From an uncultured Gemmatimonadales bacterium (GTDB lineage Bacteria > Gemmatimonadota > Gemmatimonadetes > Longimicrobiales > RSA9), in the NCBI GenBank assembly GCA_963798085.1, contig CAWCRS010000003.1, forward strand, positions 1,024,001-1,088,000: a stretch of DNA of 64,000 bases, in the 5' to 3' direction. How positions within the stretch are numbered: the stretch's first letter is position 1; each line of letters opens with the position of its first letter. Made by a program: the position numbers and the translations under genes. Of this stretch, positions 1-64,000 are shown one piece after another. The notes beneath the pieces are model-generated. The model did no database searches. It had not been told where the DNA came from and saw only the letters and a list, made by a program, of their open reading frames with translations.

Positions 1-172
1 TTGGCGGTTCTAAGTGGCTGCTGACAAGGGCGTTAGAAGGCGAATTCCAGCTTCAGGCAGACCCGCGGACTCGCTGAGCCCGCCACCTCGGCGTGAGCCC
101 GGTGTTGCGGCCAGCCCGCAATCCGGACCCCGGCTGGCATTTCGCCTTCTCAAACCTCGAAGTCCGGACCTA

Positions 173-317
173 ACGGACCGTCTTGGCATTCTTGGGTTCC
201 GGCCGCAACACACACAGGGCCGGCTCCCAACGCCTATCGAGTGACCGATTTCCATGCGAAATCCGGTCCCGTCTCTGTCGGCAGCGGCCGGAAGGAAAGA
301 ACGCCAGGCTGGTCCGA
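173..317. repeat. 144-bp dyad element, copy C1 (145 bp; core on minus strand)
   Basis: Left end aCGGACCGTCTTGGCATTCTT-GGG-TTCCGGCCGC; right end GCGGCCGGAA-GGA-AAGAACGCCAGGCTGGTCCGA; core at 233-258, reverse complement CGCATGGAAATCGGTCACTCGATAGG. Confidence 0.9.
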
Positions 318-401
318 CGCGACATATCGGTCAAATCCTGAGGTCGGAGTGCGGACCCGTCACTGGCCGGGCGTCTGACGCTTGTCCGGTTGATACAGCA
401 C

Positions 402-431
402 TTGACAATACAAAGTACTTGTCGCTATCCT
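402..431 (+). promoter_or_regulatory. Putative sigma70 promoter with overlapping inverted-repeat operator
   Basis: TTGACA(402-407)-18 bp-TATCCT(426-431); imperfect palindrome GACAATAC-AAA-GTACTTGTC; AT-rich island just upstream of RBS AGGAG(441-445) and ATG 455. Confidence 0.55.
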
Positions 432-454
432 GCGCCATGCAGGAGCCTGCGAAC

Positions 455-1636
455 ATGAATGACTGCGATGTGATCGTCGTTGGAGCCGGCCTGGCGGGCC
501 TGGTCGCGGCCAGAGACCTCGCCGCTCGCGGACACCGCGTGCGCCTGGTCGACGTCAAGCTTGATCCGGGCAGGAACGTGCACACCACGGGCATTTTCGT
601 ACGCCGCACGCTCGAGGATTTCGCGCTGCCGGCCGAATGCCTGGGTCCTCCGGTGCGACGTGTGGTGCTGCACTCGCCTGCAGGTCGCGAACTCGAGCTG
701 CTCAGCTCGCAGGACGAGTTCCGTGTCGGTCGCATGGGGGCATTGTATCAGCGACTGCTCGCGGAGGGTGAGGCCGCGGGGGTGGAGGTCTCGCTGGGCA
801 CGCGCTTCCACTCCGCGGCGCAGGACGCGCGCGGATCGGCGGTCTGGCTGGAGCGCGGCCACCGTCGCTGGCGGGTGCGCACCCGGTTCCTCATCGGGGC
901 CGATGGTGCGGTGTCCCGCGTCGCCCGACAAATGAACCTCGATCAGAATCACGAGTGGCTGGTGGGTGTCGAGGACGTGTATGAGGGTTCGCTGTACGAA
1001 GGCCCGCCCACCCTGCACTGCTGGCTCGACCCCCGGCTCGCTCCCGGGTACATCGCCTGGGCGACGGACGATGGCGAGACATCGCACGTGGGTGTGGGCG
1101 GATATGCGGGTCGATTCGAGCCGCTGGCGGCGCTGGCGACGCTGCGCAGCCGGCTGCAGGGGCGCTCCCGCCTGCTGTCGCTGCAGCGGGTGGAGCGACG
1201 CGGCGGCCGGATTCCAGTGAACGGCGTGCTGCGGCGAATCGGTAGCCGGCGCGCATTGCTCATCGGAGATGCTGCCGGGGCGGTGTCGCCACTCACAGCA
1301 GGTGGCCTGGACCCCTGCCTGCGTCTGACAGGGGCAGCCGTGATGCTCGTCTCCTCTGTGCTCATGGGCGCGCCGGAGTCCCTGCTCGATGCATATTCGG
1401 GCGTTCCTTTCCAGCGTCATTTTTTCAGGCGACGCATGCTCCGCCGCGCGCTCGCCGCTACTACGCATCCGATCTGGGCAGAGGTCGCCTGCGCCGCCCT
1501 GTCGCTGTGGCCTTTGCGCGAGCTGGCCAGCGGGCTGTTCTTCGGCCGCGGCTCGTTCCCCGACATCGACGTCGCGTTGCCGATCGTGCAGCCGGTGCCT
1601 GCAACGTCGGCAGCGGAGTTGGCGCCGGCCGGCTAG
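455..1636 (+). CDS. FAD/NAD(P)-dependent oxidoreductase, geranylgeranyl reductase-like
   Basis: DVIVVGAGLAG Rossmann motif, IGADG, LIGDAAGxVSPLTAGG; RBS AGGAG. The ORF-track extension to 254 runs through the repeat element and is probably spurious. Confidence 0.85.
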   Translation: MNDCDVIVVGAGLAGLVAARDLAARGHRVRLVDVKLDPGRNVHTTGIFVRRTLEDFALPAECLGPPVRRVVLHSPAGRELELLSSQDEFRVGRMGALYQRLLAEGEAAGVEVSLGTRFHSAAQDARGSAVWLERGHRRWRVRTRFLIGADGAVSRVARQMNLDQNHEWLVGVEDVYEGSLYEGPPTLHCWLDPRLAPGYIAWATDDGETSHVGVGGYAGRFEPLAALATLRSRLQGRSRLLSLQRVERRGGRIPVNGVLRRIGSRRALLIGDAAGAVSPLTAGGLDPCLRLTGAAVMLVSSVLMGAPESLLDAYSGVPFQRHFFRRRMLRRALAATTHPIWAEVACAALSLWPLRELASGLFFGRGSFPDIDVALPIVQPVPATSAAELAPAG

Positions 1637-1653
1637 GCGGGGTCGTCGGACCA

Positions 1654-1883
1654 CCGGACCGTCTTTGCGTTCTTGGGTTTGGCGGATCTTCCCATGCGCG
1701 CGGACTGCCACGGTCGCGAGCTGCCATACGGCTGGCCCGCACCACCATGGAATCGGGCGCACAACGGTTTATTGTTCGCTGGCTTTCGTCCGGCGGGCAG
1801 CATTGTGCCCGCGCATCGGCAGTCCACCCGGGTCGAGAAGATAGTCGGAAGGAGCACAACCCAAGAACGCCAAGACGGTCCGA
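1654..1883. repeat. 230-bp variant of the dyad element with two GGG-type ends
   Basis: cCGGACCGTCTTTGCGTTCTT-GGG-TT at left; AA-CCC-AAGAACGCCAAGACGGTCCGA at right; no recognisable 26-bp core. Confidence 0.8.
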
Positions 1884-1942
1884 TCGCAAGATGCGCATGC
1901 CGCTGCCGATCCTCAGGGACAGCCCCCTCACCGAGGTGCGTC

Positions 1943-3145
1943 ATGCATACCCAGCCCAAACACGCTGTTCGTGCCTCCACGCTGCTCAGCGCCGTTGCCT
2001 GCGCATGCGTTGTCGCGAGCGTCGGATGTACAAAGCAGAAGGCAGCGGCGTCCGAGACTGATCGCGCCACCACATTGCCTGATCCGTCCGGCGCGTGGCG
2101 GCTGACGGCAACCCCGCTCGACATCGGCATTGCCGACGGCGACCCGCACTACCTGCTGCACAACGCCGTCAGTTCTCTGCTGCTGGATGACGGGCGCATC
2201 GTCGTGCTCAACGCGGGCTCACAGGAACTGCGGTTCTACGATACCGGCGGGAAGTTCCTCAACAGCGCCGGGCGCAAGGGGAGCGGCCCGGGAGAATTCC
2301 GCTGGCCCCAGCGCATCTACCTCGCGCATCCGGACACGATCCTGGTGTTCGACGCGGGTACGCAGCGCGAATCGCTGTTCGACACGCAGGGCCGTTTCGT
2401 GCGCGATCAGCCGTGGGTGCCGGCCGACAGCGAGCCCTTCCCGCGCGACGCGTGGCTCTATCGGCACACGCTCGTCGACGGGCCACCCTCACCTGACGCA
2501 CGCGAGTCCGTGCGCCGGCTTCTGAACGCGTTGCCGCCGCTGGAATCGCCGCGGCAGTTCCGGTTCGCGCGCGTGGACACACAGGATCGCGTGTGGGTGC
2601 GGGCGGCCCCGTGGGATCCGCAGCAGAGCACGGGCTGGAGCGTGTATGCGAAGTCGGGCGCGCCGCTCGCGCGTGTCACGACGCCACCGGGCTTCGAGCC
2701 CGAGCACATCGGCCGGGATTTCCTGCTCGGGCGCAGCTACGACTCGGTCAACGTCGAGCACGTCCGGCTGTACCGGCTGAGCGGCCTGCCGGCGAAGGAG
2801 CCGCCGGCCCCCGCGCTCATGGCACAGTCGAGCGCACCGGCGCATCCCGCAGCGGTGCCGGATGCGTTGCGCCGCAACATGCTGAGCGTGGTGCGCAACA
2901 CGATGGCGCAGCAGGAGATCTACTACTCGCTGCCTGAACACGGGTACAGTTACGCCGCGCGCGCGGACCAGCTCGAGTGGCCGGAGGACATGGACGGGCT
3001 GGTACCGAACATCATCGACGGTGGACCCACCGGGTGGACCATGGTGCTGTTTCACGAGCGCGAACCCATCGCCTGCGCCGTCACCGCCGGGATCGCCGGG
3101 CCGGTCGGCTGGCGGCCGGGCATTGCCACCTGCGTGGCCTGGTAA
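1943..3145 (+). CDS. 6-bladed beta-propeller lipoprotein with a C-terminal pilin-head-like domain
   Basis: RBS GAGGT; lipobox-like ASVGC; DGRIVVLNAGSQELRFYD...GRKGSGPGEF propeller signature; C-terminal LRRNMLSVVRNTMAQQEIYYS...GWTM...C...C. Confidence 0.75.
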   Translation: MHTQPKHAVRASTLLSAVACACVVASVGCTKQKAAASETDRATTLPDPSGAWRLTATPLDIGIADGDPHYLLHNAVSSLLLDDGRIVVLNAGSQELRFYDTGGKFLNSAGRKGSGPGEFRWPQRIYLAHPDTILVFDAGTQRESLFDTQGRFVRDQPWVPADSEPFPRDAWLYRHTLVDGPPSPDARESVRRLLNALPPLESPRQFRFARVDTQDRVWVRAAPWDPQQSTGWSVYAKSGAPLARVTTPPGFEPEHIGRDFLLGRSYDSVNVEHVRLYRLSGLPAKEPPAPALMAQSSAPAHPAAVPDALRRNMLSVVRNTMAQQEIYYSLPEHGYSYAARADQLEWPEDMDGLVPNIIDGGPTGWTMVLFHEREPIACAVTAGIAGPVGWRPGIATCVAW

Positions 3146-3837
3146 TCGGCTGTTAGAGCGCTGCCGGCTGCGGCGGCGGACGGAGCAGCCCACAACGCAG
3201 TGAAGGGCGCGCGAACGACTGAACTGTGCGCCGGGCCGGACCAGCCGCTGAGCGGCTGCAACGGTGATCCGCTGCTCAGCGGGTCGCTCGCGTGCCGACC
3301 ACCGCCACAAGCAGCCATAATTGGTGGCCGGCCAGAGAACCCGGAACGTGTGCGCCGGCCCGTTCCATCGAACGCGGCCGGGTCGCACCCAGGGGCGGCC
3401 CTGGGGCCAGCCTTCCTTCAACGCTACGCGAGCACGTTCCAACCGAGCAGCGCATTCTGACCCGACTACCGGGTGCACTCCGCCGCAGCTGCAGGCCGTC
3501 GGCATCGCACATCGTCCCAACAGTGCTGTTAACCCTCTGCCGGCGCGTCTGGTCGGAATGCGGCTGCGGCCGCCGTGCGCCACGCTGGAACGCCCGGCAC
3601 ACTGCGGTGTCGTGCCCACGTTGACCATCTCGCCGGAAGCCGTGCGCTACCGTTGTCCAATCACAGTCCACCGCACGCGACGCCGACGGGCGCTGGCTGG
3701 CGACGTGCGGTCTGCGAGGCGCGGGTGGCATGCAGCGGCGTCGTCGCATACACTCCAGACATGGAGCTTGTCTTTGACCGCGGGCCTGCTCCATGGTTGG
3801 CCACTGCAGCGGATCTGACCTGCATTCGACATCGTGG

Positions 3838-5851
3838 ATGGTCCGGATGCTTCTTCTCCTCGTGCGGATTTCCGTATCGCAGCTGCCGGCGCAGACAGTG
3901 GATCCGGGTGCGTTCGAGCGCGAGCTGGCGGCCGTCACGGATCCGGCGGCGCTGTCACGCGTGGCGCAGGAGCGTGTGGCGACGACATCGTCCGCCAGTG
4001 CCGGCGCGCCTATCGCGCTCGGCCTCGTCCATCTGCGCTGGTGGGAACTCACGCGGAACCGCAAGGAAGCGGACCGGGCGAAGGACGAGTTCAGCAAGGC
4101 GAGAGCGATCGAAGCCGACAATGCGTGGGCGGTCTTCGGCTACGGGCTCAGCCTGGCGCACGGGCCGGATGTGCGCTCGGACGGGCCGGCGCTGGCGGCG
4201 ACAGGTCGTTCGTGGGCGAGGGAGCTGGGTCTGGATGCGCGCTCGCGGGCGCGGCGCGCGATGGAGCAGGCGCTGGCGCTGGACGCAGGCTTCAATCGCG
4301 CGGCTGAAGTGCTGGGGAGCTGGCGCTGCAGTCGCGCCGCGCGGACGAGCTCGCGAGAGCGAAGGACGCGTTGCTGGTAGTCCTCGCGCAGCAGCGTGCC
4401 ACGGACGGCACACTGCGCGTACTGTCGCGTGTGGCCAGTTCCCTGGACGATCAGGAGACGGCGCTGCGCGTTGCCCAACTGGCTGTTAGAAGGCATCCCG
4501 GTGCCGCCAACCTGCACGCATTGAGTGTGGCCCTGCTGCGTACGCCCGGGCGCGAGCAATCCCGTGCGGACGGGTACTTCCAGGTGCTGGATGCGCTGAC
4601 ACCCGGTGTGGCGGCGCAGCTGTGGTCGGAGATCGGGCCCATTGCCAATGCGGAAGAACAGAAACGCTGGCAGGCGGGCGATCTCGCTGCGCGAGGCGCG
4701 CTGCTGCGGAAATTCTGGGACCTGCGCGCCGGCCTCGCCGCGGAAGCGGTAGCGGAGCGGCTGGCATAGCATTATCGCCGGCTCGAGGTCGTGCTGCAGA
4801 AGAACGTTCGGGTCGCGGATGGGCTGGCAGCCGGGCATTGGCACGCTCAAGGAGAAGATGCCGGAAGCACCCTTCGACGAGCGCGGTGGTGTGTACCTGC
4901 ACAACGGGCCGCCGGACCGCATCATTCGCACGCTGGACATGAAGTTCGCCACGGAGGCGTGCAGCACAGGCATGGGTCCAGCCGTCTACAACGAGTCGTG
5001 GCTGTATCATTGCCTGGAAGAGCGGCCTCGCCTGATCAACTTCGTGCGCTGCAACGGCCTGCTCGGCTACGTCGTGCCGTACACCACGCCGTGCGGTGCG
5101 TCGGGGGACGCACGCTATCAGACGGATCGTCAATTCATTGACGATGCGCTCTGCAGCTGGCGCACACCGGAGCGCACACTCGAGTTCGCGCGCGAGCACA
5201 TGGCGGTGGACACCGATGCTCCTGATTTTTCCGCCGCGACTCCGTTCGCGTGGGACATGTTCGCGTTCCGCGGCAGCACCGGGCAGAGGGATCTCTCGGT
5301 GCCCGTGGGCGTGGCCGGCGATTCCCTGCACGAAGACGTGCTGGCCGACGGGCGGCGAGGCCATCGCCTGCGGCTCTCGCTCTTCGTGGTCGATACCGCG
5401 GCGCAGCGCGTCTCGCACGCGGACACGGTGGAATCGTTCGTCGGCAGGAGCGCGCGGCGAGCTGGTGATCGCGTACGTGAACCTGTCCGTACCGCCGATG
5501 GCTGATGCTGTGCAGCGCATTGTGGTACGGGAGGCCGGTCGGCCGGAACGCGGCGCACTGCACGGTGAGCACGTGCGGGTGCCCGATTATGGCGGCGACT
5601 CGCTGATGGTGAGCAGCATTGTGCTCGCCCTGCCAGGCGACGGCGGCAACTGGAAGCGTGGTGCAACGACGCTCACCGTGGTGCCCGCAGGCGAATTCGG
5701 CGGTGGTCAGTTCCGCGTCTTCCATGAGGTCTGCAATCTTCCGAAGGACTCGCGGTATGAGACCGAAATCGAGATCCAGCGAATGGATGGCGCCCGTGAG
5801 TCGCTGCGCTTCGTTTCCAGGGCGTGGCGCAGCCCGAGGGCCGCGGCGTAA
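3838..5851 (+). pseudogene. GWxTD-domain-like secreted protein, broken into several frames
   Basis: Signal peptide, TPR-like helices, FWDLR...ERLA*HYRRL, FDERGGVYLHNGPPD, NESWLY; in-frame TAG at 4767-4769 and frame changes near ~4320, ~4810 and ~5455. Confidence 0.7.
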
Positions 5852-6063
5852 TCCACGAACTGCGCTCGATCGATACCGGCCTCGAATCCGGCCGGTATCG
5901 ACTGCACGTCCGTGTCCGCAATCTCCAGACGAATGCGGTCGCTGCCAGCGAACGGCGGAACGCCGTGACGGCGGCATCCCGCTGACGGGTCCAACCGGGC
6001 AACGGCTTGAGCCGGAGCCCGCGAGGCGCCAGTATGTCGCACCCTTCACGACGGATGGTCGAC

Positions 6064-7392
6064 ATGCGCAATCCCGCAGCCGGTGCGCCCGCGTTCGCTC
6101 TTGCCCTGGCCACGTTGCTCGCCAGCGTGGCAGGTGCGCAGAACTTCCGCCAGACCCAAACAGATGATTACACGCGCTACGAGCTGCTCGCCCCGTCGTC
6201 GCACAGTTTTCACATCGTCTACGATGTGAGCGCCACCACCGGGGGCGCGCCCTTCTACTTCAACGCGATTCGCGCGGGCGCCGAAGAGACCGTGCACGGC
6301 GTGTACGACCTCATGACCGGGCAGCCGCTGAAGTGGCAGGTGGTCGATGGCGATGAAGCGAAGCGCGCGGGCATGCAGAACGCGAGCCCCAATCAGCGTT
6401 ATATCCAGGTGACGCTGGCGCGGCCGGTGCCGGAGGGCGGACAGGGTCGCGTGCGCATCGACAAGACCTACCGGGACACCGCGAGCTATTTCGCGCAGGG
6501 TGATGCCATCGTCTTCGACCGCTCGCTGGGCATCGACCGCAATGCGGTGGTGCTGCCCGCCGGATACGAGCTGGTTTCGGTCAATTATCCATCGCAGGTG
6601 CAGGCGGAGGCGGACGGGCGCATCCGCGTGAGCTTCATGAATCGCGGTCCGGCCGCAGTGCCCTACCGCGTGCAGGCGAAGCCGCTGCCTCGCGGCGCCG
6701 CGGCCATGGCGGGGCCGGGCGATGCGGCCGGTCGCGGCCGCGGCGCCGCCGGCTCAGGCGGGCGAAGCGCGCAGAGCGGACGCGGCGGGGCAGCGGTGGC
6801 TGCGCCGGCACCGGAGGGAGCACGCGTCGACTACCGCTTCGATGAGCGCGCCTTCGAGGACCGTGACATCACCTACTTCCTGGACCAGCCCGGGACGCAT
6901 TCGTTCGACCTGTTCCACGACTACACGGAGAGCCGGCCCGGGATGGACCACTACGTGAACGTCGTGCGTGCCGGCAGCCGCTCAGCGAATCCCAGTGCGA
7001 TCATCCTGGATACAGGCGAGAAACTGCGGGTCGAGACGCTGCGCGGCAGCGAGATCACCGCGAAGCAGCTGGACATTGGCGAGACCGTGACGGCGACCAC
7101 GGAGGCGGTCGTGATCTGGTACCCGCCGGTGCCGAAGGGCGGCTCCACGCGGCTGCGCATCAGTGAGCGCTACACGGATGCGGGCCGCTACCTGGTGTCG
7201 GGCGGCGAACTGCTGTGGGATCGCAGTTTCGGCCGCGCGCGCAACACGGTGATCCTGCCGGCCGGCTGGTTCCTGACAGCCAGTTCGATTCCTGCCGTCA
7301 TCAGCACGCTCGACGATGGCCGCATCCGGCTGCGCTTCATCAACGACCGCCCGGACGAGATCGCCGTGTACCTGCGCGCCCGGCACAGGTAG
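6064..7392 (+). CDS. Secreted protein of unknown function with two homologous domains
   Basis: Signal peptide ending AGA-Q; internal repeat (HSF...PVPxGG..RxRI...DRS.G..RN.V.LPAG...DGRIR..F.N twice) joined by a Gly/Ala-rich linker; start uncertain (6034/6055/6064). Confidence 0.75.
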   Translation: MRNPAAGAPAFALALATLLASVAGAQNFRQTQTDDYTRYELLAPSSHSFHIVYDVSATTGGAPFYFNAIRAGAEETVHGVYDLMTGQPLKWQVVDGDEAKRAGMQNASPNQRYIQVTLARPVPEGGQGRVRIDKTYRDTASYFAQGDAIVFDRSLGIDRNAVVLPAGYELVSVNYPSQVQAEADGRIRVSFMNRGPAAVPYRVQAKPLPRGAAAMAGPGDAAGRGRGAAGSGGRSAQSGRGGAAVAAPAPEGARVDYRFDERAFEDRDITYFLDQPGTHSFDLFHDYTESRPGMDHYVNVVRAGSRSANPSAIILDTGEKLRVETLRGSEITAKQLDIGETVTATTEAVVIWYPPVPKGGSTRLRISERYTDAGRYLVSGGELLWDRSFGRARNTVILPAGWFLTASSIPAVISTLDDGRIRLRFINDRPDEIAVYLRARHR

Positions 7393-7500
7393 TACCTGCT
7401 CCGGCCTCGCATAACTGGCTGTTAGAACAGAATCCGGCGTCCCCCGCCGGGTGGGGACGGCCTCAGCAGGAAGGGAGAGGCGCCGCCGCGCGACCCGGCG

Positions 7501-8322
7501 TCAGTCGCGGGCGAAGCGGTAGAGCAGGCAGCGCATGATGCGCAGCGCCGGGATGACGTTCATGGCGCGCACGGCCAGGCGAACCTTGCGGGGCATGCGG
7601 GCAAAGGCGGCGTGGCGCGTGGCGCGCACGTCGGCGACCCGCTCGAGGCGAGGCTCGAGGCGGGTGATGTCGCGGGCATCACCCAGGCCCCACTGGAAGG
7701 TGGCGCCCGTGCCGCGAACATTGAAGTTCGATCGCTGCAGCCAGCGCACGAGCTGTCGCGGGTGCACGTCGAATGCGATCCAGCCTTCGGGGAAGTGCCC
7801 GGTCAGTGCATGGAGCAGAGCCTTCAGCACCCCCTCTGTCAGGTACATCGTCACGCCTTCCGCGACGATCATGGCGGGCCGGTCGCGGGGGATGGCGTCG
7901 AGCCAGTCCAGGTCGGCAAGCGACGTCCCGATCGTGTGGTAGTCCGGGCGCTGCGGATAGAGACGCCGGCGCAGCTCGATCACGTCCGGGTAGTCCACGT
8001 CGAACCAGCGCACGCCCGGTGGCGCGGCGACACGAAACGCGCGGCTGTCCATGCCGCAGCCCAGGTGCAGCACGGTCGCGCCAGGATGCTCCGCAAGGTA
8101 CTCCCGTGTCCAGAGATCGAGCTGTGCGCCCCGGCTGGCGAACAGGAAGGCGGCGCGCGGCCCGACCTTCAGCTTCGCGAAGTCGTAGTCAATGCGCCGG
8201 ATTGCGTCTTCCGCCCATTTGTCGGGCAGAATCGCGTCGGGCGAGCGACTCTGCAGTGCCCGCCCGTACAGCGTGATGAGCATCGTCTCCTTCTCGCGGG
8301 AGAAGCTGACCTTTTCACTCAT
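7501..8322 (-). CDS. Class I SAM-dependent methyltransferase (leucine carboxyl methyltransferase/Omt-like)
   Basis: ETMLITLYGRA, VLHLGCGMDSR, WFDVDYPDVIELR, IVAEGVTMYL motifs. Confidence 0.9.
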   Translation of the reverse strand: MSEKVSFSREKETMLITLYGRALQSRSPDAILPDKWAEDAIRRIDYDFAKLKVGPRAAFLFASRGAQLDLWTREYLAEHPGATVLHLGCGMDSRAFRVAAPPGVRWFDVDYPDVIELRRRLYPQRPDYHTIGTSLADLDWLDAIPRDRPAMIVAEGVTMYLTEGVLKALLHALTGHFPEGWIAFDVHPRQLVRWLQRSNFNVRGTGATFQWGLGDARDITRLEPRLERVADVRATRHAAFARMPRKVRLAVRAMNVIPALRIMRCLLYRFARD

Positions 8323-8325
8323 CTG

Positions 8326-8469
8326 TCGGACCGGGTTCGAACTCTTTCCTTCCGGCCGCACCTGCCATGATCATGCGCCTGGCGCGCATGGCAACGCACG
8401 ATCTGCGGTCTGCCCGAGCCAGCGCCATGCGTGTACGTAGCGCAACGCAAGAATGCCAAGACGGTCCGA
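8326..8469. repeat. 144-bp dyad element, copy C2 (left end degenerate)
   Basis: TCGGACCGggTTcGaacTCTT-TCC-TTCCGGCCGC ... AA-CGC-AAGAATGCCAAGACGGTCCGA; CGCATG at offset 59 (8385). Confidence 0.8.
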
Positions 8470-8474
8470 TTGGC

Positions 8475-9002
8475 TCAGGCGCGCTGGTACTCGAAGACGA
8501 TGACTTCGCCGACTTCCGCGACCTCGGAATTGCCCACCGCTTTCATGCCGATCTTCTGCGCGACGCGGATGGATGGCGTGTTCCAGGGCGGCACGGTGGC
8601 GCGCACGGCGGTGACGCCGGGGCGGGCGATGGCCCACTCGGCAACGGCGGCGGCGGCTTCGGTCGCGTAACCCTGCCGCTCGAAACTCGGAAACACGGCC
8701 CATCCCATGAGGACGTGGCCGTTGCGGTCGGGCACCAGGCCAATGCCGGCGGACCCAACCGCCTCACCCAGCGTGCGGTCCACGGACAGCCACGCGCACC
8801 ATGTTGCCTTCTCCGGATCACCGTGCAGCATCTGGAGCAGCTCTTCCAGATGGTCTTCGAGCAGAGGCGGGACGATTCCGCCGCTGAAACGGGCGGCCAC
8901 CACGTCGAACAAGCGATCGTGGTCGCCCGCCAGCATGGCCTCGACCAGCGGCGCGGAGAACGGAACCAGCTCGAGACGCGCCGACTGCAGCGGGTCGGGC
9001 AC
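8475..9002 (-). CDS. GNAT family N-acetyltransferase (RimJ/RimL-like)
   Basis: MGWAVFPSFERQGYATEAA; NTPSIRVAQKIGM. Confidence 0.9.
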   Translation of the reverse strand: MPDPLQSARLELVPFSAPLVEAMLAGDHDRLFDVVAARFSGGIVPPLLEDHLEELLQMLHGDPEKATWCAWLSVDRTLGEAVGSAGIGLVPDRNGHVLMGWAVFPSFERQGYATEAAAAVAEWAIARPGVTAVRATVPPWNTPSIRVAQKIGMKAVGNSEVAEVGEVIVFEYQRA

Positions 9003-9014
9003 GCGCGCCCCGGG

Positions 9015-12000
9015 TCAGCGACCGAGCGGCCGCGCGGGTGGCGCCCTGAAGCGCGCCGCGTCCGCGGCCGGCATCCAGAAGAACTTCGGCAGCGGCTTCA
9101 GCTCGGGCCACACCTCGGCCATGGACTCAGCGTCGTAGACGAAACCGTTCTTCACGATCCAGTGCTGCTTTTCCATGTTGTGAATGTCCGTGAGCGGATT
9201 GTCGTCCAGCACGATGAAGTCGGCGAGCTTGCCGCTCTCGAGCGAACCCAGGTCGCGGTCGAGGCCGAGCTTCAGCGCGCCGTTGAACGTGCCGGCGCGA
9301 ATGGTTTCGAGCGGCGAGAGCCCGCCCATGGAAAGGCCCCACAGTTCCCAGAGCGCGCCCAGGCCCTGCAGCTGACCGTGCGCGCCCAGCGTTTCCAAGC
9401 CGCCCGCGTGGGTCACGTTCGCCGCGCCCTTCGACACGTCGAGGAAGTGCCACTCGTCGTCGGGGATATGCTGGTAGTGGCGCCACGCATCCAGGCCCGA
9501 TTCCGGCACATAGCGCCTTAACTTGGCGTTATCGTGGTAGTCGCCCTTGTTGTGGAAGTACTGCTCGAGCGTGGGCCCGCCGTAGCCGACAATGAGCGTG
9601 GGCGTGTAGTGCGTGGCGGAGCGGGCATACAGCTGCACGACGTCGTCGTGGATCTCGATGGGCAGTGCGTGCTCGACGGCGGAGTAGCCGTCCAGCACCA
9701 TGGTCATGTCCATGACCCAGTCAGCGCCGCCTTCCGCCGTGATCTCGACGTCGTGCTCGCGCGCGGCCTGCGCCAGCCACTGCCGCTGATCGCGGCGAGG
9801 CTGCATGTACTCCTTGAGCATGATGGGATCGTAGCCCTTGTAGCGGCGCACGATGCGGCGGGCGTCCTCGATGCCGTTGATGGGCTCGTACACGACCGGG
9901 AAAACGCTCTCCGAGCCGTAGATCACATCGCCGGTCGAGAGGATGCGCGGCCCCAGCATTTCGCCGGACTCGACCATTTCGGACTGCGGAAACACATCCA
10001 GATTGTGCGCGGACGGATCGAAGGTCGTCGTCACGCCGTAGGCGAGCTGCGCCACGTACTCCCACTTCTGCTGCGGGTGGAACTCCATGCTCGCGTAGTG
10101 CATGTGCGAGTGTACATCGATCAGGCCGGGCATAATGGTCTTGCCGCCCGCATCGACCACGGTAGTGCCGGAGGGAATCTGCACGCTGGGCGCAGCGCCC
10201 ACGCCGGTGATGCGATTGCGCTCGACGAGCAGTGTGCCGCGCTCGATCACCTCATTGCCTTTCATGGTGACGATGCGTGCGTTGGTGAAGGCCACGCGCC
10301 CTCCCGGTGCGGCGCGCGGCACCGAGATCTCGACCTTCGCGACGGTGTCGGGTGCATTGGCATCGAGCTTCTGCCGGTAGTAGGTGTCGATGAAGCTCCA
10401 GCCCAGCGTAGCGGAATCGAGCCAGTGGACGAACACGCCGCCTTCGAGCGCCAGCTTCTTCACGGGCAGTGCGCCGCCCTCGAAGTTCAGGTCGATGGGC
10501 GTCGTCGAGAACTCGGGCATGTCCACGACCACGACCGTCTCCCGTCGGCCGAAGGCGACGTGTCGGCCGTCAGGCGAGGGAATGACTTCGTCGACGGGCA
10601 CGAAGCGGAAGTGGCTTTTCTTGTCGGTGCCGTCCAGGCGTATCGAGGCCAGTGTCGTGCGCTGGCCGGCGCCGGGCGCTGCGTTGCTGCGCTCCGTGTA
10701 GAACAGCCGTGTGCCATCGGCACTGAAGCTGATAACAGGATAATAGCGGAGCGCGAAGCCGCTGTTGTAGGGCGCGGCCGTGACGAAGTGCGACTCCCCG
10801 CCCTCGACGGGCAGCCATTCGATCTCGACGTACGGTTCGTCATCGCTGAGCCCGCCGCGCAGCTCGGTGCCGCTGCCGCGGACGAAGGCCAGCTTCGTGC
10901 CATCGGGAGACCACACCGGATTCACGTAGCGACCGGGAATGGTGCTGACCGTGCGGCGCTGTTTGCCGTCGGGCGAAATGAGGCGCAGCTGCCCGAACGC
11001 CGAGTCCGACCAGGTGGTGTAGGCGATCCACTTGCCGTCGGGCGAGAACACGGGTGTGTACTCGCGCTCGCTGCTGTTCGTCAGCCGGCGCGCGCCGGTC
11101 ACGGGGGATGCGGCGTGGGCGACGACGCCCGCCGATGGGCCGTGGCCGCTGGCGCCGTTCTTCGAGGCAGGCGCCGGCGGGATCGTGCCCGGCACATCCG
11201 CGATGTACAGCCTGCCGATGGCGCTGAAGACCAGACGCCGCCCGTCGGGCGAGAGCGAGGGCCAGCGCATGATGCGCGCGGCTAACGGGCCGTCATCGAG
11301 CCGCTTCTCGAGGTGCAGCACCTGCGCGAGCTGCTGCGAGACGTGCGCGTGGAAGGGAATCAGATGGTCGCTGCCATCCGCGACATTGACGCGGTGTATG
11401 TGGCCGCCCGCGGCAATGATGACGCTGCGACTGTCGGGTGTGAAGGCATAGCCGGGCAGCTCGTCCTGGTTGCCGCTGGAATGCGGTGTTATCGGGTGCA
11501 GCAGCACGCGATCTTCGCCCGTGCGCAGGTCGCGCAGGTGCAGTGTGGTTTCCGCGTCGTGCAGGCGGCCGTACGCCAGCCAGCGACCGTCCGGTGAGGG
11601 CACCGGTCGCATACCCCCGCCGTTGGATTCCGTGAGGCGCACGGAGCGCCCGGTGTTGCGATCGAGGCGGTACACGCCGTTGGAGGCGAAGTACAGGAAG
11701 CGGCCGTCCGGCGAGAACGCGGGCCCCATGCCGCTCGCGGAATCCACCTTGAAGCCGGAGCCGCCATCGCGGTGGTAGAGGAACAGGCCCGCGGCGCCGG
11801 GACCGGACGCGCTCTTGTGCGCGATCACGTAGAGGCCGTCCGGCGTCCATGCCGGCGACTTCATGCTGTTCACGCGCTCGTGCGTGAGCGCCTTCGGCTG
11901 GGAGCCGTCCGCATTGGCGAGCCAGATGTTCATGTCGCCATCGCGATCGCTCACGAAGGCGATGCGTCTGCCGTCCGGCGAGAAGCGTGGCATGTGGTCC

Positions 12001-12305
12001 CAGTCGCGTCCGCCCAGGATGCGCGTGGCCTGGCCGCCCTCGATGGGCAGCGTGTAGATGTCGCCCAGCAGGTCGAACAGCAGTGTTCGGCCATCGGGCG
12101 ACACGTCGAGGCTCATCCACGTGCCTTCGTCCACGTCGAACTCGATGTTGCGCATCGGTCCGAGATCCGGTTTGCCGCGCGCGGAATCCGGGTGCACGCC
12201 AGCCGTGTCGCGCACCTGCGCCGCGGCCGGACGCGTGCACAAAACAGTGAAGCCGAGTGTGATGAGCGACAGTGGAATGCGAAGCGAGACGCGGATCGCG
12301 TGCAT
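9015..12305 (-). CDS. Secreted amidohydrolase with N-terminal PD40/TolB-like beta-propellers
   Basis: Signal peptide; many PxFSPDG/WSPDG repeats; MPGLIDVHSH metal motif; GSLESGKLADFIVLDDNPL. Confidence 0.92.
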   Translation of the reverse strand: MHAIRVSLRIPLSLITLGFTVLCTRPAAAQVRDTAGVHPDSARGKPDLGPMRNIEFDVDEGTWMSLDVSPDGRTLLFDLLGDIYTLPIEGGQATRILGGRDWDHMPRFSPDGRRIAFVSDRDGDMNIWLANADGSQPKALTHERVNSMKSPAWTPDGLYVIAHKSASGPGAAGLFLYHRDGGSGFKVDSASGMGPAFSPDGRFLYFASNGVYRLDRNTGRSVRLTESNGGGMRPVPSPDGRWLAYGRLHDAETTLHLRDLRTGEDRVLLHPITPHSSGNQDELPGYAFTPDSRSVIIAAGGHIHRVNVADGSDHLIPFHAHVSQQLAQVLHLEKRLDDGPLAARIMRWPSLSPDGRRLVFSAIGRLYIADVPGTIPPAPASKNGASGHGPSAGVVAHAASPVTGARRLTNSSEREYTPVFSPDGKWIAYTTWSDSAFGQLRLISPDGKQRRTVSTIPGRYVNPVWSPDGTKLAFVRGSGTELRGGLSDDEPYVEIEWLPVEGGESHFVTAAPYNSGFALRYYPVISFSADGTRLFYTERSNAAPGAGQRTTLASIRLDGTDKKSHFRFVPVDEVIPSPDGRHVAFGRRETVVVVDMPEFSTTPIDLNFEGGALPVKKLALEGGVFVHWLDSATLGWSFIDTYYRQKLDANAPDTVAKVEISVPRAAPGGRVAFTNARIVTMKGNEVIERGTLLVERNRITGVGAAPSVQIPSGTTVVDAGGKTIMPGLIDVHSHMHYASMEFHPQQKWEYVAQLAYGVTTTFDPSAHNLDVFPQSEMVESGEMLGPRILSTGDVIYGSESVFPVVYEPINGIEDARRIVRRYKGYDPIMLKEYMQPRRDQRQWLAQAAREHDVEITAEGGADWVMDMTMVLDGYSAVEHALPIEIHDDVVQLYARSATHYTPTLIVGYGGPTLEQYFHNKGDYHDNAKLRRYVPESGLDAWRHYQHIPDDEWHFLDVSKGAANVTHAGGLETLGAHGQLQGLGALWELWGLSMGGLSPLETIRAGTFNGALKLGLDRDLGSLESGKLADFIVLDDNPLTDIHNMEKQHWIVKNGFVYDAESMAEVWPELKPLPKFFWMPAADAARFRAPPARPLGR

Positions 12306-12388
12306 GACGCACCTCCCGAGCGGTGGACCCCCGCGCCAAGATACGCGGCCACGCCCGGTCCGGCGACACTATCGGGACGTGCTGACGG

Positions 12389-13312
12389 CTACGAGAGGCC
12401 CAGGCGGCTCACGGGGATGCGGAAGATGTCGGCGGTACCGCGACGATGACTGGTGAAATAGAGCCAGCGACCATCAGGGGAAAGCGACGGGCCGTACTCG
12501 TACGTGTGCGAGTTGATGGGTGCGCCGAGATTCCGCGGTGCGGTCCACGCGCCATTGACGAAGCGGGAGAGGTAGAGATCGTCGCCGCCCAACCCGCCGG
12601 GCGCATCGGTAACGACGTCGATCATCCAGGTGCCATCGGGACTCACGAGCACATCGGTCTGGGGCAGCGAGTCATCGACGAGCGGAACCCTCTCTGCGCG
12701 CGCGGCCGGGCCATCGGCAAGGCGAACGCGCACGATGTCATCCGTGCCGAAACGATCGGAGGAGAAGTAGAGCACGCCGTCGCGCGTGACCGACGCGTGC
12801 ATGTCCTTCGAGCCGGGCATGCGCACAGGCGAAGGCGCGACTGCGGGTGCGGACCAGGCGCCGTCCGGTCCTCGCTGCACGAGCCACAGGTTGTAGTCCG
12901 TGATCGTGTCCTTCCCGGCGAGCGGTCGATTCGACGAAAACCAGAGCTGGCTGCCATCGGGCGAGAAGCGCGGTGCGCGATCGCCCCAGCGGCCGGAGAA
13001 CGCGACCGGACGTGGTTCCTGCCAGTCACTCTCGCCTTCACCCGCAGCGGCGCGCATGACGGTCTGCCGATTGAAATCCTTGTCGTACACGCTGAACCAG
13101 AGCGAGCCGTCGCGCGGATCGATCGCCGGGAACGTCTCGTTGCGGTCGGTCGAGATCACGCCCGGTTGCACCAGCTCGGGCCCGGCTGCGTCCGACGCTG
13201 CAACCGCAGCAACCGTCGAGACTGTCGACGCAGTGTTCGTGGCGGGAGCGCCGGAACCGCGCGTGCAGGCGAGTGCCAGGAGCAAAGCGAGAACCGGGCG
13301 CCGCAGCGACAT
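12389..13312 (-). CDS. PD40/TolB-like repeat lipoprotein
   Basis: Lipobox LALAC; PRFSPDG and PSLSPDGRWLYFTS repeats; GGLGGDDLY, PRNLGAPINS. Confidence 0.85.
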   Translation of the reverse strand: MSLRRPVLALLLALACTRGSGAPATNTASTVSTVAAVAASDAAGPELVQPGVISTDRNETFPAIDPRDGSLWFSVYDKDFNRQTVMRAAAGEGESDWQEPRPVAFSGRWGDRAPRFSPDGSQLWFSSNRPLAGKDTITDYNLWLVQRGPDGAWSAPAVAPSPVRMPGSKDMHASVTRDGVLYFSSDRFGTDDIVRVRLADGPAARAERVPLVDDSLPQTDVLVSPDGTWMIDVVTDAPGGLGGDDLYLSRFVNGAWTAPRNLGAPINSHTYEYGPSLSPDGRWLYFTSHRRGTADIFRIPVSRLGLS

Positions 13313-13398
13313 CCATGCCTCGCAGCAGAAGGGAGCATCGAGTACACGGAACGCCGCGCGTAGATCCGGCGCGCGTCGCACGACACAGCAGGAACGTT

Positions 13399-13626
13399 CT
13401 AGAACACGCTGCGCAGCAGCAGCAGGAATCCCACGATGATCAGCGGTACGCCAATGGGCAGCAGGATCACCGTGATGGAGAGCAGGAAGCCGACGCAGAG
13501 CAGGGTCAGTCCGAGGACGACCCCGACCAGGCGGCCGGTGAGGCCCAGAATGAAGGCCAGCAGGTCCCAGAGAGCGGCGATGGGCCAGAAGATCCAGGGC
13601 GCCGATGCGCGAGCGCTTCTACTCAT
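13399..13626 (-). CDS. Small membrane protein
   Basis: 75-aa hydrophobic ORF (TVILLPIGVPLIIVGFLLLLR) co-oriented with neighbours. Confidence 0.7.
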   Translation of the reverse strand: MSRSARASAPWIFWPIAALWDLLAFILGLTGRLVGVVLGLTLLCVGFLLSITVILLPIGVPLIIVGFLLLLRSVF

Positions 13627-13738
13627 CGTTCATCCGTTGCCAGTGTGGCTCCAGCCGCAGGCGGGCAGATGCGCCGCGCCGCCATCGCGGTCACGTCATC
13701 AGTACGCGCGCAGACGGCCGCGGTTTCCGGCGACCGGC

Positions 13739-16402
13739 TCAGTCGGAGCGCAACGCGGCAATGGCCTCCACTTTCGCCGCGCGCAGCGCGGGCAGTGCGC
13801 TCGCCAGCACGGCGGCCAGCAGCAGCAGCAGCGTCACGGTCGCCAGCGTCAGCGGGTCGGTGGCAGTAACACCGAACAGCAGATTATCGAGCACGCGCGT
13901 GCTGGCCAGTGCGGCCAGCGTGCCCAGCGCCACGCCCGCCACAGTCAACCGCACACCCTCACCCACGACCATGCGCACCAGGCCGGCGGCGGTGGCGCCC
14001 AGCGCAGTGCGCACGCCCAGCTCGCGCGTGCGCTGCGCCACCGTGTACGAGACGAGACCGTAGATGCCCACCGCGCCCAGCAGCAGGGCACAGAGCGCAA
14101 GGATGCCGAGCAGCGATGTGGCCGAGCGACGCTGCTCGCCGATGCTGCGTGCGGCCAGATCGGCCAGCGTCGTAACCTGGAATACGGGCAGGTCCGGATC
14201 GAGCGCGTGCACCTGATTGCGCACCAGCGGGAGCATGCGCAGCGGCTCGGCCGCGCGCAGCACGACCGTCAGCTGGCTGATGGGCAGACCCGAAGTCAGG
14301 CCGCCGCTGGCCCAGGGCCAGTAGAGTGTGGGTCGGGACGGGTGTTCCGGCCCGAACTCGCTCAGGTCGCTCACCACGCCCACGATCTCGAACGTCGCGC
14401 CGCCATCAGGGAAGCCCACACGACGGCCCAGTGCATCGCCCTCAGGGAACAGCAGGCGGGCTAACGCCTCGCTAACCACCGCCACACCGGCGCCGCGGCG
14501 CATGTCCGCGTCCTGCAGGAGCCGTCCGGAGCGCAGACGGATGCCGACGGCGGCAAAGAATCCCGGCGTCGCCTCACGCATTTCCACGAGCGTGGGCCGC
14601 ACATCCCGGCCGGGCAGCACGATTTCACCATTGGTGCCGCCGGCCAGCGGCCGCCGGGTGGTCGCACCCACCGCTTCCACGCCCGGTGTCGCGGCCAGGG
14701 AGCCGAGGAGCGAATTGTAAAAGCCTGTTATCGCCTCGGCGGAGCCATAGCGGGCGGCAGGCAGTCCAATGTCGAAGATGAGCGCGCCGCGCGCGCCAAT
14801 GCCGAGGTCGATACGCGACAGCTGGCGCGTCGTGCGCAGCAGCAGGCCGGCGCCCGCAGCCAGCATCACGGCCAACGCGATTTCCGTCACGACCAGCCCC
14901 CGCCGCATGCCCTGCCGGCCGCCCGCAGTACCGCGACCACCGGCGCGCAGGCCGCCGCGCAAAGCGCCGCCACGCAGCTGCAGCGCGGGCAACAGTCCGA
15001 CCAGCAGCCCGGCGAGCAGGGAGAGCAGCGCGGCGAACAGCAGCACGACGCCATCCATGCGGATGGCGTCCGCGCGCGGAATCGTGCGCGGGTACAGGCG
15101 CAGCAACAGGCGAGTTGCCCACAGCGAGAACAGCAATCCACCCAGGCCGCCGGCCAGCGCGAGCACCAGGCTCTCGGCCACGAAGTGGCGCAGGATCCGC
15201 AAACGTCCGGCGCCCAGAGCCGCGCGCACCGCCAGCTCGTGCCGCCGGTCCTGCGTGCGCGCAATGGCCAGGCCCGCAACGTTGACGCACGCAATGAGCA
15301 GCAGCAGCAGTGTGCCGCCCGCGAACAGATTCAGCAGGCGACGACTCCTCGCCACGCTCCACTCGCTGAATGAGCCGACCGCGCTGCTCCAGCCTTCGTT
15401 CGCCTGCGGATAATCCGCCGCCAGCCGTGCGAACAGCGTTTCCAGTTCAGACCTGCCCTGCTCGACCGTCACACCAGGCCGCAGCCGGCCGACACCATTG
15501 ATCCTGCGGGCGCGACGCGTGGACCGCAGCTGCGCATCCCAGTGGAACGGCGTCCAGAGGCGAGGCGACGAGGGAAAGGCGAGGGCGCGCGGTAACACGC
15601 CAATAACAAGGTGCGGCACCTGGTCCACGATGACGCTATGGCCGACCACCGATGCATCCGCACCGAACTGCTCGCGCCACAATTCCTCGCTCAACAGCAC
15701 CACCGGCTGGGCGCCCGGCAGGTCATCGGCGGCAGCGAGGTCACGGCCGAGCAGCGGGTGCACACCGAGCAGCCCGAAGAAGCCGGGCGACACGTTCATG
15801 CCCAGGATTCGCTGCGGGCCGAGCGCGCCGGTCACGTTGTACTGAGTGTAGCCGAACGCTTCCAGACCGGCGAACTGATGCGCACGCTCGCGGAGATCCA
15901 GGAAGTTGGGCACCGACATGGATGAATAGGCGACCGGCGAATCCTTCAGGCCGCGATCGCCGATGCGCACGAGCTGCTCGGGGTGCGCGTACGGCAGCGG
16001 CCGCAGAAGCGCACCCCACAACACCGTGAAGATGGCCGTGCCCGCGCCCGTGCCGAGTGCGAGGGTGCCGGCCGCCGCCAGCGTGTACGCGGGTCGGCGC
16101 AGCAGCGCCCGCGCCGCCTGCCGCGCATCCAGAAGCCACGCGTCCAGCATGATGTCACTCCGTTTGCGTTTTTCGTGCGGCAACACCGCATTGCGGCGCA
16201 GCCAGCGCCAGGCGCGCGCGCCGAGATAACCGGCTGTCAGGCTGATCGCGACGGCGAGGAACCAGAGCGGCCGCAGCGCGAGCGGGCGGAAACGGGTGTA
16301 GTCCTCGTGCAGATCGCCCAGAATGCTGTCCGCGAGTGTCGCATCACGAGGCAGACTCCAGCGCACCAGCGCCAGCAGCCAGCGCGGCGGTCCAGCACTC
16401 AC
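13739..16402 (-). CDS. ADOP-type duplicated orphan ABC permease (MacB_PCD/FtsX x2)
   Basis: TLALGTGAGTAIF, LLLIACVNVA, ELAVRAALGA, ELGVRTALGA, PALRAAKV...ALRSD; GTG start overlaps the padR stop (GTGA). Confidence 0.92.
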   Translation of the reverse strand: MSAGPPRWLLALVRWSLPRDATLADSILGDLHEDYTRFRPLALRPLWFLAVAISLTAGYLGARAWRWLRRNAVLPHEKRKRSDIMLDAWLLDARQAARALLRRPAYTLAAAGTLALGTGAGTAIFTVLWGALLRPLPYAHPEQLVRIGDRGLKDSPVAYSSMSVPNFLDLRERAHQFAGLEAFGYTQYNVTGALGPQRILGMNVSPGFFGLLGVHPLLGRDLAAADDLPGAQPVVLLSEELWREQFGADASVVGHSVIVDQVPHLVIGVLPRALAFPSSPRLWTPFHWDAQLRSTRRARRINGVGRLRPGVTVEQGRSELETLFARLAADYPQANEGWSSAVGSFSEWSVARSRRLLNLFAGGTLLLLLIACVNVAGLAIARTQDRRHELAVRAALGAGRLRILRHFVAESLVLALAGGLGGLLFSLWATRLLLRLYPRTIPRADAIRMDGVVLLFAALLSLLAGLLVGLLPALQLRGGALRGGLRAGGRGTAGGRQGMRRGLVVTEIALAVMLAAGAGLLLRTTRQLSRIDLGIGARGALIFDIGLPAARYGSAEAITGFYNSLLGSLAATPGVEAVGATTRRPLAGGTNGEIVLPGRDVRPTLVEMREATPGFFAAVGIRLRSGRLLQDADMRRGAGVAVVSEALARLLFPEGDALGRRVGFPDGGATFEIVGVVSDLSEFGPEHPSRPTLYWPWASGGLTSGLPISQLTVVLRAAEPLRMLPLVRNQVHALDPDLPVFQVTTLADLAARSIGEQRRSATSLLGILALCALLLGAVGIYGLVSYTVAQRTRELGVRTALGATAAGLVRMVVGEGVRLTVAGVALGTLAALASTRVLDNLLFGVTATDPLTLATVTLLLLLAAVLASALPALRAAKVEAIAALRSD

Positions 16403-16725
16403 TCGAGCACATCCTCCAGCCCTGACCAGAGCTGCTGCAGCATGCGTCGCGATCGGCGCAGGGCCGCGATGCCGCGCGCGCTGACCGTGAACAGCCGCCG
16501 CGCATGCCCGCCGCGTTCCGGCCCGCCCGCTTCAACCGACCAGCGCACATAACCCTTGGTTTCCAATCGCTCGAGCGTGCGATACAAGGCGCCTCGCGCC
16601 ACCCGCCGCCCCGTCACGCGTCCCAGCTCCTCACGCAACGCCAGCGCCTGCGCCGCGTCGCCGAGCCGCAGCAGCGTGAGCAGCACCAGTTGCTCGAATT
16701 CTCCGATAACCGTGTTTCTTGGCAT
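16399..16725 (-). CDS. PadR family transcriptional regulator
   Basis: GEFEQLVLLTLLRL, GALYRTLERLETKGYV, GGHARRLFTV; translationally coupled to the ADOP permease. Confidence 0.92.
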   Translation of the reverse strand: MPRNTVIGEFEQLVLLTLLRLGDAAQALALREELGRVTGRRVARGALYRTLERLETKGYVRWSVEAGGPERGGHARRLFTVSARGIAALRRSRRMLQQLWSGLEDVLE

Positions 16726-16890
16726 CAATGACTACAATAGGGACATCGATGGGCGGCCGAGGGTTGCGGGGCTGGAGGTTGCCCAGGGGTGAGTGGGGGC
16801 CGGGCAGGGGAGGCAGGAGCTGTGGCTCGGGGGGTTGTGGTGGCTGGTATGCGGGGCGCCGCCTTGAGGTGGGGGAGGGAGGGCGCAGAG

Positions 16891-17007
16891 GAGGACGCGA
16901 GAGAGTGAGGACGCGAGAGTGAGGACGCGAGAGTGAGGACGCGAGAGTGAGGACGCAAGGAAGCGCGCGGACCAGGGCCCAAAGGCGGGCGAGAGTGAGG
17001 ACGCGAG
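16891..17007 (+). repeat. 14-bp tandem repeat GAGGACGCGAGAGT (~4.5 copies plus one dispersed copy) in a G-rich tract
   Basis: Units at 16891, 16907, 16921, 16935, partial at 16949; another copy at ~16989-17007. Confidence 0.9.
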
Positions 17008-17196
17008 GGAGGGTTGGACCAGGGGGTGGCAGTGGAGGGCGCGGAGGAGTCGGAGAACGACTGTTCTCACACGGTGGACACAGGGTCAACGGAGGGGCGT
17101 GTTTCCTTGGAGGGTGAGGGGGAATGAGGTGAGCGGGAATGAGGTGGGGGTCTGGAGGGAGGTCTGTGGTTTCGAGTGTCGGGGCGGATGCCGATA

Positions 17197-17340
17197 TCGG
17201 ACCGTCTTGGCGTTCTTTCCTTATGTCGACTATCGCTATCCAGCGGGCCCGCGCGGGAATCCAAAGTGGCAGGTCGATTGGCAACGGAGTCGGTGTCATG
17301 CTGGAGCACGCCACAACGCAAGAACGCCAAGACGGTCCGA
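17197..17340. repeat. 144-bp dyad element, copy C3
   Basis: TCGGACCGTCTTGGCGTTCTT-TCC-TT ... AA-CGC-AAGAACGCCAAGACGGTCCGA (perfect 21-bp inverted repeat), flanked by TA on both sides. Confidence 0.92.
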
Positions 17341-17562
17341 TAACAGGGCAATTCCTTTCCATACTATATCGCGATCCGTCACAGTTGGCGGGGTGTCCGT
17401 CACGCAGGGGTGTGCAGAATTGCGTGGGCGGGCGAAGTTGGGCACGCGGTGGAGCGGGCCGGCCATTGCGGGGGCTGCGTACGGTGTGGTGGTGATGGGG
17501 TCGGGATCGTCTGGCGGGTTCCTGCAGGGGTGAAGAAACGGCGATCGAATGCGGAGGCAGGC

Positions 17563-20032
17563 ATGGGTGAGTTGCTGGCGGATGTCCGGTATGCGCTGCG
17601 CACGATGCGGCGGAGTCCGGGCTTTGCTGTGGTCGCGGTACTGACGCTGGCGCTGGGCATTGGCGCGAACAGCGCGATCTTCAGTGTGGTGAACGGTGTC
17701 GTGCTGAAGCCGCTGCCGTACGCGGTACCGGACCGGCTGGTATCGCTGGCCACTCAGTTTCCCAGCCTGGGTTTCGATCGCTTCTGGTTTTCGCCGCCGG
17801 AGTATTTCGAGCTGGGGGAGTGGAGCCACTCGCTGGAGACGATCGGCGGGTACCGCACGGGCATTCTCTAGTGTGGGTGGCATTGAGCGGCCGGTGCGCG
17901 TGACATTGGCGATTGCGACGGCGGGGTTCTTCCGCACGCTCGGTGTGAGTGCCGAGCTGGGGCGAGCTTTCACGCGGGAAGAGGACATGCCTAACGCGGC
18001 GCCAGTGGTGGTGCTGTCGCACGAGCTGTGGCAGAGCGCGTTCGCGGGGGACCGCGCGATCGTGGGCCAGAACGCAATGGTGAACGGTGTGCAGCGCCAG
18101 GTCGTGGGCGTGATGCCGCGCGGCTTCGACATTGAGGATGCAGGCGTGCAGCTGTGGGTGCCGACGGGTCTGGATCCGGCGCAGCGCACGAACAATCGCG
18201 GCAGTCATTTCCTGAACGTGGTGGGTCGCCTGCGGGCGGGCAGCAGCCTGGAGCAGGCGAGGACGGAGATGGAGGCGTTGCTGCAGCGGTGGCACAACGA
18301 GCTGGGCGGTACGACGCACGCGCCTGATCCCGAGCGCCACCGCATTGTGATCAATTCGCTGCGCGGCGAGCTGATCGGGCCGGTGCGGCGAGCGCTCTTC
18401 CTGCTGCTGGGCGCAGTGGGCTTTGTGTTGCTCATCGCGTGCGCGAACATGGCGAATCTGCAGCTGGCGAGGGCGGAGTCACGTCAGACGGAGATCGCGG
18501 TGCGCGCGGCCATGGGCGCGGGCCGGCAGCGGCTGGTACGGCAGTTCCTGACGGAAGCGATGTGTTATGCGCTGGTGGGCGGCGCTGTGGGTCTGGGTAT
18601 GGCGGTGCTGGGCACGAAGCTGCTGCTGGCCGGGAGCGCGCACAGTGTGCCGCGCACGGCGGATATCAGCCTGGATGGCCGGGTGGTGCTGTTCACGCTG
18701 GCGGTGTCACTGCTGACCGGCATCCTGTTCGGGCTGGCGCCGCTGCTCAATCTCACGAATCGCAGCACCAACTCGGCATTGCGTGAGGGTGGCGCACGCG
18801 CCACGGCGAGCCGCGGTCGGCAGCGGCTGCGCCGGCTGCTGGTGGTGTCGGAGACTGCGCTCGCTGTGGTGCTGGCGGTGGGCTCGGCGCTGATGCTGCG
18901 CAGTTTTGCGGCGCTGCAGAGCGTGGATCCGGGATTCGACCCGCACAACCTGCTGACATTCGGGTTGTATCTGCCCGGCACCGCCTACCCCCACAACGAG
19001 GAGCAGGCCGGATTCTACACGCGGCTGGAGAGTCAGCTGAAGGCGCTGCCAGCAGTGACCGGTGTGGCCGCCATGAGCGGGCTGCCGCCACGACGGAATG
19101 TGAACGCCAACGACATGGAGTTCGAGGGCTACGTGTTCGTGCCCAACTCGGGCAAGCCCGTGCCCAACGCGGACTACTGGCAGTACATAACAGCGGATTA
19201 TCTGGAGACGATGCAGATCCCGCTGGTGTCGGGTCGTGGGTTCCGCCCGGGCGATGATGCGACGGCGCCGCCGGTGGCGCTCATCAACGAGCGCCTGGCG
19301 AAGCTGTTCTATGCGGGCCAGGATCCCATCGGCCGGCGGCTGCGACCCGGATTCGGTCCCAACAACACGCCGCCGCCCTGGTTCACCATTGTGGGTGTGG
19401 TGAAGGACGTGAAGCAGGGCGGCCTGGAGCAGCAGGCCGGCAGCGAGGTGTATTTCCACTACCCGCAGGTGGGGCCGATCATCGGTATTCCACGCACCAT
19501 GAACGTCGTGGTGCGCACGACACGCCCGCCGCTCGGGCTGCTGGACGCAGTGCGGGCCGAGGTGCGCGCCATCGATCCGCAGCTGCCAATGTCGAGCCCC
19601 GGTGACATGGAATCCGTGCTGGGCGCTTCCATCGCGCGGCCCCGCTTCCTGACACTGCTGTTAGGCATCTTCGCGGCTGTCGCGCTTTCGCTCGCGGCCG
19701 TGGGCACGTACGGCGTGATGTCCTACTCGGTAACGCAGCGCCGGCTGGAGCTGGGCGTGCGCATGGCGCTGGGCGCGGGTGCGCGTGGCGTGCTGGGTCT
19801 CGTTCTGGGACAGGGGCTGGCCGTGGCCGGCGTCGGCCTGCTGCTCGGTGTGGGCGGTTCCTTCGCACTCAGCCGGCTGCTGCGCTCGCTGCTCTTCGAG
19901 GTGAAGACCACGGACGCCATCGCCTTCATCACCGCGCCTGCATTACTGGGCATCGTGGCCCTCGCCGCGTGCGCGATTCCCGCGTTGCGCGCGGCGAGGC
20001 TGGATCCCGCGAAAGTGCTGCGCCGGGAATAG
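17563..20032 (+). CDS. ADOP-type duplicated ABC permease with one frameshift near 17865
   Basis: [43 protein letters not shown]; continues in the frame of ORF 17873-20032 to [17 protein letters not shown]. Confidence 0.9.
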
Positions 20033-20264
20033 GCCCGAGGCCCGGGCGCCCTCATGCGCAGGCGGAGCTTCATTGCGTCGCCCGTTCAGTCGCTGCCTCG
20101 GCGTGTCCTGACCTGAACGGGACGCAACCGGCAGCGCCAGTCCGCCGACGCACAACTCCTCCGGGACCCGGCGTCGGCGCATCGACGGGCATGCGGGTCA
20201 AGACCTTTTGCCCTGACGCTGTGCTTTCCGCCGGACCGGCGATCCGGCGCGAACCATGCGCGCA

Positions 20265-20273
20265 TGCTATAAT
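20265..20273 (+). promoter_or_regulatory. Consensus extended -10 element TGCTATAAT
   Basis: Perfect TGnTATAAT in a GC-rich intergenic region ~265 bp upstream of CDS 20540. Confidence 0.45.
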
Positions 20274-20539
20274 GCTCACGGCACCACACCTGTTCTCCCG
20301 CGGGTTGCGCAGGGCCGCGAGAGGGCGATCCACCCAGCAGGCAATTCAATCGAGCGCGACGGCACTCACTGCCGCGCGGTGCTTCGAGACGATTCTCGAC
20401 GCGAACCGCGTCGGTGACCCGCTGCTTTGCCATTTTCCGCATTGAGCGTGACTCGTAGCAGGTGATGCAACTGCCGGCCCGGCTCCCCTTGGCAGGCAGT
20501 CCTTTACGCGCCTGATGGCGCTACCCCCATGGAGGCACC

Positions 20540-21358
20540 ATGCGCATGGTTCAACGTCTCTTTCTGGCCCTGCTGTTGCTCGCAATCCCCGGCGGTTCCC
20601 TGCTGGCGCAGGGCATGCCGATCAAGCAGCCGAACCGGCTCATGATCTTCGTCGAGAGCCTGAAGCCGGGGACCGACACGGACCACGCGGTGAACGAGTC
20701 CGGCTGGCCGGCCGCGTACGCCAGAGCCAACTCGCCCTACTATTACCTGGCGCTTTCCTCCATGACCGGGCCCAGCGAGGTCTGGTTCGTGTCACCGTAC
20801 GATTCCTACGCCGCCGAGGCGAAGCAAATGAAGACGGAGGGCGACGATGCCGCGTTGAACGCCGAGTTCGACCGGCTGGCGCGAGCCGACGCGCAGTACC
20901 TCAGTGACACACAGTCGTTCGAGGCCATCGCGCGGCCGGACCTGAGCTACGGTCAATTCCCGGATCTCGGACTGGCGCGCTTCTTCGGCGTCACCCTGCT
21001 CCGCATCCGGATGGGCCATGGGGATGCATTCGAGGCCGCCGCCAAGGTCTACATGACCAACTTCAAGAGAGCGAATCCCAGCGGCAGCTACCGCATGTAC
21101 CAGGTCATCAACGGCATGCCGGGAGTGAATTATCTGGTGTTCTCGACCGTCAATGACTACGCAGCGCTGGACGCGGCCATGGCGGCCGATAACGCCATGT
21201 TCCAGGGCATGAACCCGAAGGACATGGCCATGCTCCAGAAGTCGATGACCGACGACTTCCAGAATATCATCTCGAATCGCTACCGGCTGAGCCCGAGCAT
21301 GTCCTACGTCTCCGCGGAGACGAAGGCGAAGGATCCGGCCTTCTGGAACAAACACTGA
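20540..21358 (+). CDS. Secreted hypothetical protein, probably two NIPSNAP-like alpha/beta barrel repeats
   Basis: RBS GGAGG; signal peptide ending LLA-Q; two repeats of the type LKPG..H / IRMGH..FE. Confidence 0.7.
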   Translation: MRMVQRLFLALLLLAIPGGSLLAQGMPIKQPNRLMIFVESLKPGTDTDHAVNESGWPAAYARANSPYYYLALSSMTGPSEVWFVSPYDSYAAEAKQMKTEGDDAALNAEFDRLARADAQYLSDTQSFEAIARPDLSYGQFPDLGLARFFGVTLLRIRMGHGDAFEAAAKVYMTNFKRANPSGSYRMYQVINGMPGVNYLVFSTVNDYAALDAAMAADNAMFQGMNPKDMAMLQKSMTDDFQNIISNRYRLSPSMSYVSAETKAKDPAFWNKH

Positions 21359-21371
21359 GTCAGTTCTTCGT

Positions 21372-21402
21372 CCGGGGGCCCTTCCACGCGGAGGGCTCCC
21401 GG
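21372..21402 (+). terminator. GC-rich stem-loop after CDS 20540-21358
   Basis: CCGGGGGCCCTTCC-ACGC-GGAGGGCTCCCGG; no clear U-tract. Confidence 0.45.
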
Positions 21403-21919
21403 CGGTGGGTGCAAGTCTCTGACTTCCGCGAGCCCAGGGGTCAATGTGTCCGTGCGCAACAAATGTTGGCGAGCGCGCGAGACCTCACGACGGCGGAGCG
21501 ACTGCGGCCGGGCTGCGCGGAAGCCTGAAGGCGTATCGAGCAGACGTAGTCCGCTGCAGCCAAGATGCGCAGGTGGAGGCAGTGCCAGCCCGGCCTCGAC
21601 AGCGTCAGCGCACGCCCGGATGATCGCCCTGGCCAGGCCTGTGGCCGGGTGCTTCTGGCAAGATCCGGTCTGGCTGGCACATTACCTGCTGCTGCGTGTA
21701 GCACAGTTCGCGGCGTTCTGCTGGTTCGATCCGATTTCGTCCCACAACCCCGCCACTATTGAACCGGAGCGACCGCGCGGCAGACCCCACCCGGGTTTCC
21801 TCTCGAGAACATCCGATCAGCGTGGCGACTCGCCGCCCGGTGACAGCGAAATGCGCTGTTACCATGGCACTCGCGCAGGAATGACCTGCGCGTCGCCACA
21901 CCCATGAACAAAGGGAACA

Positions 21920-23170
<1,251 letters not shown>

Positions 23171-23194
23171 GCCACTAACGCGGCGTCAGGCGGG

Positions 23195-24595
23195 TCAGGG
23201 CGTGCCGCCGCCGTTCCCGCCACCGCGGCCGGCGCGTCCCCCGCGATCGCCGCCGCGGCCGACGGGGGGCTGCGGCCCGCCGTGGAAGAACTGGCCGGGC
23301 GTCATGATGCCGTTCTGCTTGAACACCATGCCGTCCTTCATGACGAATTGCACGTTGCGCAGCGCGTCGATGTCAGCGAGCGGATTGCCCTGCACTGCGA
23401 TGAGGTCGGCGAGCAGCCCGGCCCGGATGGGGCCGCGCGTGTTCTCGGTCTGCGCCACGCGGTAGCCGTTCACGGTCATGGCGCGCAGGATATCCACGTT
23501 CGGAATCTTCGCATCCTTCCATGTCGTCAGGAACTCGATCGCCACCTCGCCCCGGGTCCTGCCGGGCACGAAGTAGTCGGCATCCGTGGAGAATGCCAGC
23601 AACACCTTGTTATCGTATGCGTTCTTCAGCAGTTCGACCGTACGCTGGTAGCGCTGCGGACTGGTGTGGCCGGTGAGCGTGATGGGGGTCTCCGTGCCAC
23701 AGCGCCAGATGCCTTTCTGCGCCATCAGCTTGTGGATCTCGTCGGTCATGCCGTTGTCGTGGGCAATGGACCAGATGCCGGCCTCGACCGCGCGCCGGGC
23801 GCCAGCGACGGTCTGCACGTGGCCCTCCACCTTGAGTCCGGCCTTCGCCGCCTCCGCAATGACGAGCCTGATGTCGTCTACCGAGTAGCCCCATGGCTTG
23901 CAGTCGACGCAGATCTTGATGACACGCGCACCGAACAGCTCGTTCTGGCGCACCGCCTTCACGATCTCGTCAGGCGTGTCCGCGTCGAGGTATTCGGGAT
24001 ACACGATGTCGTGCTGCTTCGCCATCTCCGGCGTGGGCGAGAACTGGCCGCCCATGCCGCCGATGATGATGCCGGAGTTGATGATCGTGGGCCCGGGGAT
24101 CCAGCCCTGCTCGATGGCCTGGCGCAGCGCCGTGTCGGCATAGTTGCCGTTGTTGCCCATGTCACGCACGATGGTGAAGCCGGCGGCCAGCATCTGCATG
24201 CCGTTCGATGCCGCCTGGATGGCGCGCAGCGGCGTCGAGTCCAGCACGTACGTCAGGTAGTAGTTGTTGTTCTCGGGCACTTCCTTGTAGGTAAGCGCGA
24301 GATGGTTGTGTGCATCGACGAGCCCGGGCAGCACCGTGAGCTGCGAGAGGTCGATCACCTGCGCGCCCGCGGGAATCGGGACATTGGGTCCGATGGCCGT
24401 GAAGCGCGCGTTCTCGACCACGATCACCTGGTTGCTGAGCACGGTGCCCGCCTCCGGGTCGATCAGGCGACCCGCGCGAATCACGATCGGGGCGGGCGAG
24501 GCCTGAGGCACCGCCTGCGCCGCGAGATGCGACGTCGAAGCGAACAGCAGGACTGCGAGACTGCGCAGCCGTCGACACCACGATGCGAGTTTCAT
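23195..24595 (-). CDS. Secreted amidohydrolase family protein
   Basis: Signal peptide; VLPGLVDAHNH, GFTIVRDMGN, ADLIAVQGNPLADI, VQFVMKDG. Confidence 0.92.
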   Translation of the reverse strand: MKLASWCRRLRSLAVLLFASTSHLAAQAVPQASPAPIVIRAGRLIDPEAGTVLSNQVIVVENARFTAIGPNVPIPAGAQVIDLSQLTVLPGLVDAHNHLALTYKEVPENNNYYLTYVLDSTPLRAIQAASNGMQMLAAGFTIVRDMGNNGNYADTALRQAIEQGWIPGPTIINSGIIIGGMGGQFSPTPEMAKQHDIVYPEYLDADTPDEIVKAVRQNELFGARVIKICVDCKPWGYSVDDIRLVIAEAAKAGLKVEGHVQTVAGARRAVEAGIWSIAHDNGMTDEIHKLMAQKGIWRCGTETPITLTGHTSPQRYQRTVELLKNAYDNKVLLAFSTDADYFVPGRTRGEVAIEFLTTWKDAKIPNVDILRAMTVNGYRVAQTENTRGPIRAGLLADLIAVQGNPLADIDALRNVQFVMKDGMVFKQNGIMTPGQFFHGGPQPPVGRGGDRGGRAGRGGGNGGGTP

Positions 24596-24805
24596 GGGCG
24601 CGCCTCGGCGTGACCGTTGTCGTGAGCGGATCGCCTGTGCGGGTCAGGCGACGATGGGTGGTCCGGGTTGCCTGAGACTATCGAGCCAACGGCCCACCGC
24701 AAGATCGCTGCAGTGGAACGCAGGCGGGGCGCTCACAGCCAGCACCACCGCCGCGAACCGCACGTGGCTGTGTCGCCTGCAACAGGCTGTTCTCCGACGA
24801 GCCGG

Positions 24806-25999
24806 TCAGCGCCTCACGAGGGGGTACAGCGCGACGACCTCACGATCCACGTCATCCTGGGTCACGCCGAGGATGTAATCGGCTCCGATCTCGAGGATGC
24901 GGAGAGCGGGCGTGTGCACGCGGCCGAGCGGCTCTCCGGCCGCCGAGAGGACTTCCCAGATGAGGCGAGCCGCATCGGCAGGATCCTCGCGGCCGACCCA
25001 CACTCTGTTCAGCCGATCCACCTGCAGGGCGGCGAAAGCCGGATGCGTCGGGCGATTCGGCAACTCGGCATAGAATCGCTCCCACATCTGCGCGCGCTCA
25101 CCGCTTCCCATGCGACGCAGGTGGTCCTGTTTCCACGCGCGCAGCTCGGCATCGGTGGTGGCGGGTGCGGGAGCGCGCGAACGGATGATCGTCGTGCGCC
25201 GGCCGGTCGCGTCGAAGGTGGACACCTGCCACGTGTCGCTGGCGCCAATGACAATCGTGTTCGCAGCCGCGGAAGCGAAGACATTGCGCCCGAAGGGAAT
25301 TTCCGAGCGCAGCGCCGCGTCGCCGACGCGGCCGAAGTACTGCTCGCTGCCCGGGAACGCGGCGATGGAGTCGAGGCGGGCACCCCCACGATCGAACAGG
25401 AAGTAGGGCACCGTGTCGCGCCGCTCACCGCGCGTGAAGATGCGATTGAAGCCCGGGACCACGAGCAGGGTCCCGTTGTCCAGCGTACCGACCGGCTCGG
25501 GGTATCCGGCATCGGGACTGGGCGGCTGCATGACGGACGCCCCCGACAGCTGTCCGTCGCCATTGAAGCGCGAGAGGCGGCGCGTCATGACGTCGTAGAC
25601 GAGGCTGGTATCGCCGGGCAGAACCTGCAGCGAGAACATGCCGCGGAATTCACCCGGTCCGCTGCCCGAGCGGCCGGTCGTCAGCGCGAGTGTGCCATCC
25701 GGCCGGAAGAAGCGCAGCTCGCCGCTCGTGCCATTGCCCAGCACCACGCGCCCGTCGGAGAGCACGCCGCCGCCGCGCACGCCGAACAGGTCGTGCCCGG
25801 GCCGCGCGTCCTGCCCACCGATCGTGAGGCGAGGCGAAGCGCCCAGGGTCCAGTCGGGAAGCGGCAGTGTCGCGATGTTCTCGATCTCGACGATGCGCAC
25901 CCCGGCACTGTCGCGCGTGACCGGCCCTGCGGAGGGTCTGGCTGTTTCGCCGCACGCCGCGAGCGAGAGCACGACCACGAGCACACCGGGCATTCGCAT
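24806..25999 (-). CDS. 6-bladed beta-propeller lipoprotein (paralog of 1943-3145)
   Basis: Lipobox LAAC; TRDSAGVRIVE; DGRVVLGNGTSGELRFF...GRSGSGPGEF; LQVDRLNRVWV. Confidence 0.85.
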   Translation of the reverse strand: MRMPGVLVVVLSLAACGETARPSAGPVTRDSAGVRIVEIENIATLPLPDWTLGASPRLTIGGQDARPGHDLFGVRGGGVLSDGRVVLGNGTSGELRFFRPDGTLALTTGRSGSGPGEFRGMFSLQVLPGDTSLVYDVMTRRLSRFNGDGQLSGASVMQPPSPDAGYPEPVGTLDNGTLLVVPGFNRIFTRGERRDTVPYFLFDRGGARLDSIAAFPGSEQYFGRVGDAALRSEIPFGRNVFASAAANTIVIGASDTWQVSTFDATGRRTTIIRSRAPAPATTDAELRAWKQDHLRRMGSGERAQMWERFYAELPNRPTHPAFAALQVDRLNRVWVGREDPADAARLIWEVLSAAGEPLGRVHTPALRILEIGADYILGVTQDDVDREVVALYPLVRR

Positions 26000-26337
26000 G
26001 GTTCGCGTATCGATTGCGCGTTTCACACCGGCCGCCATTTCTCTCGCGCACGGCATGGTAGTCGAACGACGGCACCGAAGGGCGCGCGCTCGCGGACGCG
26101 TGTCATGATCTGCATCGCTGCGTGCCAGCCTCCAGATCAGGTGCATTCGCCGGAGATTACGTGAGCAACTGTGACCCGGGTTTCGCCGAGCCAACCGCGC
26201 CGACATTAGGACAACGCCCGCATCTCGCGCGTTGCTGTCACGAAGAAGGGCTTCGCGTTGATCAAGGCCCAGACTTCCCGTGAAACCCGATCCACTCCGT
26301 ATCCCGGCCCGGTCCCGAACACCCTGGACTGGTACGC

Positions 26338-26401
26338 TCGGACCGTGCTGGCAAGTGGTCGGACCGACCCGGGCAATGGGCTGACCGACGTGGGCAAGTG
26401 G
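26338..26401 (+). repeat. Three degenerate 21-22-bp tandem copies of the element end motif
   Basis: TCGGACCGTGCTGGCAAGTGG | TCGGACCGACCCGGGCAATGG | GCTGACCGACGTGGGCAAGTGG, directly abutting copy C4. Confidence 0.7.
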
Positions 26402-26544
26402 CCGGACCGTCTTGGCGTTCTTTCCTTTCGACCGCACAGGAAATCGGCATGACACATTGTCGCATGAAAAGCGTCAATTGATATCTGAGCGGGTCTACTG
26501 CATGGGTGGACCGGCCGGAACGCAAGAACGCCAACCCGGTCCGA
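26402..26544. repeat. 144-bp dyad element, copy C4 (143 bp; 1-nt deletion in core)
   Basis: cCGGACCGTCTTGGCGTTCTT-TCC-TT ... CGCATGAAAAGCG-TCAATTGATATC ... AA-CGC-AAGAACGCCAACCCGGTCCGA. Confidence 0.92.
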
Positions 26545-26674
26545 TACGATATGTCGATGCGTTCAGCATCGGACCGGGCTCTCATTCTGCGATGCGACTC
26601 GCCCAAGGACTTGTGGGCCGCGCCAGCTTCCGGGCCTGAGCTTCCGGACTGCACTGAATCTCCGGATCCTGCCT

Positions 26675-27099
26675 TGCCGGACTGCTCTGAACTTCCGGAC
26701 CTGAACAGCGGGACTGCTCTGAACCTCCGGACCGTGTTGGCATTCTTGCGTTACGGGTCGATCGGCCATGCCCTCGACCCATCATCGCATGCGAAATGGT
26801 CAATCGATACGTCAGCGGGCCGTGAGCATGGGCGGGTGCGCCGAAAGGAAAGAATGCCAAACTGGTCCGGAAGCGCATGCCGGGTCCAGTCCAAAGAGCC
26901 GAGCTGCCGGACTGCTCTGAACTTGCGGACCTGAACAGCGGGACTGCTCTGAACCTCCGGACCGTGTTGGCATTCTTGCGTTACGGGTCGATCGGCCATG
27001 CCCTCGACCCATCATCGCATGCGAAACGGTCAATCGATACGTCAGCGGGCCGTGAGCATGGGCGGGTGCGCCGAAAGGAAAGAATGCCAAGCTGGTCCG
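26675..27099 (+). repeat. 195-bp direct duplication (period 230 bp) containing copies C5 and C6
   Basis: 26675-26869 vs 26905-27099, 3 mismatches counted by eye, 35-bp unique spacer. Confidence 0.9.
26727..26870. repeat. 144-bp dyad element, copy C5
   Basis: cCGGACCGTGTTGGCATTCTT-GCG-TT ... CGCATGCGAAATGGTCAATCGATACG ... AA-GGA-AAGAATGCCAAACTGGTCCGG. Confidence 0.92.
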
Positions 27100-27100
27100 A
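26957..27100. repeat. 144-bp dyad element, copy C6
   Basis: Near-identical to C5; ends AA-GGA-AAGAATGCCAAGCTGGTCCGA. Confidence 0.92.
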
Positions 27101-27178
27101 CAGGGTCCAATGTGAAAGTGTCGTAAAGCCGGGACGGCGTCCGTTGCCGCTCGGGCTGCCCGGACATAGGGTCGGTGG

Positions 27179-29116
27179 ATGACTCCAGTGCGGATGGGTC
27201 CGGGCGACCGTGCCCGGCAGGGTCGGCTGATCGGTTTCGTGGCGCCGCTCGTGCTGGTGGTGGTCTTTGCGGCGGCGCTCGCGTTCCAGGCGCTGGATGC
27301 GACGCGCTCGCACCGCGAGGCGGTGGCGCATACGCTGCGCGACTACGCTGGCTTCGCGGCGTTCATCGTGACGAACGCGGCGCGCCAGGAGCTGGAGCGA
27401 CGGCTCACGTACGCGTTCAGTCCCATCTTCCGCTATCAGCCGGAGTCGGGCGAGCCGCTGCCACCGGCCTCGGCGCTGGGCCAGGAGCGCGTGGAAGCGC
27501 AGCGTTGTGCGACGGCGGGTGTGCCCGATCCGACCTACTATCGCCTGGATCTTTCGAACAATTCATTAACCACAGCCGGGCCGGCGCCTTCCGCCAGCAC
27601 GCTGCAATGGCTGGCGGACACGCTGCGGGTCGCAGCGCCCGCGTTCCACGGCGATTGGGCGTTCGCACACATCTTCGGCGATGCGCACGCGGCGGCGCTC
27701 ATCGCCTACCGCGTGCTGCACGACTCCGCCGGGCACGCGCTGGCGGTGTACGCCAAGACCAGCTGCTTCGCGCTGCCGCGGCAGTCGCTTTTCGCGGCGG
27801 CGCTGCAGGCGGGACCGGCACTGCCTCCGTTTCTAACGGGCGGGCTGGCTAACGATTCATTGCTATCCGTGCGCGTGACCGATCCGCACGGAGACTCCAT
27901 CTGGGCATCCTCCCCGCAATACCAGGGCGGGCCCTCGGGCGAGGCAGGTTCGGCGTGGCCGCAGTCGGGTGGGCTGCGGCTGGCTGTGACCATCCGGCCC
28001 GACATCGCCAAACAGCTGGTTATCGGCGGCATGCCGCCGTCGCGGCTGCCCATGGCGGTGCTGCTGCTGGCGCTCAGCATTCTGTTTGCAGGCTACGCGG
28101 TATTGCAGTTGCGCCGGGAGCAGGAGCTGCTGCGGCTGCGTGAGCAGTTCGTGTCCAACGTCTCGCACGAGTTGCGCACGCCGCTGCAGCAGATCCTCAT
28201 GTTCGCCGAGCTGCTGAACATGGACGCCCTGCCCTCCGATGCGGAGCGCAGGCACTCAATGCAGGTAGTGGAGAGGGAGACGCGTCGTCTCATCCAGCTG
28301 GTGGAGAATGTGCTCCAGTTTTCGCGCGCGACGCAGGGCGAGGACACACTGTCCGAGCAGGTGGTGGCGCTCGAGCCGCTGGCGAGGGAGACCCTGCAGG
28401 CGTTCGCGCCACTGGCCCGTGCGGGCAATGCGCGGCTCACACTGCGCATCGAGCGCGACCACTCCCGGCGAGACAACCGCACTAACGATTGCGTTAGAGA
28501 CATTCCGATGACAGTGACGCTGCGCGACAGCGACGCTGCGGGGCACGACGCAGCTCGATCCGCGACCGTGAACAAACAGCAGGTTGCCGCGGATCACGGC
28601 GCTGAACAGGCGGCAGCCGGAGGAGGCGCCGAGGCGGAATCGTCGCCTGCCAGATTCGTTGCCGGGCGTGAGGCCTCGAGCCCGCGAAGTGATCAGGCGG
28701 GATCCGCCGCGGACCAGGACACCGCGGCTCTGGTGGCAGCGGGCCCGTTCGCGATTGCCGATGCAGCGGCCTTGCGACGCGTGCTGCTAAATCTGCTGGA
28801 CAATGCGGTGAAGTACGGACCTGCGAATCAGACCGTAACGGTAACGCTGACAGCGAATGCCGAGCACGCGACACTGATTGTTGATGACGAAGGTCCGGGA
28901 ATCCCGGCGTCCGAGCGCGAGCGCGTGTGGCAGGCGTTCCAGCGGCTGGCGCGCGAGGAAGGCGCGGCCATTGCCGGCAGCGGCATGGGCCTGGCCATTG
29001 TGCACGACCTGGTGCAGCGCATGGGCGGCGCGGCGCGCATTGAGCAGGCACCCGCAGGCGGGGCGCGTTTCATTGTCGAGCTGCGAGCGGCAGCCGGCGG
29101 CGGTGCAACGCCATGA
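27179..29116 (+). CDS. Membrane sensor histidine kinase with a ~95-aa low-complexity insertion
   Basis: Two TM segments; FVSNVSHELRTPL (H-box), LLNLLDNAVKY (N-box), DDEGPGI, GSGMGLAIV. Confidence 0.93.
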   Translation: MTPVRMGPGDRARQGRLIGFVAPLVLVVVFAAALAFQALDATRSHREAVAHTLRDYAGFAAFIVTNAARQELERRLTYAFSPIFRYQPESGEPLPPASALGQERVEAQRCATAGVPDPTYYRLDLSNNSLTTAGPAPSASTLQWLADTLRVAAPAFHGDWAFAHIFGDAHAAALIAYRVLHDSAGHALAVYAKTSCFALPRQSLFAAALQAGPALPPFLTGGLANDSLLSVRVTDPHGDSIWASSPQYQGGPSGEAGSAWPQSGGLRLAVTIRPDIAKQLVIGGMPPSRLPMAVLLLALSILFAGYAVLQLRREQELLRLREQFVSNVSHELRTPLQQILMFAELLNMDALPSDAERRHSMQVVERETRRLIQLVENVLQFSRATQGEDTLSEQVVALEPLARETLQAFAPLARAGNARLTLRIERDHSRRDNRTNDCVRDIPMTVTLRDSDAAGHDAARSATVNKQQVAADHGAEQAAAGGGAEAESSPARFVAGREASSPRSDQAGSAADQDTAALVAAGPFAIADAAALRRVLLNLLDNAVKYGPANQTVTVTLTANAEHATLIVDDEGPGIPASERERVWQAFQRLAREEGAAIAGSGMGLAIVHDLVQRMGGAARIEQAPAGGARFIVELRAAAGGGATP

Positions 29117-29844
29117 GCGTGCGCATTCTGCTCATCGAAGACAACGCCGATCTCGCACTCGGGCTGCGTCGCAGCCTGGAGCTGGAGGGCTACGATGTGC
29201 ACGTGTCGCCCGAGGGCGGGGGCGCGCTCGAGCGGTTGCGGCGCGAGGCGTGGGACCTCGTCGTGCTCGATCTGATGCTGCCGGGAATCAGCGGGTTCCA
29301 GGTGTTGCGCGCCATGCGTGCCGAAGGCAACGAGACGCCGGTGCTGATCCTCAGTGCCCGTGGCGAAGAAGCCGACAAGGTACAAGGCTTCCGCCTGGGC
29401 GCGGACAACTACGCGGTCAAGCCTATCGGCGTGTTAGAGCTGCTGGCGCGCGTGGAAGCCATGCTGCGCCGCGCGCGCCTGGCAGAAGCGAGCCAGCCCG
29501 TGAGGCAGGTATTCCGCTTCGGCGATGTGCGCGTCGACACCGGCACGCGTTCCGTGCAGCGCGACGGTGCACTGCTCGAGCTGAGTCCCAAGGAGTTCGA
29601 CCTGCTGCTCTACCTGCTGCGCAGTGGTGGCGTGGTCGTGAGCCGCGGCGAGCTGCTGCGCGAGGTGTGGGGCTACAAGCGCGCCGTGCCCACGCGGACG
29701 GTCGACGCGCACATCGCGCTGCTGCGCGGCAAGCTGGAAGCCGACCCATCCCGCCCGAAGTACCTGCTGACCGCACGCAAGGCCGGCTACCGGCTGGACG
29801 TTTCCGCCGCCCAGACTGACAGCACGTTGCGGCTCCCGGGCTGA
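29113..29844 (+). CDS. OmpR/PhoB family response regulator
   Basis: ILLIEDN, LDLMLP, KPIG, KEFDLL, TRTVDAHIALLRGKLE; ATGA overlap with the kinase. Confidence 0.96.
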   Translation: MSVRILLIEDNADLALGLRRSLELEGYDVHVSPEGGGALERLRREAWDLVVLDLMLPGISGFQVLRAMRAEGNETPVLILSARGEEADKVQGFRLGADNYAVKPIGVLELLARVEAMLRRARLAEASQPVRQVFRFGDVRVDTGTRSVQRDGALLELSPKEFDLLLYLLRSGGVVVSRGELLREVWGYKRAVPTRTVDAHIALLRGKLEADPSRPKYLLTARKAGYRLDVSAAQTDSTLRLPG

Positions 29845-29909
29845 CAGGTTACACCGGACCGGGACGTTCGCTGCACCCGGTTCGTGTGGTGTGGTTTGGC
29901 CAGCTTTCG

Positions 29910-30053
29910 TCGGACCGTCCTGGCATTCTTGGGTTCCGGCCGCAACGGCAATGGTCGCGACCCAGACACGCATGAATTGTGGTCAATCGATACGTGCCTG
30001 ATGTGCCGGCATTGGTGCCTGGGACGAAACGAAAGAATGCCAAGACGGTCCGA
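29910..30053. repeat. 144-bp dyad element, copy C7
   Basis: TCGGACCGTCCTGGCATTCTT-GGG-TTCCGGCCGC ... CGCATGAATTGTGGTCAATCGATACG ... AA-CGA-AAGAATGCCAAGACGGTCCGA. Confidence 0.92.
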
Positions 30054-30234
30054 AAGCGATCCCCCCAACCCCGGGCGCAGCGCCGTCGCCGAGCCCGCGC
30101 CTCGGGCAAGGCACAGGTGGCAGGCCCGTGCCCAAGCCCGGCGGGGTGCCCGGCGCCTACCCCGGTCCGGCGCGGTCGCCGAGCCCGTGCCGCGCCATTC
30201 GACATCGCCAGGCCAGCCGCACTTCATCAGCGGA

Positions 30235-30378
30235 TCGGACCGTCCTGGCATTCTTGGGTTCCGGCCGCTACCGCCATGGCGGTGACCCGCGCAGGTATGA
30301 AAAGTGGTCAATCAATGCCTGGCTGCGCCGTCGGCATATGCGCGCGTGACGGAAGGAAAGAATGCCAAGACGGTCCGA
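30235..30378. repeat. 144-bp dyad element, copy C8 (overlaps the 3' end of the cytochrome-TPR gene)
   Basis: TCGGACCGTCCTGGCATTCTT-GGG-TTCCGGCCGC ... GGTATGAAAAGTGGTCAATCAATGCC ... AA-GGA-AAGAATGCCAAGACGGTCCGA. Confidence 0.92.
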
Positions 30379-31375
30379 TAGAGTCCTTCCCACCCCTCCG
30401 CTTCTTCAGTTCCGCAATCTTCTGCGCGGCGTTGGTGCTGGAGGGATCGAGCTGCAGCGCGTGCTGGTAGCTGGCAATCGCCAGATCGACCTTGCCATTC
30501 GCGGCATAGCCCTCGCCCAGCGAATCCCACGTGTTGGCAAGCTGCGGGAACGCCTCTGTAGCCAGCTTGAACACTTCAATGGCAACGGCCGGCGTGCGCC
30601 CACCGAGGAACTGATAGCCAATGTCGTTGAGCAGCCCTGCGCCCACAGGCGGTGCGCCATACTGTTTCTGCAGCTCGGCGTAGCGGCGACGGCCCGCTGC
30701 CGGATCCTGGCGGAAGAGCGCCATCAGGATCTGCGTGGCGTGCTGCTGTTTGGCAAACACTGAGTTGGGATTCATCTCGACGTTGAGCGCGTAGAGGCGT
30801 TCGGCATCATCCATGCGCCCCTGGCGCAGGAGCTGGGTCGCGACATTGACGAGCGGCACTTCGCCGAAGTCGTACGTGAAGCGACCGTAATAGCGGGATC
30901 GCAGGTTGTTGTAGGTGCTGAGGGTGGAGTCAATGCCGCCGGCCCGCCATGCAGCCAGCAGCACATCCTGGATCATGCGCGGCTGCGTGGTGCCGCGGTG
31001 GCAGGTGGCGCACTCGACGGCGAGGGGCGGCGTGATGCGGGACTCGAGCGACTGCAAGGCTGTGTCATTGATGACGGCCAGCATGCGCAGCATGGTGCGA
31101 GCCTTGCGCTTGGGCAGTTTCTCATCGGACGCGAAGTCGTACGTCTCCAGCGGCTTGCTTTCTTCGCCCACATGGCAGTACGTGCAGCGCACGCCCAGCG
31201 CGCGGGTGAAGCTGGCCATCAGGGGCACCAGGGAATCCGCGCGGATGTTGCGGGGCAGCACCTTGAGGTTGGTGAAGGAGTCGGGCGGAAACTGCGCGGC
31301 GGCAGGTCGCGGCAGGAGCGGCAGCAGCGCCAGGGCAGCGACTAACGGGCGGTTAAACAGACGCAGCACGGTCAC
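30308..31375 (-). CDS. Secreted di-heme c-type cytochrome (reaction-centre cytochrome c-like domain) fused to TPRs
   Basis: RBS GGAGG + GTG; signal peptide AAA-Q; NLKVLP, ALGVRCTYCH, KARTMLRM, VECATCHRG; TPR motif NTWDSLGEGYA...AIASYQHALQLDP. Confidence 0.88.
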   Translation of the reverse strand: MTVLRLFNRPLVAALALLPLLPRPAAAQFPPDSFTNLKVLPRNIRADSLVPLMASFTRALGVRCTYCHVGEESKPLETYDFASDEKLPKRKARTMLRMLAVINDTALQSLESRITPPLAVECATCHRGTTQPRMIQDVLLAAWRAGGIDSTLSTYNNLRSRYYGRFTYDFGEVPLVNVATQLLRQGRMDDAERLYALNVEMNPNSVFAKQQHATQILMALFRQDPAAGRRRYAELQKQYGAPPVGAGLLNDIGYQFLGGRTPAVAIEVFKLATEAFPQLANTWDSLGEGYAANGKVDLAIASYQHALQLDPSSTNAAQKIAELKKRRGGKDSIGPSWHSFLPSRAHMPTAQPGID

Positions 31376-31688
31376 GGAGGCCTCCGGTTGAGTTGCCTCC
31401 GACAGTAACACGCCGCCGGGGCAGGCAGCGTCAAACCGGCGTCCGGGATTCGTCAAGGATTCGTGAACTCGCCGGGAACATTGCCCGCCGGGCAACCGGT
31501 GCGTTCGCGCGGATGTCAGCCGTTCGGCGATTCTGCCCATGGGCGGTGCTGCGTAATGGCGCCGGGTGTCGGGCGCCCGGGCGGGAGGTCCCACCGGGTG
31601 ACTCGCAGTGGCGGTGGACGCGGGATCGTCCAGCTTGACGGACCAGAGGGGTCGACAAACCGCGCAGGGCGCGGAGGAGCGTCGTTGC

Positions 31689-32186
31689 ATGGAATCCGGA
31701 TCGATGGAGAAGCGGGAGCTGCTGCGCCACACGGTAGCGACGGTGGCGTACCGGGGGGCGAAGGCGGTACGCGGTGCGCCGCCCGCGTTCGCTGCATTCG
31801 GCGGCGGCACCGGGGGTGGCGGCACGCGCACACCTGCGCAGATCCTGGCGCACGTAGGCGATCTGTTCGACTGGGCGCTGAGCCTGGCGCTGGGAGCACA
31901 GGCGTGGCAGGACTCGACGCCGCTGGCGTGGGACGATGAAGTCGCGCGCTTTTTCGCGAGTGTCGCACGTTTCGATCAGCGGCTCGCGTTGGCTGAACCG
32001 CTGGCATGCCCGGAAGAGAAACTGTTCCAGGGACCGATTGCCGATGCCTTGTCACACATCGGGCAGATGGCGCTGCTGCGGCGCATGGCGGGCGCGCCGA
32101 TTCGCGGCGAAAACTACTTCCGTGCGGACATCGTCGCCGGGCGGGTCGGCCCGGAGCAGACGGCGCCGCGACGCGAGTTCAATTGA
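31689..32186 (+). CDS. DinB-like four-helix-bundle protein
   Basis: RBS GGAGGAG; TPAQILAHVGDLFDW ... DALSHIGQMALLRRMAG. Confidence 0.75.
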   Translation: MESGSMEKRELLRHTVATVAYRGAKAVRGAPPAFAAFGGGTGGGGTRTPAQILAHVGDLFDWALSLALGAQAWQDSTPLAWDDEVARFFASVARFDQRLALAEPLACPEEKLFQGPIADALSHIGQMALLRRMAGAPIRGENYFRADIVAGRVGPEQTAPRREFN

Positions 32187-32358
32187 CGGATCCGGCGGCC
32201 ACCGCTGGCCTGATGCGGCTGCGTCCGGAAGCAGGACCTTCCGCTCCTTGCGCACGTTCGGCACACGCTGCGAGTGCTTCGTGCGAAAAAGCCAGCCCGG
32301 CGCGCATCGCGCCAGGGCTGGCAGGTGCGGGTCCTGCCTGTTGGGGCGACGGGCGTCC

Positions 32359-32679
32359 CTAACGCATCGTTACCATCAACGCCAGCGCAATGATGGCGGC
32401 CGCGCCCAGCGCCGCGACCCACGCCAGTGGGCGCGCGTAGAAGGGACGCAGCTCCTTCTGCACGTCCGCCATGCGATCCGCATTGAGGGCAATCGCCAGC
32501 CGGCCCTCGCCGTCCTTCGTGCCGTTGATCAGGCGCTGCTGCAGCAGCGAGTTGACCGCGGCCTGATACTGGGAAGGTCTGGCGTCGAATCCCGAAATGG
32601 TGCCGGGACGCGTGTAGCCGCCGGAGCCCTGCTGCTGGCGGCGATTCAGTTCGCGGAGGATCGTCCTGCGTGCTGACAT
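32359..32679 (-). CDS. Hypothetical protein with C-terminal TM helix
   Basis: 106-aa ORF with typical codon usage and a hydrophobic C-terminus. Confidence 0.6.
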   Translation of the reverse strand: MSARRTILRELNRRQQQGSGGYTRPGTISGFDARPSQYQAAVNSLLQQRLINGTKDGEGRLAIALNADRMADVQKELRPFYARPLAWVAALGAAAIIALALMVTMR

Positions 32680-33207
32680 CCGATATGCTCGGTTCGTGTG
32701 AGTACCGACAGCAAAGCGACCGCCGGGTCCCCGGCTTTACGGCCGCAAGCCCCCGGCGGTTCCATTCCGGGCCCGACATGTACCCCGGAATTGGACGGTC
32801 TACCCCGCCCGAAGGTTGCAGGACGGCACCAAGTCCCCAGGGCCGGACAGGCCGAGGGCTGTGGCCGCGAGCCAACTCGCTCAGTGGGTCGCCGTCAGTG
32901 CGCAGGCCTCGCCACCGCATCCCGGGGCATTCGGCCCAGGCGACAGCGGGTGCCCGACGCTGGGCTGTGGTACCGCCGCCACGACTGGAGACACACTCCA
33001 GCCAACAAGAGCGGGACTATCCGGTTGCCACCGCCCGCAACGCTGCCGTTTCCCTCTGCGCGCCCAGCCTGCCCGTTTCTGTCGCAGGCGATCGCGATGA
33101 CGGCACATCGCATGCAACGCCACTATCGATTTTGGCCGGGTCTCTGGCCAACAGCCCTCCCGACGGTTCCTGGCAACGCAGCTCCCCCCCAAACCGCGGA
33201 GGCCCCT

Positions 33208-33876
33208 ATGCGTATCCCGTCCCGTCCAACCCTGCCCTTGATGTCGATTGGCTTGATCGCGGTCCTGGCCGCCTGTTCACAGGACACGCCCACAGCGCCA
33301 GCTGCCGATGCCGGTGCAGGGCCAGCATTCGCGAGAACTGCGTCCTCTTCAGCGCTACCCAGCGGAGAGCGCATTGTCGGCCGTACCGCCATTGAACCGG
33401 CATACAACGCCGACACGGGCGAGATCATCGATCTGATCACGCCCGAGAAGTCGCCTTTCCCGACCAAGGCGAACGCTCACGCCGTGTCGCCTCTCTACCT
33501 TGTCGAGTATCCACCGGGATGAAATGTGAGCGGATTCAACTGCGCGGGCGTCCCCGGCAACTGCCCGGATCATGACGGACTCGTTGCCAGCGTCGCGACC
33601 GGAGCGATGCCGTCGGTTTACGGTACGGATCCGACGGCAGTGCCGGGCCACGACCACATCGTGGGTCCGCCCGGTGGCGCCGACTTCGACGTGGCCTGGG
33701 AGGTGGTGGAAGTTGCGTTCACCAACGCGGCAGCGGCGAACGAGCACCTGACCACCGATACCCAGATCGCAGCCGCCGTAGCCCGCGGCGATGCCATCGA
33801 GATCGACCTCGGGTTCGCGTTCACGTGTGCCGTCGTACCCGAGGCAGTGTATCGCCGGGGCATTCCCGTAAGTTGA
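33208..33876 (+). CDS. Lipoprotein of unknown function interrupted by an in-frame TGA (33520-33522)
   Basis: RBS GGAGG; lipobox LAAC; reading continues in frame YPPG*NVSGFNCAGVPGNCPDH...PGHDH. Confidence 0.7.
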
Positions 33877-33924
33877 TGGCGGTGCCGGACGGCATGGACT
33901 GGACACTGAAGCAAGAGATGTAAG

Positions 33925-33966
33925 AACAGGGGGCCGTCGCGTAAGGCCGCGGCGGTCCCCTGTTTC
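33925..33966 (+). terminator. Probable intrinsic terminator
   Basis: AACAGGGGGCCGTCGCG-TAAGGC-CGCGGCGGTCCCCTGTT followed by TC. Confidence 0.65.
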
Positions 33967-34156
33967 ATCGCGACGCCGAACGGGACGCCCCGACCGGAAC
34001 GCGAACACGCCCGCCGCAACGGGCCATGGCAGTGCCCCCGCGCACGCGTCATTCCTCCGTGTTAGAATGGGCACGTCATGGAAAGCACGAGCGAATGCTG
34101 GACCGCCGCGCGCGGATCGGCCTGCGGGCGTCTCGCGTGAAGCGGACGGGTTGACA

Positions 34157-35744
34157 GTGCAGGCTTCGTTGTTCGAAGGCGACGCCGCAGCGTCACCCAC
34201 GCCGCGCGCACTGCTGCGGAGCGTCTTCGGTTACGCGGAGTTCCGGCCCGGCCAGCTCGAAGTGATAGAAGCCGTACTCGCGGGTCGCGACTGCATTGCG
34301 ATCATGCCGACGGGCGCGGGCAAGTCGCTGACATTCCAGATCCCGGCGCGGCTGCTGCCCGGTACAGTGCTCGTCGTCTCACCGCTGATCTCGCTCATGA
34401 AGGACCAGGTCGACGCGCTCGAGTCGCTCGGCTTCCGCGCGACCGCCATCAATTCCACGCTCGATTTCGCGGAGCGTCGCCGGCGGCTGGCTGAGGCTGA
34501 GAGCGGGCCGCTACGAGCTGGTGTATCTGGCGCCCGAGGCGCTGGACGGCTGGCTGCGCGAGGCCATCCGGGGCTGGCCACTGTCCCTGATCGTCGTGGA
34601 CGAGGCGCACTGCATCAGCCAGTGGGGGCACGACTTCCGACCGTCGTACCGGCGGCTGCTGGGGCTCCGTGAGGAGCTGGATGGCGTACCCGTGCTGGCA
34701 CTCACCGCCACGGCCACGCGGCGGGTCGCGCGCGACATCATCGGGCAGCTGGGCATGGTGCGTCCGAGCGGTTACAAGGGCTCGTTCTTCCGGCCCAACC
34801 TGCGCGTCTGGTGTCGTCGCAAGGGCGAGGGGGAGACGCGCAAGGAAATCCTGGGGCTTCTCCGTTCGCGCGCAGGCGAGAGCGGGATCGTGTACTGCCT
34901 GTCGCGGCGGACCGTCGATCAGACCACGGAGTTCCTGCGTCGTCAGGGCATTCGCGCGCTGCCCTATCACGCGGGCCTGCCGGATGCGGAGCGCGCCGCG
35001 AACCAGGACGCGTTCGCCCGTGATGACGCGGCGGTCATCGTCGCCACGATTGCCTTCGGCATGGGCATCGACAAGTCGAATGTGCGATTCGTCATCCACC
35101 GTGACATGCCGAAGGACATCGAGTCCTGGTACCAGGAAATGGGGCGCGCGGGCCGTGACGGCCTCGACAGCGACTGCTTCCTCTTCTATTCGTGGGCCGA
35201 CGTGAAGCAGCACGAGCGGTTCCTCGACGATGCGAGCGACGCGGTGCAGGCGAGACTGAAGCGCGAGGCGACGAGCCGGCTGTACCGCATGGTCGAGGCC
35301 GGCGAGTGCCGCCATCAGTCGATCCTCAGTTACTTCGATGAAACGATCGAGGCGTGCGGCACGTCGTGCGATGTGTGCCGGGGCGAAAGCGCCGCCGAGC
35401 TGGCGGCAGCCGGCATGATGGCCGGGCGCGGCCGCGCGGCGCGTCCGGCGCGCGCGTCGAACAGCGCCACGGCTGCTCGCATCGGCGTGGACCCGGCGGA
35501 GCTGGCGCCGGCCGATGCGCTCTTCACGCGGCTGCGTGCGCTGCGCAAGCAGCTGGCGGACGCGCGCAGTGTGCCGGCGTACATCGTCTTCAGCGACGGG
35601 ACGTTGCGCGCCATGGCCGAGGCGTGTCCAACATCGGCGGCTGCGCTGCTGGAAGTGCCGGGCGTGGGTCCGGCCAAGCTGGAGCGCTACGGCGAGGCGT
35701 TTCTGGCGGCGTGTCGCGAAGCGCGCGACTATACTGGTAACTGA
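34157..35744 (+). CDS. recQ: RecQ family DNA helicase with HRDC domain, frameshift near 34495
   Basis: [67 protein letters not shown], Zn cysteines, [13 protein letters not shown]; start approximate. Confidence 0.93.
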
Positions 35745-35774
35745 ACGTCATCGCGTATCGAACCGGGAGTCGGG

Positions 35775-36152
35775 ATGCCTCGTCTGCTCAACTCACCAGC
35801 CAACATCGAAGCGGCCAACCCGGCCAAGAAGATTTCCGAATTCGTGGGCCGGGTGGCGACCGGTCACAAGCACATCAGCGTGGCGCAGATGCAGTCGCCG
35901 GAAGGCTGGCGCGAGCCGGGCCAGCGGCCGGAATTCGACGAAGTCACCGTGGTCCTGCGCGGCATGCTGCGCGTCGAGCACGAAGCCGGCCAGCTGGATG
36001 TGCACGGCGGCGAGGCCGTGATCACGGTGCGCGGCGAGTGGGTGCGCTACAGCACGCCCGAACCGGGTGGCGCCGAATACGTGGCCATCTGCCTGCCCGC
36101 ATTCTCCGAGGACAGTGCGCATCGGGACGGCGGCAGGCCCGCGTCGCACTGA
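35775..36152 (+). CDS. Cupin domain protein
   Basis: GWREPGQRPEFDE...GEWVRYSTP...AEYVAICLPAF. Confidence 0.85.
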   Translation: MPRLLNSPANIEAANPAKKISEFVGRVATGHKHISVAQMQSPEGWREPGQRPEFDEVTVVLRGMLRVEHEAGQLDVHGGEAVITVRGEWVRYSTPEPGGAEYVAICLPAFSEDSAHRDGGRPASH

Positions 36153-36252
36153 CGGCGTTCCAGAGGCCGCCTGCGCGGCCGCTTCCCGCACTAACGCGGA
36201 GCAAGGACCCCCACGTCGGACGCGGCATGCCGCGGGCGAGGCGCAGCTGTCC

Positions 36253-36657
36253 ATGATGACCATAACCCTTGCGGGTCAGGGTGAATGCGACGTCGTTCAC
36301 CACGGTTCCGGCGCGCGCCTGCGTACCGCAAAGGGGCGGCAGTTCGGCGGCACGGGCAGCTCGTTTTCCTCGACTGACCTGCTGGCGGTCGCGCTGGGAA
36401 CCTGCATTGCCACCGACCTCGAGCCGGTCGCGCAGCGTCACGGCGTCACGCTTTCGGCCATACGCATCAGCGTGGAGAAGCAACTCGACACCTCGCCCAA
36501 GCGCCTGACCAGGCTGAGCGTCATCGTACAGCTGCCGGCTGCCGTGGACGACGTGCTGCGGCTCAAGCTGCAGCGCGCGGCGGACCACTGCCTGGTGCAG
36601 CGCAGTCTGAGCCCTGACATTGCCATTGCGGTGAGTCTGCAGCGCACATCGCCATGA
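36253..36657 (+). CDS. OsmC family protein
   Basis: FSSTDLLAVALGTC ... AADHCLVQRSL (two conserved Cys). Confidence 0.85.
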   Translation: MMTITLAGQGECDVVHHGSGARLRTAKGRQFGGTGSSFSSTDLLAVALGTCIATDLEPVAQRHGVTLSAIRISVEKQLDTSPKRLTRLSVIVQLPAAVDDVLRLKLQRAADHCLVQRSLSPDIAIAVSLQRTSP

Positions 36658-36694
36658 GCCCTGTCTCTCGGCGCGACCACGCACGGAGCACGAG

Positions 36695-38389
36695 ATGATC
36701 ACGCAGAAGGAATTGCGCCGGTGTCGTACCGGTTCCGCCGGTCGTACTAACTCCGCGTTTGCCTTGCTCGTGGCCGCCGGCAGCGTGTTCGGGGGACGGG
36801 TGGCGGCGCAGCAGCCCGGGCCCATCCAGGCCGATGCGCTGCGGCAGCGGCTGTTCGTGATTGCCGCCGACTCGATGGGTGGCCGCGACACGGGCAGTCG
36901 CGGCAACTGGCTCACGGCCGAGTACGTGGCCGCCCAGTTCCGCAGCCTGGGCCTCTCGCCCGCAGGCGATGCGGGCAGCTTCTTTCAGACGATTCCCTTC
37001 CGTCACGTGCATGCCGACACGGCTGCCCGGCTGATCGCGGCAGGCCGGCCGCTGCGCATTGGCGTGGACGTGCTGCCTGGGGGCGGCGCTGTCGACTGGT
37101 CGGCGGAGGGCGAGCGCTCGGTGTACGGCGGCGTGACCGCGGACAGCACGACGTGGCCCTCCGCGGATGCCCTGCGCGGTCGACTCGTCGTGCTGGAGGC
37201 GCCCGCGGGTCCGGACCTGCGCCGCACGTTTGCGCGCATCGGGCCGACCGTACAGAGCCGGCGCATGGCGGGCGCGGCGGGTTTCGCGATCATGATGCTG
37301 GACCGCATACCCGCCGATGTACGGGATCAGATCCTGCAGGGGAGCTTCACCACGAACACAGCGACGCCCCCGGGTGCGAAGCCCATCCTGCTGGTGACAC
37401 GGGCCGCCGGCATGGCGCTGCTGGGAGCCGACCCATCCACGCTTTCCGCCGGCAGTGGCGGAGTCGCGTTGAGCGGTGGCGTGCGTTTTCGGCGCGATCC
37501 TCTGCCTTTCGCGGCCCGCAATGTCGTGGCAATGCTGCCGGGTTCGGACGCGGGGCTGCGCGGCACGTACGTGTCTGTGACGGCGCACAATGATCACGTG
37601 GGATACACGTTTGCGCCGGTGGATCACGACTCAGTTTACGCGCACAATCGCGTGGTACGACCCATGGGCGCGGATTCACCCGATCGCACGCCCACGCCAG
37701 AGGAACGCGTGCGCATCGCCGCCATGCTCGACAGCCTGCGCGCACTGCGGCCCGATCGGCCGGACTCGGTGTTCAATGGCGCGGATGATGACGGGACTGG
37801 CACGGTGGCGCTGATCGAGGTGGCGCGCGCGCTCAGTGCCGGGCCTCGCCCGCGGCGCTCGATGCTGTTCATCTCGCATGCGGCGGAGGAACGCGGGCTG
37901 CTGGGCTCGCAGTGGTTCACGGATCACGCGACCGTCCCCATCGATTCCATCATCGGTGAAGCCGACATGGACATGGTGGGTCGTGGCAATGCGAGCGATC
38001 TGCCGGAAGGCAGTCCGGCCTATCTCGAAGTGGTCGGCGCGAGCCGGCTTTCGCACGAGTACGGCGCACTGCTCGAGACGGTGAACGCGCGCCAGCCCAT
38101 GCCGTTCCGTTTCAATTACACGTATGACGCGCCCGGCCATCCGCTGCAGTACTACTGTCGTGCCGATCATTACAGTTATGCGCGCTATGGGATTCCGGCG
38201 TTTGCCGTTTCGCGTGGCGAGCACGCGGATTACCACCAGGTCACGGACGAGCCGGAGTACATCGACTACAATGCACTGGCGCGTGTAGCCAACCTGATTC
38301 TGGATTTCACACGCACTGTGGCGAATCTCGAGCAGCGGCCGGTAGTGGACGGCCCGCATGGCGATCCGCACGCGCCCTGCCGGCAGTAA
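36695..38389 (+). CDS. Secreted M28 family metallopeptidase
   Basis: AADSMGGRDTG, TAHNDH, NGADDDGTG, AEERGLLGS, DMVGR, HADYHQVTDE. Confidence 0.93.
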   Translation: MITQKELRRCRTGSAGRTNSAFALLVAAGSVFGGRVAAQQPGPIQADALRQRLFVIAADSMGGRDTGSRGNWLTAEYVAAQFRSLGLSPAGDAGSFFQTIPFRHVHADTAARLIAAGRPLRIGVDVLPGGGAVDWSAEGERSVYGGVTADSTTWPSADALRGRLVVLEAPAGPDLRRTFARIGPTVQSRRMAGAAGFAIMMLDRIPADVRDQILQGSFTTNTATPPGAKPILLVTRAAGMALLGADPSTLSAGSGGVALSGGVRFRRDPLPFAARNVVAMLPGSDAGLRGTYVSVTAHNDHVGYTFAPVDHDSVYAHNRVVRPMGADSPDRTPTPEERVRIAAMLDSLRALRPDRPDSVFNGADDDGTGTVALIEVARALSAGPRPRRSMLFISHAAEERGLLGSQWFTDHATVPIDSIIGEADMDMVGRGNASDLPEGSPAYLEVVGASRLSHEYGALLETVNARQPMPFRFNYTYDAPGHPLQYYCRADHYSYARYGIPAFAVSRGEHADYHQVTDEPEYIDYNALARVANLILDFTRTVANLEQRPVVDGPHGDPHAPCRQ

Positions 38390-38516
38390 CCCCGTGTTCG
38401 CTGTCCGCGTTTCCTTCGAGCAGACGCAGTAATTGGCGCCCGAGCAGACTCGAGCCGACGGCGCGGCGGGTGATGATCGCGCTGCGCTGTCGCTGTGGCG
38501 GCGCTCATCTGCGGCG

Positions 38517-39621
38517 TCAGGGGTCGGCCGCGAGCACGGCGCGCACCTGCTGTGCGATCTCAATGTCCTCGCGTGCGGTGACGCGTAGCGTGCGCACGGT
38601 GGCACCGTCCACCGAGATGTCCGCATCCGCGCGGGCCGCCTGGTTGCGCGCGGGGTCCACCGCGATACCGAGGTAGCCGAGCGCATCCGCCGTGCGCTGC
38701 CGGATCGCCGGGGCGTTCTCGCCCACGCCGCCGGTGAACACGAGCGCATCCATCCCGCCCAGCGACGCGCTCATCGCGGCGATGCTCCCACAAAGCCGGT
38801 GCAGATAGACAGCCAGCGCGAGCACGGCGTCAGGTTCGCCATTCTGCTCGGCCTCGAGCACGCGGCGCATGTCAGCGCTGCCGGCGAGCGCGAGCAGGCC
38901 GGAGCGGTGCTCGAGCGTGGCCGCCAGGTCTGCCGGCGCCATGCCGACGTGCTCCTCGAGCCATAGCACGAGGCCCGGGTCGACCGAGCCCGAGCGCGTG
39001 GCCATCACCAGACCTTCGAGTGGCGTGAAGCCCATGGTGGTGTCGACCGAGCGGCCATCGCGAACGGCGGCGAGCGACGCGCCCGAACCGAGATGGCATG
39101 TGATCACGCGCAGATGCTGCGGGTCGCGGCCGAGGCAGCAGCGCCGCGCGCCGCGAGGCCCAGGCATGCGACAACCCGTGGAAACCGAAGCGGCGGAGAC
39201 TCCAGCGCTCTCGCCACTCGCGCGGAATCGCGTAGGTCGACGCGGCTGGCGGCAGGGTGGCATGGAACGCGGTATCGAAACACGCCACGGCGGGCACGTC
39301 GGGCAGCATGCGCGCGATCCAGCGTACCGCGTCCATCGACTTGGGCTGGTGCAGCGGCGCCAGATCGGTCAGCGCTTCGAGCTCCTCCACCACGTTCGGC
39401 GTGAGCAGCACGGGACCGGCGAAGCGCGGCCCGCCGTGCACCACACGGTGGCCGACCGCATCGATGGGACCGCCCTCGTCGATCAGCCGCCGCAGCGCAT
39501 TCTGCTGCTCGCCCTCGGCTAATGGCAGATCGCTCGAGGCGACGACGCAGTCCGCATCATCCAGCACGCGCAGCTTGAGGCTGCTGGATCCGGCATTGAC
39601 GACGAGTACGCGCGCAGCCAT
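38517..39621 (-). CDS. ackA: Acetate kinase, frameshift near 39140
   Basis: VLVVNAGSSSLK, GHRVVHGG, LAPLH, FDTAFH, GFHGLSH | CHLGSGAS, DTTMGFTPLEGLVMATRSG, FTGGVGEN. Confidence 0.93.
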
Positions 39622-39712
39622 CACGCAATGCAATGCAGCGCAGTCGCGACCGCCGCACGCGCAGAGGCGGGCGAGGCGCAGGCCGCACGCACCGTCAGGC
39701 CGGACCCCACCG

Positions 39713-42109
39713 TCAGGCCGGACCCCACCGCCACTCGCTCACCTCGGGCGTGTCTTCGCCGTGGGCGCGCGTAAAGGCGCGGGCGCGCAGCCGCTGGTCC
39801 GCCATGTGCTGCCGCACGAGGGCCGCGTGCGGACCCAGACCGGGCACGCGGTCGATCACATCGATCACCAGGCGGAATCGGTCGAGATCGTTGAGCATCA
39901 CCATGTCGAAGGGTGTGGTGGTCGTGCCTTCCTCCTTGTATCCGCGAACATGCAGGTTCGCATGATTGGTCCGCCGGTAGGTCAGGCGATGAATCAGCCA
40001 TGGATACCCGTGATACGCGAACAGCACGGGCCGGTCGCGCGTGAAGAGCGCATCGAAGGCGGCATCGCCCATGCCGTGCGGGTGCTCGCTCGGGGGCTGC
40101 AGACGCATGAGGTCGACGATGTTGATCACGCGGATGCGAAGTTCGGGAAGATGCTGGCGCAGCAGTGAGACCGCGGCCAGGGTTTCCAGCGTGGGCACAT
40201 CGCCGCAGCAGGCCATCACCACGTCCGGTTCGCCGCCCGCATCGTTGCTGGCCCATTCCCAGATGCCGATGCCGCGGGTGCAGTGCAGTATGGCCTCCTC
40301 CATGGTCAGCCAGCAGGGCGAGGGCTGCTTGCCGGCGACAATCACATTGACATAGTTGCGGCTGCGCAGGCAATGGTCCGCCACCGATAACAGGCAGTTT
40401 GCGTCGGGCGGCAGATACACGCGGATGATCTCGGCCTTCTTGTTGACGACGTGATCGATGAAGCCGGGATCCTGGTGGGAAAAGCCATTGTGGTCCTGGC
40501 GCCAGACGTGCGAGCTGAGCAGGTAGTTGAGCGAAGGCAGCGGGCGCCGCCAGGACAGCGAGCGGCTGAACTTGAGCCACTTGGCGTGCTGATTGAACAT
40601 GGAGTCGATGATGTGGATGAAGGCCTCGTAGCAGTTGAAGAGGCCGTGTCGCCCTGTGAGCAGGTATCCTTCCAGCCAGCCCTGACAGAGGTGTTCGGAC
40701 AGCACCTCCATGACGCGACCATCGCGGGAGAGGTGATCGTCCGTGGGCAGTCCCTCTGCATCCCAGGCGCGGTTGGTCACCTCGAACACCGCGTCGAGCC
40801 GGTTGGAAGCCGTCTCGTCCGGACCGAACAGGCGGAAGTCGCGCGGATTGCGTGCAATGATGTCGCGCAGAAAACGGCCCAGCACGCGCGTCGCCTCGGC
40901 CAGGGCGCCACCGGGCGAAGGCACAGTCACGGCGTAGTCGCGGAAGTCGGGCAGTGCGAGATCGCGTGCCAGCAGACCCCCATTCGTGTGTGGATTTGCG
41001 CTCATGCGCTGCACTCCCTGCGGCGCGAGTCGCGTGAGCGCGGGCATGGGCACACCGTTCGAGTCGAACAGCTCCTCCGGCCGGTAGCTGCGCATCCACG
41101 CCTCGAGCTGCGCGAGTTCCTCTGCATCTGTGCGCGCCAGCGGCAGCGGCACCTGGTGCGCGCGCCACGTGCCTTCGACGGGCTCGCCACGCACGAACTT
41201 CGGTCCGGTCCAGCCCTTCGGTGTGTTCAGGATGATCATGGGCCAGCGCGGCCGCGCCGTGTCACCGTGCAGGCGGGCGCGCTGCTGGATCTCGCGGATC
41301 CGGACAATGATCGAGTCGAGAACGCCGGCCATGCGACGGTGCACGGCGGGCGGATCGTCGCCTTCGACATAGTGCACGTCGTACCCGTAACCTTCGAACA
41401 GCGCTGTCAGCTCATCGCGGGGGATGCGCGCAAGCACGGTGGGATTCGCGATCTTGTAACCGTTCAGGTGGAGCACGGGCAGCACCGCGCCATCGCGCGC
41501 CGGGTTCAGGAACTTGTTGGAGTGCCAGCTGGTGGCCAGCGCGCCGGTCTCGGCTTCGCCATCGCCGACAATGCAGCACACCAGCAGATCGGGGTTGTCG
41601 AAGGCGGCGCCATACGCGTGCGCCAGCGAATAGCCCAGTTCGCCGCCCTCATGGATGGAGCCAGGCACCTCGGCAGTAACGTGACTTCCAATGCCGCCGG
41701 GGAACGAGAACTGACGGAACAGGCAATGCATGCCTTCCGCATCGCGCGTCACGTTCGGGTAGACTTCGCTCCACGTACCTTCCAGCCAGACATTGGCAAC
41801 AGCCGCGGGCCCGCCATGCCCGGGACCCACGACAAGGAACGCGTTCAGATCGTGCCTGCGAATGACACGATTCATGTGCGTCCACACCAGGTTGATGCCC
41901 GGTGAAGTGCCCCAGTGCCCGAGCAGGCGGGGTTTGATGTGCTCGGGCCGCAGCGGCTCATGCAGCAGCGGATTATCGAGCAGAAAGATCTGGCCGACGG
42001 CGAGGTAGTTGACGGCGCGCCACCATGCATCGAGCGCGTTCAGCTCATCGTCGGATAGTGTGGAGGTGGGCCGCGCCGTTGCGGCGGCGATCGTTTCAGT
42101 GCGGGACAT
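39713..42109 (-). CDS. xfp: Xylulose-5-P/fructose-6-P phosphoketolase
   Basis: [75 protein letters not shown]. Confidence 0.97.
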
Positions 42110-42222
42110 GATGACCTCTGTCAGCTGCGGGTACAAGGAAGAATAACAGCGATGCAGAGCCTGTGCCTCGCAGCCCGCTGGAGGTCGCGCGGGTGTAGGT
42201 GCGGCGTAACGGCCAGGAAGCG

Positions 42223-44895
42223 TTATTCGACGCGCAGCAATGTGAGCGGATCCGTGCGCGCGGCGCGGGCCGCGGGCAGGAGCGTGGCGATGGCGACCAC
42301 CAGCAGCAGTGCGCCGCCGGTCACGCCGAAGATGGCGGGCTCGAGGGCGGACATGTGGAACAGCAAGGGGCGGACGCGTGGTCCGCTCAGGGCGGCCAGC
42401 AGCAGGCCGATCAGCACGCCGGCGAGGCCCACGCCCATGCTGTACCCGAGGACATGCGCCAGCAAGCCTGTGGGCCGGGCGCCCAGCGCAATGCGCACAC
42501 CGAATTCGCGCACGCGCTCGTTCACCTGACAGGCGACAACGCCGTACACGCCTACCAGCGCGATCAACAGCGCCAGCGCACCGAAGCTGACGAAGAGCGC
42601 CGCGCCCATGCGATAGGGCTGCAGCGGGCGGGCCAGCAGGTCGCGCATCTCGACAATGCGGGCATCACCTTCCGGCGCCAGCGCCAGCAGGGTGCGGCGC
42701 AGCGCGGGCAGCGCCACGGCGGGGGGCACAGCCAGGCGCACCATTAACGCGCGGTTAGGGGAGAAGTCGGCGCGCTGCGCCAGCGGCAGCCAGATCTGCT
42801 CCTGCATGCCGTCCTCGCCGGCCAGGTCGAACCAGTGGGCGGCGCGCACCACACCCACCACGCGCACGCACCCGGTCCCGCCCTCCACGTGGAAACAGCG
42901 ACCCAGCGGTTCGGCGCCCGGCCACAGCCGTGCGGCCAGGCTGCCGCTGACCAGGGCGACCGCCTCGCTGCCCGGCCCATCCGCGCTGGAGAACAGGCGA
43001 CCGCCGAGCAGGCGCAGCCCCATGGCCTGTGCGTAACCAGGTGTTATCGCGGTGATCGTGATGTTGCCGGCGGAATCGCCGTTCTCGCGCGTCACCTGCA
43101 GCGCGCTGGATGCCCAGAAGGGCAGGCCCGTGGCCACACCGGCATGCGCGACACCCGGCAGCGCCGCGACGCGACGCAGCGCCTGGTCCCAGAAAGCAGC
43201 CAGCTCGGCCGCAGGCGCGGTCGGCGGCAGGTCGCGTGTCACGGCCACCAGATTGTCGGCATCGAAGCCCATGTCGACCGTGAGCGCGCGATGCAGGCTG
43301 GACAGGAACAGACCGGCGAGCACCAGCAGCAGCGTGCACAGCGACACCTGACCGACCAGCAGCAGACGCCGTGTAAGGGAGGGCCGCGGCCCGGTGTCAC
43401 GCAGGCCCGTGCGCAGGCCGGCGAACAGCGCGCCGCTGCGCAAGCGCAGCGCGGGAGTCAGGCTGGTGAGCAGCGTGACCACGACGGTGACGACGAGCGT
43501 GAATGCCAGCACCCGCCCGTCCACGGCACGGCCATACCAGGCGACGCGCGGCAGCAGCAGCCGACGCAGCGTGCTGGAGACCAGCGCGGTCAGCACCAGG
43601 CCGAGCGTGCTGCCGGCCGCCGCGACCAGCAGACCCTCCGCGAGCAGCAGCCGCGTCAGCCGGCCGCGACCGGCACCCAGCGCCATGCGCATGGCGAACT
43701 CGCGCTGCCGCCGCAGCGCACGAATCAGGTAGAGATTCGCCACATTGCTGCACGCGATCAGCAGGACAATGGCAGCCATTGCTAACAGCCACTCGGCGAT
43801 GCGCGCGGCCAGCGCCAGCTCGCCGCTGCCCGATCGCAGTGCGCTGCGCCCGGCAATCAGCGGCCAGAGCAGTACGCGCGCGGGCCGCGCGTCGGCCGGC
43901 AGCGAGGCAAGGGCGCTGCTCACCTGAGCAGCCGCCTGCGCGTGGCTCACGCCTGCAACCAGGCGGCCGACGATGTGCGCGCCGATCCACGAGCGAGGCT
44001 GCGCCCAGCGCGCGCCCACCGAGGGCCAGGCGAGCGCGCTGAACGGCAGGAAGATGTCGGTCGCATCGAGATCGATACCGGCGAAGTCCGCCGGTGTCAC
44101 GCCGATCACCGTGCAGTCGCGATCACCGACCTGAACGCGCCGGCCGAGCACAGCGGGATCGCTGGCGAACGCGCGCTGCCAGAACGCGTGCGTCAGCACG
44201 ATCACGGGCTGTCCCGCCGGCAATGCATCATCGTCATCGAGGAACAGCCGGCCCAGCGCCGGGCGCACGCCCAGCAGCTCGAAATAACGCGGTGTTACAC
44301 CGGTCTCACGCACGCGACGGATGGCGTCGCCGTTGCGCAACCGGCCCTCCACGCTGAAGTAGAGGGCGACCGGGTCGAGGCCGCGTACGTGATCGCGCAG
44401 CAGCTGGTAGTTCTCGTACGTCGTGGCGTCCTCCGGCAGCACGCCGGCCGGCGTGGGCTGCTCGAGGAAGAGGCGCACGACGGCATCGGGCTGGCGTACG
44501 CCAGGCGGCGCGCGCAGCAGCAGGCGGTCGAGCACACCGAACATGGTGGCATTGGCGGCAACACCCAGACCCAGCGTGAGGACCGCAGACGCAGCAAACA
44601 CCGGCTGCCGGCGCAGCGCACGCAGCGCGTGCCGCAGATCGTGCCACAGCCCGCGCACCCGTTCACTGCGGCTTCGCCGGCGGCGGGCACGGCCATCCAT
44701 GCGACAAAGCGCGTCGCGCACCGTCGCGACGTCACCGAATTCCGCGTCCGCCTGCGCCCGCGCCACGGATTCCGCGACGCCACCTGCCATCAGCTCGCGC
44801 ACGCGCTCGGCGAGGTGGAAGCGTACCTCCTCTTCCGCTTCCGCGGCCGCATCGGGCAACCGGAAGAAGCGCTTCCAGCCGGCGATCAGGCGCAT
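42223..44895 (-). CDS. ADOP-type duplicated ABC permease with N-terminal permease-prefix domain
   Basis: EEEVRFHL...AEFGD prefix; [52 protein letters not shown]. Confidence 0.92.
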
Positions 44896-44904
44896 GGGTG
44901 CTCC

Positions 44905-45260
44905 TCAGGGCTCCGGTGTCGCTGGCGTGGCGTTGAGCACGCCCGCCACCGCATCGACGTAACTCTGCCAACCGGCTGCCTGGCTGCGCAGCGCCTTGCG
45001 TCCCGCGGCTGTCAGCTCGTAGAAGCGGGCGCGCTTGCCCTGGTCCAGATGCCCCATTCCGATTCCACGAGGTCGCGCGCCTCCAGCCGGTGCAGCGCCG
45101 TGTACAGCGCGCCATCGAGCACGCGGAATCGACCGGCCGAACCGTTACGGATGAAGCGCGCGATGGCGTAGCCGTGGGCCGGTCCGAAGGAGAGGGCGCG
45201 GAGCACGAGCACATCGAGCGTGCCCTGCAGCATGTCGAGGTCCTGCGCGCGAGGGGTCAT
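44905..45260 (-). CDS. PadR family regulator (Acidobacterial type), 1-nt deletion near 45045
   Basis: LQGTLDVLVLRAL, HGYAIA, GALYTALHRLE, ESEWG | DQGKRARFYELTAAGRKAL in the next frame; stop TGA at 44905. Confidence 0.9.
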
Positions 45261-45268
45261 GGGAGGAA

Positions 45269-45306
45269 AGTATAGCCTCAACAATTGATTCAATCAAGTG
45301 TTGAGG
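45269..45306 (-). promoter_or_regulatory. Sigma70 promoter of padR overlapped by a 31-bp palindromic operator
   Basis: Minus strand TTGATT-17 bp-TATACT, ATG 8 nt downstream; palindrome CCTCAACAATTGATT-C-AATCAAGTGTTGAGG (45276-45306, 14/15 matches). Confidence 0.8.
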
Positions 45307-45571
45307 TAATGACTCTACTGACCTTCACCGCGGATGGCGCTGAAAGCCGCAGAGAACAGACTCTTTCGAAGACGGACGAACAGAAGTCATTGCAGCGGAG
45401 GATTCGTTTCGCCGGTGAGAATATGCGGGGCAACGAATCACGGATTCTGTCACCCGGAGGCGCGCAGGCGCGGAGGTGCGGAGGCGTGGGGCGCATCACG
45501 CGGGCGGGGCGGGATCACTTCACCAGCGTGTATCGATGCACTGGAGGTCGCGGGCTCGAGGTGGTCAGTGA

Positions 45572-46030
45572 TCAGAAGGCCAGGGCGAGCATGACGGTGG
45601 TCTGGCGGCCGGGTGTTGTGCGCAGCTGCAGCCGGCGAGGTGGCATGGACCGCTGTTCGTCGTGATGGATGGCGCCGCCGATGATGGCACCGAGGCCCGC
45701 GCCCGCGGCGCCGCCGAGCAGCACGAGGCCGGCGCATTCGCGTGAGTCCAGTGCGTCCTGGTTTCTGGAGCGGTCGCACAGGCTGTTGGAGCCGCCCCGG
45801 TTCGTCACGACCCAGGTGGCGCCCGCGCCGACGAAGAAGCCGGTGACGGCGCCCAGCAGGCGGTGCGAGTGGCTGGCGCGGCTCAGGTTCAGGCGGAATG
45901 GCTGGGCGGGGGAACTGGCAGCGGCCATTGCTAACGGCGTGACAGGCGCCTGGGCGACCGCGCGCATGGGCAGTAGCGCCAGCGCAAGGACGGGCGCCAT
46001 CCACGGCAGCCACCGACCCAACCATCGCAT
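45572..46030 (-). CDS. Secreted/membrane hypothetical protein with glycine-zipper-like helices
   Basis: Signal peptide; LLGAVTGFFVGAG and GGAAGAGLGAIIGG with an intervening Cys pair. Confidence 0.65.
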   Translation of the reverse strand: MRWLGRWLPWMAPVLALALLPMRAVAQAPVTPLAMAAASSPAQPFRLNLSRASHSHRLLGAVTGFFVGAGATWVVTNRGGSNSLCDRSRNQDALDSRECAGLVLLGGAAGAGLGAIIGGAIHHDEQRSMPPRRLQLRTTPGRQTTVMLALAF

Positions 46031-46375
46031 TGTGCCGTCGCGGACTCCGGCCCGCGCGCAAAGCGGACGGAACGACATCACGGAACGACCGCCTGGCATC
46101 ATTTTCTGCACCCTTTCACGCTGCTGGTGCTCCCACTGACAACTGCATCGATACCCTCCGAAGCCGAAGAAGACGTGCAGCCGACCCTTCGCGTTTCACC
46201 GAGTCTCCATTCGGCATGCCGCAGGCGAGTCAGGGTGGTCGAGGCGGACTCACCAACAGGCAGAGGACCGCCCGCGGCTGCGCGGGTGTTGGACTACACC
46301 GGGGTCGTGCGTTTCGCCAGTGTCGGGGCTCAGCGCGGGCGCGATGATGGGCCGAGTCGCATGCGGAGGAGAGCA

Positions 46376-47707
46376 ATGCGCGGCTTACGAGCATTCCTGT
46401 GTGTCAGCGTGCTGGCCGCGATGAGCGCACGTGGCGCATCAGCCCAACTGCCGGATAGCGTGGCGGTTCAGGGCGTTGCCGCGCTCAACGAGTTCGAGCA
46501 CGTGTGCAAGGATCCGGTCGCGGCGCTCTGGCGACTCTCGCTTTGCGGCGCGATCGTGCTGGTCGACCCGGATACGCGCGCCTTTCTGGCCAATCGACAA
46601 CCGTCCGCCGGAACATTCGCCAAACGGGGCAATTTCTACACCGGCATTCTGTCCGGCGATGTCGTGATCGCCAATACGGCGACCGGGTGGGGAACACAGC
46701 GGTGGACAATGGTGATGCTCCCGCTGCCGGATGATCCTTTCGACCGCACGCGGCTGCTGATCCACGAGGCCTTTCACCGGATTCAGCCGGAGCTCGATCT
46801 GCCTGCGTTCAATGTGATGATTCCGCAACTGGAGGAACGTGATGCACGCTACTGGGTGCGTCTCGAGTTGCGGGCATTGAGCGCGGCGCAACTGGACAGC
46901 GGCGATGAGCGGGCGCGGCAGGCGGCGGCCAATGCCCTGCTGTTCCGCGCGGTCCGGCACCGCGAGTACCCGGGCATCGACACGCTGGAGGCGGCGCTCG
47001 AACTGAACGAAGGGCTGGCCGAGTACTCGGGCATGGTGGTGGCGGGTCGAATTCACCACGTCTCCAACCATGCGCTGGCGCAAACCGCAATGACCTCGCT
47101 CGAGCGTCGTGCAACCTTCGTTCGCTCGTATGCCTACGGGACAGGGCCGCTGCTGGGACTCGCGCTCGATCGGTTCGCGCCCGCGTGGCGCAACACCATC
47201 GCTTCGACACGATCACTTTCTGCCGCCCTGGCGGGGGCGATCGACTGGACCGAACCGGCATCACTCGCGGAACAGGCACGCGCCCGCGCATCCGCCTACG
47301 ATGGAGCTGTCATTGCCGAAGAAGAAGACCGTCGAGCGCAGGCTCGGGCCCTGCAGCTGGCGGGCTACAGAGCGCGATTGATCGACGGACCGGTTCTCAT
47401 CCTGCATCAGCGTGGTCTGGGTGGCGGCTTCAATCCGAATACCATCATTCCGCTTGGTGATGCGGGTCTTGTCTATCCCAGCCGCACGGTGTTCGCCGAG
47501 TGGGGAGAACTAACGGTGGATTCGGGCGGGCTGCTCGTCGCCAATGATCGGACGCTGGCGTACGTGACCGCCGAGGGGCTTCAGCTCAATGCCGGCACGG
47601 CCACGGGGAACGGCTGGGCGTTGAAGCTGGCGCCGGGGTGGACGATCCGACGCGGCGCGCGCAGCGGTGATTTCGAGTTGGTTCAAGGGAGCACGCCGGC
47701 GCGATAA
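46376..47707 (+). CDS. Secreted zincin-like protein (HExxH)
   Basis: RBS GGAGGAG; signal peptide ASA-Q; LIHEAFHRIQ and downstream NEGLAEY. Confidence 0.75.
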   Translation: MRGLRAFLCVSVLAAMSARGASAQLPDSVAVQGVAALNEFEHVCKDPVAALWRLSLCGAIVLVDPDTRAFLANRQPSAGTFAKRGNFYTGILSGDVVIANTATGWGTQRWTMVMLPLPDDPFDRTRLLIHEAFHRIQPELDLPAFNVMIPQLEERDARYWVRLELRALSAAQLDSGDERARQAAANALLFRAVRHREYPGIDTLEAALELNEGLAEYSGMVVAGRIHHVSNHALAQTAMTSLERRATFVRSYAYGTGPLLGLALDRFAPAWRNTIASTRSLSAALAGAIDWTEPASLAEQARARASAYDGAVIAEEEDRRAQARALQLAGYRARLIDGPVLILHQRGLGGGFNPNTIIPLGDAGLVYPSRTVFAEWGELTVDSGGLLVANDRTLAYVTAEGLQLNAGTATGNGWALKLAPGWTIRRGARSGDFELVQGSTPAR

Positions 47708-47841
47708 GTCCTTTCAGCTCAACCCGCGCACCATTTGCCGCCGTTGGGCGTTCCCGTGAAGTCGCAGACGATCGTGCCCGGGTCGCTTCCGGCTGACTCG
47801 CCTCCGACTGCTGAACAAGCGTATCGCTGTATCCCGGCGGC

Positions 47842-49470
47842 TCAGTGTGCCCATGCCGTGCTGGCGCCGGCGGGCATGTGCTGCAGACCGTAACGCGCCA
47901 TCTCGCGCAGCCGCTCGGGTGTGCCCACGCTGCCGCTGTAGCAGTGCGGGCGGAAGAGGCCGTACTCGATGTAGGGCTCGTAGTGCGGGTTCTGCGTGGT
48001 CTTCATCCAGGCTTCCAGCTGGCGCACGGCTACGTCGAGGTAATAGGTGTCCATCGAGCCGGCGTAAATGTGGAGTTTGTCCACCAGCTTCGGTCCGAGT
48101 GTGGTCCAGTTGCGCTTCAGGTGCTCGAGCAGGTCGAAGTTATCCTTCCAGTACTGCGCGACGGTGTGATCGATCTTCCCGGTTCGCTTGTCGAACACGG
48201 GCTTGAAGTACCCGTCGTCGCCCATGGGTCCGTACACGGCTTCCCAGATGTCCTGCTGCTCGCCGGAGCGGCCGTGGGTGCCCGAGACCAGCTCGAAGTA
48301 GTTGCGCTGGCGCGAGGTGGTGCGGATGCCGCCATCGGTTTCGCGCGAGTTGGGGATGGGCACGGTGATCCAGCCGCGCGTTCGTTCGTAGGCGTTGTCG
48401 TCCTGGTAGAGGTTGTAGCCTTCGACATTGGTGAAGGTCACCGGATCGGGGCAGTAGGACCAGGTGCCGCCGAAGAAATCCGGATGGAAGATCTGCAGCG
48501 CGAGGGATTCCCAGCCGCCGGTGGAGCCGCCCGAGAGCCAGCGCGCCCAGGGCTGCCGGATCACACGGAATCGCTTCTCCACTTCCGGAATCAGCTCCTG
48601 GAGCAGGGCATCGCCATAGGGTCCGACGTTCACGGAGTTGACGGCGTAGGAGTCGTCGAAATACGGCGTGGGATGCTGGAACGTGACCACGACGACGCGC
48701 GGGAAGCCGTCATTCCGCCACTGCTGTCCTAACTCGTTGTTTTCGCTGAAGCCCAGCGGCGGGCGCAGCGAGAAGTGACCCTGATCGTAGAGCACGGGAT
48801 AGTGCGTCGTGTCGCTGTCGTAGCCGCGTGGCAGCAACACCGTAGCGCCCAGGTAGATGGGCCGGCCCCAGAACTTTGTCAGCATGGGGCTCTGAATGCG
48901 GAAGCGCTTCACGTATGCGTTGTCCGGCGGTACCTGCACGGGAGGGATCACATGCGTGGCGGTCAGGTCGACGCTCCAGCCCTGTGCGGGGTCCAGGTGC
49001 ACCTTGAGCGGGTCGCTGTACAGGTTGCCCGGTGATGTGCGCCACTGCTGGCCCTCCCACTGGTCGTCGTGCATCCAGAGGACCTTGTCATCCGCACGTT
49101 GGAACTCCGAGTAGCGGTTGACGAAGCCCTGCACCCAGTAATCGCCGGCGGGCAGCATGGCCATGCTGTCGAGCGGGAAGCCGAGGTCGCTGCCATCGAT
49201 CGTTCCATAGTCGCCAGCGGCGAGGCGCTCGACATCACGGCCGAAGAAGGGAATCCCGGTGCGCCCGACCTGTAGCCGCGGCTCGCGATCGTTCGTCTTC
49301 GAGATCATCACGTAGACGCGACCCGTGATCGGCTCGGCAACGGTGCCCGTGCCGGCGCGCACGCGAAAGCGCATGTGCGAGGCCTGGGCGAGGCCGGTTG
49401 CGGGCGCAAGGCCGAGGAGCAGCGCGCAGAGCGCGAACGGGATCGTCGGGGCGGCGGGTGCGGGTCGCAT
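47842..49470 (-). CDS. Secreted alpha/beta-hydrolase (putative esterase family)
   Basis: Signal peptide; ATVLLPRGY, YPVLY, GPYGDALLQELIPEVE, GGSTGGW nucleophile elbow. Confidence 0.85.
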   Translation of the reverse strand: MRPAPAAPTIPFALCALLLGLAPATGLAQASHMRFRVRAGTGTVAEPITGRVYVMISKTNDREPRLQVGRTGIPFFGRDVERLAAGDYGTIDGSDLGFPLDSMAMLPAGDYWVQGFVNRYSEFQRADDKVLWMHDDQWEGQQWRTSPGNLYSDPLKVHLDPAQGWSVDLTATHVIPPVQVPPDNAYVKRFRIQSPMLTKFWGRPIYLGATVLLPRGYDSDTTHYPVLYDQGHFSLRPPLGFSENNELGQQWRNDGFPRVVVVTFQHPTPYFDDSYAVNSVNVGPYGDALLQELIPEVEKRFRVIRQPWARWLSGGSTGGWESLALQIFHPDFFGGTWSYCPDPVTFTNVEGYNLYQDDNAYERTRGWITVPIPNSRETDGGIRTTSRQRNYFELVSGTHGRSGEQQDIWEAVYGPMGDDGYFKPVFDKRTGKIDHTVAQYWKDNFDLLEHLKRNWTTLGPKLVDKLHIYAGSMDTYYLDVAVRQLEAWMKTTQNPHYEPYIEYGLFRPHCYSGSVGTPERLREMARYGLQHMPAGASTAWAH

Positions 49471-49829
49471 GATCGTGGCGTCCTTGAATGGGTTCGGAAT
49501 GGGTGAGCATGCGGCAGGGCGGGAAACGAGGCAAGCGGGGGGGACGCGTAATGCGAGCGTGAGTCCACCGACAATCTGATTTCGATACTCGCTCGAATCA
49601 CCGCGCAACCGTTTGATCAGCCAGCAAACGGCCAGTGACGCGCTGACAACGAACGGTCACCGTGAGATTGACAATAGGTGTTGACACGGCCCGTTCTCGA
49701 GGCGCCTCGCTGAGTATCGTCCATGATCCTCCTCGCGACGATCAGACGTCAAGCAACGTAGAAGGCAGGGCACAACCGAAACCAGGCTGCGACGGTCCCC
49801 TTCATCGCACGCTCCTGTTCAGCGCGGCT

Positions 49830-49892
49830 GCCTGACGCTCCGGTTCCGCGGCGGGCCGCGGAGCGGACGTCCACTCGAACCGGTTGTTAGGC
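49830..49892 (-). mobile_element. Lone integron attC-like site (63 bp)
   Basis: Minus strand GCCTAAC-AACCG-GTTCGAGT...GCGGAAC-CGGAGC-GTCAGGC fits the R''-L''...L'-R' layout; R' has one mismatch to GTTRRRY. Confidence 0.6.
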
Positions 49893-49942
49893 GGCGCACG
49901 CAGGCACCAGAGAAACTGCCACCCGGGATCGGCGGGCGGCGC

Positions 49943-51535
49943 TCAGACCACCACCTCCGGCTCCAACCCGGCAGGCGACGCCACGGCTTCCTCCGGCCCG
50001 CCCAGGTAGTCCTCCGGTGCCGTCTCATCCGGGCCGCGCTCGGCGCCCAGGAGGTCCAGCAGCAGCGTGGCGGCCAGCACGACCGCGATGTTGAGGAGCA
50101 CCGAGTAGAACGCCGCGTAGCCGGGGATGGTCAGGCCACCGATGTGGAGCGGGTAGATCGAGCTCTGGAACCGCTGCGCGGCGGCCATGGCGGTGCCGGT
50201 CACAATGCCGACGAGCCAGCCGGCGACGAGCGCCCTGGCGTGAAACCAGCGGGTGAAGAGGCCGCCGACGAGTGCGGGCAGCGTCTGGATGATCCACACG
50301 CCGCCGAGCAGCTGCAGCTGGATGGCGTACTGCGTGGGCAGGAAGATGATGAAGGCGAGCGCGCCGAGCTTGAGCACGAGCGAAATGTTCTTGGCGGCGC
50401 GCGCCTCCGCAGCGCCGTCCAGCGAGCGGTTGAACCAGTCGCGATAGACGTTGCGCGTGAAGAGGTTGGCGGACGCAATGGACATGATGGCGGCGGGCAC
50501 CAGCGCGCCGATGGCGACGGCGGCGAACGCGACACCCACGAACCAGCTGGGGAACTGGTCGAGGAACAGCGCCGGCACGGCGAAGTTCGGGCCGTAGCGC
50601 GCGAAGTACGGGGCGTAGGCCGGATTCGTGTTCACGTGCGCGGCGAAGGCCATGTAGCCGAGCAGCGCGATCAACGCGAGCGCCACCGAGTAGGCGGGCA
50701 GGAGCGACATGTTGCGCTTGATCACGCGGCGGCTGCTGGCGCTGAGCAGCCCGGTCAAGGCGTGCGGGTACAGGAAGAGCGCGAGCGCGGAGCCGAGCGC
50801 GAGCGTGATGTACGCGCTGAAGTTGCCCGGGCTGCCGGCGGCGGGCGGTGCGAGCAGCAGCCTCTCGCGCGGGATCGCGTGGAAGATGGCGCCGTAGCCG
50901 CCCAGGTGCGCGGGGACCACGATCACGGCGGCGATCACGGTGACGTAGATCAGCACGTCCTTCACGAGCGCGATGAGCGCGGGCGCGCGCAGCCCCGAGC
51001 TATACGTGTACGCCGCGAGGATCGCGAAGGCGATGACCAGCGGGATGTCGCCGGCGAGGCCGGTGGCGTGGAAGCCGAGCCCGGCGATCACGACCTCAAT
51101 GCCCACGAGCTGGAGCGCGATGTAGGGCAGGGTCGCGATCATCCCGGTGATCGCTACGGCCAGCGACAGCGTGGGGCTGCCGAAGCGCCCGGTCACGAAA
51201 TCCGAGGCCGTGATGTAGCCGTGCCGGTGCGAGACCGACCAGAGCCGGGGGAAAACCAGGAACACGAATGGGTAGACGAGCAGTGTGTAGGGCACCGCGA
51301 AGAAGCCGATCGCGCCCGCACCGAACACGAGCGCGGGCACGGCAATCAGCGTGTAGGCGGTGTAGAGGTCGCCGCCCAGCAGGAACCATGTGACCACGGT
51401 GCCGAAGCGGCGCCCCGCCAGTCCCCACTCGTCCAGTCGGTTCAGGTCGCCGCGGCGCCACCGTGCGGCCACGAAGCCGAGCACCGTGACGAGCGCGAAG
51501 AGCAGGACAAAGACCGTCGTCGCCATCCAGTTCAT
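49943..51535 (-). CDS. mctP: Sodium:solute symporter, monocarboxylate permease MctP-like
   Basis: EWGLAGRRFG, WFLLGGDLYTAYT, GALVPAAIMSIASANLFTRN, QLLGGVWIIQT; many TM helices. Confidence 0.88.
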   Translation of the reverse strand: MNWMATTVFVLLFALVTVLGFVAARWRRGDLNRLDEWGLAGRRFGTVVTWFLLGGDLYTAYTLIAVPALVFGAGAIGFFAVPYTLLVYPFVFLVFPRLWSVSHRHGYITASDFVTGRFGSPTLSLAVAITGMIATLPYIALQLVGIEVVIAGLGFHATGLAGDIPLVIAFAILAAYTYSSGLRAPALIALVKDVLIYVTVIAAVIVVPAHLGGYGAIFHAIPRERLLLAPPAAGSPGNFSAYITLALGSALALFLYPHALTGLLSASSRRVIKRNMSLLPAYSVALALIALLGYMAFAAHVNTNPAYAPYFARYGPNFAVPALFLDQFPSWFVGVAFAAVAIGALVPAAIMSIASANLFTRNVYRDWFNRSLDGAAEARAAKNISLVLKLGALAFIIFLPTQYAIQLQLLGGVWIIQTLPALVGGLFTRWFHARALVAGWLVGIVTGTAMAAAQRFQSSIYPLHIGGLTIPGYAAFYSVLLNIAVVLAATLLLDLLGAERGPDETAPEDYLGGPEEAVASPAGLEPEVVV

Positions 51536-51544
51536 GGAGGCCCC

Positions 51545-51754
51545 CTACACGCCGAGACGGTAGGCGACGGCGGTCGCCAGAACAGCCACTGCGATCCACA
51601 CCATCTGGAACCAGTAGAAGAACGGCACGCCGCCGAGGCTCGGCTCGGTGCGGTTGTAGAGCGGTACCCAGAGGGCGACCGCGGAGGTGGCCAGGAAAGA
51701 GATGTAGACCAGCCAGCGCCGCCAGCGGGCGGGACGTCGGGACGGTGACGGCAT
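51545..51754 (-). CDS. DUF3311-type small membrane partner of the symporter
   Basis: LWVPLYNRTEPSLGGVPFFYWFQMVW directly upstream of the symporter. Confidence 0.85.
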   Translation of the reverse strand: MPSPSRRPARWRRWLVYISFLATSAVALWVPLYNRTEPSLGGVPFFYWFQMVWIAVAVLATAVAYRLGV

Positions 51755-52248
51755 CCGCTTCCTCCGTTGCTGTGGTTGGGTGGTGATGCGTGCTGCCGAC
51801 GCGCGCGACTCGGGGGCGAACTCGATGGCCGCGATCTACGTCTTGCCGCCGACAGTCTGCCTGTTGTCCTCGGCTCGCGCAACGCGCGCGCAATCCGAAG
51901 ATCTCTCGCGTCGCGTCAATGCCGTGTGTTCCCGTCGCTGCAACCGAACCGTATAAGAGCGCGGACCCGGGCTCCGCGCAAACTTCATGCGGCGGGAAGG
52001 GGGACGCGGTCCGGCGTGCCGTGGATAATGCCGACGAGCGTCTTCCTGCAACCGCGCTGAACGGCGACCCTGGTCACCTTGTCGCGCCGCTCACTCCGGA
52101 CGCGATTGCGGACGCGGCACTTGCGCGCGTCAACCAACGTGAATTGTCGAGGCCATGGCATCCGCACTTGCCAGGAAGACGTCACACTGCCGCGGCCGCA
52201 ACGAGCACGCGATAATGCGGAGTTAATATGGAGATCGTCTGTGGAAGG

Positions 52249-52776
52249 CTACTTCTGACAAACGAGTGTCATTTCCACGTCGACTTTTCTGCCCTTGCTC
52301 GCCGTTCCCCTGACGATCAGGGAGTCGGCGCCATTCGAAGTCCTGACGCGGGTCGCTGTTCCGGGCTCGTTGTATTGTGGCTGATTGGCGCGAATGACAT
52401 ACGCAGGCGGCGTCCCGTTCTGCCCTACGCGAATTCCGACCGACAGATAGAAGCTGCTGACGGTGGTGCCGCTCTTGAGCGTATCGGCGTCAAAATTCAC
52501 TGACGTAACCGCAATCGTCGCGGTGTCATCGGGAAAGGTGACCGCGAACGAATTCGCACGGTGCGGATAGCCGTAATCCGCCAGGCCGCATTTGGTGGAG
52601 ACGCCTGACGCACGGTAGACACCGTTGTAAGCAGTATCGGGATCCCTGGAGATCGTCACCGTCACCGTGGTCGGCCGCAGCATCGTGCTGTCGGTGGTTT
52701 GCGCGTTTGCGGACCCGACCGTGCCGGTCAAGCCGATGAGGCACAACACCACTCGTCCTGCCACCGATTGCGGCAT
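52249..52776 (-). CDS. Secreted hypothetical protein
   Basis: RBS GAGGAGG; signal peptide ANA-Q; beta-rich with a Cys pair. Confidence 0.7.
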   Translation of the reverse strand: MPQSVAGRVVLCLIGLTGTVGSANAQTTDSTMLRPTTVTVTISRDPDTAYNGVYRASGVSTKCGLADYGYPHRANSFAVTFPDDTATIAVTSVNFDADTLKSGTTVSSFYLSVGIRVGQNGTPPAYVIRANQPQYNEPGTATRVRTSNGADSLIVRGTASKGRKVDVEMTLVCQK

Positions 52777-53075
52777 TCATCCTCCTCGTGTGTGAATCGG
52801 GCCTCGACCCATCCGTGATTTACGGGGTCGTCCGATGGAATCGCGTTCGCAGCCGAGTGTACTGGTGCTCGTCGAGTCGTCGCAGCAGGATACGCAACGG
52901 ATCCGGACCGCCGGTGGCTCGCAGGGACAGGCTCGCGTCGCAAGGTGCCGTGTCGGCTCGCAGCGTGCTCCGATGCCGTCGTCAGAGGCCGGGGCATTGC
53001 CTGCCGTGATGGAAGGGTTTCAGCACGCGCTGCCGCGAGAATGAGACTGCGCCCGCGGCTCCCGCGGTGCGGAGT

Positions 53076-53462
53076 TCACTGTCCATCGGGTGGTTGCCAC
53101 AGCTCGATCTTGTTGCCCTCCGGGTCGATCACCCAGCCGAACTTTCCGTACTCGGATTCGTCGACCTTCTCGTCCACCTGCACGCCTTCCGATCGCAGTG
53201 CCGCCAGCAGCCCCTGCAGGTCAGCGACGCGGTAGTTGACCATGAACGCTGCCGCGCTCGGAGCGAAGTGCTTCGTGTCGGCAGGAAACAGGCTCCACGC
53301 CGTCGTCCCGATGCCTTGCGGATTGTCCGGACCATTCCAGTCGAATGACGCGCCGCCCCAGGCCTGGACATCGATTCCCAGGTGGGTCCTGTACCAGGCA
53401 CCCAGAGCCTTCGGATCCTTCGCTTTGAAGAAGATGCCACCGATACCCGTGACGCGCTTCAT
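53076..53462 (-). CDS. VOC/glyoxalase family protein
   Basis: MKRVTGIGGIFFK...FMVNYRV...YGKFGWVIDPEGNKIELWQP. Confidence 0.95.
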   Translation of the reverse strand: MKRVTGIGGIFFKAKDPKALGAWYRTHLGIDVQAWGGASFDWNGPDNPQGIGTTAWSLFPADTKHFAPSAAAFMVNYRVADLQGLLAALRSEGVQVDEKVDESEYGKFGWVIDPEGNKIELWQPPDGQ

Positions 53463-53811
53463 GATTCACTCCCGCTCAGAGGTGTGGCTGCGCCTCTCCT
53501 GCGCGGCCCGGCGCAGCACACGAGCCGCGCGCTGTGACAATGGCTATCAAGATACTCCCTTCCCGGGCACACGGCTGCCGCGTGCTGTCTGCTCCATGCG
53601 CATGTCAGATGGCGGCCTGGCCTCCCTGCGGACCGATGCCCGCGGAGCGCGATCATGGTGCTTCTCCCGGCTTCGACTGATGATCCATCACTCGAGGACA
53701 ACGCGGGCGGTCGATATCGGTGCGGACTCGTAGCAGTCGGCCCTGTAAAGTTGGGCGTCAATGGCACCGTGTCCACACAGCGGCCTGGTGGACGCGTGCG
53801 GGAGAACCACG

Positions 53812-54267
53812 TCAGCCGAGGTAGGGGGCAATGAAAGTCCGGAAGCCATCGTCGTACCCATCCCGGAATTCTCGCCAGGCGGCTCTCATGGCCTGTCTCC
53901 GGCCCACCCGCTCGATCAGAAAATTCAGCTCCGCCCAGTGGTGGTCCTCAATGAGGCCCTTCCTGTGCATGTGGTAGTAGTGATTCCATCCGGAGATCGC
54001 TCTCCACTCGAAGAAGATCAGCCGCCGCAGATCGACGGGATCGAGTTCGCCAAAACCCTCGCCGCCGCGGATCCACAGTGCTGTCAACTCGCGGTCGGCG
54101 ATCGCTGGCGCCAGCAGCTCGGTCCTCCAGCGCACGAACTCCTGCGACTGGGTGCTGCGCACCACCTGCGTGCCCTGGCGGACCTGCGAGGCCAGGTACA
54201 GGAGAGCAATGACTGTCGCAACTGCCGCGATCAGGTCGGCCAGACTGCCAAGATCCTGAATTGTCAT
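53812..54267 (-). CDS. Hypothetical protein with N-terminal membrane anchor
   Basis: RBS GAGG; MTIQDLGSLADLIAAVATVIALLYLASQVRQ...GLIEDHHW. Confidence 0.75.
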   Translation of the reverse strand: MTIQDLGSLADLIAAVATVIALLYLASQVRQGTQVVRSTQSQEFVRWRTELLAPAIADRELTALWIRGGEGFGELDPVDLRRLIFFEWRAISGWNHYYHMHRKGLIEDHHWAELNFLIERVGRRQAMRAAWREFRDGYDDGFRTFIAPYLG

Positions 54268-54444
54268 CCGGGCCTCTGAGGTGCGATCTCGAGTTGCTGC
54301 TGAGCATGATGCTCACCAGGAGCGCGAGCCGCATCGCTGGCTTTCCGGAGCCGGCGACCGAGCACGTGCCTCGCTGCTCGCGCGTTGCAGGTCCATCCCG
54401 TTGCGCCGGGTGTCAGGCCCGACTCTGTCGGTGTGGGGCCGGAA

Positions 54445-54612
54445 CTACTCCTGCCTGACGATATCGACCGAGATCTCCACTGCCGGAACGGTTCCTCTGT
54501 TCTCCAGCCAGTGTGTGGTGTTCCTGCCCTCGATCTCAGGGCCAAGGTCAACCGTCGCCAGGAGCTTCACCGTGACACCCTTCGTCTCAGGTGCCACCTG
54601 TTCGTTGCTCAT
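54445..54612 (-). pseudogene. Cupin gene remnant with apparent in-frame internal deletion (55 aa; below ORF-track cutoff)
   Basis: RBS AGGAGAGG; MSNEQVAPETKGVTVKLLATVDLGPEIEG|RNTTHWLENRGTVPAVEISVDIVRQE*; keeps the second cupin motif (HWLENRG) but lacks the first. Confidence 0.65.
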
Positions 54613-54972
54613 CCTTCCTCTCCTGTCGTTGCTTCCACGGTATGCCGCCTTGCGCTCAGTCGCGAGCGCGAAGTCGATGCGACCTTTCCATGATCGGTCC
54701 GCCGCGCGTCGTGAGACGCAGCGTGGTCGAGCTGCCGCGCTCAGCCCGCTCTCGAACAGCGTCCGATGCTGAGTCCCGTTTCATCAGCCTCCGGCCACGC
54801 GTCGGCAGGGAAACCCGACGTCCCGGTAACCCGGCGAGCCTGATCGAGGAGACGACGGTCGTGCGCCACGACCGCCACGACCGCCCGCAATGCGTCAATG
54901 ACACGAAGACGGACAAACAGCGCAACGGGCCAGCCGATTCGAATTCGATGCTGACCGACAGTGTTCGCGCGG

Positions 54973-55384
54973 GCCGGCCACATCCTCCGGATAGCGCGAT
55001 ACGTACAGACGCACGATGAGCGAGCCGTACGAGCGCGCAACCAGCACGACCGGCAGATGCACGGAAAGGTGATGCAGCAGCGCATGCAGATCCGTGACGG
55101 CATGGGGCACGGAATGATCCGCGGGACCCGTTTCGGAGCGACCAAAGCCGGCACGCGAATACGCGATCGCCGTTGTGTACTCGGAGAGCAGGCGCACCAT
55201 CGGCAAGCATGCGTCCAGCGAGTCGGCGAGCCCCGTTTCGTACGGTCGCTCCCGCCGGCAACGCCTCGGCCCAAGCCCGAACTGTCGCGGCACCGATCGC
55301 GTCGCCGGCAACAGGGCGTTTACCGCGTCGCGCAAGGAAGATCCCGGCAATGCCTTCGTAACCATTCGAGGAATCTGCGGTCAT
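54973..55384 (-). pseudogene. Chimeric remnant: SAM-methyltransferase-like N-terminus joined to an alpha/beta-hydrolase fragment
   Basis: MTADSSNGYEGIA...VRAWAEALPAGATV ends where a GxGxG motif would be expected; from ~55242 another frame reads AYSRAGFGRS...VLVARSYGSLIVRLYVSRYPEDVAG. Confidence 0.6.
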
Positions 55385-55458
55385 TCGTTCCTCGCGCGCT
55401 CGAACGCACCCGGGTCGACCTGCGCGCTGAGCACCGTCGATACGCCCGCGTTGCAAAG

Positions 55459-56196
55459 CTATTGTCCGTCGGAAGAAGCGAGGTTATGGAACACCTTCTG
55501 GACGTCGTCGTCCTGTTCGAGCTGGTCCAGCACTTCCAACACTTTGTTACCCTGTTCTTCCGGTAACTGCACAGGATTGAGTGCCACGTACTCGAGCTCC
55601 GCGGATATGGGGATGATGGCCCGCTCCTCGAGCGCTCGCTGCAACTGGCCGAAATCCTGGAATGAGCAACGGATCACGAGCTGCGGTTCGTCCTTCTCAC
55701 CGGTGCTCTCGCCCATCTCTTCGAGTCCATGATCGATCAGGTCGAGCTCGAGAGAGTCGGCGTCGATCCCGCCAGGATTCAGGCGGAACACGCCCATGTG
55801 CCTGAAGGCGAAGGCGACACTGCCCGCGGAGCCGAGACTGCCACCGCCATGGTTGAAGTGCGAGCGCAGGTTGGCGACCGTGCGTGTGGGGTTGTCCGTT
55901 GCGGCCTCGACGAGTACGGCCACGCCATGCGGCGCGTATCCCTCATAGAGGATCTCCTCGTAGACGGCGGCATCCTGCCCCGCTGCCCGCTTGATCGCCG
56001 CCTCTACCTTGTCCTTGGGCATGTTGACGGCGCGCGCATTCTGGATGATTCGCCGGAGCGCGGGGTTGTTCTCTGGAACGGGGCCGCCTGCCTTCACCGC
56101 GATCGTGATGTCCTTTCCGATGCGCGCGAACTGCTTGGCCATCCGGTCCCAGCGGCGAAACATCGTCGCTTTCCTGGTCTCGAAGATCCGTCCCAT
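55459..56196 (-). CDS. yebC: YebC/PmpR family protein
   Basis: [55 protein letters not shown]. Confidence 0.95.
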
Positions 56197-56376
56197 CTGA
56201 TCCTTCGCTGGAATCCCTGAACAGGTGGTGTGTGTCCGACGGGCCGCACGCGAAATGCGGCCCGACGACTCGGGCTCGCTTGAACGCAAAGGTAGAGCGA
56301 CTGTTCCCGGGGTGTAAGATCAGTGCGTCAGGATCTGGCGCACGGGTTGCCCGGTCCAACGCTCGAAAAGGTCACC

Positions 56377-56840
56377 CTAGAACGCGGGAACAACTCCGTC
56401 AGCGCCTGGATCGCCCCCGTGCAGACGCAGGAACCAGACGAGCCTCACGATCGGACCGGCAGCATGGCGCCACGGATCCGCGTCTTCCCCACCAGCAGAG
56501 AAACCAGGTCGGTATCCCGCGCGCCCGGCACCGGCCGCTGCCAGTCGATCACCCAATGGACCGCCATCCACCAGGAAGACCTGATCTGCCTTCAGACCCC
56601 GTGCGTGAACGTCGCGTCGCGGGTGACGGCCTCGAGCGTCTCGCGGGTGTCGGCCCAGTCTCGAAACCCATCTACCGCGCGGCAGGGGATCCGCTCGAAG
56701 CGCCTGCGGCGACCAACGCCCTCGAGCTCGGCATCGGCGTGCATGGGAAGCTGGTCAAACACGGCGTTATGGCCGGCCATCTCACGGACGTAGACCCAAT
56801 GGCGTTCCGCTGTCGGTGTTCGCCAGGGCAGACCGCGAAA
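56377..56840 (-). pseudogene. Possible aminoglycoside-phosphotransferase-like remnant
   Basis: Broken frames with TFTHGV* and WVIDWQRP, resembling the HGD and DW kinase motifs. Confidence 0.35.
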
Positions 56841-56842
56841 TT

Positions 56843-57472
56843 CTAGCGTCGCACCACGGTCGCGACAATGCGACTTGTCCCGTCCGCCGCGATCCGGCGG
56901 ACGCGCGGCACCATCGCGCGGCGGTCGTCGGATGCTGCGCCAGTGAATTCGAGCACATAGACATTGCTGCCATGCAGCGCGACTCCCGTCGGCGACCACG
57001 GCGCTTCCGTCTGGAAGAGGGTGGAGACGCGGCCGTCGGGTGTGATCCGGAGAACACTCCCACATCCCGTGGCTGCCACGTAGACCGTGCCGGTGCTGTC
57101 AACAGCAAGTCCGCGCAGGAGCGGGCGATCGGCTGGACCCATGCCGGGAACGGAACCGCAGTTGGCCGGCGAAACGTTCTGCGCCACGGTGGACACGCGG
57201 CCCTCTCGGCTCAGGCGACGGATCGCGTTGAACTCCGTGTAGTACAGCCAGCCATCGGGACCGGCAGCCAGGTCGTTCAGATCGCGTATCGGCGTCAGCG
57301 CACCGTGCGTGTCGATTTTCCATACGCCGGAGACCATGTCGACGAAATAGATCTGGCCCAGCCGGTCGACGACAATGCCGGTCCCGGGATGCGCCGTAAG
57401 GGAGACGGGGAGCAGAATGGCCGCCGTCAGCGCGCATGCCAGGCCGCGGACCCTTCGGGTCATGCGGTGCAT
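56843..57472 (-). CDS. Secreted NHL-repeat (beta-propeller) protein, possibly internally shortened
   Basis: Signal peptide; HPGTGIVVD, LAAGPDG, RGLAVDSTGTVYVA, WSPTGVA. Confidence 0.75.
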   Translation of the reverse strand: MHRMTRRVRGLACALTAAILLPVSLTAHPGTGIVVDRLGQIYFVDMVSGVWKIDTHGALTPIRDLNDLAAGPDGWLYYTEFNAIRRLSREGRVSTVAQNVSPANCGSVPGMGPADRPLLRGLAVDSTGTVYVAATGCGSVLRITPDGRVSTLFQTEAPWSPTGVALHGSNVYVLEFTGAASDDRRAMVPRVRRIAADGTSRIVATVVRR

Positions 57473-57831
57473 CGAAGACCTCTCCGGAGTGAGGTGAGCT
57501 CGGTCGCCCCGATTGGATGCCGAATGGGGGTGCAAGGGTTTGAGAGAGTGAGCGAATCCATTCTGCACACGTCTGCCGGTCCGGCGACCTGTCGGTTGCA
57601 CGTCTGTTCGTAAGGATCGGATCGGCGGACGGCGCGGAACTGGCGGCACCGGCCACGGTCCGATTCCAGTCATGGCTCAACACCAAGCCCTTTGACGCGC
57701 CAGGTTGTCCCTATTGGCCTGAAGCGCGTTGGGTGAGGGCCGCCAATCCAGCAGGCGACTACTCCACGCGTTGCGTGCGAGTGGAGACTGCGTTCGTGCG
57801 TGCCGGGTGCGCGCAGCCGGGCCACGCCCCG

Positions 57832-60093
57832 TCATGGCTGCCGCTTCCGCTCCCAGTCGACGACCGCCTCCCAGCGCGGCTTCACCTCGGCGAGTAGCTG
57901 CCTGAAGCCGGGCTCGTCGCGCACATCGCCGAGCAGCGGGTCATGCTCCGCCAGGAACGGATAGTTGATGAAGCCGTGCTGAACAGCCTTCCTGGCCCAG
58001 TCAATGGCGTCGTCGCGCCGGTCGATGAGCGCGTAGGCTTCGGCCGTGAACATGGCGGCGAATTCGTTCTGGATCACGCCGTCGATTGCGGGAGCGAATG
58101 CCAGGGCGCGGTCACGGTCGCCTGCCAGAGCAAAGTGAAGGAACGCCGCTTCGCGTCCGAGCGGTGTGCCCGCCAGCGCCCCGGCGGTCCGCTGCAGGAT
58201 GGTCGCGGCCTCGGTGCGCCGGCCGCTCGCGGCCAGCTGTACGCTCGCGACCAGCGGAACCATGGACGCCGGAGCGGCCAGCTCCAGCGCGCGGCGACAG
58301 CTCGCCACGCCTTCCTCGAAGCGACCGCCGGTCCAGTGCCAGGAACTGACCACGAGAGCCGAAATCGCCGTCAGCGGGTCGATCAGCGCGAGGCGCTCGA
58401 CGAGGCGGCCGTGATGACGGAGGCCGGCGGTGTTCGAGAACCGGCTGAGCTCGGCGAGAATGTTGGCATCTCCCGGCCACAGCTCGTGTGCGAGGTACAG
58501 ATCCGGGAGCGCCTCCTCCGGTCTTCCGCGCGATCCGGAAACGAGACCGCGCACGAAGATGGCGAGCGCATGCCGGGGATCGATCGCCAGCGCGCGGTCG
58601 ACATGTTCCGAAGCCTGCGGAAGCCGGAGCGCGGCTGGCGCGAGGTTCATGTTCACCTCGTTCCAGTAGAGCTGCGCCTTCGTCGCCAGGAGGAGCGGTG
58701 TATTCCCGACGATGGCGAGCGCGTCGTCCACGAGCCGCAACCCCCGTTGCGATGCGTCCGGCGTCCAGGAATACATGGCGTGGCGTGCTCTCAGGTAGCA
58801 GTCGTAGGCCACGGGATTCTCAATGGGTCGCGCCGCGACCTGGCGATCCTCACTCTCGGTCAGCGTCATTCGGAGCGCGGCGACGACCTTCCGCGCAATC
58901 TCCTCCTGGATGCCGAAGATGTCTTCGGTGGTGCCGGAATACTTCTCGCTCCAGACCGGCTCGTCGCTGATCGCCTCGACGAGTTCGGCGGTGATGCGCA
59001 GTGCGTCACCGGCGCGCCGCACGGACCCCGTGACCACGTGGGTCGCACCGAGTTCCTTCGCGAGGGCGGGCGTGTTCTTCATCGTTCCCTTGAGCGTCAT
59101 CGCCGAGTTGCGCGAAATGACACGCAGCGCTCGCAGCCTGGACAGGTCCGCGATGATCTCCTCGGTGAGGCCGTCGCTGAAGTACTCGTTGTCCGCGTCC
59201 TGGCTGCGGTTCACGAAGGGCAGCACCAGGATGATGGCGGGCTCGTCGGCCCTGGCGCCGGATTCGGCGCGCAGCGCCGTGGCGAATGCGCCGGCGCTCG
59301 GCGGCCGGTCGGCCGGCGCCTTGCTGAGTGCGCCTGCAAGCGCATTCGCGACCGCCCCGCTCACATTGCGTCGCACCGTCGTGATGGGCGGCGGCGTGTC
59401 GGTAATGTGACGGGCGATCACGGCCGCGGCATTGCGCGCAACGAAGGGCGGGTCGCCCGCCAGCATTTCGTAGGTCAGGCAGGCGAGTGCGTAGACGTCG
59501 CTGCGTGCATCGATCTCCAGCTCGCCCGCAGCCTGCTCCGGGCTCATGTACGCCGGGGTGCCGAGGGAAAGGCCGGTCTCGGTGAGCCGGTCGCCGCCGG
59601 CCGTCGATACCGCGACCGCGATGCCGAAGTCTGCCACGAGCGGGACGCCATCCTGGAAGAGGATGTTCTCCGGCTTGATGTCGCGGTGGATGATCCCGCG
59701 CCGGTGCGCAAAATCGAGCGCGCCCGCGATGACCTTCGTGATCTCGAGCGCGTCGTCCACCGAGAGCTGGCCCTCGCGATCGAGCTTCCCGCGCAGCGTC
59801 TCGCCTTCCACGAACGGCATGACATAGAAGAGGAAGCCGTCCGCCGAACCTGAGTCGAAGAGTGGCAGGATGTGCGGGTGCTGCAGACTCGCGGTGGTCC
59901 TGATCTCCGCCACGAAACGCTCGGCGCCGAGCACGGCGGCGAGCTCGGGCCGCAGCACCTTGAGCGCGACGTTGCGGCCGTGCTTCAGGTCCTCGGCCAG
60001 ATACACGGTCGCCATGCCGCCCCTTCCGAGCTCGCGCCCGATGCGGTAGCGGCCGGCAAGGGCCGTGTTGAGGCGGTCGATCATCCCCGTCAT
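57832..60093 (-). CDS. Hanks-type Ser/Thr protein kinase with TolB_N-like and TPR domains
   Basis: LGRGGMATVY, VALKVL, HRDIKPEN, DFG, GTPAYMSPEQ; VLPFVNRS...YFSDGLTEEII; AYDCYLRA. Confidence 0.96.
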   Translation of the reverse strand: MTGMIDRLNTALAGRYRIGRELGRGGMATVYLAEDLKHGRNVALKVLRPELAAVLGAERFVAEIRTTASLQHPHILPLFDSGSADGFLFYVMPFVEGETLRGKLDREGQLSVDDALEITKVIAGALDFAHRRGIIHRDIKPENILFQDGVPLVADFGIAVAVSTAGGDRLTETGLSLGTPAYMSPEQAAGELEIDARSDVYALACLTYEMLAGDPPFVARNAAAVIARHITDTPPPITTVRRNVSGAVANALAGALSKAPADRPPSAGAFATALRAESGARADEPAIILVLPFVNRSQDADNEYFSDGLTEEIIADLSRLRALRVISRNSAMTLKGTMKNTPALAKELGATHVVTGSVRRAGDALRITAELVEAISDEPVWSEKYSGTTEDIFGIQEEIARKVVAALRMTLTESEDRQVAARPIENPVAYDCYLRARHAMYSWTPDASQRGLRLVDDALAIVGNTPLLLATKAQLYWNEVNMNLAPAALRLPQASEHVDRALAIDPRHALAIFVRGLVSGSRGRPEEALPDLYLAHELWPGDANILAELSRFSNTAGLRHHGRLVERLALIDPLTAISALVVSSWHWTGGRFEEGVASCRRALELAAPASMVPLVASVQLAASGRRTEAATILQRTAGALAGTPLGREAAFLHFALAGDRDRALAFAPAIDGVIQNEFAAMFTAEAYALIDRRDDAIDWARKAVQHGFINYPFLAEHDPLLGDVRDEPGFRQLLAEVKPRWEAVVDWERKRQP

Positions 60094-60306
60094 TCGCCCT
60101 GCATGCTACCGTGCCCCCGCTGCCGCCGACATGGGGAGGCGCGAGAGCGGACGGATTTCCGGTTGCGGTCGACGCGAGAGCCTCAACGCCGGATTGCAGC
60201 AGTATCGGAATGCCGGTGGGTTGACGGCGGCATGACATCAGGCGCAGCGTGCGTCGGGCCGTGCATCGCGAGCGCGGTCAGGCGGGCTCGGCCCGGAGGC
60301 GAGGAT

Positions 60307-60714
60307 CTAGCGCGCCCGCACGGTGCGGACGTCTCGAACCTTCGTGCTGTCGGCGCGCCGTAATTCGCCGACCAGGCTGTCGCGATTCACACGGAATCGC
60401 CAGACACCGCTCGGGATCGGACATCGGAGTTCCGCCGCCGCGGCTGTCCACTCGCACGCAAGAACGCCCATCGCCTCTTCCGTTCCACGCACGATCTTGC
60501 GGCCGTCCAGCGCGAGCGTCTGCCGGCCGTCCTCCCGCGTGATGTGGTAGACCACGACCTCGTCGTTGCAGGCGGAGGGACGCACGACGCACGTGGACGT
60601 CCCGCGCCACGTCCCCAGCGGCGCCGCCGCCTGCGACGCGGGCACGGGTGCCTGTGCTTTCGCCGTACGCGCGAACGTGCACACGAACACGAGGACCGCA
60701 AGGTGAATCCTCAT
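60307..60714 (-). CDS. Secreted hypothetical protein
   Basis: Signal peptide AKA-Q; GTWRGTSTC...C.DEVVVYHI. Confidence 0.7.
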   Translation of the reverse strand: MRIHLAVLVFVCTFARTAKAQAPVPASQAAAPLGTWRGTSTCVVRPSACNDEVVVYHITREDGRQTLALDGRKIVRGTEEAMGVLACEWTAAAAELRCPIPSGVWRFRVNRDSLVGELRRADSTKVRDVRTVRAR

Positions 60715-60841
60715 CGCAGCAGACTCTCCAATGCGACTGACGCGCATTTGCAGTGCAGACGACGGTCAGCCGCCGGGCCGTCGTCGCTCAACGCCCGGTC
60801 TGACGGCGTGGCGGCTGGTGGTGGGCTCGAAGGGTACGCGC

Positions 60842-61156
60842 TCAGGATGCGGCCACGATCTGGCCCGCATGCGTTTCGAGAGCAAGGCGATCCATGATGC
60901 CCACCTCCCGCATCCAGGCTCGATACCGCTGTGCGCCGGCCAGGCCGAGTGCTTCCGATTCCCACTCCGCCACCGCAACCGTCGTGGTACCATCCGCACG
61001 CATCAGTCGATAGCGGACGAATCCGGGCTGGGCGCGAAAGACCGCCACACCATCGGTCTCGATCTGCTGAAGGATGCGCTCGGCCTCCGCCGAGTACAGG
61101 TCAATGCTCCAGCGGCCAATCGACACGCGCAGGTAGTGCGGACCGGCTTGCTCCAT
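60842..61156 (-). CDS. ABM/dimeric alpha-beta barrel protein
   Basis: RBS GGAGG; FRAQPGFVRY...VAEWESE. Confidence 0.75.
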   Translation of the reverse strand: MEQAGPHYLRVSIGRWSIDLYSAEAERILQQIETDGVAVFRAQPGFVRYRLMRADGTTTVAVAEWESEALGLAGAQRYRAWMREVGIMDRLALETHAGQIVAAS

Positions 61157-61288
61157 TTGCAGGCGCCTCCGTACGAATCTGACAACGCAGGGCAACGCGG
61201 CAGGACACTCGCCGGTGCAGCGCAACGCCGCAAGCTGCGCCTGACGCCAGAATGGGGACCACGCTTCAGATGCATTGATCGCGCAGTG

Positions 61289-61740
61289 CTACGACTCCCG
61301 ACACGCATAGTTCACGGCTTCGGTGGCATCTCCTGATCCCTTGTACCTTGCCACGCCCGGATAGGGACAGAGAGGTCGCGAGCGATCCTCTCGCCCCTGC
61401 GACACATGCGTTGCCGGTATGCTTGCCGGCGCGATGCCCGCCTCCCGCCACTGCTCCAGTGCATTCAGGAACGCCAGGACGCTGGCGCCCGGGCCGGGCC
61501 CGCCGCCGCAGTGCCTGACGCCCGGCTCCATGAAGAGGCGATAGAAGTTGCGCACATCCGCCAGAGCCTCCGAGCGCGATCGGCCCGCCGCCATGAACTG
61601 CAACACGCTTTCGTAGTAATCGATGCTGTTGTAGGGCGAGATCAGCGGATCATTCCAGCCGTGGTACTGGATCAGCTTGCCGCCGCGGCGCCGGAATGCG
61701 GACAGATCGGGATTGATCGCGCTGAGGATCGGCGCGTGCA
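61289..61740 (-). pseudogene. C-terminal fragment of a tannase/feruloyl esterase
   Basis: NPDLSAFRRRGGKLIQYHGWNDP, FYRLFMEPGVRHCGGG, SRPLCPYP; the N-terminal catalytic-Ser region is absent. Confidence 0.85.
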
Positions 61741-62147
61741 GCGTAGCTCGGAGAGCCGCGCTGCCCATGAGCCTCCTTGAACGTCTCCGCACGGAGTACC
61801 GCGAGCGGAGACACGTCCTCGACGCATGCTTCACGAATTGCGAACGTCGGGTGGTGCTCCACTCGTGGCTTCCCTCGACCGGAATTGCACAGCGACGTCA
61901 GTGGCTGGCCAACGCATGGAAGGTAAGCGGCAGGCTCGACCGGCGCCTGCACATTCATACGAACGACTACCAGCGCGAAAGGCATCAGGAATCCCAACGC
62001 TGATGTTGCGTCCTGGGCAGACTGTTCCACCGGCGGTTCGCGCCCTTGACCGCTCGTTCCGGACCCATACTTTGCAATGCAAAGTCGGCGGCGCCCGGTG
62101 AAGGCCGGGGCCGGGGGAGGTGAACGGCGCCAGGGCCGGAGGCGATC

Positions 62148-62624
62148 ATGCGGACATGGCTGCGACGTATTCGCGGTGCAATCGGGACGGGCTTCACCTG
62201 GGGAGCGGTCTGGTCCGTTATCGGCGGCATGCCGCGGTGGGTTCTCGGCATCAATACCGACGTCCCCATCCCTGTCGTCCTCGGCGTATCCGGCTTCCTT
62301 GCTGGAGTCCTGTTCTCCACGTCCCTAACGCTGATCGAGCGCCGTCGCAGTTTTGAGCAAATGTCGCTTCCGCGCTTTGCGGTGTGGGGCGCGATCAGCG
62401 GCCTGCTGCTGGCGGGCGGGTTCGCCAGGGCCGCGTCCCTTGGCTGGGGAGACGTACGACTGATCGCCCCCACGTTCGCACTCGCTACCATGGTCTGCGC
62501 CTCCGGTTCGCTCGCGTTGGCCAGGCGAGCAGTACAGCGAGAATTGCCCGACGCGCAGGGGAATGCCGGCGCGGCCGGGTTGACCGGGCAGGAGAAGCGG
62601 AGCCTGCGTCGAGGCGCCGACTGA
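62148..62624 (+). CDS. Membrane hypothetical protein
   Basis: RBS GGAGG; four hydrophobic segments; LRRIRGAIG...SLPRFAVWG...ASGSLALARRA. Confidence 0.75.
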   Translation: MRTWLRRIRGAIGTGFTWGAVWSVIGGMPRWVLGINTDVPIPVVLGVSGFLAGVLFSTSLTLIERRRSFEQMSLPRFAVWGAISGLLLAGGFARAASLGWGDVRLIAPTFALATMVCASGSLALARRAVQRELPDAQGNAGAAGLTGQEKRSLRRGAD

Positions 62625-62686
62625 CATCGTCGCCCGGCGCGGTCCGCAGCGCCGAGCTGTCGCTCATCCAGGCGTGAGGGCCAGCT

Positions 62687-63094
62687 CTACTGAAACTTCA
62701 CCTTTGCGATTTCCTCGTTCGGCGTGAACGCCTCACCGAAGTCCTCGACGTCCATCAGCTTGCGGATCTCGACCTCCGCCTCGCCGTTCGCGGAGAGGTT
62801 CGGCGCCCGCTTCACCCACTCGATCGCTTCTTCCAGCGACTTCACCTGAATGATCGTGAAGCCCGCAATCAGCTCTTTCGTCTCGGTGAACGGCCCATCG
62901 ACGACGGTGCGCTGGTCGCCGCTGAACTTGACGCGCGCACCCTTCGAGCTCGCAGCGAGGCCCTCGGCGCCGAGGAGGATGCCCGCCTTCACCAGCTCTT
63001 CGTTGTACTTCTGCATTGCGATGAACGCTTCCGGCTCCGGCAGCACGCCCGCCTCCGATTCCTTCGTTGCCTTGCCAATGATCATGAAGCGCAT
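62687..63094 (-). CDS. YciI/DGPF-domain protein
   Basis: RBS AGGAG; MRFMII...YNEELVKAG...VVDGPFTETKELIAGF. Confidence 0.95.
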   Translation of the reverse strand: MRFMIIGKATKESEAGVLPEPEAFIAMQKYNEELVKAGILLGAEGLAASSKGARVKFSGDQRTVVDGPFTETKELIAGFTIIQVKSLEEAIEWVKRAPNLSANGEAEVEIRKLMDVEDFGEAFTPNEEIAKVKFQ

Positions 63095-63153
63095 GGTTCT
63101 CTCCTGACTCCGGTTCGTGTCGGCGGCCGCGCCCTTCGCGGCCGCATCAGTAC

Positions 63154-63180
63154 GTCGAACGAGGCCGGTCGAAATCGACA
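63154..63180 (-). promoter_or_regulatory. Putative ECF42-type promoter of the DGPF gene
   Basis: Minus strand TGTCGA-17 bp-CGAC upstream of a DGPF protein. Confidence 0.6.
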
Positions 63181-63189
63181 CGAGCTGCC

Positions 63190-63300
63190 CGGCTCGAAGT
63201 CCTCAGGTCCATCGAACGCCGCCGGGTCCCGTTTGGCCGAATCGAGCCGAAGCACGATCGAAGTGCCGACCGGCACAGGGCAGCCGACGGAGCACCGGGG
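63190..63300 (-). pseudogene. Short cytochrome P450-like remnant
   Basis: VPVGTSIVLRLDSAKRDPAAFDGPEDFEP resembles the P450 xNRDPxxFxxPxxFxP meander region. Confidence 0.5.
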
Positions 63301-63426
63301 CTTCCACGCGAGCTTCGGCCTTCGAGTCTGACGCCGTGGTCCGGACGTACGCAGCCCGTGACAATGCTTGCGACACCCTCGGTGTGGCCACGCGTGGGGG
63401 AACAGACTCACGAGGGCGGGTCACGG

Positions 63427-64000
63427 TCAGTCTACTGGCCGCACTCCGGCAGACTCGTCCGCCAGCCGTGCGCGCTCTGTGCTGTCGTAGGGCACGGCCG
63501 CGGTGTAGCCCCAGCCGAGGTAGCGCGCGACGGCTGCCTGGCACTCGGTCGCGCGCGCAGGCGGCGCGGCGGCGCCCACCAGACCGGGAAGCGTTGCGCG
63601 AGCGAAGGCCGCTGTCGCGCTCGGCTGATCGTCGACCCCGCCAATCGTCACGCGGCCCGCCACCGCCTCCTGCACGAGCCACTTCCGCCAACCGGCGAGC
63701 TCCCGCGTCCACCACAGGCCGGCAATCGCGCGGGCGAGCGCGAGCTGGAGCGAGTCGGTCGGGCCCGCACTGGCCGCCCTGCCCATGGCCTGCCGTGTCG
63801 TCGCGATCGCCTGCTCCAGGCCGAAGAAGTCGTAGCTTCCCGCCTCGAACAGCACCGCGCTGAAACCGCAGCGTGTCACCAGGCGCTCAACGACGCGCGC
63901 CTTCACGCCGAACCCGCGCGCCTCGCCGTGCTCCGGCAACTCGCCGAGAACGACGACGCGCTTGCTGCACACCGCAGCGGCGACGCGCGCGGCCGCCTGT
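63427..64000 (-). CDS. Erythromycin-esterase-like protein; 5' end outside the window, 3' end probably truncated
   Basis: KRVVVLGELPEHGE...KARVVERLV...GFSAVLFE; stops soon after this N-terminal region. Confidence 0.6.
   Translation of the reverse strand, partial: QAAARVAAAVCSKRVVVLGELPEHGEARGFGVKARVVERLVTRCGFSAVLFEAGSYDFFGLEQAIATTRQAMGRAASAGPTDSLQLALARAIAGLWWTRELAGWRKWLVQEAVAGRVTIGGVDDQPSATAAFARATLPGLVGAAAPPARATECQAAVARYLGWGYTAAVPYDSTERARLADESAGVRPVD

What the first reader, a model, noticed from the sequence alone, without database searches (positions are those of the whole stretch)
173..30378. Family of fixed-length 144-bp dyad-symmetric elements with conserved ends, a centred core and free-varying arms
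Seen: eight copies (173-317, 8326-8469, 17197-17340, 26402-26544, 26727-26870, 26957-27100, 29910-30053, 30235-30378) of 145, 144, 144, 143, 144, 144, 144 and 144 bp. Each is bounded by inverted ends of consensus TCGGACCGTCTTGGCRTTCTT-NNN-TT(CCGGCCGC). A 26-bp pseudo-palindromic core (consensus ~CGCATGAAAAG-TGGT-CAATCGATACG) starts 59 nt from one end in every copy, which puts it on the dyad axis. The arms differ strongly between copies and do not pair well within a copy (C3 about 14/35), yet short motifs recur at mirror positions (ATG ~offset 41-43 and CAT ~100-102; GACCC-like and GGGTC-like). Copies sit between tandem, divergent and convergent genes, so they are not simply promoters or terminators. 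Inference: length and spacing are conserved while arm sequence drifts, unlike a neutrally decaying MITE and unlike a hairpin REP. This fits a dsDNA platform bound symmetrically by a protein complex. Candidate models: (i) a non-autonomous element mobilised in trans (TA flanks on both sides of C3 and one side of C1, C4 and C8 weakly recall IS630-type MITEs); (ii) a BIME/RIB-like architectural site; (iii) a wrap site for an enzyme such as gyrase, whose footprint is of this order and whose 4-bp staggered cut would fit the central 4 bp. No transposase or recombinase gene is in the window. I do not recognise this element as a described family.
Basis: partly seen in the sequence, partly recalled or inferred. 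Interest (0 to 1): 0.9.

Follow-up and report, generated by a model that had tools for sequence, protein, structure and literature searches.

The report
Helically phased miniature TIRtron elements
These repeats are gene-less miniatures of a little-studied bacterial jumping-gene type, and their lengths come only in steps of one DNA helical turn, which suggests that an enzyme family known for cutting single-stranded DNA here grips both ends across a tight loop of double-stranded DNA.

Summary
The eight copies are real, and the window holds a ninth of 230 bp. Genome-wide there are 95 inverted end pairs. One pair encloses the genome's only Y1/HUH transposase, a subclass-2.1 TIRYT with a C-terminal HTH. 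The family is therefore the non-autonomous TIR-dimer set of a TIRtron, a kind named in 2013 and noted often by this scan on other DNA.

The length is quantised, not fixed. 48 pairs are 143-146 bp; 44 others lie on a 10.6-bp ladder (R 0.75, 0/2000 nulls). The ladder recurs in 42 of 49 pairs from seven related genomes whose TIRs differ. Largely unrelated interiors carry A/T runs phased to the ends (0/5000). Arms do not covary, single ends form no hairpin, and there is no target duplication.

Best reading: TIRYT binds both ends on duplex DNA across a pre-bent loop, as in Paramecium IES excision and unlike hairpin-recognising IS200/RAYT enzymes. The loop is inferred from sequence; no activity is shown. 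My searches found no report of this phasing.

The parts
173..317 (-). C1, 145-bp TIR dimer; core A on the minus strand
   Evidence: core 21/26
1654..1883 (+).
1745..1775 (+). Promoter-like interior motif of the long class (CCATGG-N19-TAnnnT) at offset 92 from the left end; points to the called gene 2075-3145
   Evidence: function inferred
8326..8469 (+). C2, 144-bp TIR dimer with a degenerate left TIR and only half of the core; fills the gap between two minus-strand genes
   Evidence: core 10/26
17197..17340 (+). C3, 144-bp TIR dimer
   Evidence: TIR 24/26 complementary, arms 12/35
26402..26544 (+). C4, 143-bp TIR dimer
26727..26870 (+). C5, 144-bp TIR dimer; first copy of a local 230-bp tandem duplication that includes flank
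   Evidence: (D2, 98%)
26957..27100 (+). C6, 144-bp TIR dimer; 99% identical tandem copy of C5
29910..30053 (+). C7, 144-bp TIR dimer between convergent response-regulator and cytochrome-c genes; no intergenic DNA at the orthologous site of congener G001
30235..30378 (+). C8, 144-bp TIR dimer; the minus-strand cytochrome-c ORF reads through its right end and stops at 30308

Best explanation
The elements are non-autonomous TIR dimers of a TIRtron. Their partner is the genome's single Y1/HUH tyrosine transposase (TIRYT, TnpA-Y1 subclass 2.1.2, G000:C8:104626-105681), whose gene lies between the same inverted ends.

Shown: the shared ends; TIR sequences that change with the local TIRYT across the family; end-to-end lengths limited to whole helical turns (about 10.55 bp, 124-311 bp); interiors that differ in sequence but keep A/T runs and G/C runs in antiphase, in register with the ends.

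Inferred: TIRYT binds the 26-bp TIRs on double-stranded DNA, probably through its C-terminal HTH and perhaps with a host bending protein. It bridges the two ends across a small pre-bent loop, and its HUH/Tyr118 site then nicks near the terminal CGGACC to copy the element out and re-insert it without a target duplication. Only copies whose ends lie on the same helical face, with an interior that bends the right way, are replicated or kept. Ends, length phase and bending code are therefore conserved while the remaining bases drift. The 144-bp class is one successful rung that has spread around oriC. Odds: TIRYT partnership about 0.93; bent or looped dsDNA state about 0.8; that the loop is the TIRYT synaptic complex for mobilisation about 0.6.
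For: Partner: the only pair over 311 bp (1056 bp) encloses an ORF with Pfam Y1_Tnp (E 5.7e-8) and NCBIfam NF047646 (80.9 vs cut-off 80). It is the only Y1 match in the genome. H59, H61, Y118 and N122 are invariant in 19 homologues, and the best fold match is E. coli RAYT 4er8. 21 of 29 homologue loci have a TIR pair around the gene by a fixed rule, mostly starting 75-77 nt before the ATG. Each genome's miniatures carry its own TIRYT's TIR middle. Congener G001 (91% complete) has neither gene nor repeat.

Phase: 44 non-144 lengths give best period 10.6 (bootstrap 10.46-10.68), R 0.75, 0/2000 jitter nulls; 31 unique lengths give p 5e-7. Other genomes: 42/49 within 2.5 bp of the G000 phase, 22/26 without unpublished G016 (p 6e-7).

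Interior bending code: A/T runs R 0.31, 0/5000 permutations in 40 long elements, unchanged after masking the promoter-like motif; host intergenic control R 0.026. The same phase (4.2 vs 4.4) holds in 17 elements of other genomes.

Not a hairpin: within-copy arm complementarity 0.434 vs 0.467 for permuted partners; single ends fold more weakly than shuffles.

Mobility: one 92%-identical pair 392 kb apart with unrelated wider flanks; presence/absence at orthologous sites.
Against: No activity is shown, and no clean empty site fixes the cut or target. The G028/G190 site has 17 unrelated nt in place of the element. Only 1 dispersed near-identical pair was found against 8 local tandem duplications, so copying to new sites is rare. 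At one orthologous site three species keep a 177-178-bp element whose interiors are only 28-38% alike ungapped; this points to selection in place and not only on transposition. In other genomes the 160-214-bp range fits more weakly (6 of 11 in phase, p 0.03). A crude whole-element bend index was significant for long elements (0.75 vs 0.49) but not for the 144 class (0.55 vs 0.50). The G000 HTH scores below Pfam cut-offs, and the ORF has a low-confidence tail running through the right TIR. G215 (59% complete) has pairs but no TIRYT hit. Characterised Y1 enzymes act on ssDNA (PMC6006769 abstract; PMC8266576 passages).
Confidence: 0.6

Rival explanations
1. Domesticated looping sites. TIRYT, or a host protein, bridges the paired TIRs to form small loops that serve the host (repressing or insulating the enclosed promoter, or shaping the origin region), and phase is selected in place rather than through mobility.
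For: Orthologous 177/178/178-bp elements persist in three species with turned-over interiors. A promoter-like motif occurs 13 times in 18 kb of elements against 17 times in the rest of the genome, at offsets 91-94, 103 and 113. The 144 class is origin-proximal: 23 of 38 on the dnaA/parS contig (6.7 expected) and 0 of 38 in the 1.9 Mb taken as terminus-side (11.6 expected).
Against: The promoter-like motif points at a same-strand neighbour in only 7 of 16 listed cases (my reading, crude gene calls). Elements and TIRYT are missing from the congener and from 38 of 72 family genomes. Catalytic residues are invariant. Origin bias could come from gene dosage or local hopping.
Confidence: 0.2
2. Minicircle intermediate. 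The element is excised or copied as a covalently closed duplex circle, so its length must be near a whole number of turns and its interior pre-curved. This is a variant of the best explanation that differs in the intermediate.
For: The period of 10.46-10.68 matches relaxed B-DNA. A/T-run phase is continuous across the whole interior when measured from one end only (best period 10.6, R 0.28).
Against: No junction or circle was observed. A loop explains the same numbers. Mean lengths are about 13.7 turns, so closure needs an unknown 2-3 bp adjustment at the junction (inference).
Confidence: 0.12
3. Strong gyrase (or other wrap) site. The 144-bp class is selected as a symmetric wrap platform.
For: The E. 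coli gyrase motif is 130 bp, symmetric, with a 10.75-bp GC period (PMC6379681 passages). The 144 class has a central core and phased arms.
Against: A fixed footprint does not give rungs from 124 to 311 bp, and gyrase readout would not give base-specific ends that track each genome's TIRYT. No histone-fold protein was found: PF00808 0/1 genome, PF09123 0/73 genomes.
Confidence: 0.05
4. Ordinary MITE or REPIN-like ssDNA/RNA hairpin with neutrally decayed interior.
For: 26-bp inverted ends can pair as a panhandle.
Against: The length ladder and phased interiors. Ends of one copy are no more complementary than permuted partners (0.82 vs 0.84; 0.90 vs 0.90). No duplication of 3 bp or more (0/38, 1/40). 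No Rfam match. No 10-11-bp tandem unit that could create the ladder by slippage.
Confidence: 0.03

Closest known systems
TIRtron / TIRYT and their TIR repeat families (Di Nocera et al. 2013, PMC3733652); TnpA-Y1 subclass 2.1.2 (Quentin et al. 2018, PMC6006769); RAYT Group 1 (Bertels et al. 2017, PMC5581495). Passages read, not whole texts.
   Same: A Y1/HUH gene between long TIRs; NHFH, YVHLNP and SS motifs; a C-terminal HTH; moderately abundant dispersed TIRs, many as dimers; no GTAG REP.
   Different: The ends start CGGACC, not GGGGWSAS (5 of 8 positions by my reading). The passages read say nothing on dimer lengths, helical phasing, an interior bending code, an internal promoter-like motif or origin bias, and describe the superfamily as ssDNA-processing. 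Figure 9 and the supplements of PMC3733652 were not seen.
REPINs / REP-RAYT (groups 2 and 3; PMC8266576 passages; PMC3116915 and PMC3337134 search listing only)
   Same: Non-autonomous inverted doublets kept for long periods by a single-copy Y1 enzyme; tandem pile-ups at the ends.
   Different: No GTAG foot, no hairpin in a single end, no arm pairing; spacing is a 10.6-bp ladder with a phased interior.
Paramecium IESs excised by PiggyMac (PMC3464196, PMC3408717 passages), and helical-twist behaviour of IS1/IS50 mini-transposons (cited there; originals not read)
   Same: A natural population of short elements whose sizes follow the DNA helical repeat, read as dsDNA looping in a transpososome. 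This is what the element works like.
   Different: IESs are eukaryotic, TA-bounded, DDE-dependent and excised in development. Here the element is bacterial, has 26-bp specific TIRs, no TA duplication and a HUH enzyme, and the interior is phased too.
Gyrase motif / BIME-2 / Mu SGS (PMC6379681 passages)
   Same: A symmetric 130-145-bp stretch with helically periodic AT/GC content.
   Different: The gyrase motif is degenerate and of one size; this element has specific ends tied to a transposase and many lengths.

Membership tests
TIRtron/TIRYT (TnpA-Y1 subclass 2.1.2) | Y1/HUH transposase gene flanked by long terminal inverted repeats | tested here: met
   The 1056-bp pair encloses the Y1_Tnp / NF047646 ORF; 21 of 29 homologue loci likewise (includes unpublished G150).
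TIRtron/TIRYT (TnpA-Y1 subclass 2.1.2) | Subclass 2.1 motifs NH[YF]H or NHVH, Y[IV]HLNP, SS | tested here: met
   NHFH, YVHLNP and WSSH in the protein against Table 1 of PMC6006769.
TIRtron/TIRYT (TnpA-Y1 subclass 2.1.2) | C-terminal HTH (Bac_DnaA_C, HTH_23 or HTH_28) | tested here: met
   HTH_23 in 12 of 19 members at E<=0.05 (best 6e-6) and HTH_28 in 6 of 19; the G000 protein itself scores E 0.03, below cut-off; helical C-terminal domain in the model.
TIRtron/TIRYT (TnpA-Y1 subclass 2.1.2) | Dispersed family of the same TIRs, as singles, dimers or groups | tested here: met
   227 ends, 95 pairs, 37 solo ends; 3 hits at the same threshold in the reversed/complemented control.
TIRtron/TIRYT (TnpA-Y1 subclass 2.1.2) | GGGGWSAS motif (in most, not all, described TIRs) | tested here: not met
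   Ends read (T/C)CGGACC(G/A), 5 of 8 positions. PMC3733652 also lists TIRs unrelated to this motif, so it is not an obligatory feature.
TIRtron/TIRYT (TnpA-Y1 subclass 2.1.2) | The enzyme binds or cuts its TIRs | not testable with these tools
   The 2013 paper lists such assays as future work.
REP/REPIN (RAYT groups 2, 3) | GTAG-type foot plus a hairpin in each REP | tested here: not met
   No such foot; end MFE -1.3 vs -2.0 kcal/mol for shuffles.
REP/REPIN (RAYT groups 2, 3) | The doublet folds as a long hairpin with paired arms | tested here: not met
   Arm complementarity at or below permuted partners.
DDE-type MITE (IS630/Tc1-like) | TA or other target-site duplication | tested here: not met
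   2-mers 7/38 vs 3.4 null (144 class) and 2/40 vs 2.1 (long class); 3-mers 0/38 and 1/40; none longer.
DDE-type MITE (IS630/Tc1-like) | Cognate DDE transposase with the same ends | tested here: inconclusive
   The only adjacent pair long enough to hold a gene encloses a Y1 gene; the genome was not searched for IS630 genes.
Strong gyrase site | Drug-trapped 4-bp staggered cleavage at the centre | not testable with these tools
   Only size and periodicity were compared with PMC6379681; its consensus sequence was not found in the two supplement passages returned.
Rfam structured RNA | Covariance-model match | tested here: not met
   0 matches at gathering score in the window.

The most novel reading that the evidence does not exclude
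Subclass-2.1 TIRYTs of this clade are HUH enzymes that have moved from ssDNA hairpin recognition to HTH-guided synapsis of duplex ends. Their miniatures record a natural helical-twist experiment: length and a nucleosome-like bending code are selected for a tight dsDNA loop or minicircle, possibly kept by the host as promoter-enclosing or origin-region loops. That would be a duplex, loop-dependent transposition route for the Y1 family and a bacterial counterpart of Paramecium IES sizing.
Probability: 0.5. Interest if true: 0.85.

Novelty: new variant of a known kind. Interest (0 to 1): 0.7.

Why it matters
TIRYTs are the largest RAYT-like group (493 proteins, 14.9% of species in PMC6006769 Table 1), yet the papers found give no mechanism for them. 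Characterised Y1/HUH relatives recognise hairpins in single-stranded DNA. A helical ladder of end spacings, with bend-phased interiors, is the signature of two sites bridged on duplex DNA. It makes the open question of how TIRYTs act directly testable with a simple spacing series, and it shows which positions the protein probably reads. If true, it widens the known chemistry of HUH transposition and could give a small, end-specific looping or recombination tool.

Tried and rejected
- Rfam scan: 0 matches.
- The exact G000 end: 0 of 60 relatives and 0 stretches in the metagenome collection, so no strain-level empty site was available.
- Scan of genome contigs with the single protein: 1 weak, unrelated-looking locus, not used.
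- Sequencing runs: no RNA holder listed. Contigs of three runs of one sample gave no joint at an element end among the rows shown (47 rows not shown); uninformative.
- G027 and G108 had TIRtrons but no short pairs with the patterns used. A long-gap pattern in G016/G210 gave 1 match, probably two elements in a row, dropped.
- In some searches, rows whose two ends did not share a TIR middle were judged chance matches by eye and dropped. One G005 pair with a doubled end (124 bp, in phase) was left out of the 49.
- Dropped from the G000 ladder test: the 48 pairs of 143-146 bp, the 1056-bp TIRtron, and two pairs with internally duplicated ends (179, 195 bp).
- Generality to classical GGGGTCAG-type TIRs: G605 gave only about five informative pairs (about 221, 294, 295, 310, 339 bp). 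Inconclusive.
- Periodicity of 24 TIRtron lengths: weak and period-dependent (p 0.002-0.4); not used.
- The idea that CCATGG is the host's -35 consensus was rejected: no enrichment before 388 intergenic -10-like sites.
- Slippage of 10-11-bp tandem units rejected. Histone wrap: no histone-fold match.
- Left- and right-arm distances do not correlate (rho -0.12), which neither proves nor excludes arm shuffling or inversion.
- Paper searches for a prior report of phasing returned no such bacterial report; most subscription papers are not in the library.
Full report
Observation. The eight copies are present as described, and the end motif is far above chance (17 matches against 0.02 expected). A ninth element with the same ends, 230 bp long, lies at 1654-1883. 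There is no Rfam match.

Genome-wide family. The window is G000:C3:1024001-1088000. A weight matrix from the 16 ends found 227 ends above 15 bits (3 in a reversed/complemented control), forming 95 inward-facing pairs and 37 solo ends. 48 pairs are 143-146 bp, 46 are 127-311 bp and one is 1056 bp.

The partner. The 1056-bp pair (C8:104626-105681) encloses an intact ORF. It matches Pfam Y1_Tnp and NCBIfam REP-associated tyrosine transposase and is the only Y1 match in the genome. Its motifs NHFH, YVHLNP and SS and its C-terminal HTH place it in subclass 2.1.2 of Quentin et al., which they equate with the TIRYT of Di Nocera et al.. The AlphaFold model (pLDDT 85) matches E. coli RAYT best, then ISDra2 and IS608 TnpA. 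Homologues occur in 34 of 72 genomes of the family and 0 of 328 of two sister families with this query, and not in the congener G001, which also lacks the repeat. 21 of 29 homologue loci have TIR pairs by a fixed rule. These share the terminal CGGAC and the motifs near positions 31, 42 and 52, but differ at positions 8-26. In G210, G028, G061, G193 and G089 the miniatures carry the same middle as the local TIRtron. Unpublished G016 has several TIRYTs, each with its own end type.

Length ladder. The 44 pairs outside the 144 class (three exclusions are listed under Tried and rejected) have a best period of 10.6 bp over a 5-25 bp scan. R is 0.75, Rayleigh p 1.6e-11, and 0 of 2000 jittered nulls reach it; the bootstrap interval is 10.46-10.68. 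Unique lengths alone give p 5e-7, and 144 lies on the same ladder (residual -1.1). With that period and phase fixed in advance, 42 of 49 pairs from seven other genomes fall within 2.5 bp. Without G016 the count is 22 of 26 (p 6e-7, free best period 10.5). Peaks lie at 134-136, 144-147, 154-156, 167, 177 and 187. The 160-214 range is weaker (6 of 11). These pairs were picked by eye from pattern hits, and related genomes are not independent. No 10-11-bp tandem unit explains the steps.

Interior code. Long interiors are nearly unrelated: 3 weak BLAST pairs among those over 146 bp. Yet A/T runs from position 46 inward are phased at 10.5-10.6 bp relative to the ends (R 0.31, 0/5000). The phase equals that of the conserved TT at 25-26 and the A-run at 67-69, and G/C runs lie half a turn away. 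The signal survives masking of the promoter-like motif and restriction to positions beyond 70. 814 host intergenic regions give R 0.026, and subsets of 40 reach at most 0.12. 17 elements from other genomes (one from G016) show the same phase (4.2 vs 4.4; 0/5000). From general knowledge (recalled), this is the pattern of DNA bent in one plane. A crude whole-element index supported this for the long class but not for the 144 class.

Not a hairpin, not a DDE MITE. Within-copy complementarity of arms and of TIRs is no higher than for permuted partners. Single ends fold more weakly than shuffles. There is no target duplication of 3 bp or more beyond chance.

Dynamics. One pair is 92% identical and 392 kb apart, sharing about 9 nt of one flank; eight others are local tandem duplications, and partial end repeats pile up beside many copies. 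At the C7/C8 site the congener's genes meet with no spacer. A G028 element just after a stop codon is absent in G190, and its interior has no counterpart there, so the interior travels with the ends. In one genus three species keep 177, 178 and 178-bp elements at the same site with different TIR middles and 28-38% ungapped interior identity, while a fourth species lacks it. 16 of 80 long-class ends abut called stop codons, against 5 of 76 in the 144 class. Long elements of 218 bp or more often carry CCATGG-N19-TAnnnT, again at whole-turn offsets (91-94, 103, 113). The 144 class is concentrated on the contig with dnaA, two parS-like sites (motif recalled) and the skew minimum: 23 of 38 against 6.7 expected. 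The long class is not (11 of 40 against 7.1). Gene contexts rest on my own crude gene calls.

Mechanism. The simplest account is that TIRYT bridges the two TIRs on duplex DNA across a pre-bent loop of about 12-29 turns, then nicks and re-joins to copy the element. Selection for this complex keeps ends, phase and bendability while other bases drift. The same reasoning was applied to the 10-bp size periodicity of Paramecium IESs and to helical-twist experiments on bacterial mini-transposons (PMC3464196, PMC3408717). Binding by the HTH, the cut site and the intermediate (loop, circle or inversion) are inferred. In-place conservation and origin bias leave room for a host role.

Novelty. Membership in the TIRtron/TIRYT kind is met on every obligatory feature that could be tested. 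This scan holds 1395 earlier findings with those words. Three look-ups combining them with helical terms returned none holding all words, and seven paper searches found no report of phased TIR-dimer lengths. Figure 9 and the supplements of PMC3733652 were not seen and could list dimer spacings. Verdict: a new variant of a known kind, with an apparently unreported and directly testable mechanistic signature.

Papers seen: PMC6006769 (abstract, passages, part 4 of the main section); PMC3733652, PMC5581495, PMC3408717, PMC3464196, PMC8266576 (passages); PMC6379681 (passages and two supplement passages); others as search listings only.

Noticed in passing
window 16898-17015: Short 14-bp tandem repeat (three near-identical copies plus two diverged ones) about 180 nt before C3 (D6); unrelated to the TIRs.
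   Followed up: no
window 30235-30378 and ORF 30308-31831 (-): The cytochrome-c/TPR gene reads through the right end of C8 and gains a new C-terminus; the G001 orthologue ends differently and overlaps the regulator's stop.
   Followed up: partly
L063:1803-3289 (G193:C88): Two elements (177 and 167 bp) bracket an extra gene that looks like a Rieske oxygenase (my reading of the translation) and is missing at this site in G035 and G111; cargo-like.
   Followed up: partly
L060:1023-2344 (G061:C15): An extra gene plus a 145-bp element is absent at the orthologous site in G005, G144 and G086.
   Followed up: partly
G000:C3:87000-87170, C3:256049-256133, C12:92516-92723, C9:94631-94664: Runs of partial end copies with periods of about 28-41 bp beside elements; possibly scars of nicking and resealing.
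   Followed up: no
G000:C7:1021291-1022775: A second strong DnaA-family match, with two DnaA-like stretches in one 570-aa frame, far from oriC.
   Followed up: no
L110 / G605: A classical GGGGTCAG-type TIR family with stacked ends and two 60-bp pairs; too few pairs to test phasing.
   Followed up: partly
window 13739-16402, 17873-20032, 42223-44895: Three ADOP-family duplicated permeases; C3 lies between two of them.
   Followed up: no

Follow-up and report, generated by a model that had tools for sequence, protein, structure and literature searches.

Gene-less inverted repeats with distinct left and right ends, probable miniatures of a TIRtron, in a Gemmatimonadota genome

Repeat copies in the window and a full element elsewhere

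The window is a stretch of 64,000 nucleotides from an uncultured Gemmatimonadales bacterium (GCA_963798085.1, contig CAWCRS010000003.1, positions 1,024,001 to 1,088,000). With a repeat finder and direct listing we located nine left and nine right ends of an inverted repeat in it, all of which fit a 25-bp motif. Positions within an end are counted from the terminal CGG, and a variable triplet occupies positions 21-23 of the motif: type A ends carry G[G/C]G and type B ends TC[C/G]. The layout of a copy is called majority or flipped according to the orientation of its interior relative to its ends. The elements are as follows.

C1, 174..316, plus strand: 143 bp, A (GGG) to B (TCC), majority layout
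Ninth element, 1655..1882, plus strand: long-class miniature of 228 bp with the same ends, A+A (GGG/GGG)
C2, 8327..8468, minus strand: 142 bp, A (GCG) to B (TCC), majority layout, decayed B end
C3, 17198..17339, minus strand: 142 bp, A (GCG) to B (TCC), majority layout
C4, 26403..26543, minus strand: 141 bp, A (GCG) to B (TCC), majority layout
C5, 26728..26869, plus strand: 142 bp, A (GCG) to B (TCC), flipped interior
C6, 26958..27099, plus strand: 99% duplicate of C5 with 32 nt of left flank in common, a tandem duplication
C7, 29911..30052, plus strand: 142 bp, A (GGG) to B (TCG), flipped interior
Copy C8, 30236..30377, plus strand: 142 bp, A (GGG) to B (TCC), flipped interior, 79% identity to C7

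The eight copies of the original prediction are real and measure 141-143 bp from the terminal CGG (the 143-145 bp given earlier include one extra base per side). As proposed there, each of them combines one G[G/C]G end with one TC[C/G] end at positions 21-23, and the core of C1-C4 is oriented oppositely to that of C5-C8 relative to the ends; C2 and C3 are confidently oriented once arm features are added. The two arms of C1 have 10 identical bases in common just inside the triplets. An Rfam scan of the window gave no match. Separately, the A ends of C1 (174-209) and C7 (29911-29946) have 97% identity over 36 nt, and are exactly alike from position 21 to 36, despite the opposite layouts of their interiors, hinting at end exchange between dispersed copies. 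About 180 nt to the left of C3 lies a 14-nt tandem repeat (window 16898-17015) whose plus strand is purine-rich.

The same ends also enclose a gene:

Full element, G000:C8:104627-105680 (L001 2128-3181), on contig C8: 1054 bp, same 25-bp ends, consensus CGGACCGTCTTGGCRTTCTT-NNN-TT

Its terminal bases are 20/20 identical, and its triplets are GGC (left) and GGG (right). The only ORF starts 76 nt inside the left end and continues across the right terminal repeat, with its stop codon about 40 nt outside that repeat. The product matches Pfam Y1_Tnp (E 5.4e-8) and contains the motifs NHFH (58-61) and YVHLNP (from 118), with H59, H61, Y118 and N122 invariant in 15 sequences. The top fold match of its predicted model is 4ER8, the E. 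coli REP-associated tyrosine transposase (E 7.2e-6). This model includes a confident helical domain at 230-300 that is C-terminal and weakly HTH-like; HTH_23 is found in 8 of 15 family members at E <= 0.05 and falls below the curated cut-off for the protein of this genome. No other Y1 gene was found in the genome, and the suspected link to an HUH enzyme is borne out, the ends enclosing a Y1/HUH transposase gene. The full element has no TCC end and, like the long class (74/80 ends), has G at position 15, where A prevails in the short class (47/74); the direct parent of the 142-bp class may therefore have been another element.

End pairing and interior orientation across the genome

A position-weight scan of the 6.23-Mb genome, in which the triplet columns were ignored (threshold at least 14 bits), yields 223 ends. 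These form 94 inverted pairs and leave 35 ends unpaired, two of which belong to the full element. Pair lengths fall into 47 copies of 141-143 bp, 5 of other lengths between 125 and 144 bp, and 42 of 165-309 bp; the 177- and 193-bp copies are short units with a duplicated end and were left out of the long class (n=40). According to a crude gene model all copies are intergenic and, on an informal look, are seen in every flanking-gene arrangement. Orientation counts against local GC skew are 10/9/7/7, in an assembly whose skew is too flat to define replichores. On the 1.1-Mb contig C3 there are 30 of the 52 short copies and on the 0.89-Mb contig C5 none, a concentration that suggests local hopping.

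Among the 47 copies of 141-143 bp, 40 are A+B, 3 are A+GCC, 3 are B+B and 1 is A+A. After near-duplicates were taken out, heterotypic copies number 31 of 37 where 18.7 would be expected (permutation p = 2e-4), or 33 of 37 if GCC is counted as B (p = 5e-5); kinship among copies means that both p values overstate the significance. The other short copies (125-144 bp) are A+A in 4 of 5 cases, and A+A also prevails among longer copies and in the full element: the 40 long copies comprise 17 GGG/GGG, 11 GGC/GGG, 9 with a TCC end and 3 others, and 19 of them have identical triplets at both ends. Heterotypy is thus real and exceeds chance, though the strictness claimed for it is lost: it is a property of the 141-143-bp subfamily, which itself includes A+A and B+B copies, and a long A+A element overlooked at first (1655-1882) lies within the span first described.

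Each triplet type is nonetheless well kept. In copies with the majority layout (n=26) the A ends have G21 in 25/26 and G23 in 25/26, and the B ends T21 in 24/26, C22 in 25/26 and C23 in 24/26, whereas free interior positions have majority frequencies of 0.3-0.6 and interiors average about 57% identity. Drift alone would have randomised the triplets as well, so each type would be either under constraint or being homogenised. This conservation fits a functional left/right difference, and an end-polarity role for the triplet is possible. End mismatches average 1.8 per copy, and the four homotypic copies exceed this with 2, 2, 4 and 6 (one-sided p=0.043).

We oriented 38 non-redundant copies on positions 29-70 of each half only, with the core calls as a start. 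Confident orientations were obtained for 35: 25 majority, 6 flipped, 3 B+B and 1 A+A. Three further copies are weakly oriented (2 flipped, 1 majority; totals then 26:8), and the two flipped ones may be further independent flips. Core polarity had been described as independent of end type; genome-wide, at 25:6, it is linked to end type with a minority exception, and at 4:4 the flipped form is over-represented in the window, where a single 3.7-kb stretch contains 3 of the 6 non-redundant flipped copies. A classifier on arm positions 24-56, trained on 11 majority copies (leave-one-out 11/11 correct), shows that in 5 of 5 flipped copies the arm features go with the core and not with the triplet; it follows that the whole interior is reversed between the triplets, in roughly a fifth of the copies. 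Judged from diagnostic columns, the switch point lies between position 24 and about 31, in agreement with the suggestion of an inverted interior with exchange beside the triplet.

The flipped copies are more alike than random sets (62.5% identity against 57.1%, p=0.003, a value that ignores kinship and to which closeness to the consensus may contribute), and a single clade of flipped copies is not rejected (p-AU 0.31). Both results favour two old, fixed subfamilies over switching, the outcome that the original prediction had set against itself, but they fall short of proof: in the best interior tree the flipped copies are scattered and require 5 changes, on no supported (starred) branches, and interior phylogenies are unresolved at 48 and at 22 rows. 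The A-type triplets of flipped copies vary (GCA, GCT, GCG, GGG). One soil DNA run covered 0.12 of the words, as low-depth contigs; none of the 15 joints listed out of 20 has a strand change, a result that carries no weight on inversion since such contigs drop rare variants. Flipped interiors are most likely an old rearrangement and not an active switch, and the number of flips would be one to a few.

It might instead be argued that nothing was inverted and that triplets were converted separately, from majority through B+B to swapped, either stepwise or by end exchange between dispersed copies. B+B copies do exist, the five nearest neighbours of the copy at contig C9:28010 are all flipped, and both the heterogeneous A triplets and the similarity of the C1 and C7 A ends at 21-36 agree with such a history. 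On the other hand, it needs two multi-base changes in opposite directions, its intermediates (4) are fewer than its end products (6), and the trees decide neither for nor against a group of flipped with B+B copies (p-AU 0.36). We regard separate conversion as unlikely.

Arm pairing, unit boundaries and related elements

A different view, close to the original prediction, takes the triplet mismatch as a polarity mark on an intermediate with paired ends (cruciform or single-strand), read by the HUH enzyme, which would itself exchange strands just inside the triplet, so that flips recur and A+B is kept. Consistent with this, there are 6 flipped copies against 1.8 expected if ends changed independently (table 25/1/3/6, Fisher p=3e-4, ignoring kinship), their ends are intact, they have also duplicated, and several changes are needed in the best tree. 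The bubble calculated earlier is also correct: in a paired A+B element the mismatched bases would be mainly purines on one strand and mainly pyrimidines on the other. Single-strand folding of C7 does bring its ends into pairing (z -4.3 and -5.9), as it would those of any inverted repeat. Interior folding scores are mixed (7/37 below -2).

However, there is no covariation between the arms within elements, either at positions 1-20 or at 24-60 (arm identity within an element at 24-60 is 0.480 against 0.490 shuffled). The arms of one copy are no more complementary than those of different copies, and hence no long hairpin is kept by compensatory changes; the proposed attC-like hairpin under selection is not upheld. 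Nor is a bubble required, given GGG/GGG in 17/40 long copies and identical triplets in 7/22 full elements (that of this genome counted among the 22) and in 9/9 paired miniatures of the relative G008. Further points against the polarity mark are the identical triplets in 19/40 long copies, the similarity among flipped copies and the gradual decay of the left/right match in the 22 full elements described below. Taken together, these make a polarity mark on a paired intermediate unlikely.

Tandem arrays of the end motif, with periods of 29-68 nt, extend outward from some copies (G000:C12:92517-92766, C3:86968-87169, C9:94597-94663 and others). In the outer units of several arrays the match stops at or near positions 19-26, as exchange at the triplet would have it, whereas in others it stops at 28-40.

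Unit boundaries are clearer. Four adjacent pairs at 96-99% identity have at most 3 nt of flank in common, and this identifies the terminal CGG as the point where a unit ends. C5/C6 and other neighbouring pairs do have flank in common and are ordinary tandem duplications. None of the 94 pairs has a target duplication of 3-10 nt, and 2-nt duplications are at background (6/94 against 6.7 expected; 10 against 6.1 with the ends one base wider). AT boxes are evenly spaced at 41-42 and 62-63 from each end, and together with the near-constant length this would point to sequence read-out on a spaced scaffold.

Transposase homologues were found in 12 of 36 genomes of the same family and in 0 of 24 from other families of the order. 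Of the 30 matches, five are fragments or second pieces, and we examined the remaining 25. In 22 of the 25 loci (that of this genome included), paired ends with at least 14/20 matching bases lie 74-80 nt upstream of the start codon. Nearly all ends open with CGGAC or a close variant, and their sequence is particular to each element. A sub-terminal box at 37-45 is present in 21/22 left and 13/22 right ends, and a GCCC box at 46-56 in 22/22 left ends; these boxes match conserved boxes in the arms of the miniatures. Left/right identity in the 22 full elements fades gradually from about position 13 without a dip at 21-22, and the triplets are the same at both ends in 7 of them. The genome G016, flagged as unpublished, contributes four of the 25 loci (3 of the 22 paired), and conclusions are unchanged without them.

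Own paired miniatures occur in 3 of 5 relatives searched with one end pattern. In 18 stretches from three relatives, triplets differ in 3/3 pairs of G035 and in 4/4 readable pairs of G005 (one misregistered), and are identical in 9/9 pairs of G008 (one further stretch is unpaired). A bubble at 21-23 common to the whole family was considered and is rejected by the identical triplets in related full elements and miniatures. The end motif of this genome was not found in 60 relatives, a 300-genome phylum sample or a metagenome collection, and a single-protein scan of genome contigs gave one weak partial match.

Read by eye, the left ends of related full elements contain the GCCC box, a TATCCT-like hexamer and, 5-7 nt later, the start codon. 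By comparison with the promoter consensus, they resemble a leaderless promoter that overlaps the sub-terminal boxes, an arrangement through which the element could repress itself.

Relation to known systems and a proposed mechanism

Classical DDE MITEs are short and non-coding, with imperfect TIRs that match a full-length element and a target-site duplication. The repeats resemble them in the first three respects and in their slightly different left and right ends, and differ in the lack of a target-site duplication and in having an HUH tyrosine enzyme as partner. An attC-like site is a structure-selected hairpin with a fixed strand mark that belongs with an integron integrase and a cassette array; here arm covariation is absent and the strand mark is missing from 19/40 long copies.

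REPINs and their RAYT enzymes (Bertels and Rainey 2011, PMC3116915), as far as the portions of that paper available to us describe them, are closer. Both are intergenic inverted doublets with a favoured length, conserved ends and spacers that have diverged; both form tandem clusters and have a single-copy Y1 enzyme as partner. Compensatory arm changes, common in REPINs according to the same portions, are absent here, and the ends, read by eye and with no Rfam match, have no GT[AG]G tag or short internal palindrome.

TIRtrons, or TIRYT (Di Nocera et al. 2013, PMC3733652), have been equated with subclass 2.1 of TnpA-Y1 (Quentin et al. 2018, PMC6006769), to which we assign the enzyme by motif match to Table 1 of the latter, not by tree or HMM placement. 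Compared with the accessible parts of these papers, the element is like a TIRtron in its Y1/HUH gene, whose product has the NHFH and YVHLNP motifs and is extended by helices at the C terminus, in TIRs at a fixed distance from the gene, in the overlap of the gene with one repeat, in low copy number and in a derived family of repeat dimers. The dispersal of repeats as dimers and clusters is likewise present here (94 inverted pairs, 35 unpaired ends). The ends open with CGGAC and not with the GGGGWSAS motif of some described TIRs (PMC3733652), in parts of a source that may already list a CGGAC type elsewhere. Sub-terminal boxes, fixed-length miniatures, heterotypic ends and interior inversions are seen here and not in the TIRtron descriptions in those parts of PMC3733652 and PMC6006769. 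In the literature searched, with most subscription papers outside it, the name TIRYT occurs in only two works, and we found no account of TIRtron miniatures whose ends are heterotypic or whose interiors are inverted, and no biochemical study of TIRYT enzymes. The repeats and their enzyme work like a REPIN/RAYT pair, lack the REP tag and the selected hairpin, and have the catalytic motifs, flanking terminal inverted repeats and dispersed dimers of a TIRtron. The class has already been described; the family found here is a further member, to which heterotypic ends and flips add detail.

Overall, the 142-base repeats are probably non-autonomous, gene-less miniatures of a TIRtron that have kept distinct left and right ends, with one or a few old interior inversions among them. 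The Y1/HUH enzyme of contig C8, or a close paralogue that has been lost or is missing from this 90% complete assembly, would copy CGG-bounded units without target duplication. What it would recognise is the sequence of an end of about 55 bp, made up of the terminal repeat and of sub-terminal boxes set apart at about 40-43 and 49-53, and not a long paired stem; it would probably do so through its putative C-terminal helix-turn-helix region. The triplet difference would be a left/right mark fixed in the founder of the subfamily, with copies that lose it spreading less well. Flips would have arisen from one or a few old inversions by exchange at positions 24-31, followed by local amplification.

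Such exchange might proceed by polymerase template switching between imperfect repeats or as a side reaction of the transposase, and the rare A+A and B+B copies would be products of the same process. Template switching between imperfect inverted repeats gives arm homogenisation and spacer inversion, as the portions of PMC8604942 available to us report for quasipalindromes; homogenised arms and inverted spacers together would account for all three minority layouts, and the 10-bp arm identity of C1 shows that such identity can exist just inside the triplets. The examples in those portions come from coding sequences of yeast and have spacers of just 2-5 bp, against about 90 bp here, and because of this much shorter spacer the transposase side reaction remains a candidate.

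HUH tyrosine transposases are a class known for single-strand hairpin substrates, and how such an enzyme acts on terminal inverted repeats is the question on which this genome bears. With a single enzyme and four layouts among 94 natural substrates whose free positions are saturated, the constrained bases and spacings become visible, and the four end/interior layouts are ready controls for a cleavage assay. That TIRYT enzymes read the three-base left/right mark and exchange strands inside it, one HUH enzyme both moving and inverting the miniatures, seems improbable to us; if it were so, the points at which these enzymes cleave and exchange could be read from the four layouts that occur in nature. 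The value of the system lies in detail on a described class and not in a new one.

A promoter-like pair (GCCATGG, 19 nt, TAGAAT) is found in 16/40 long copies (for example G000:C3:127333, C5:647691 and C9:279565), at position 89-101 from one end in 14 of the 16; shuffles average 0.6, for a motif that was defined post hoc. Together with the intergenic position of all copies (crude gene model), this motif might indicate that the pairs serve the host as invertible switches, such as phase-variable promoters, and are not mobile units. The motif faces a sense gene in 7/16 and an antisense gene in 9/16 cases, precise-ended duplicates exist, and the ends are absent from the 60 relatives and the 300-genome phylum sample, all of which make a host-serving switch very unlikely. 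In long copies, 25 of 41 ends that face a gene 3' end lie at most 20 nt from the stop codon, against 9 of 57 in short copies (again with the crude gene model).
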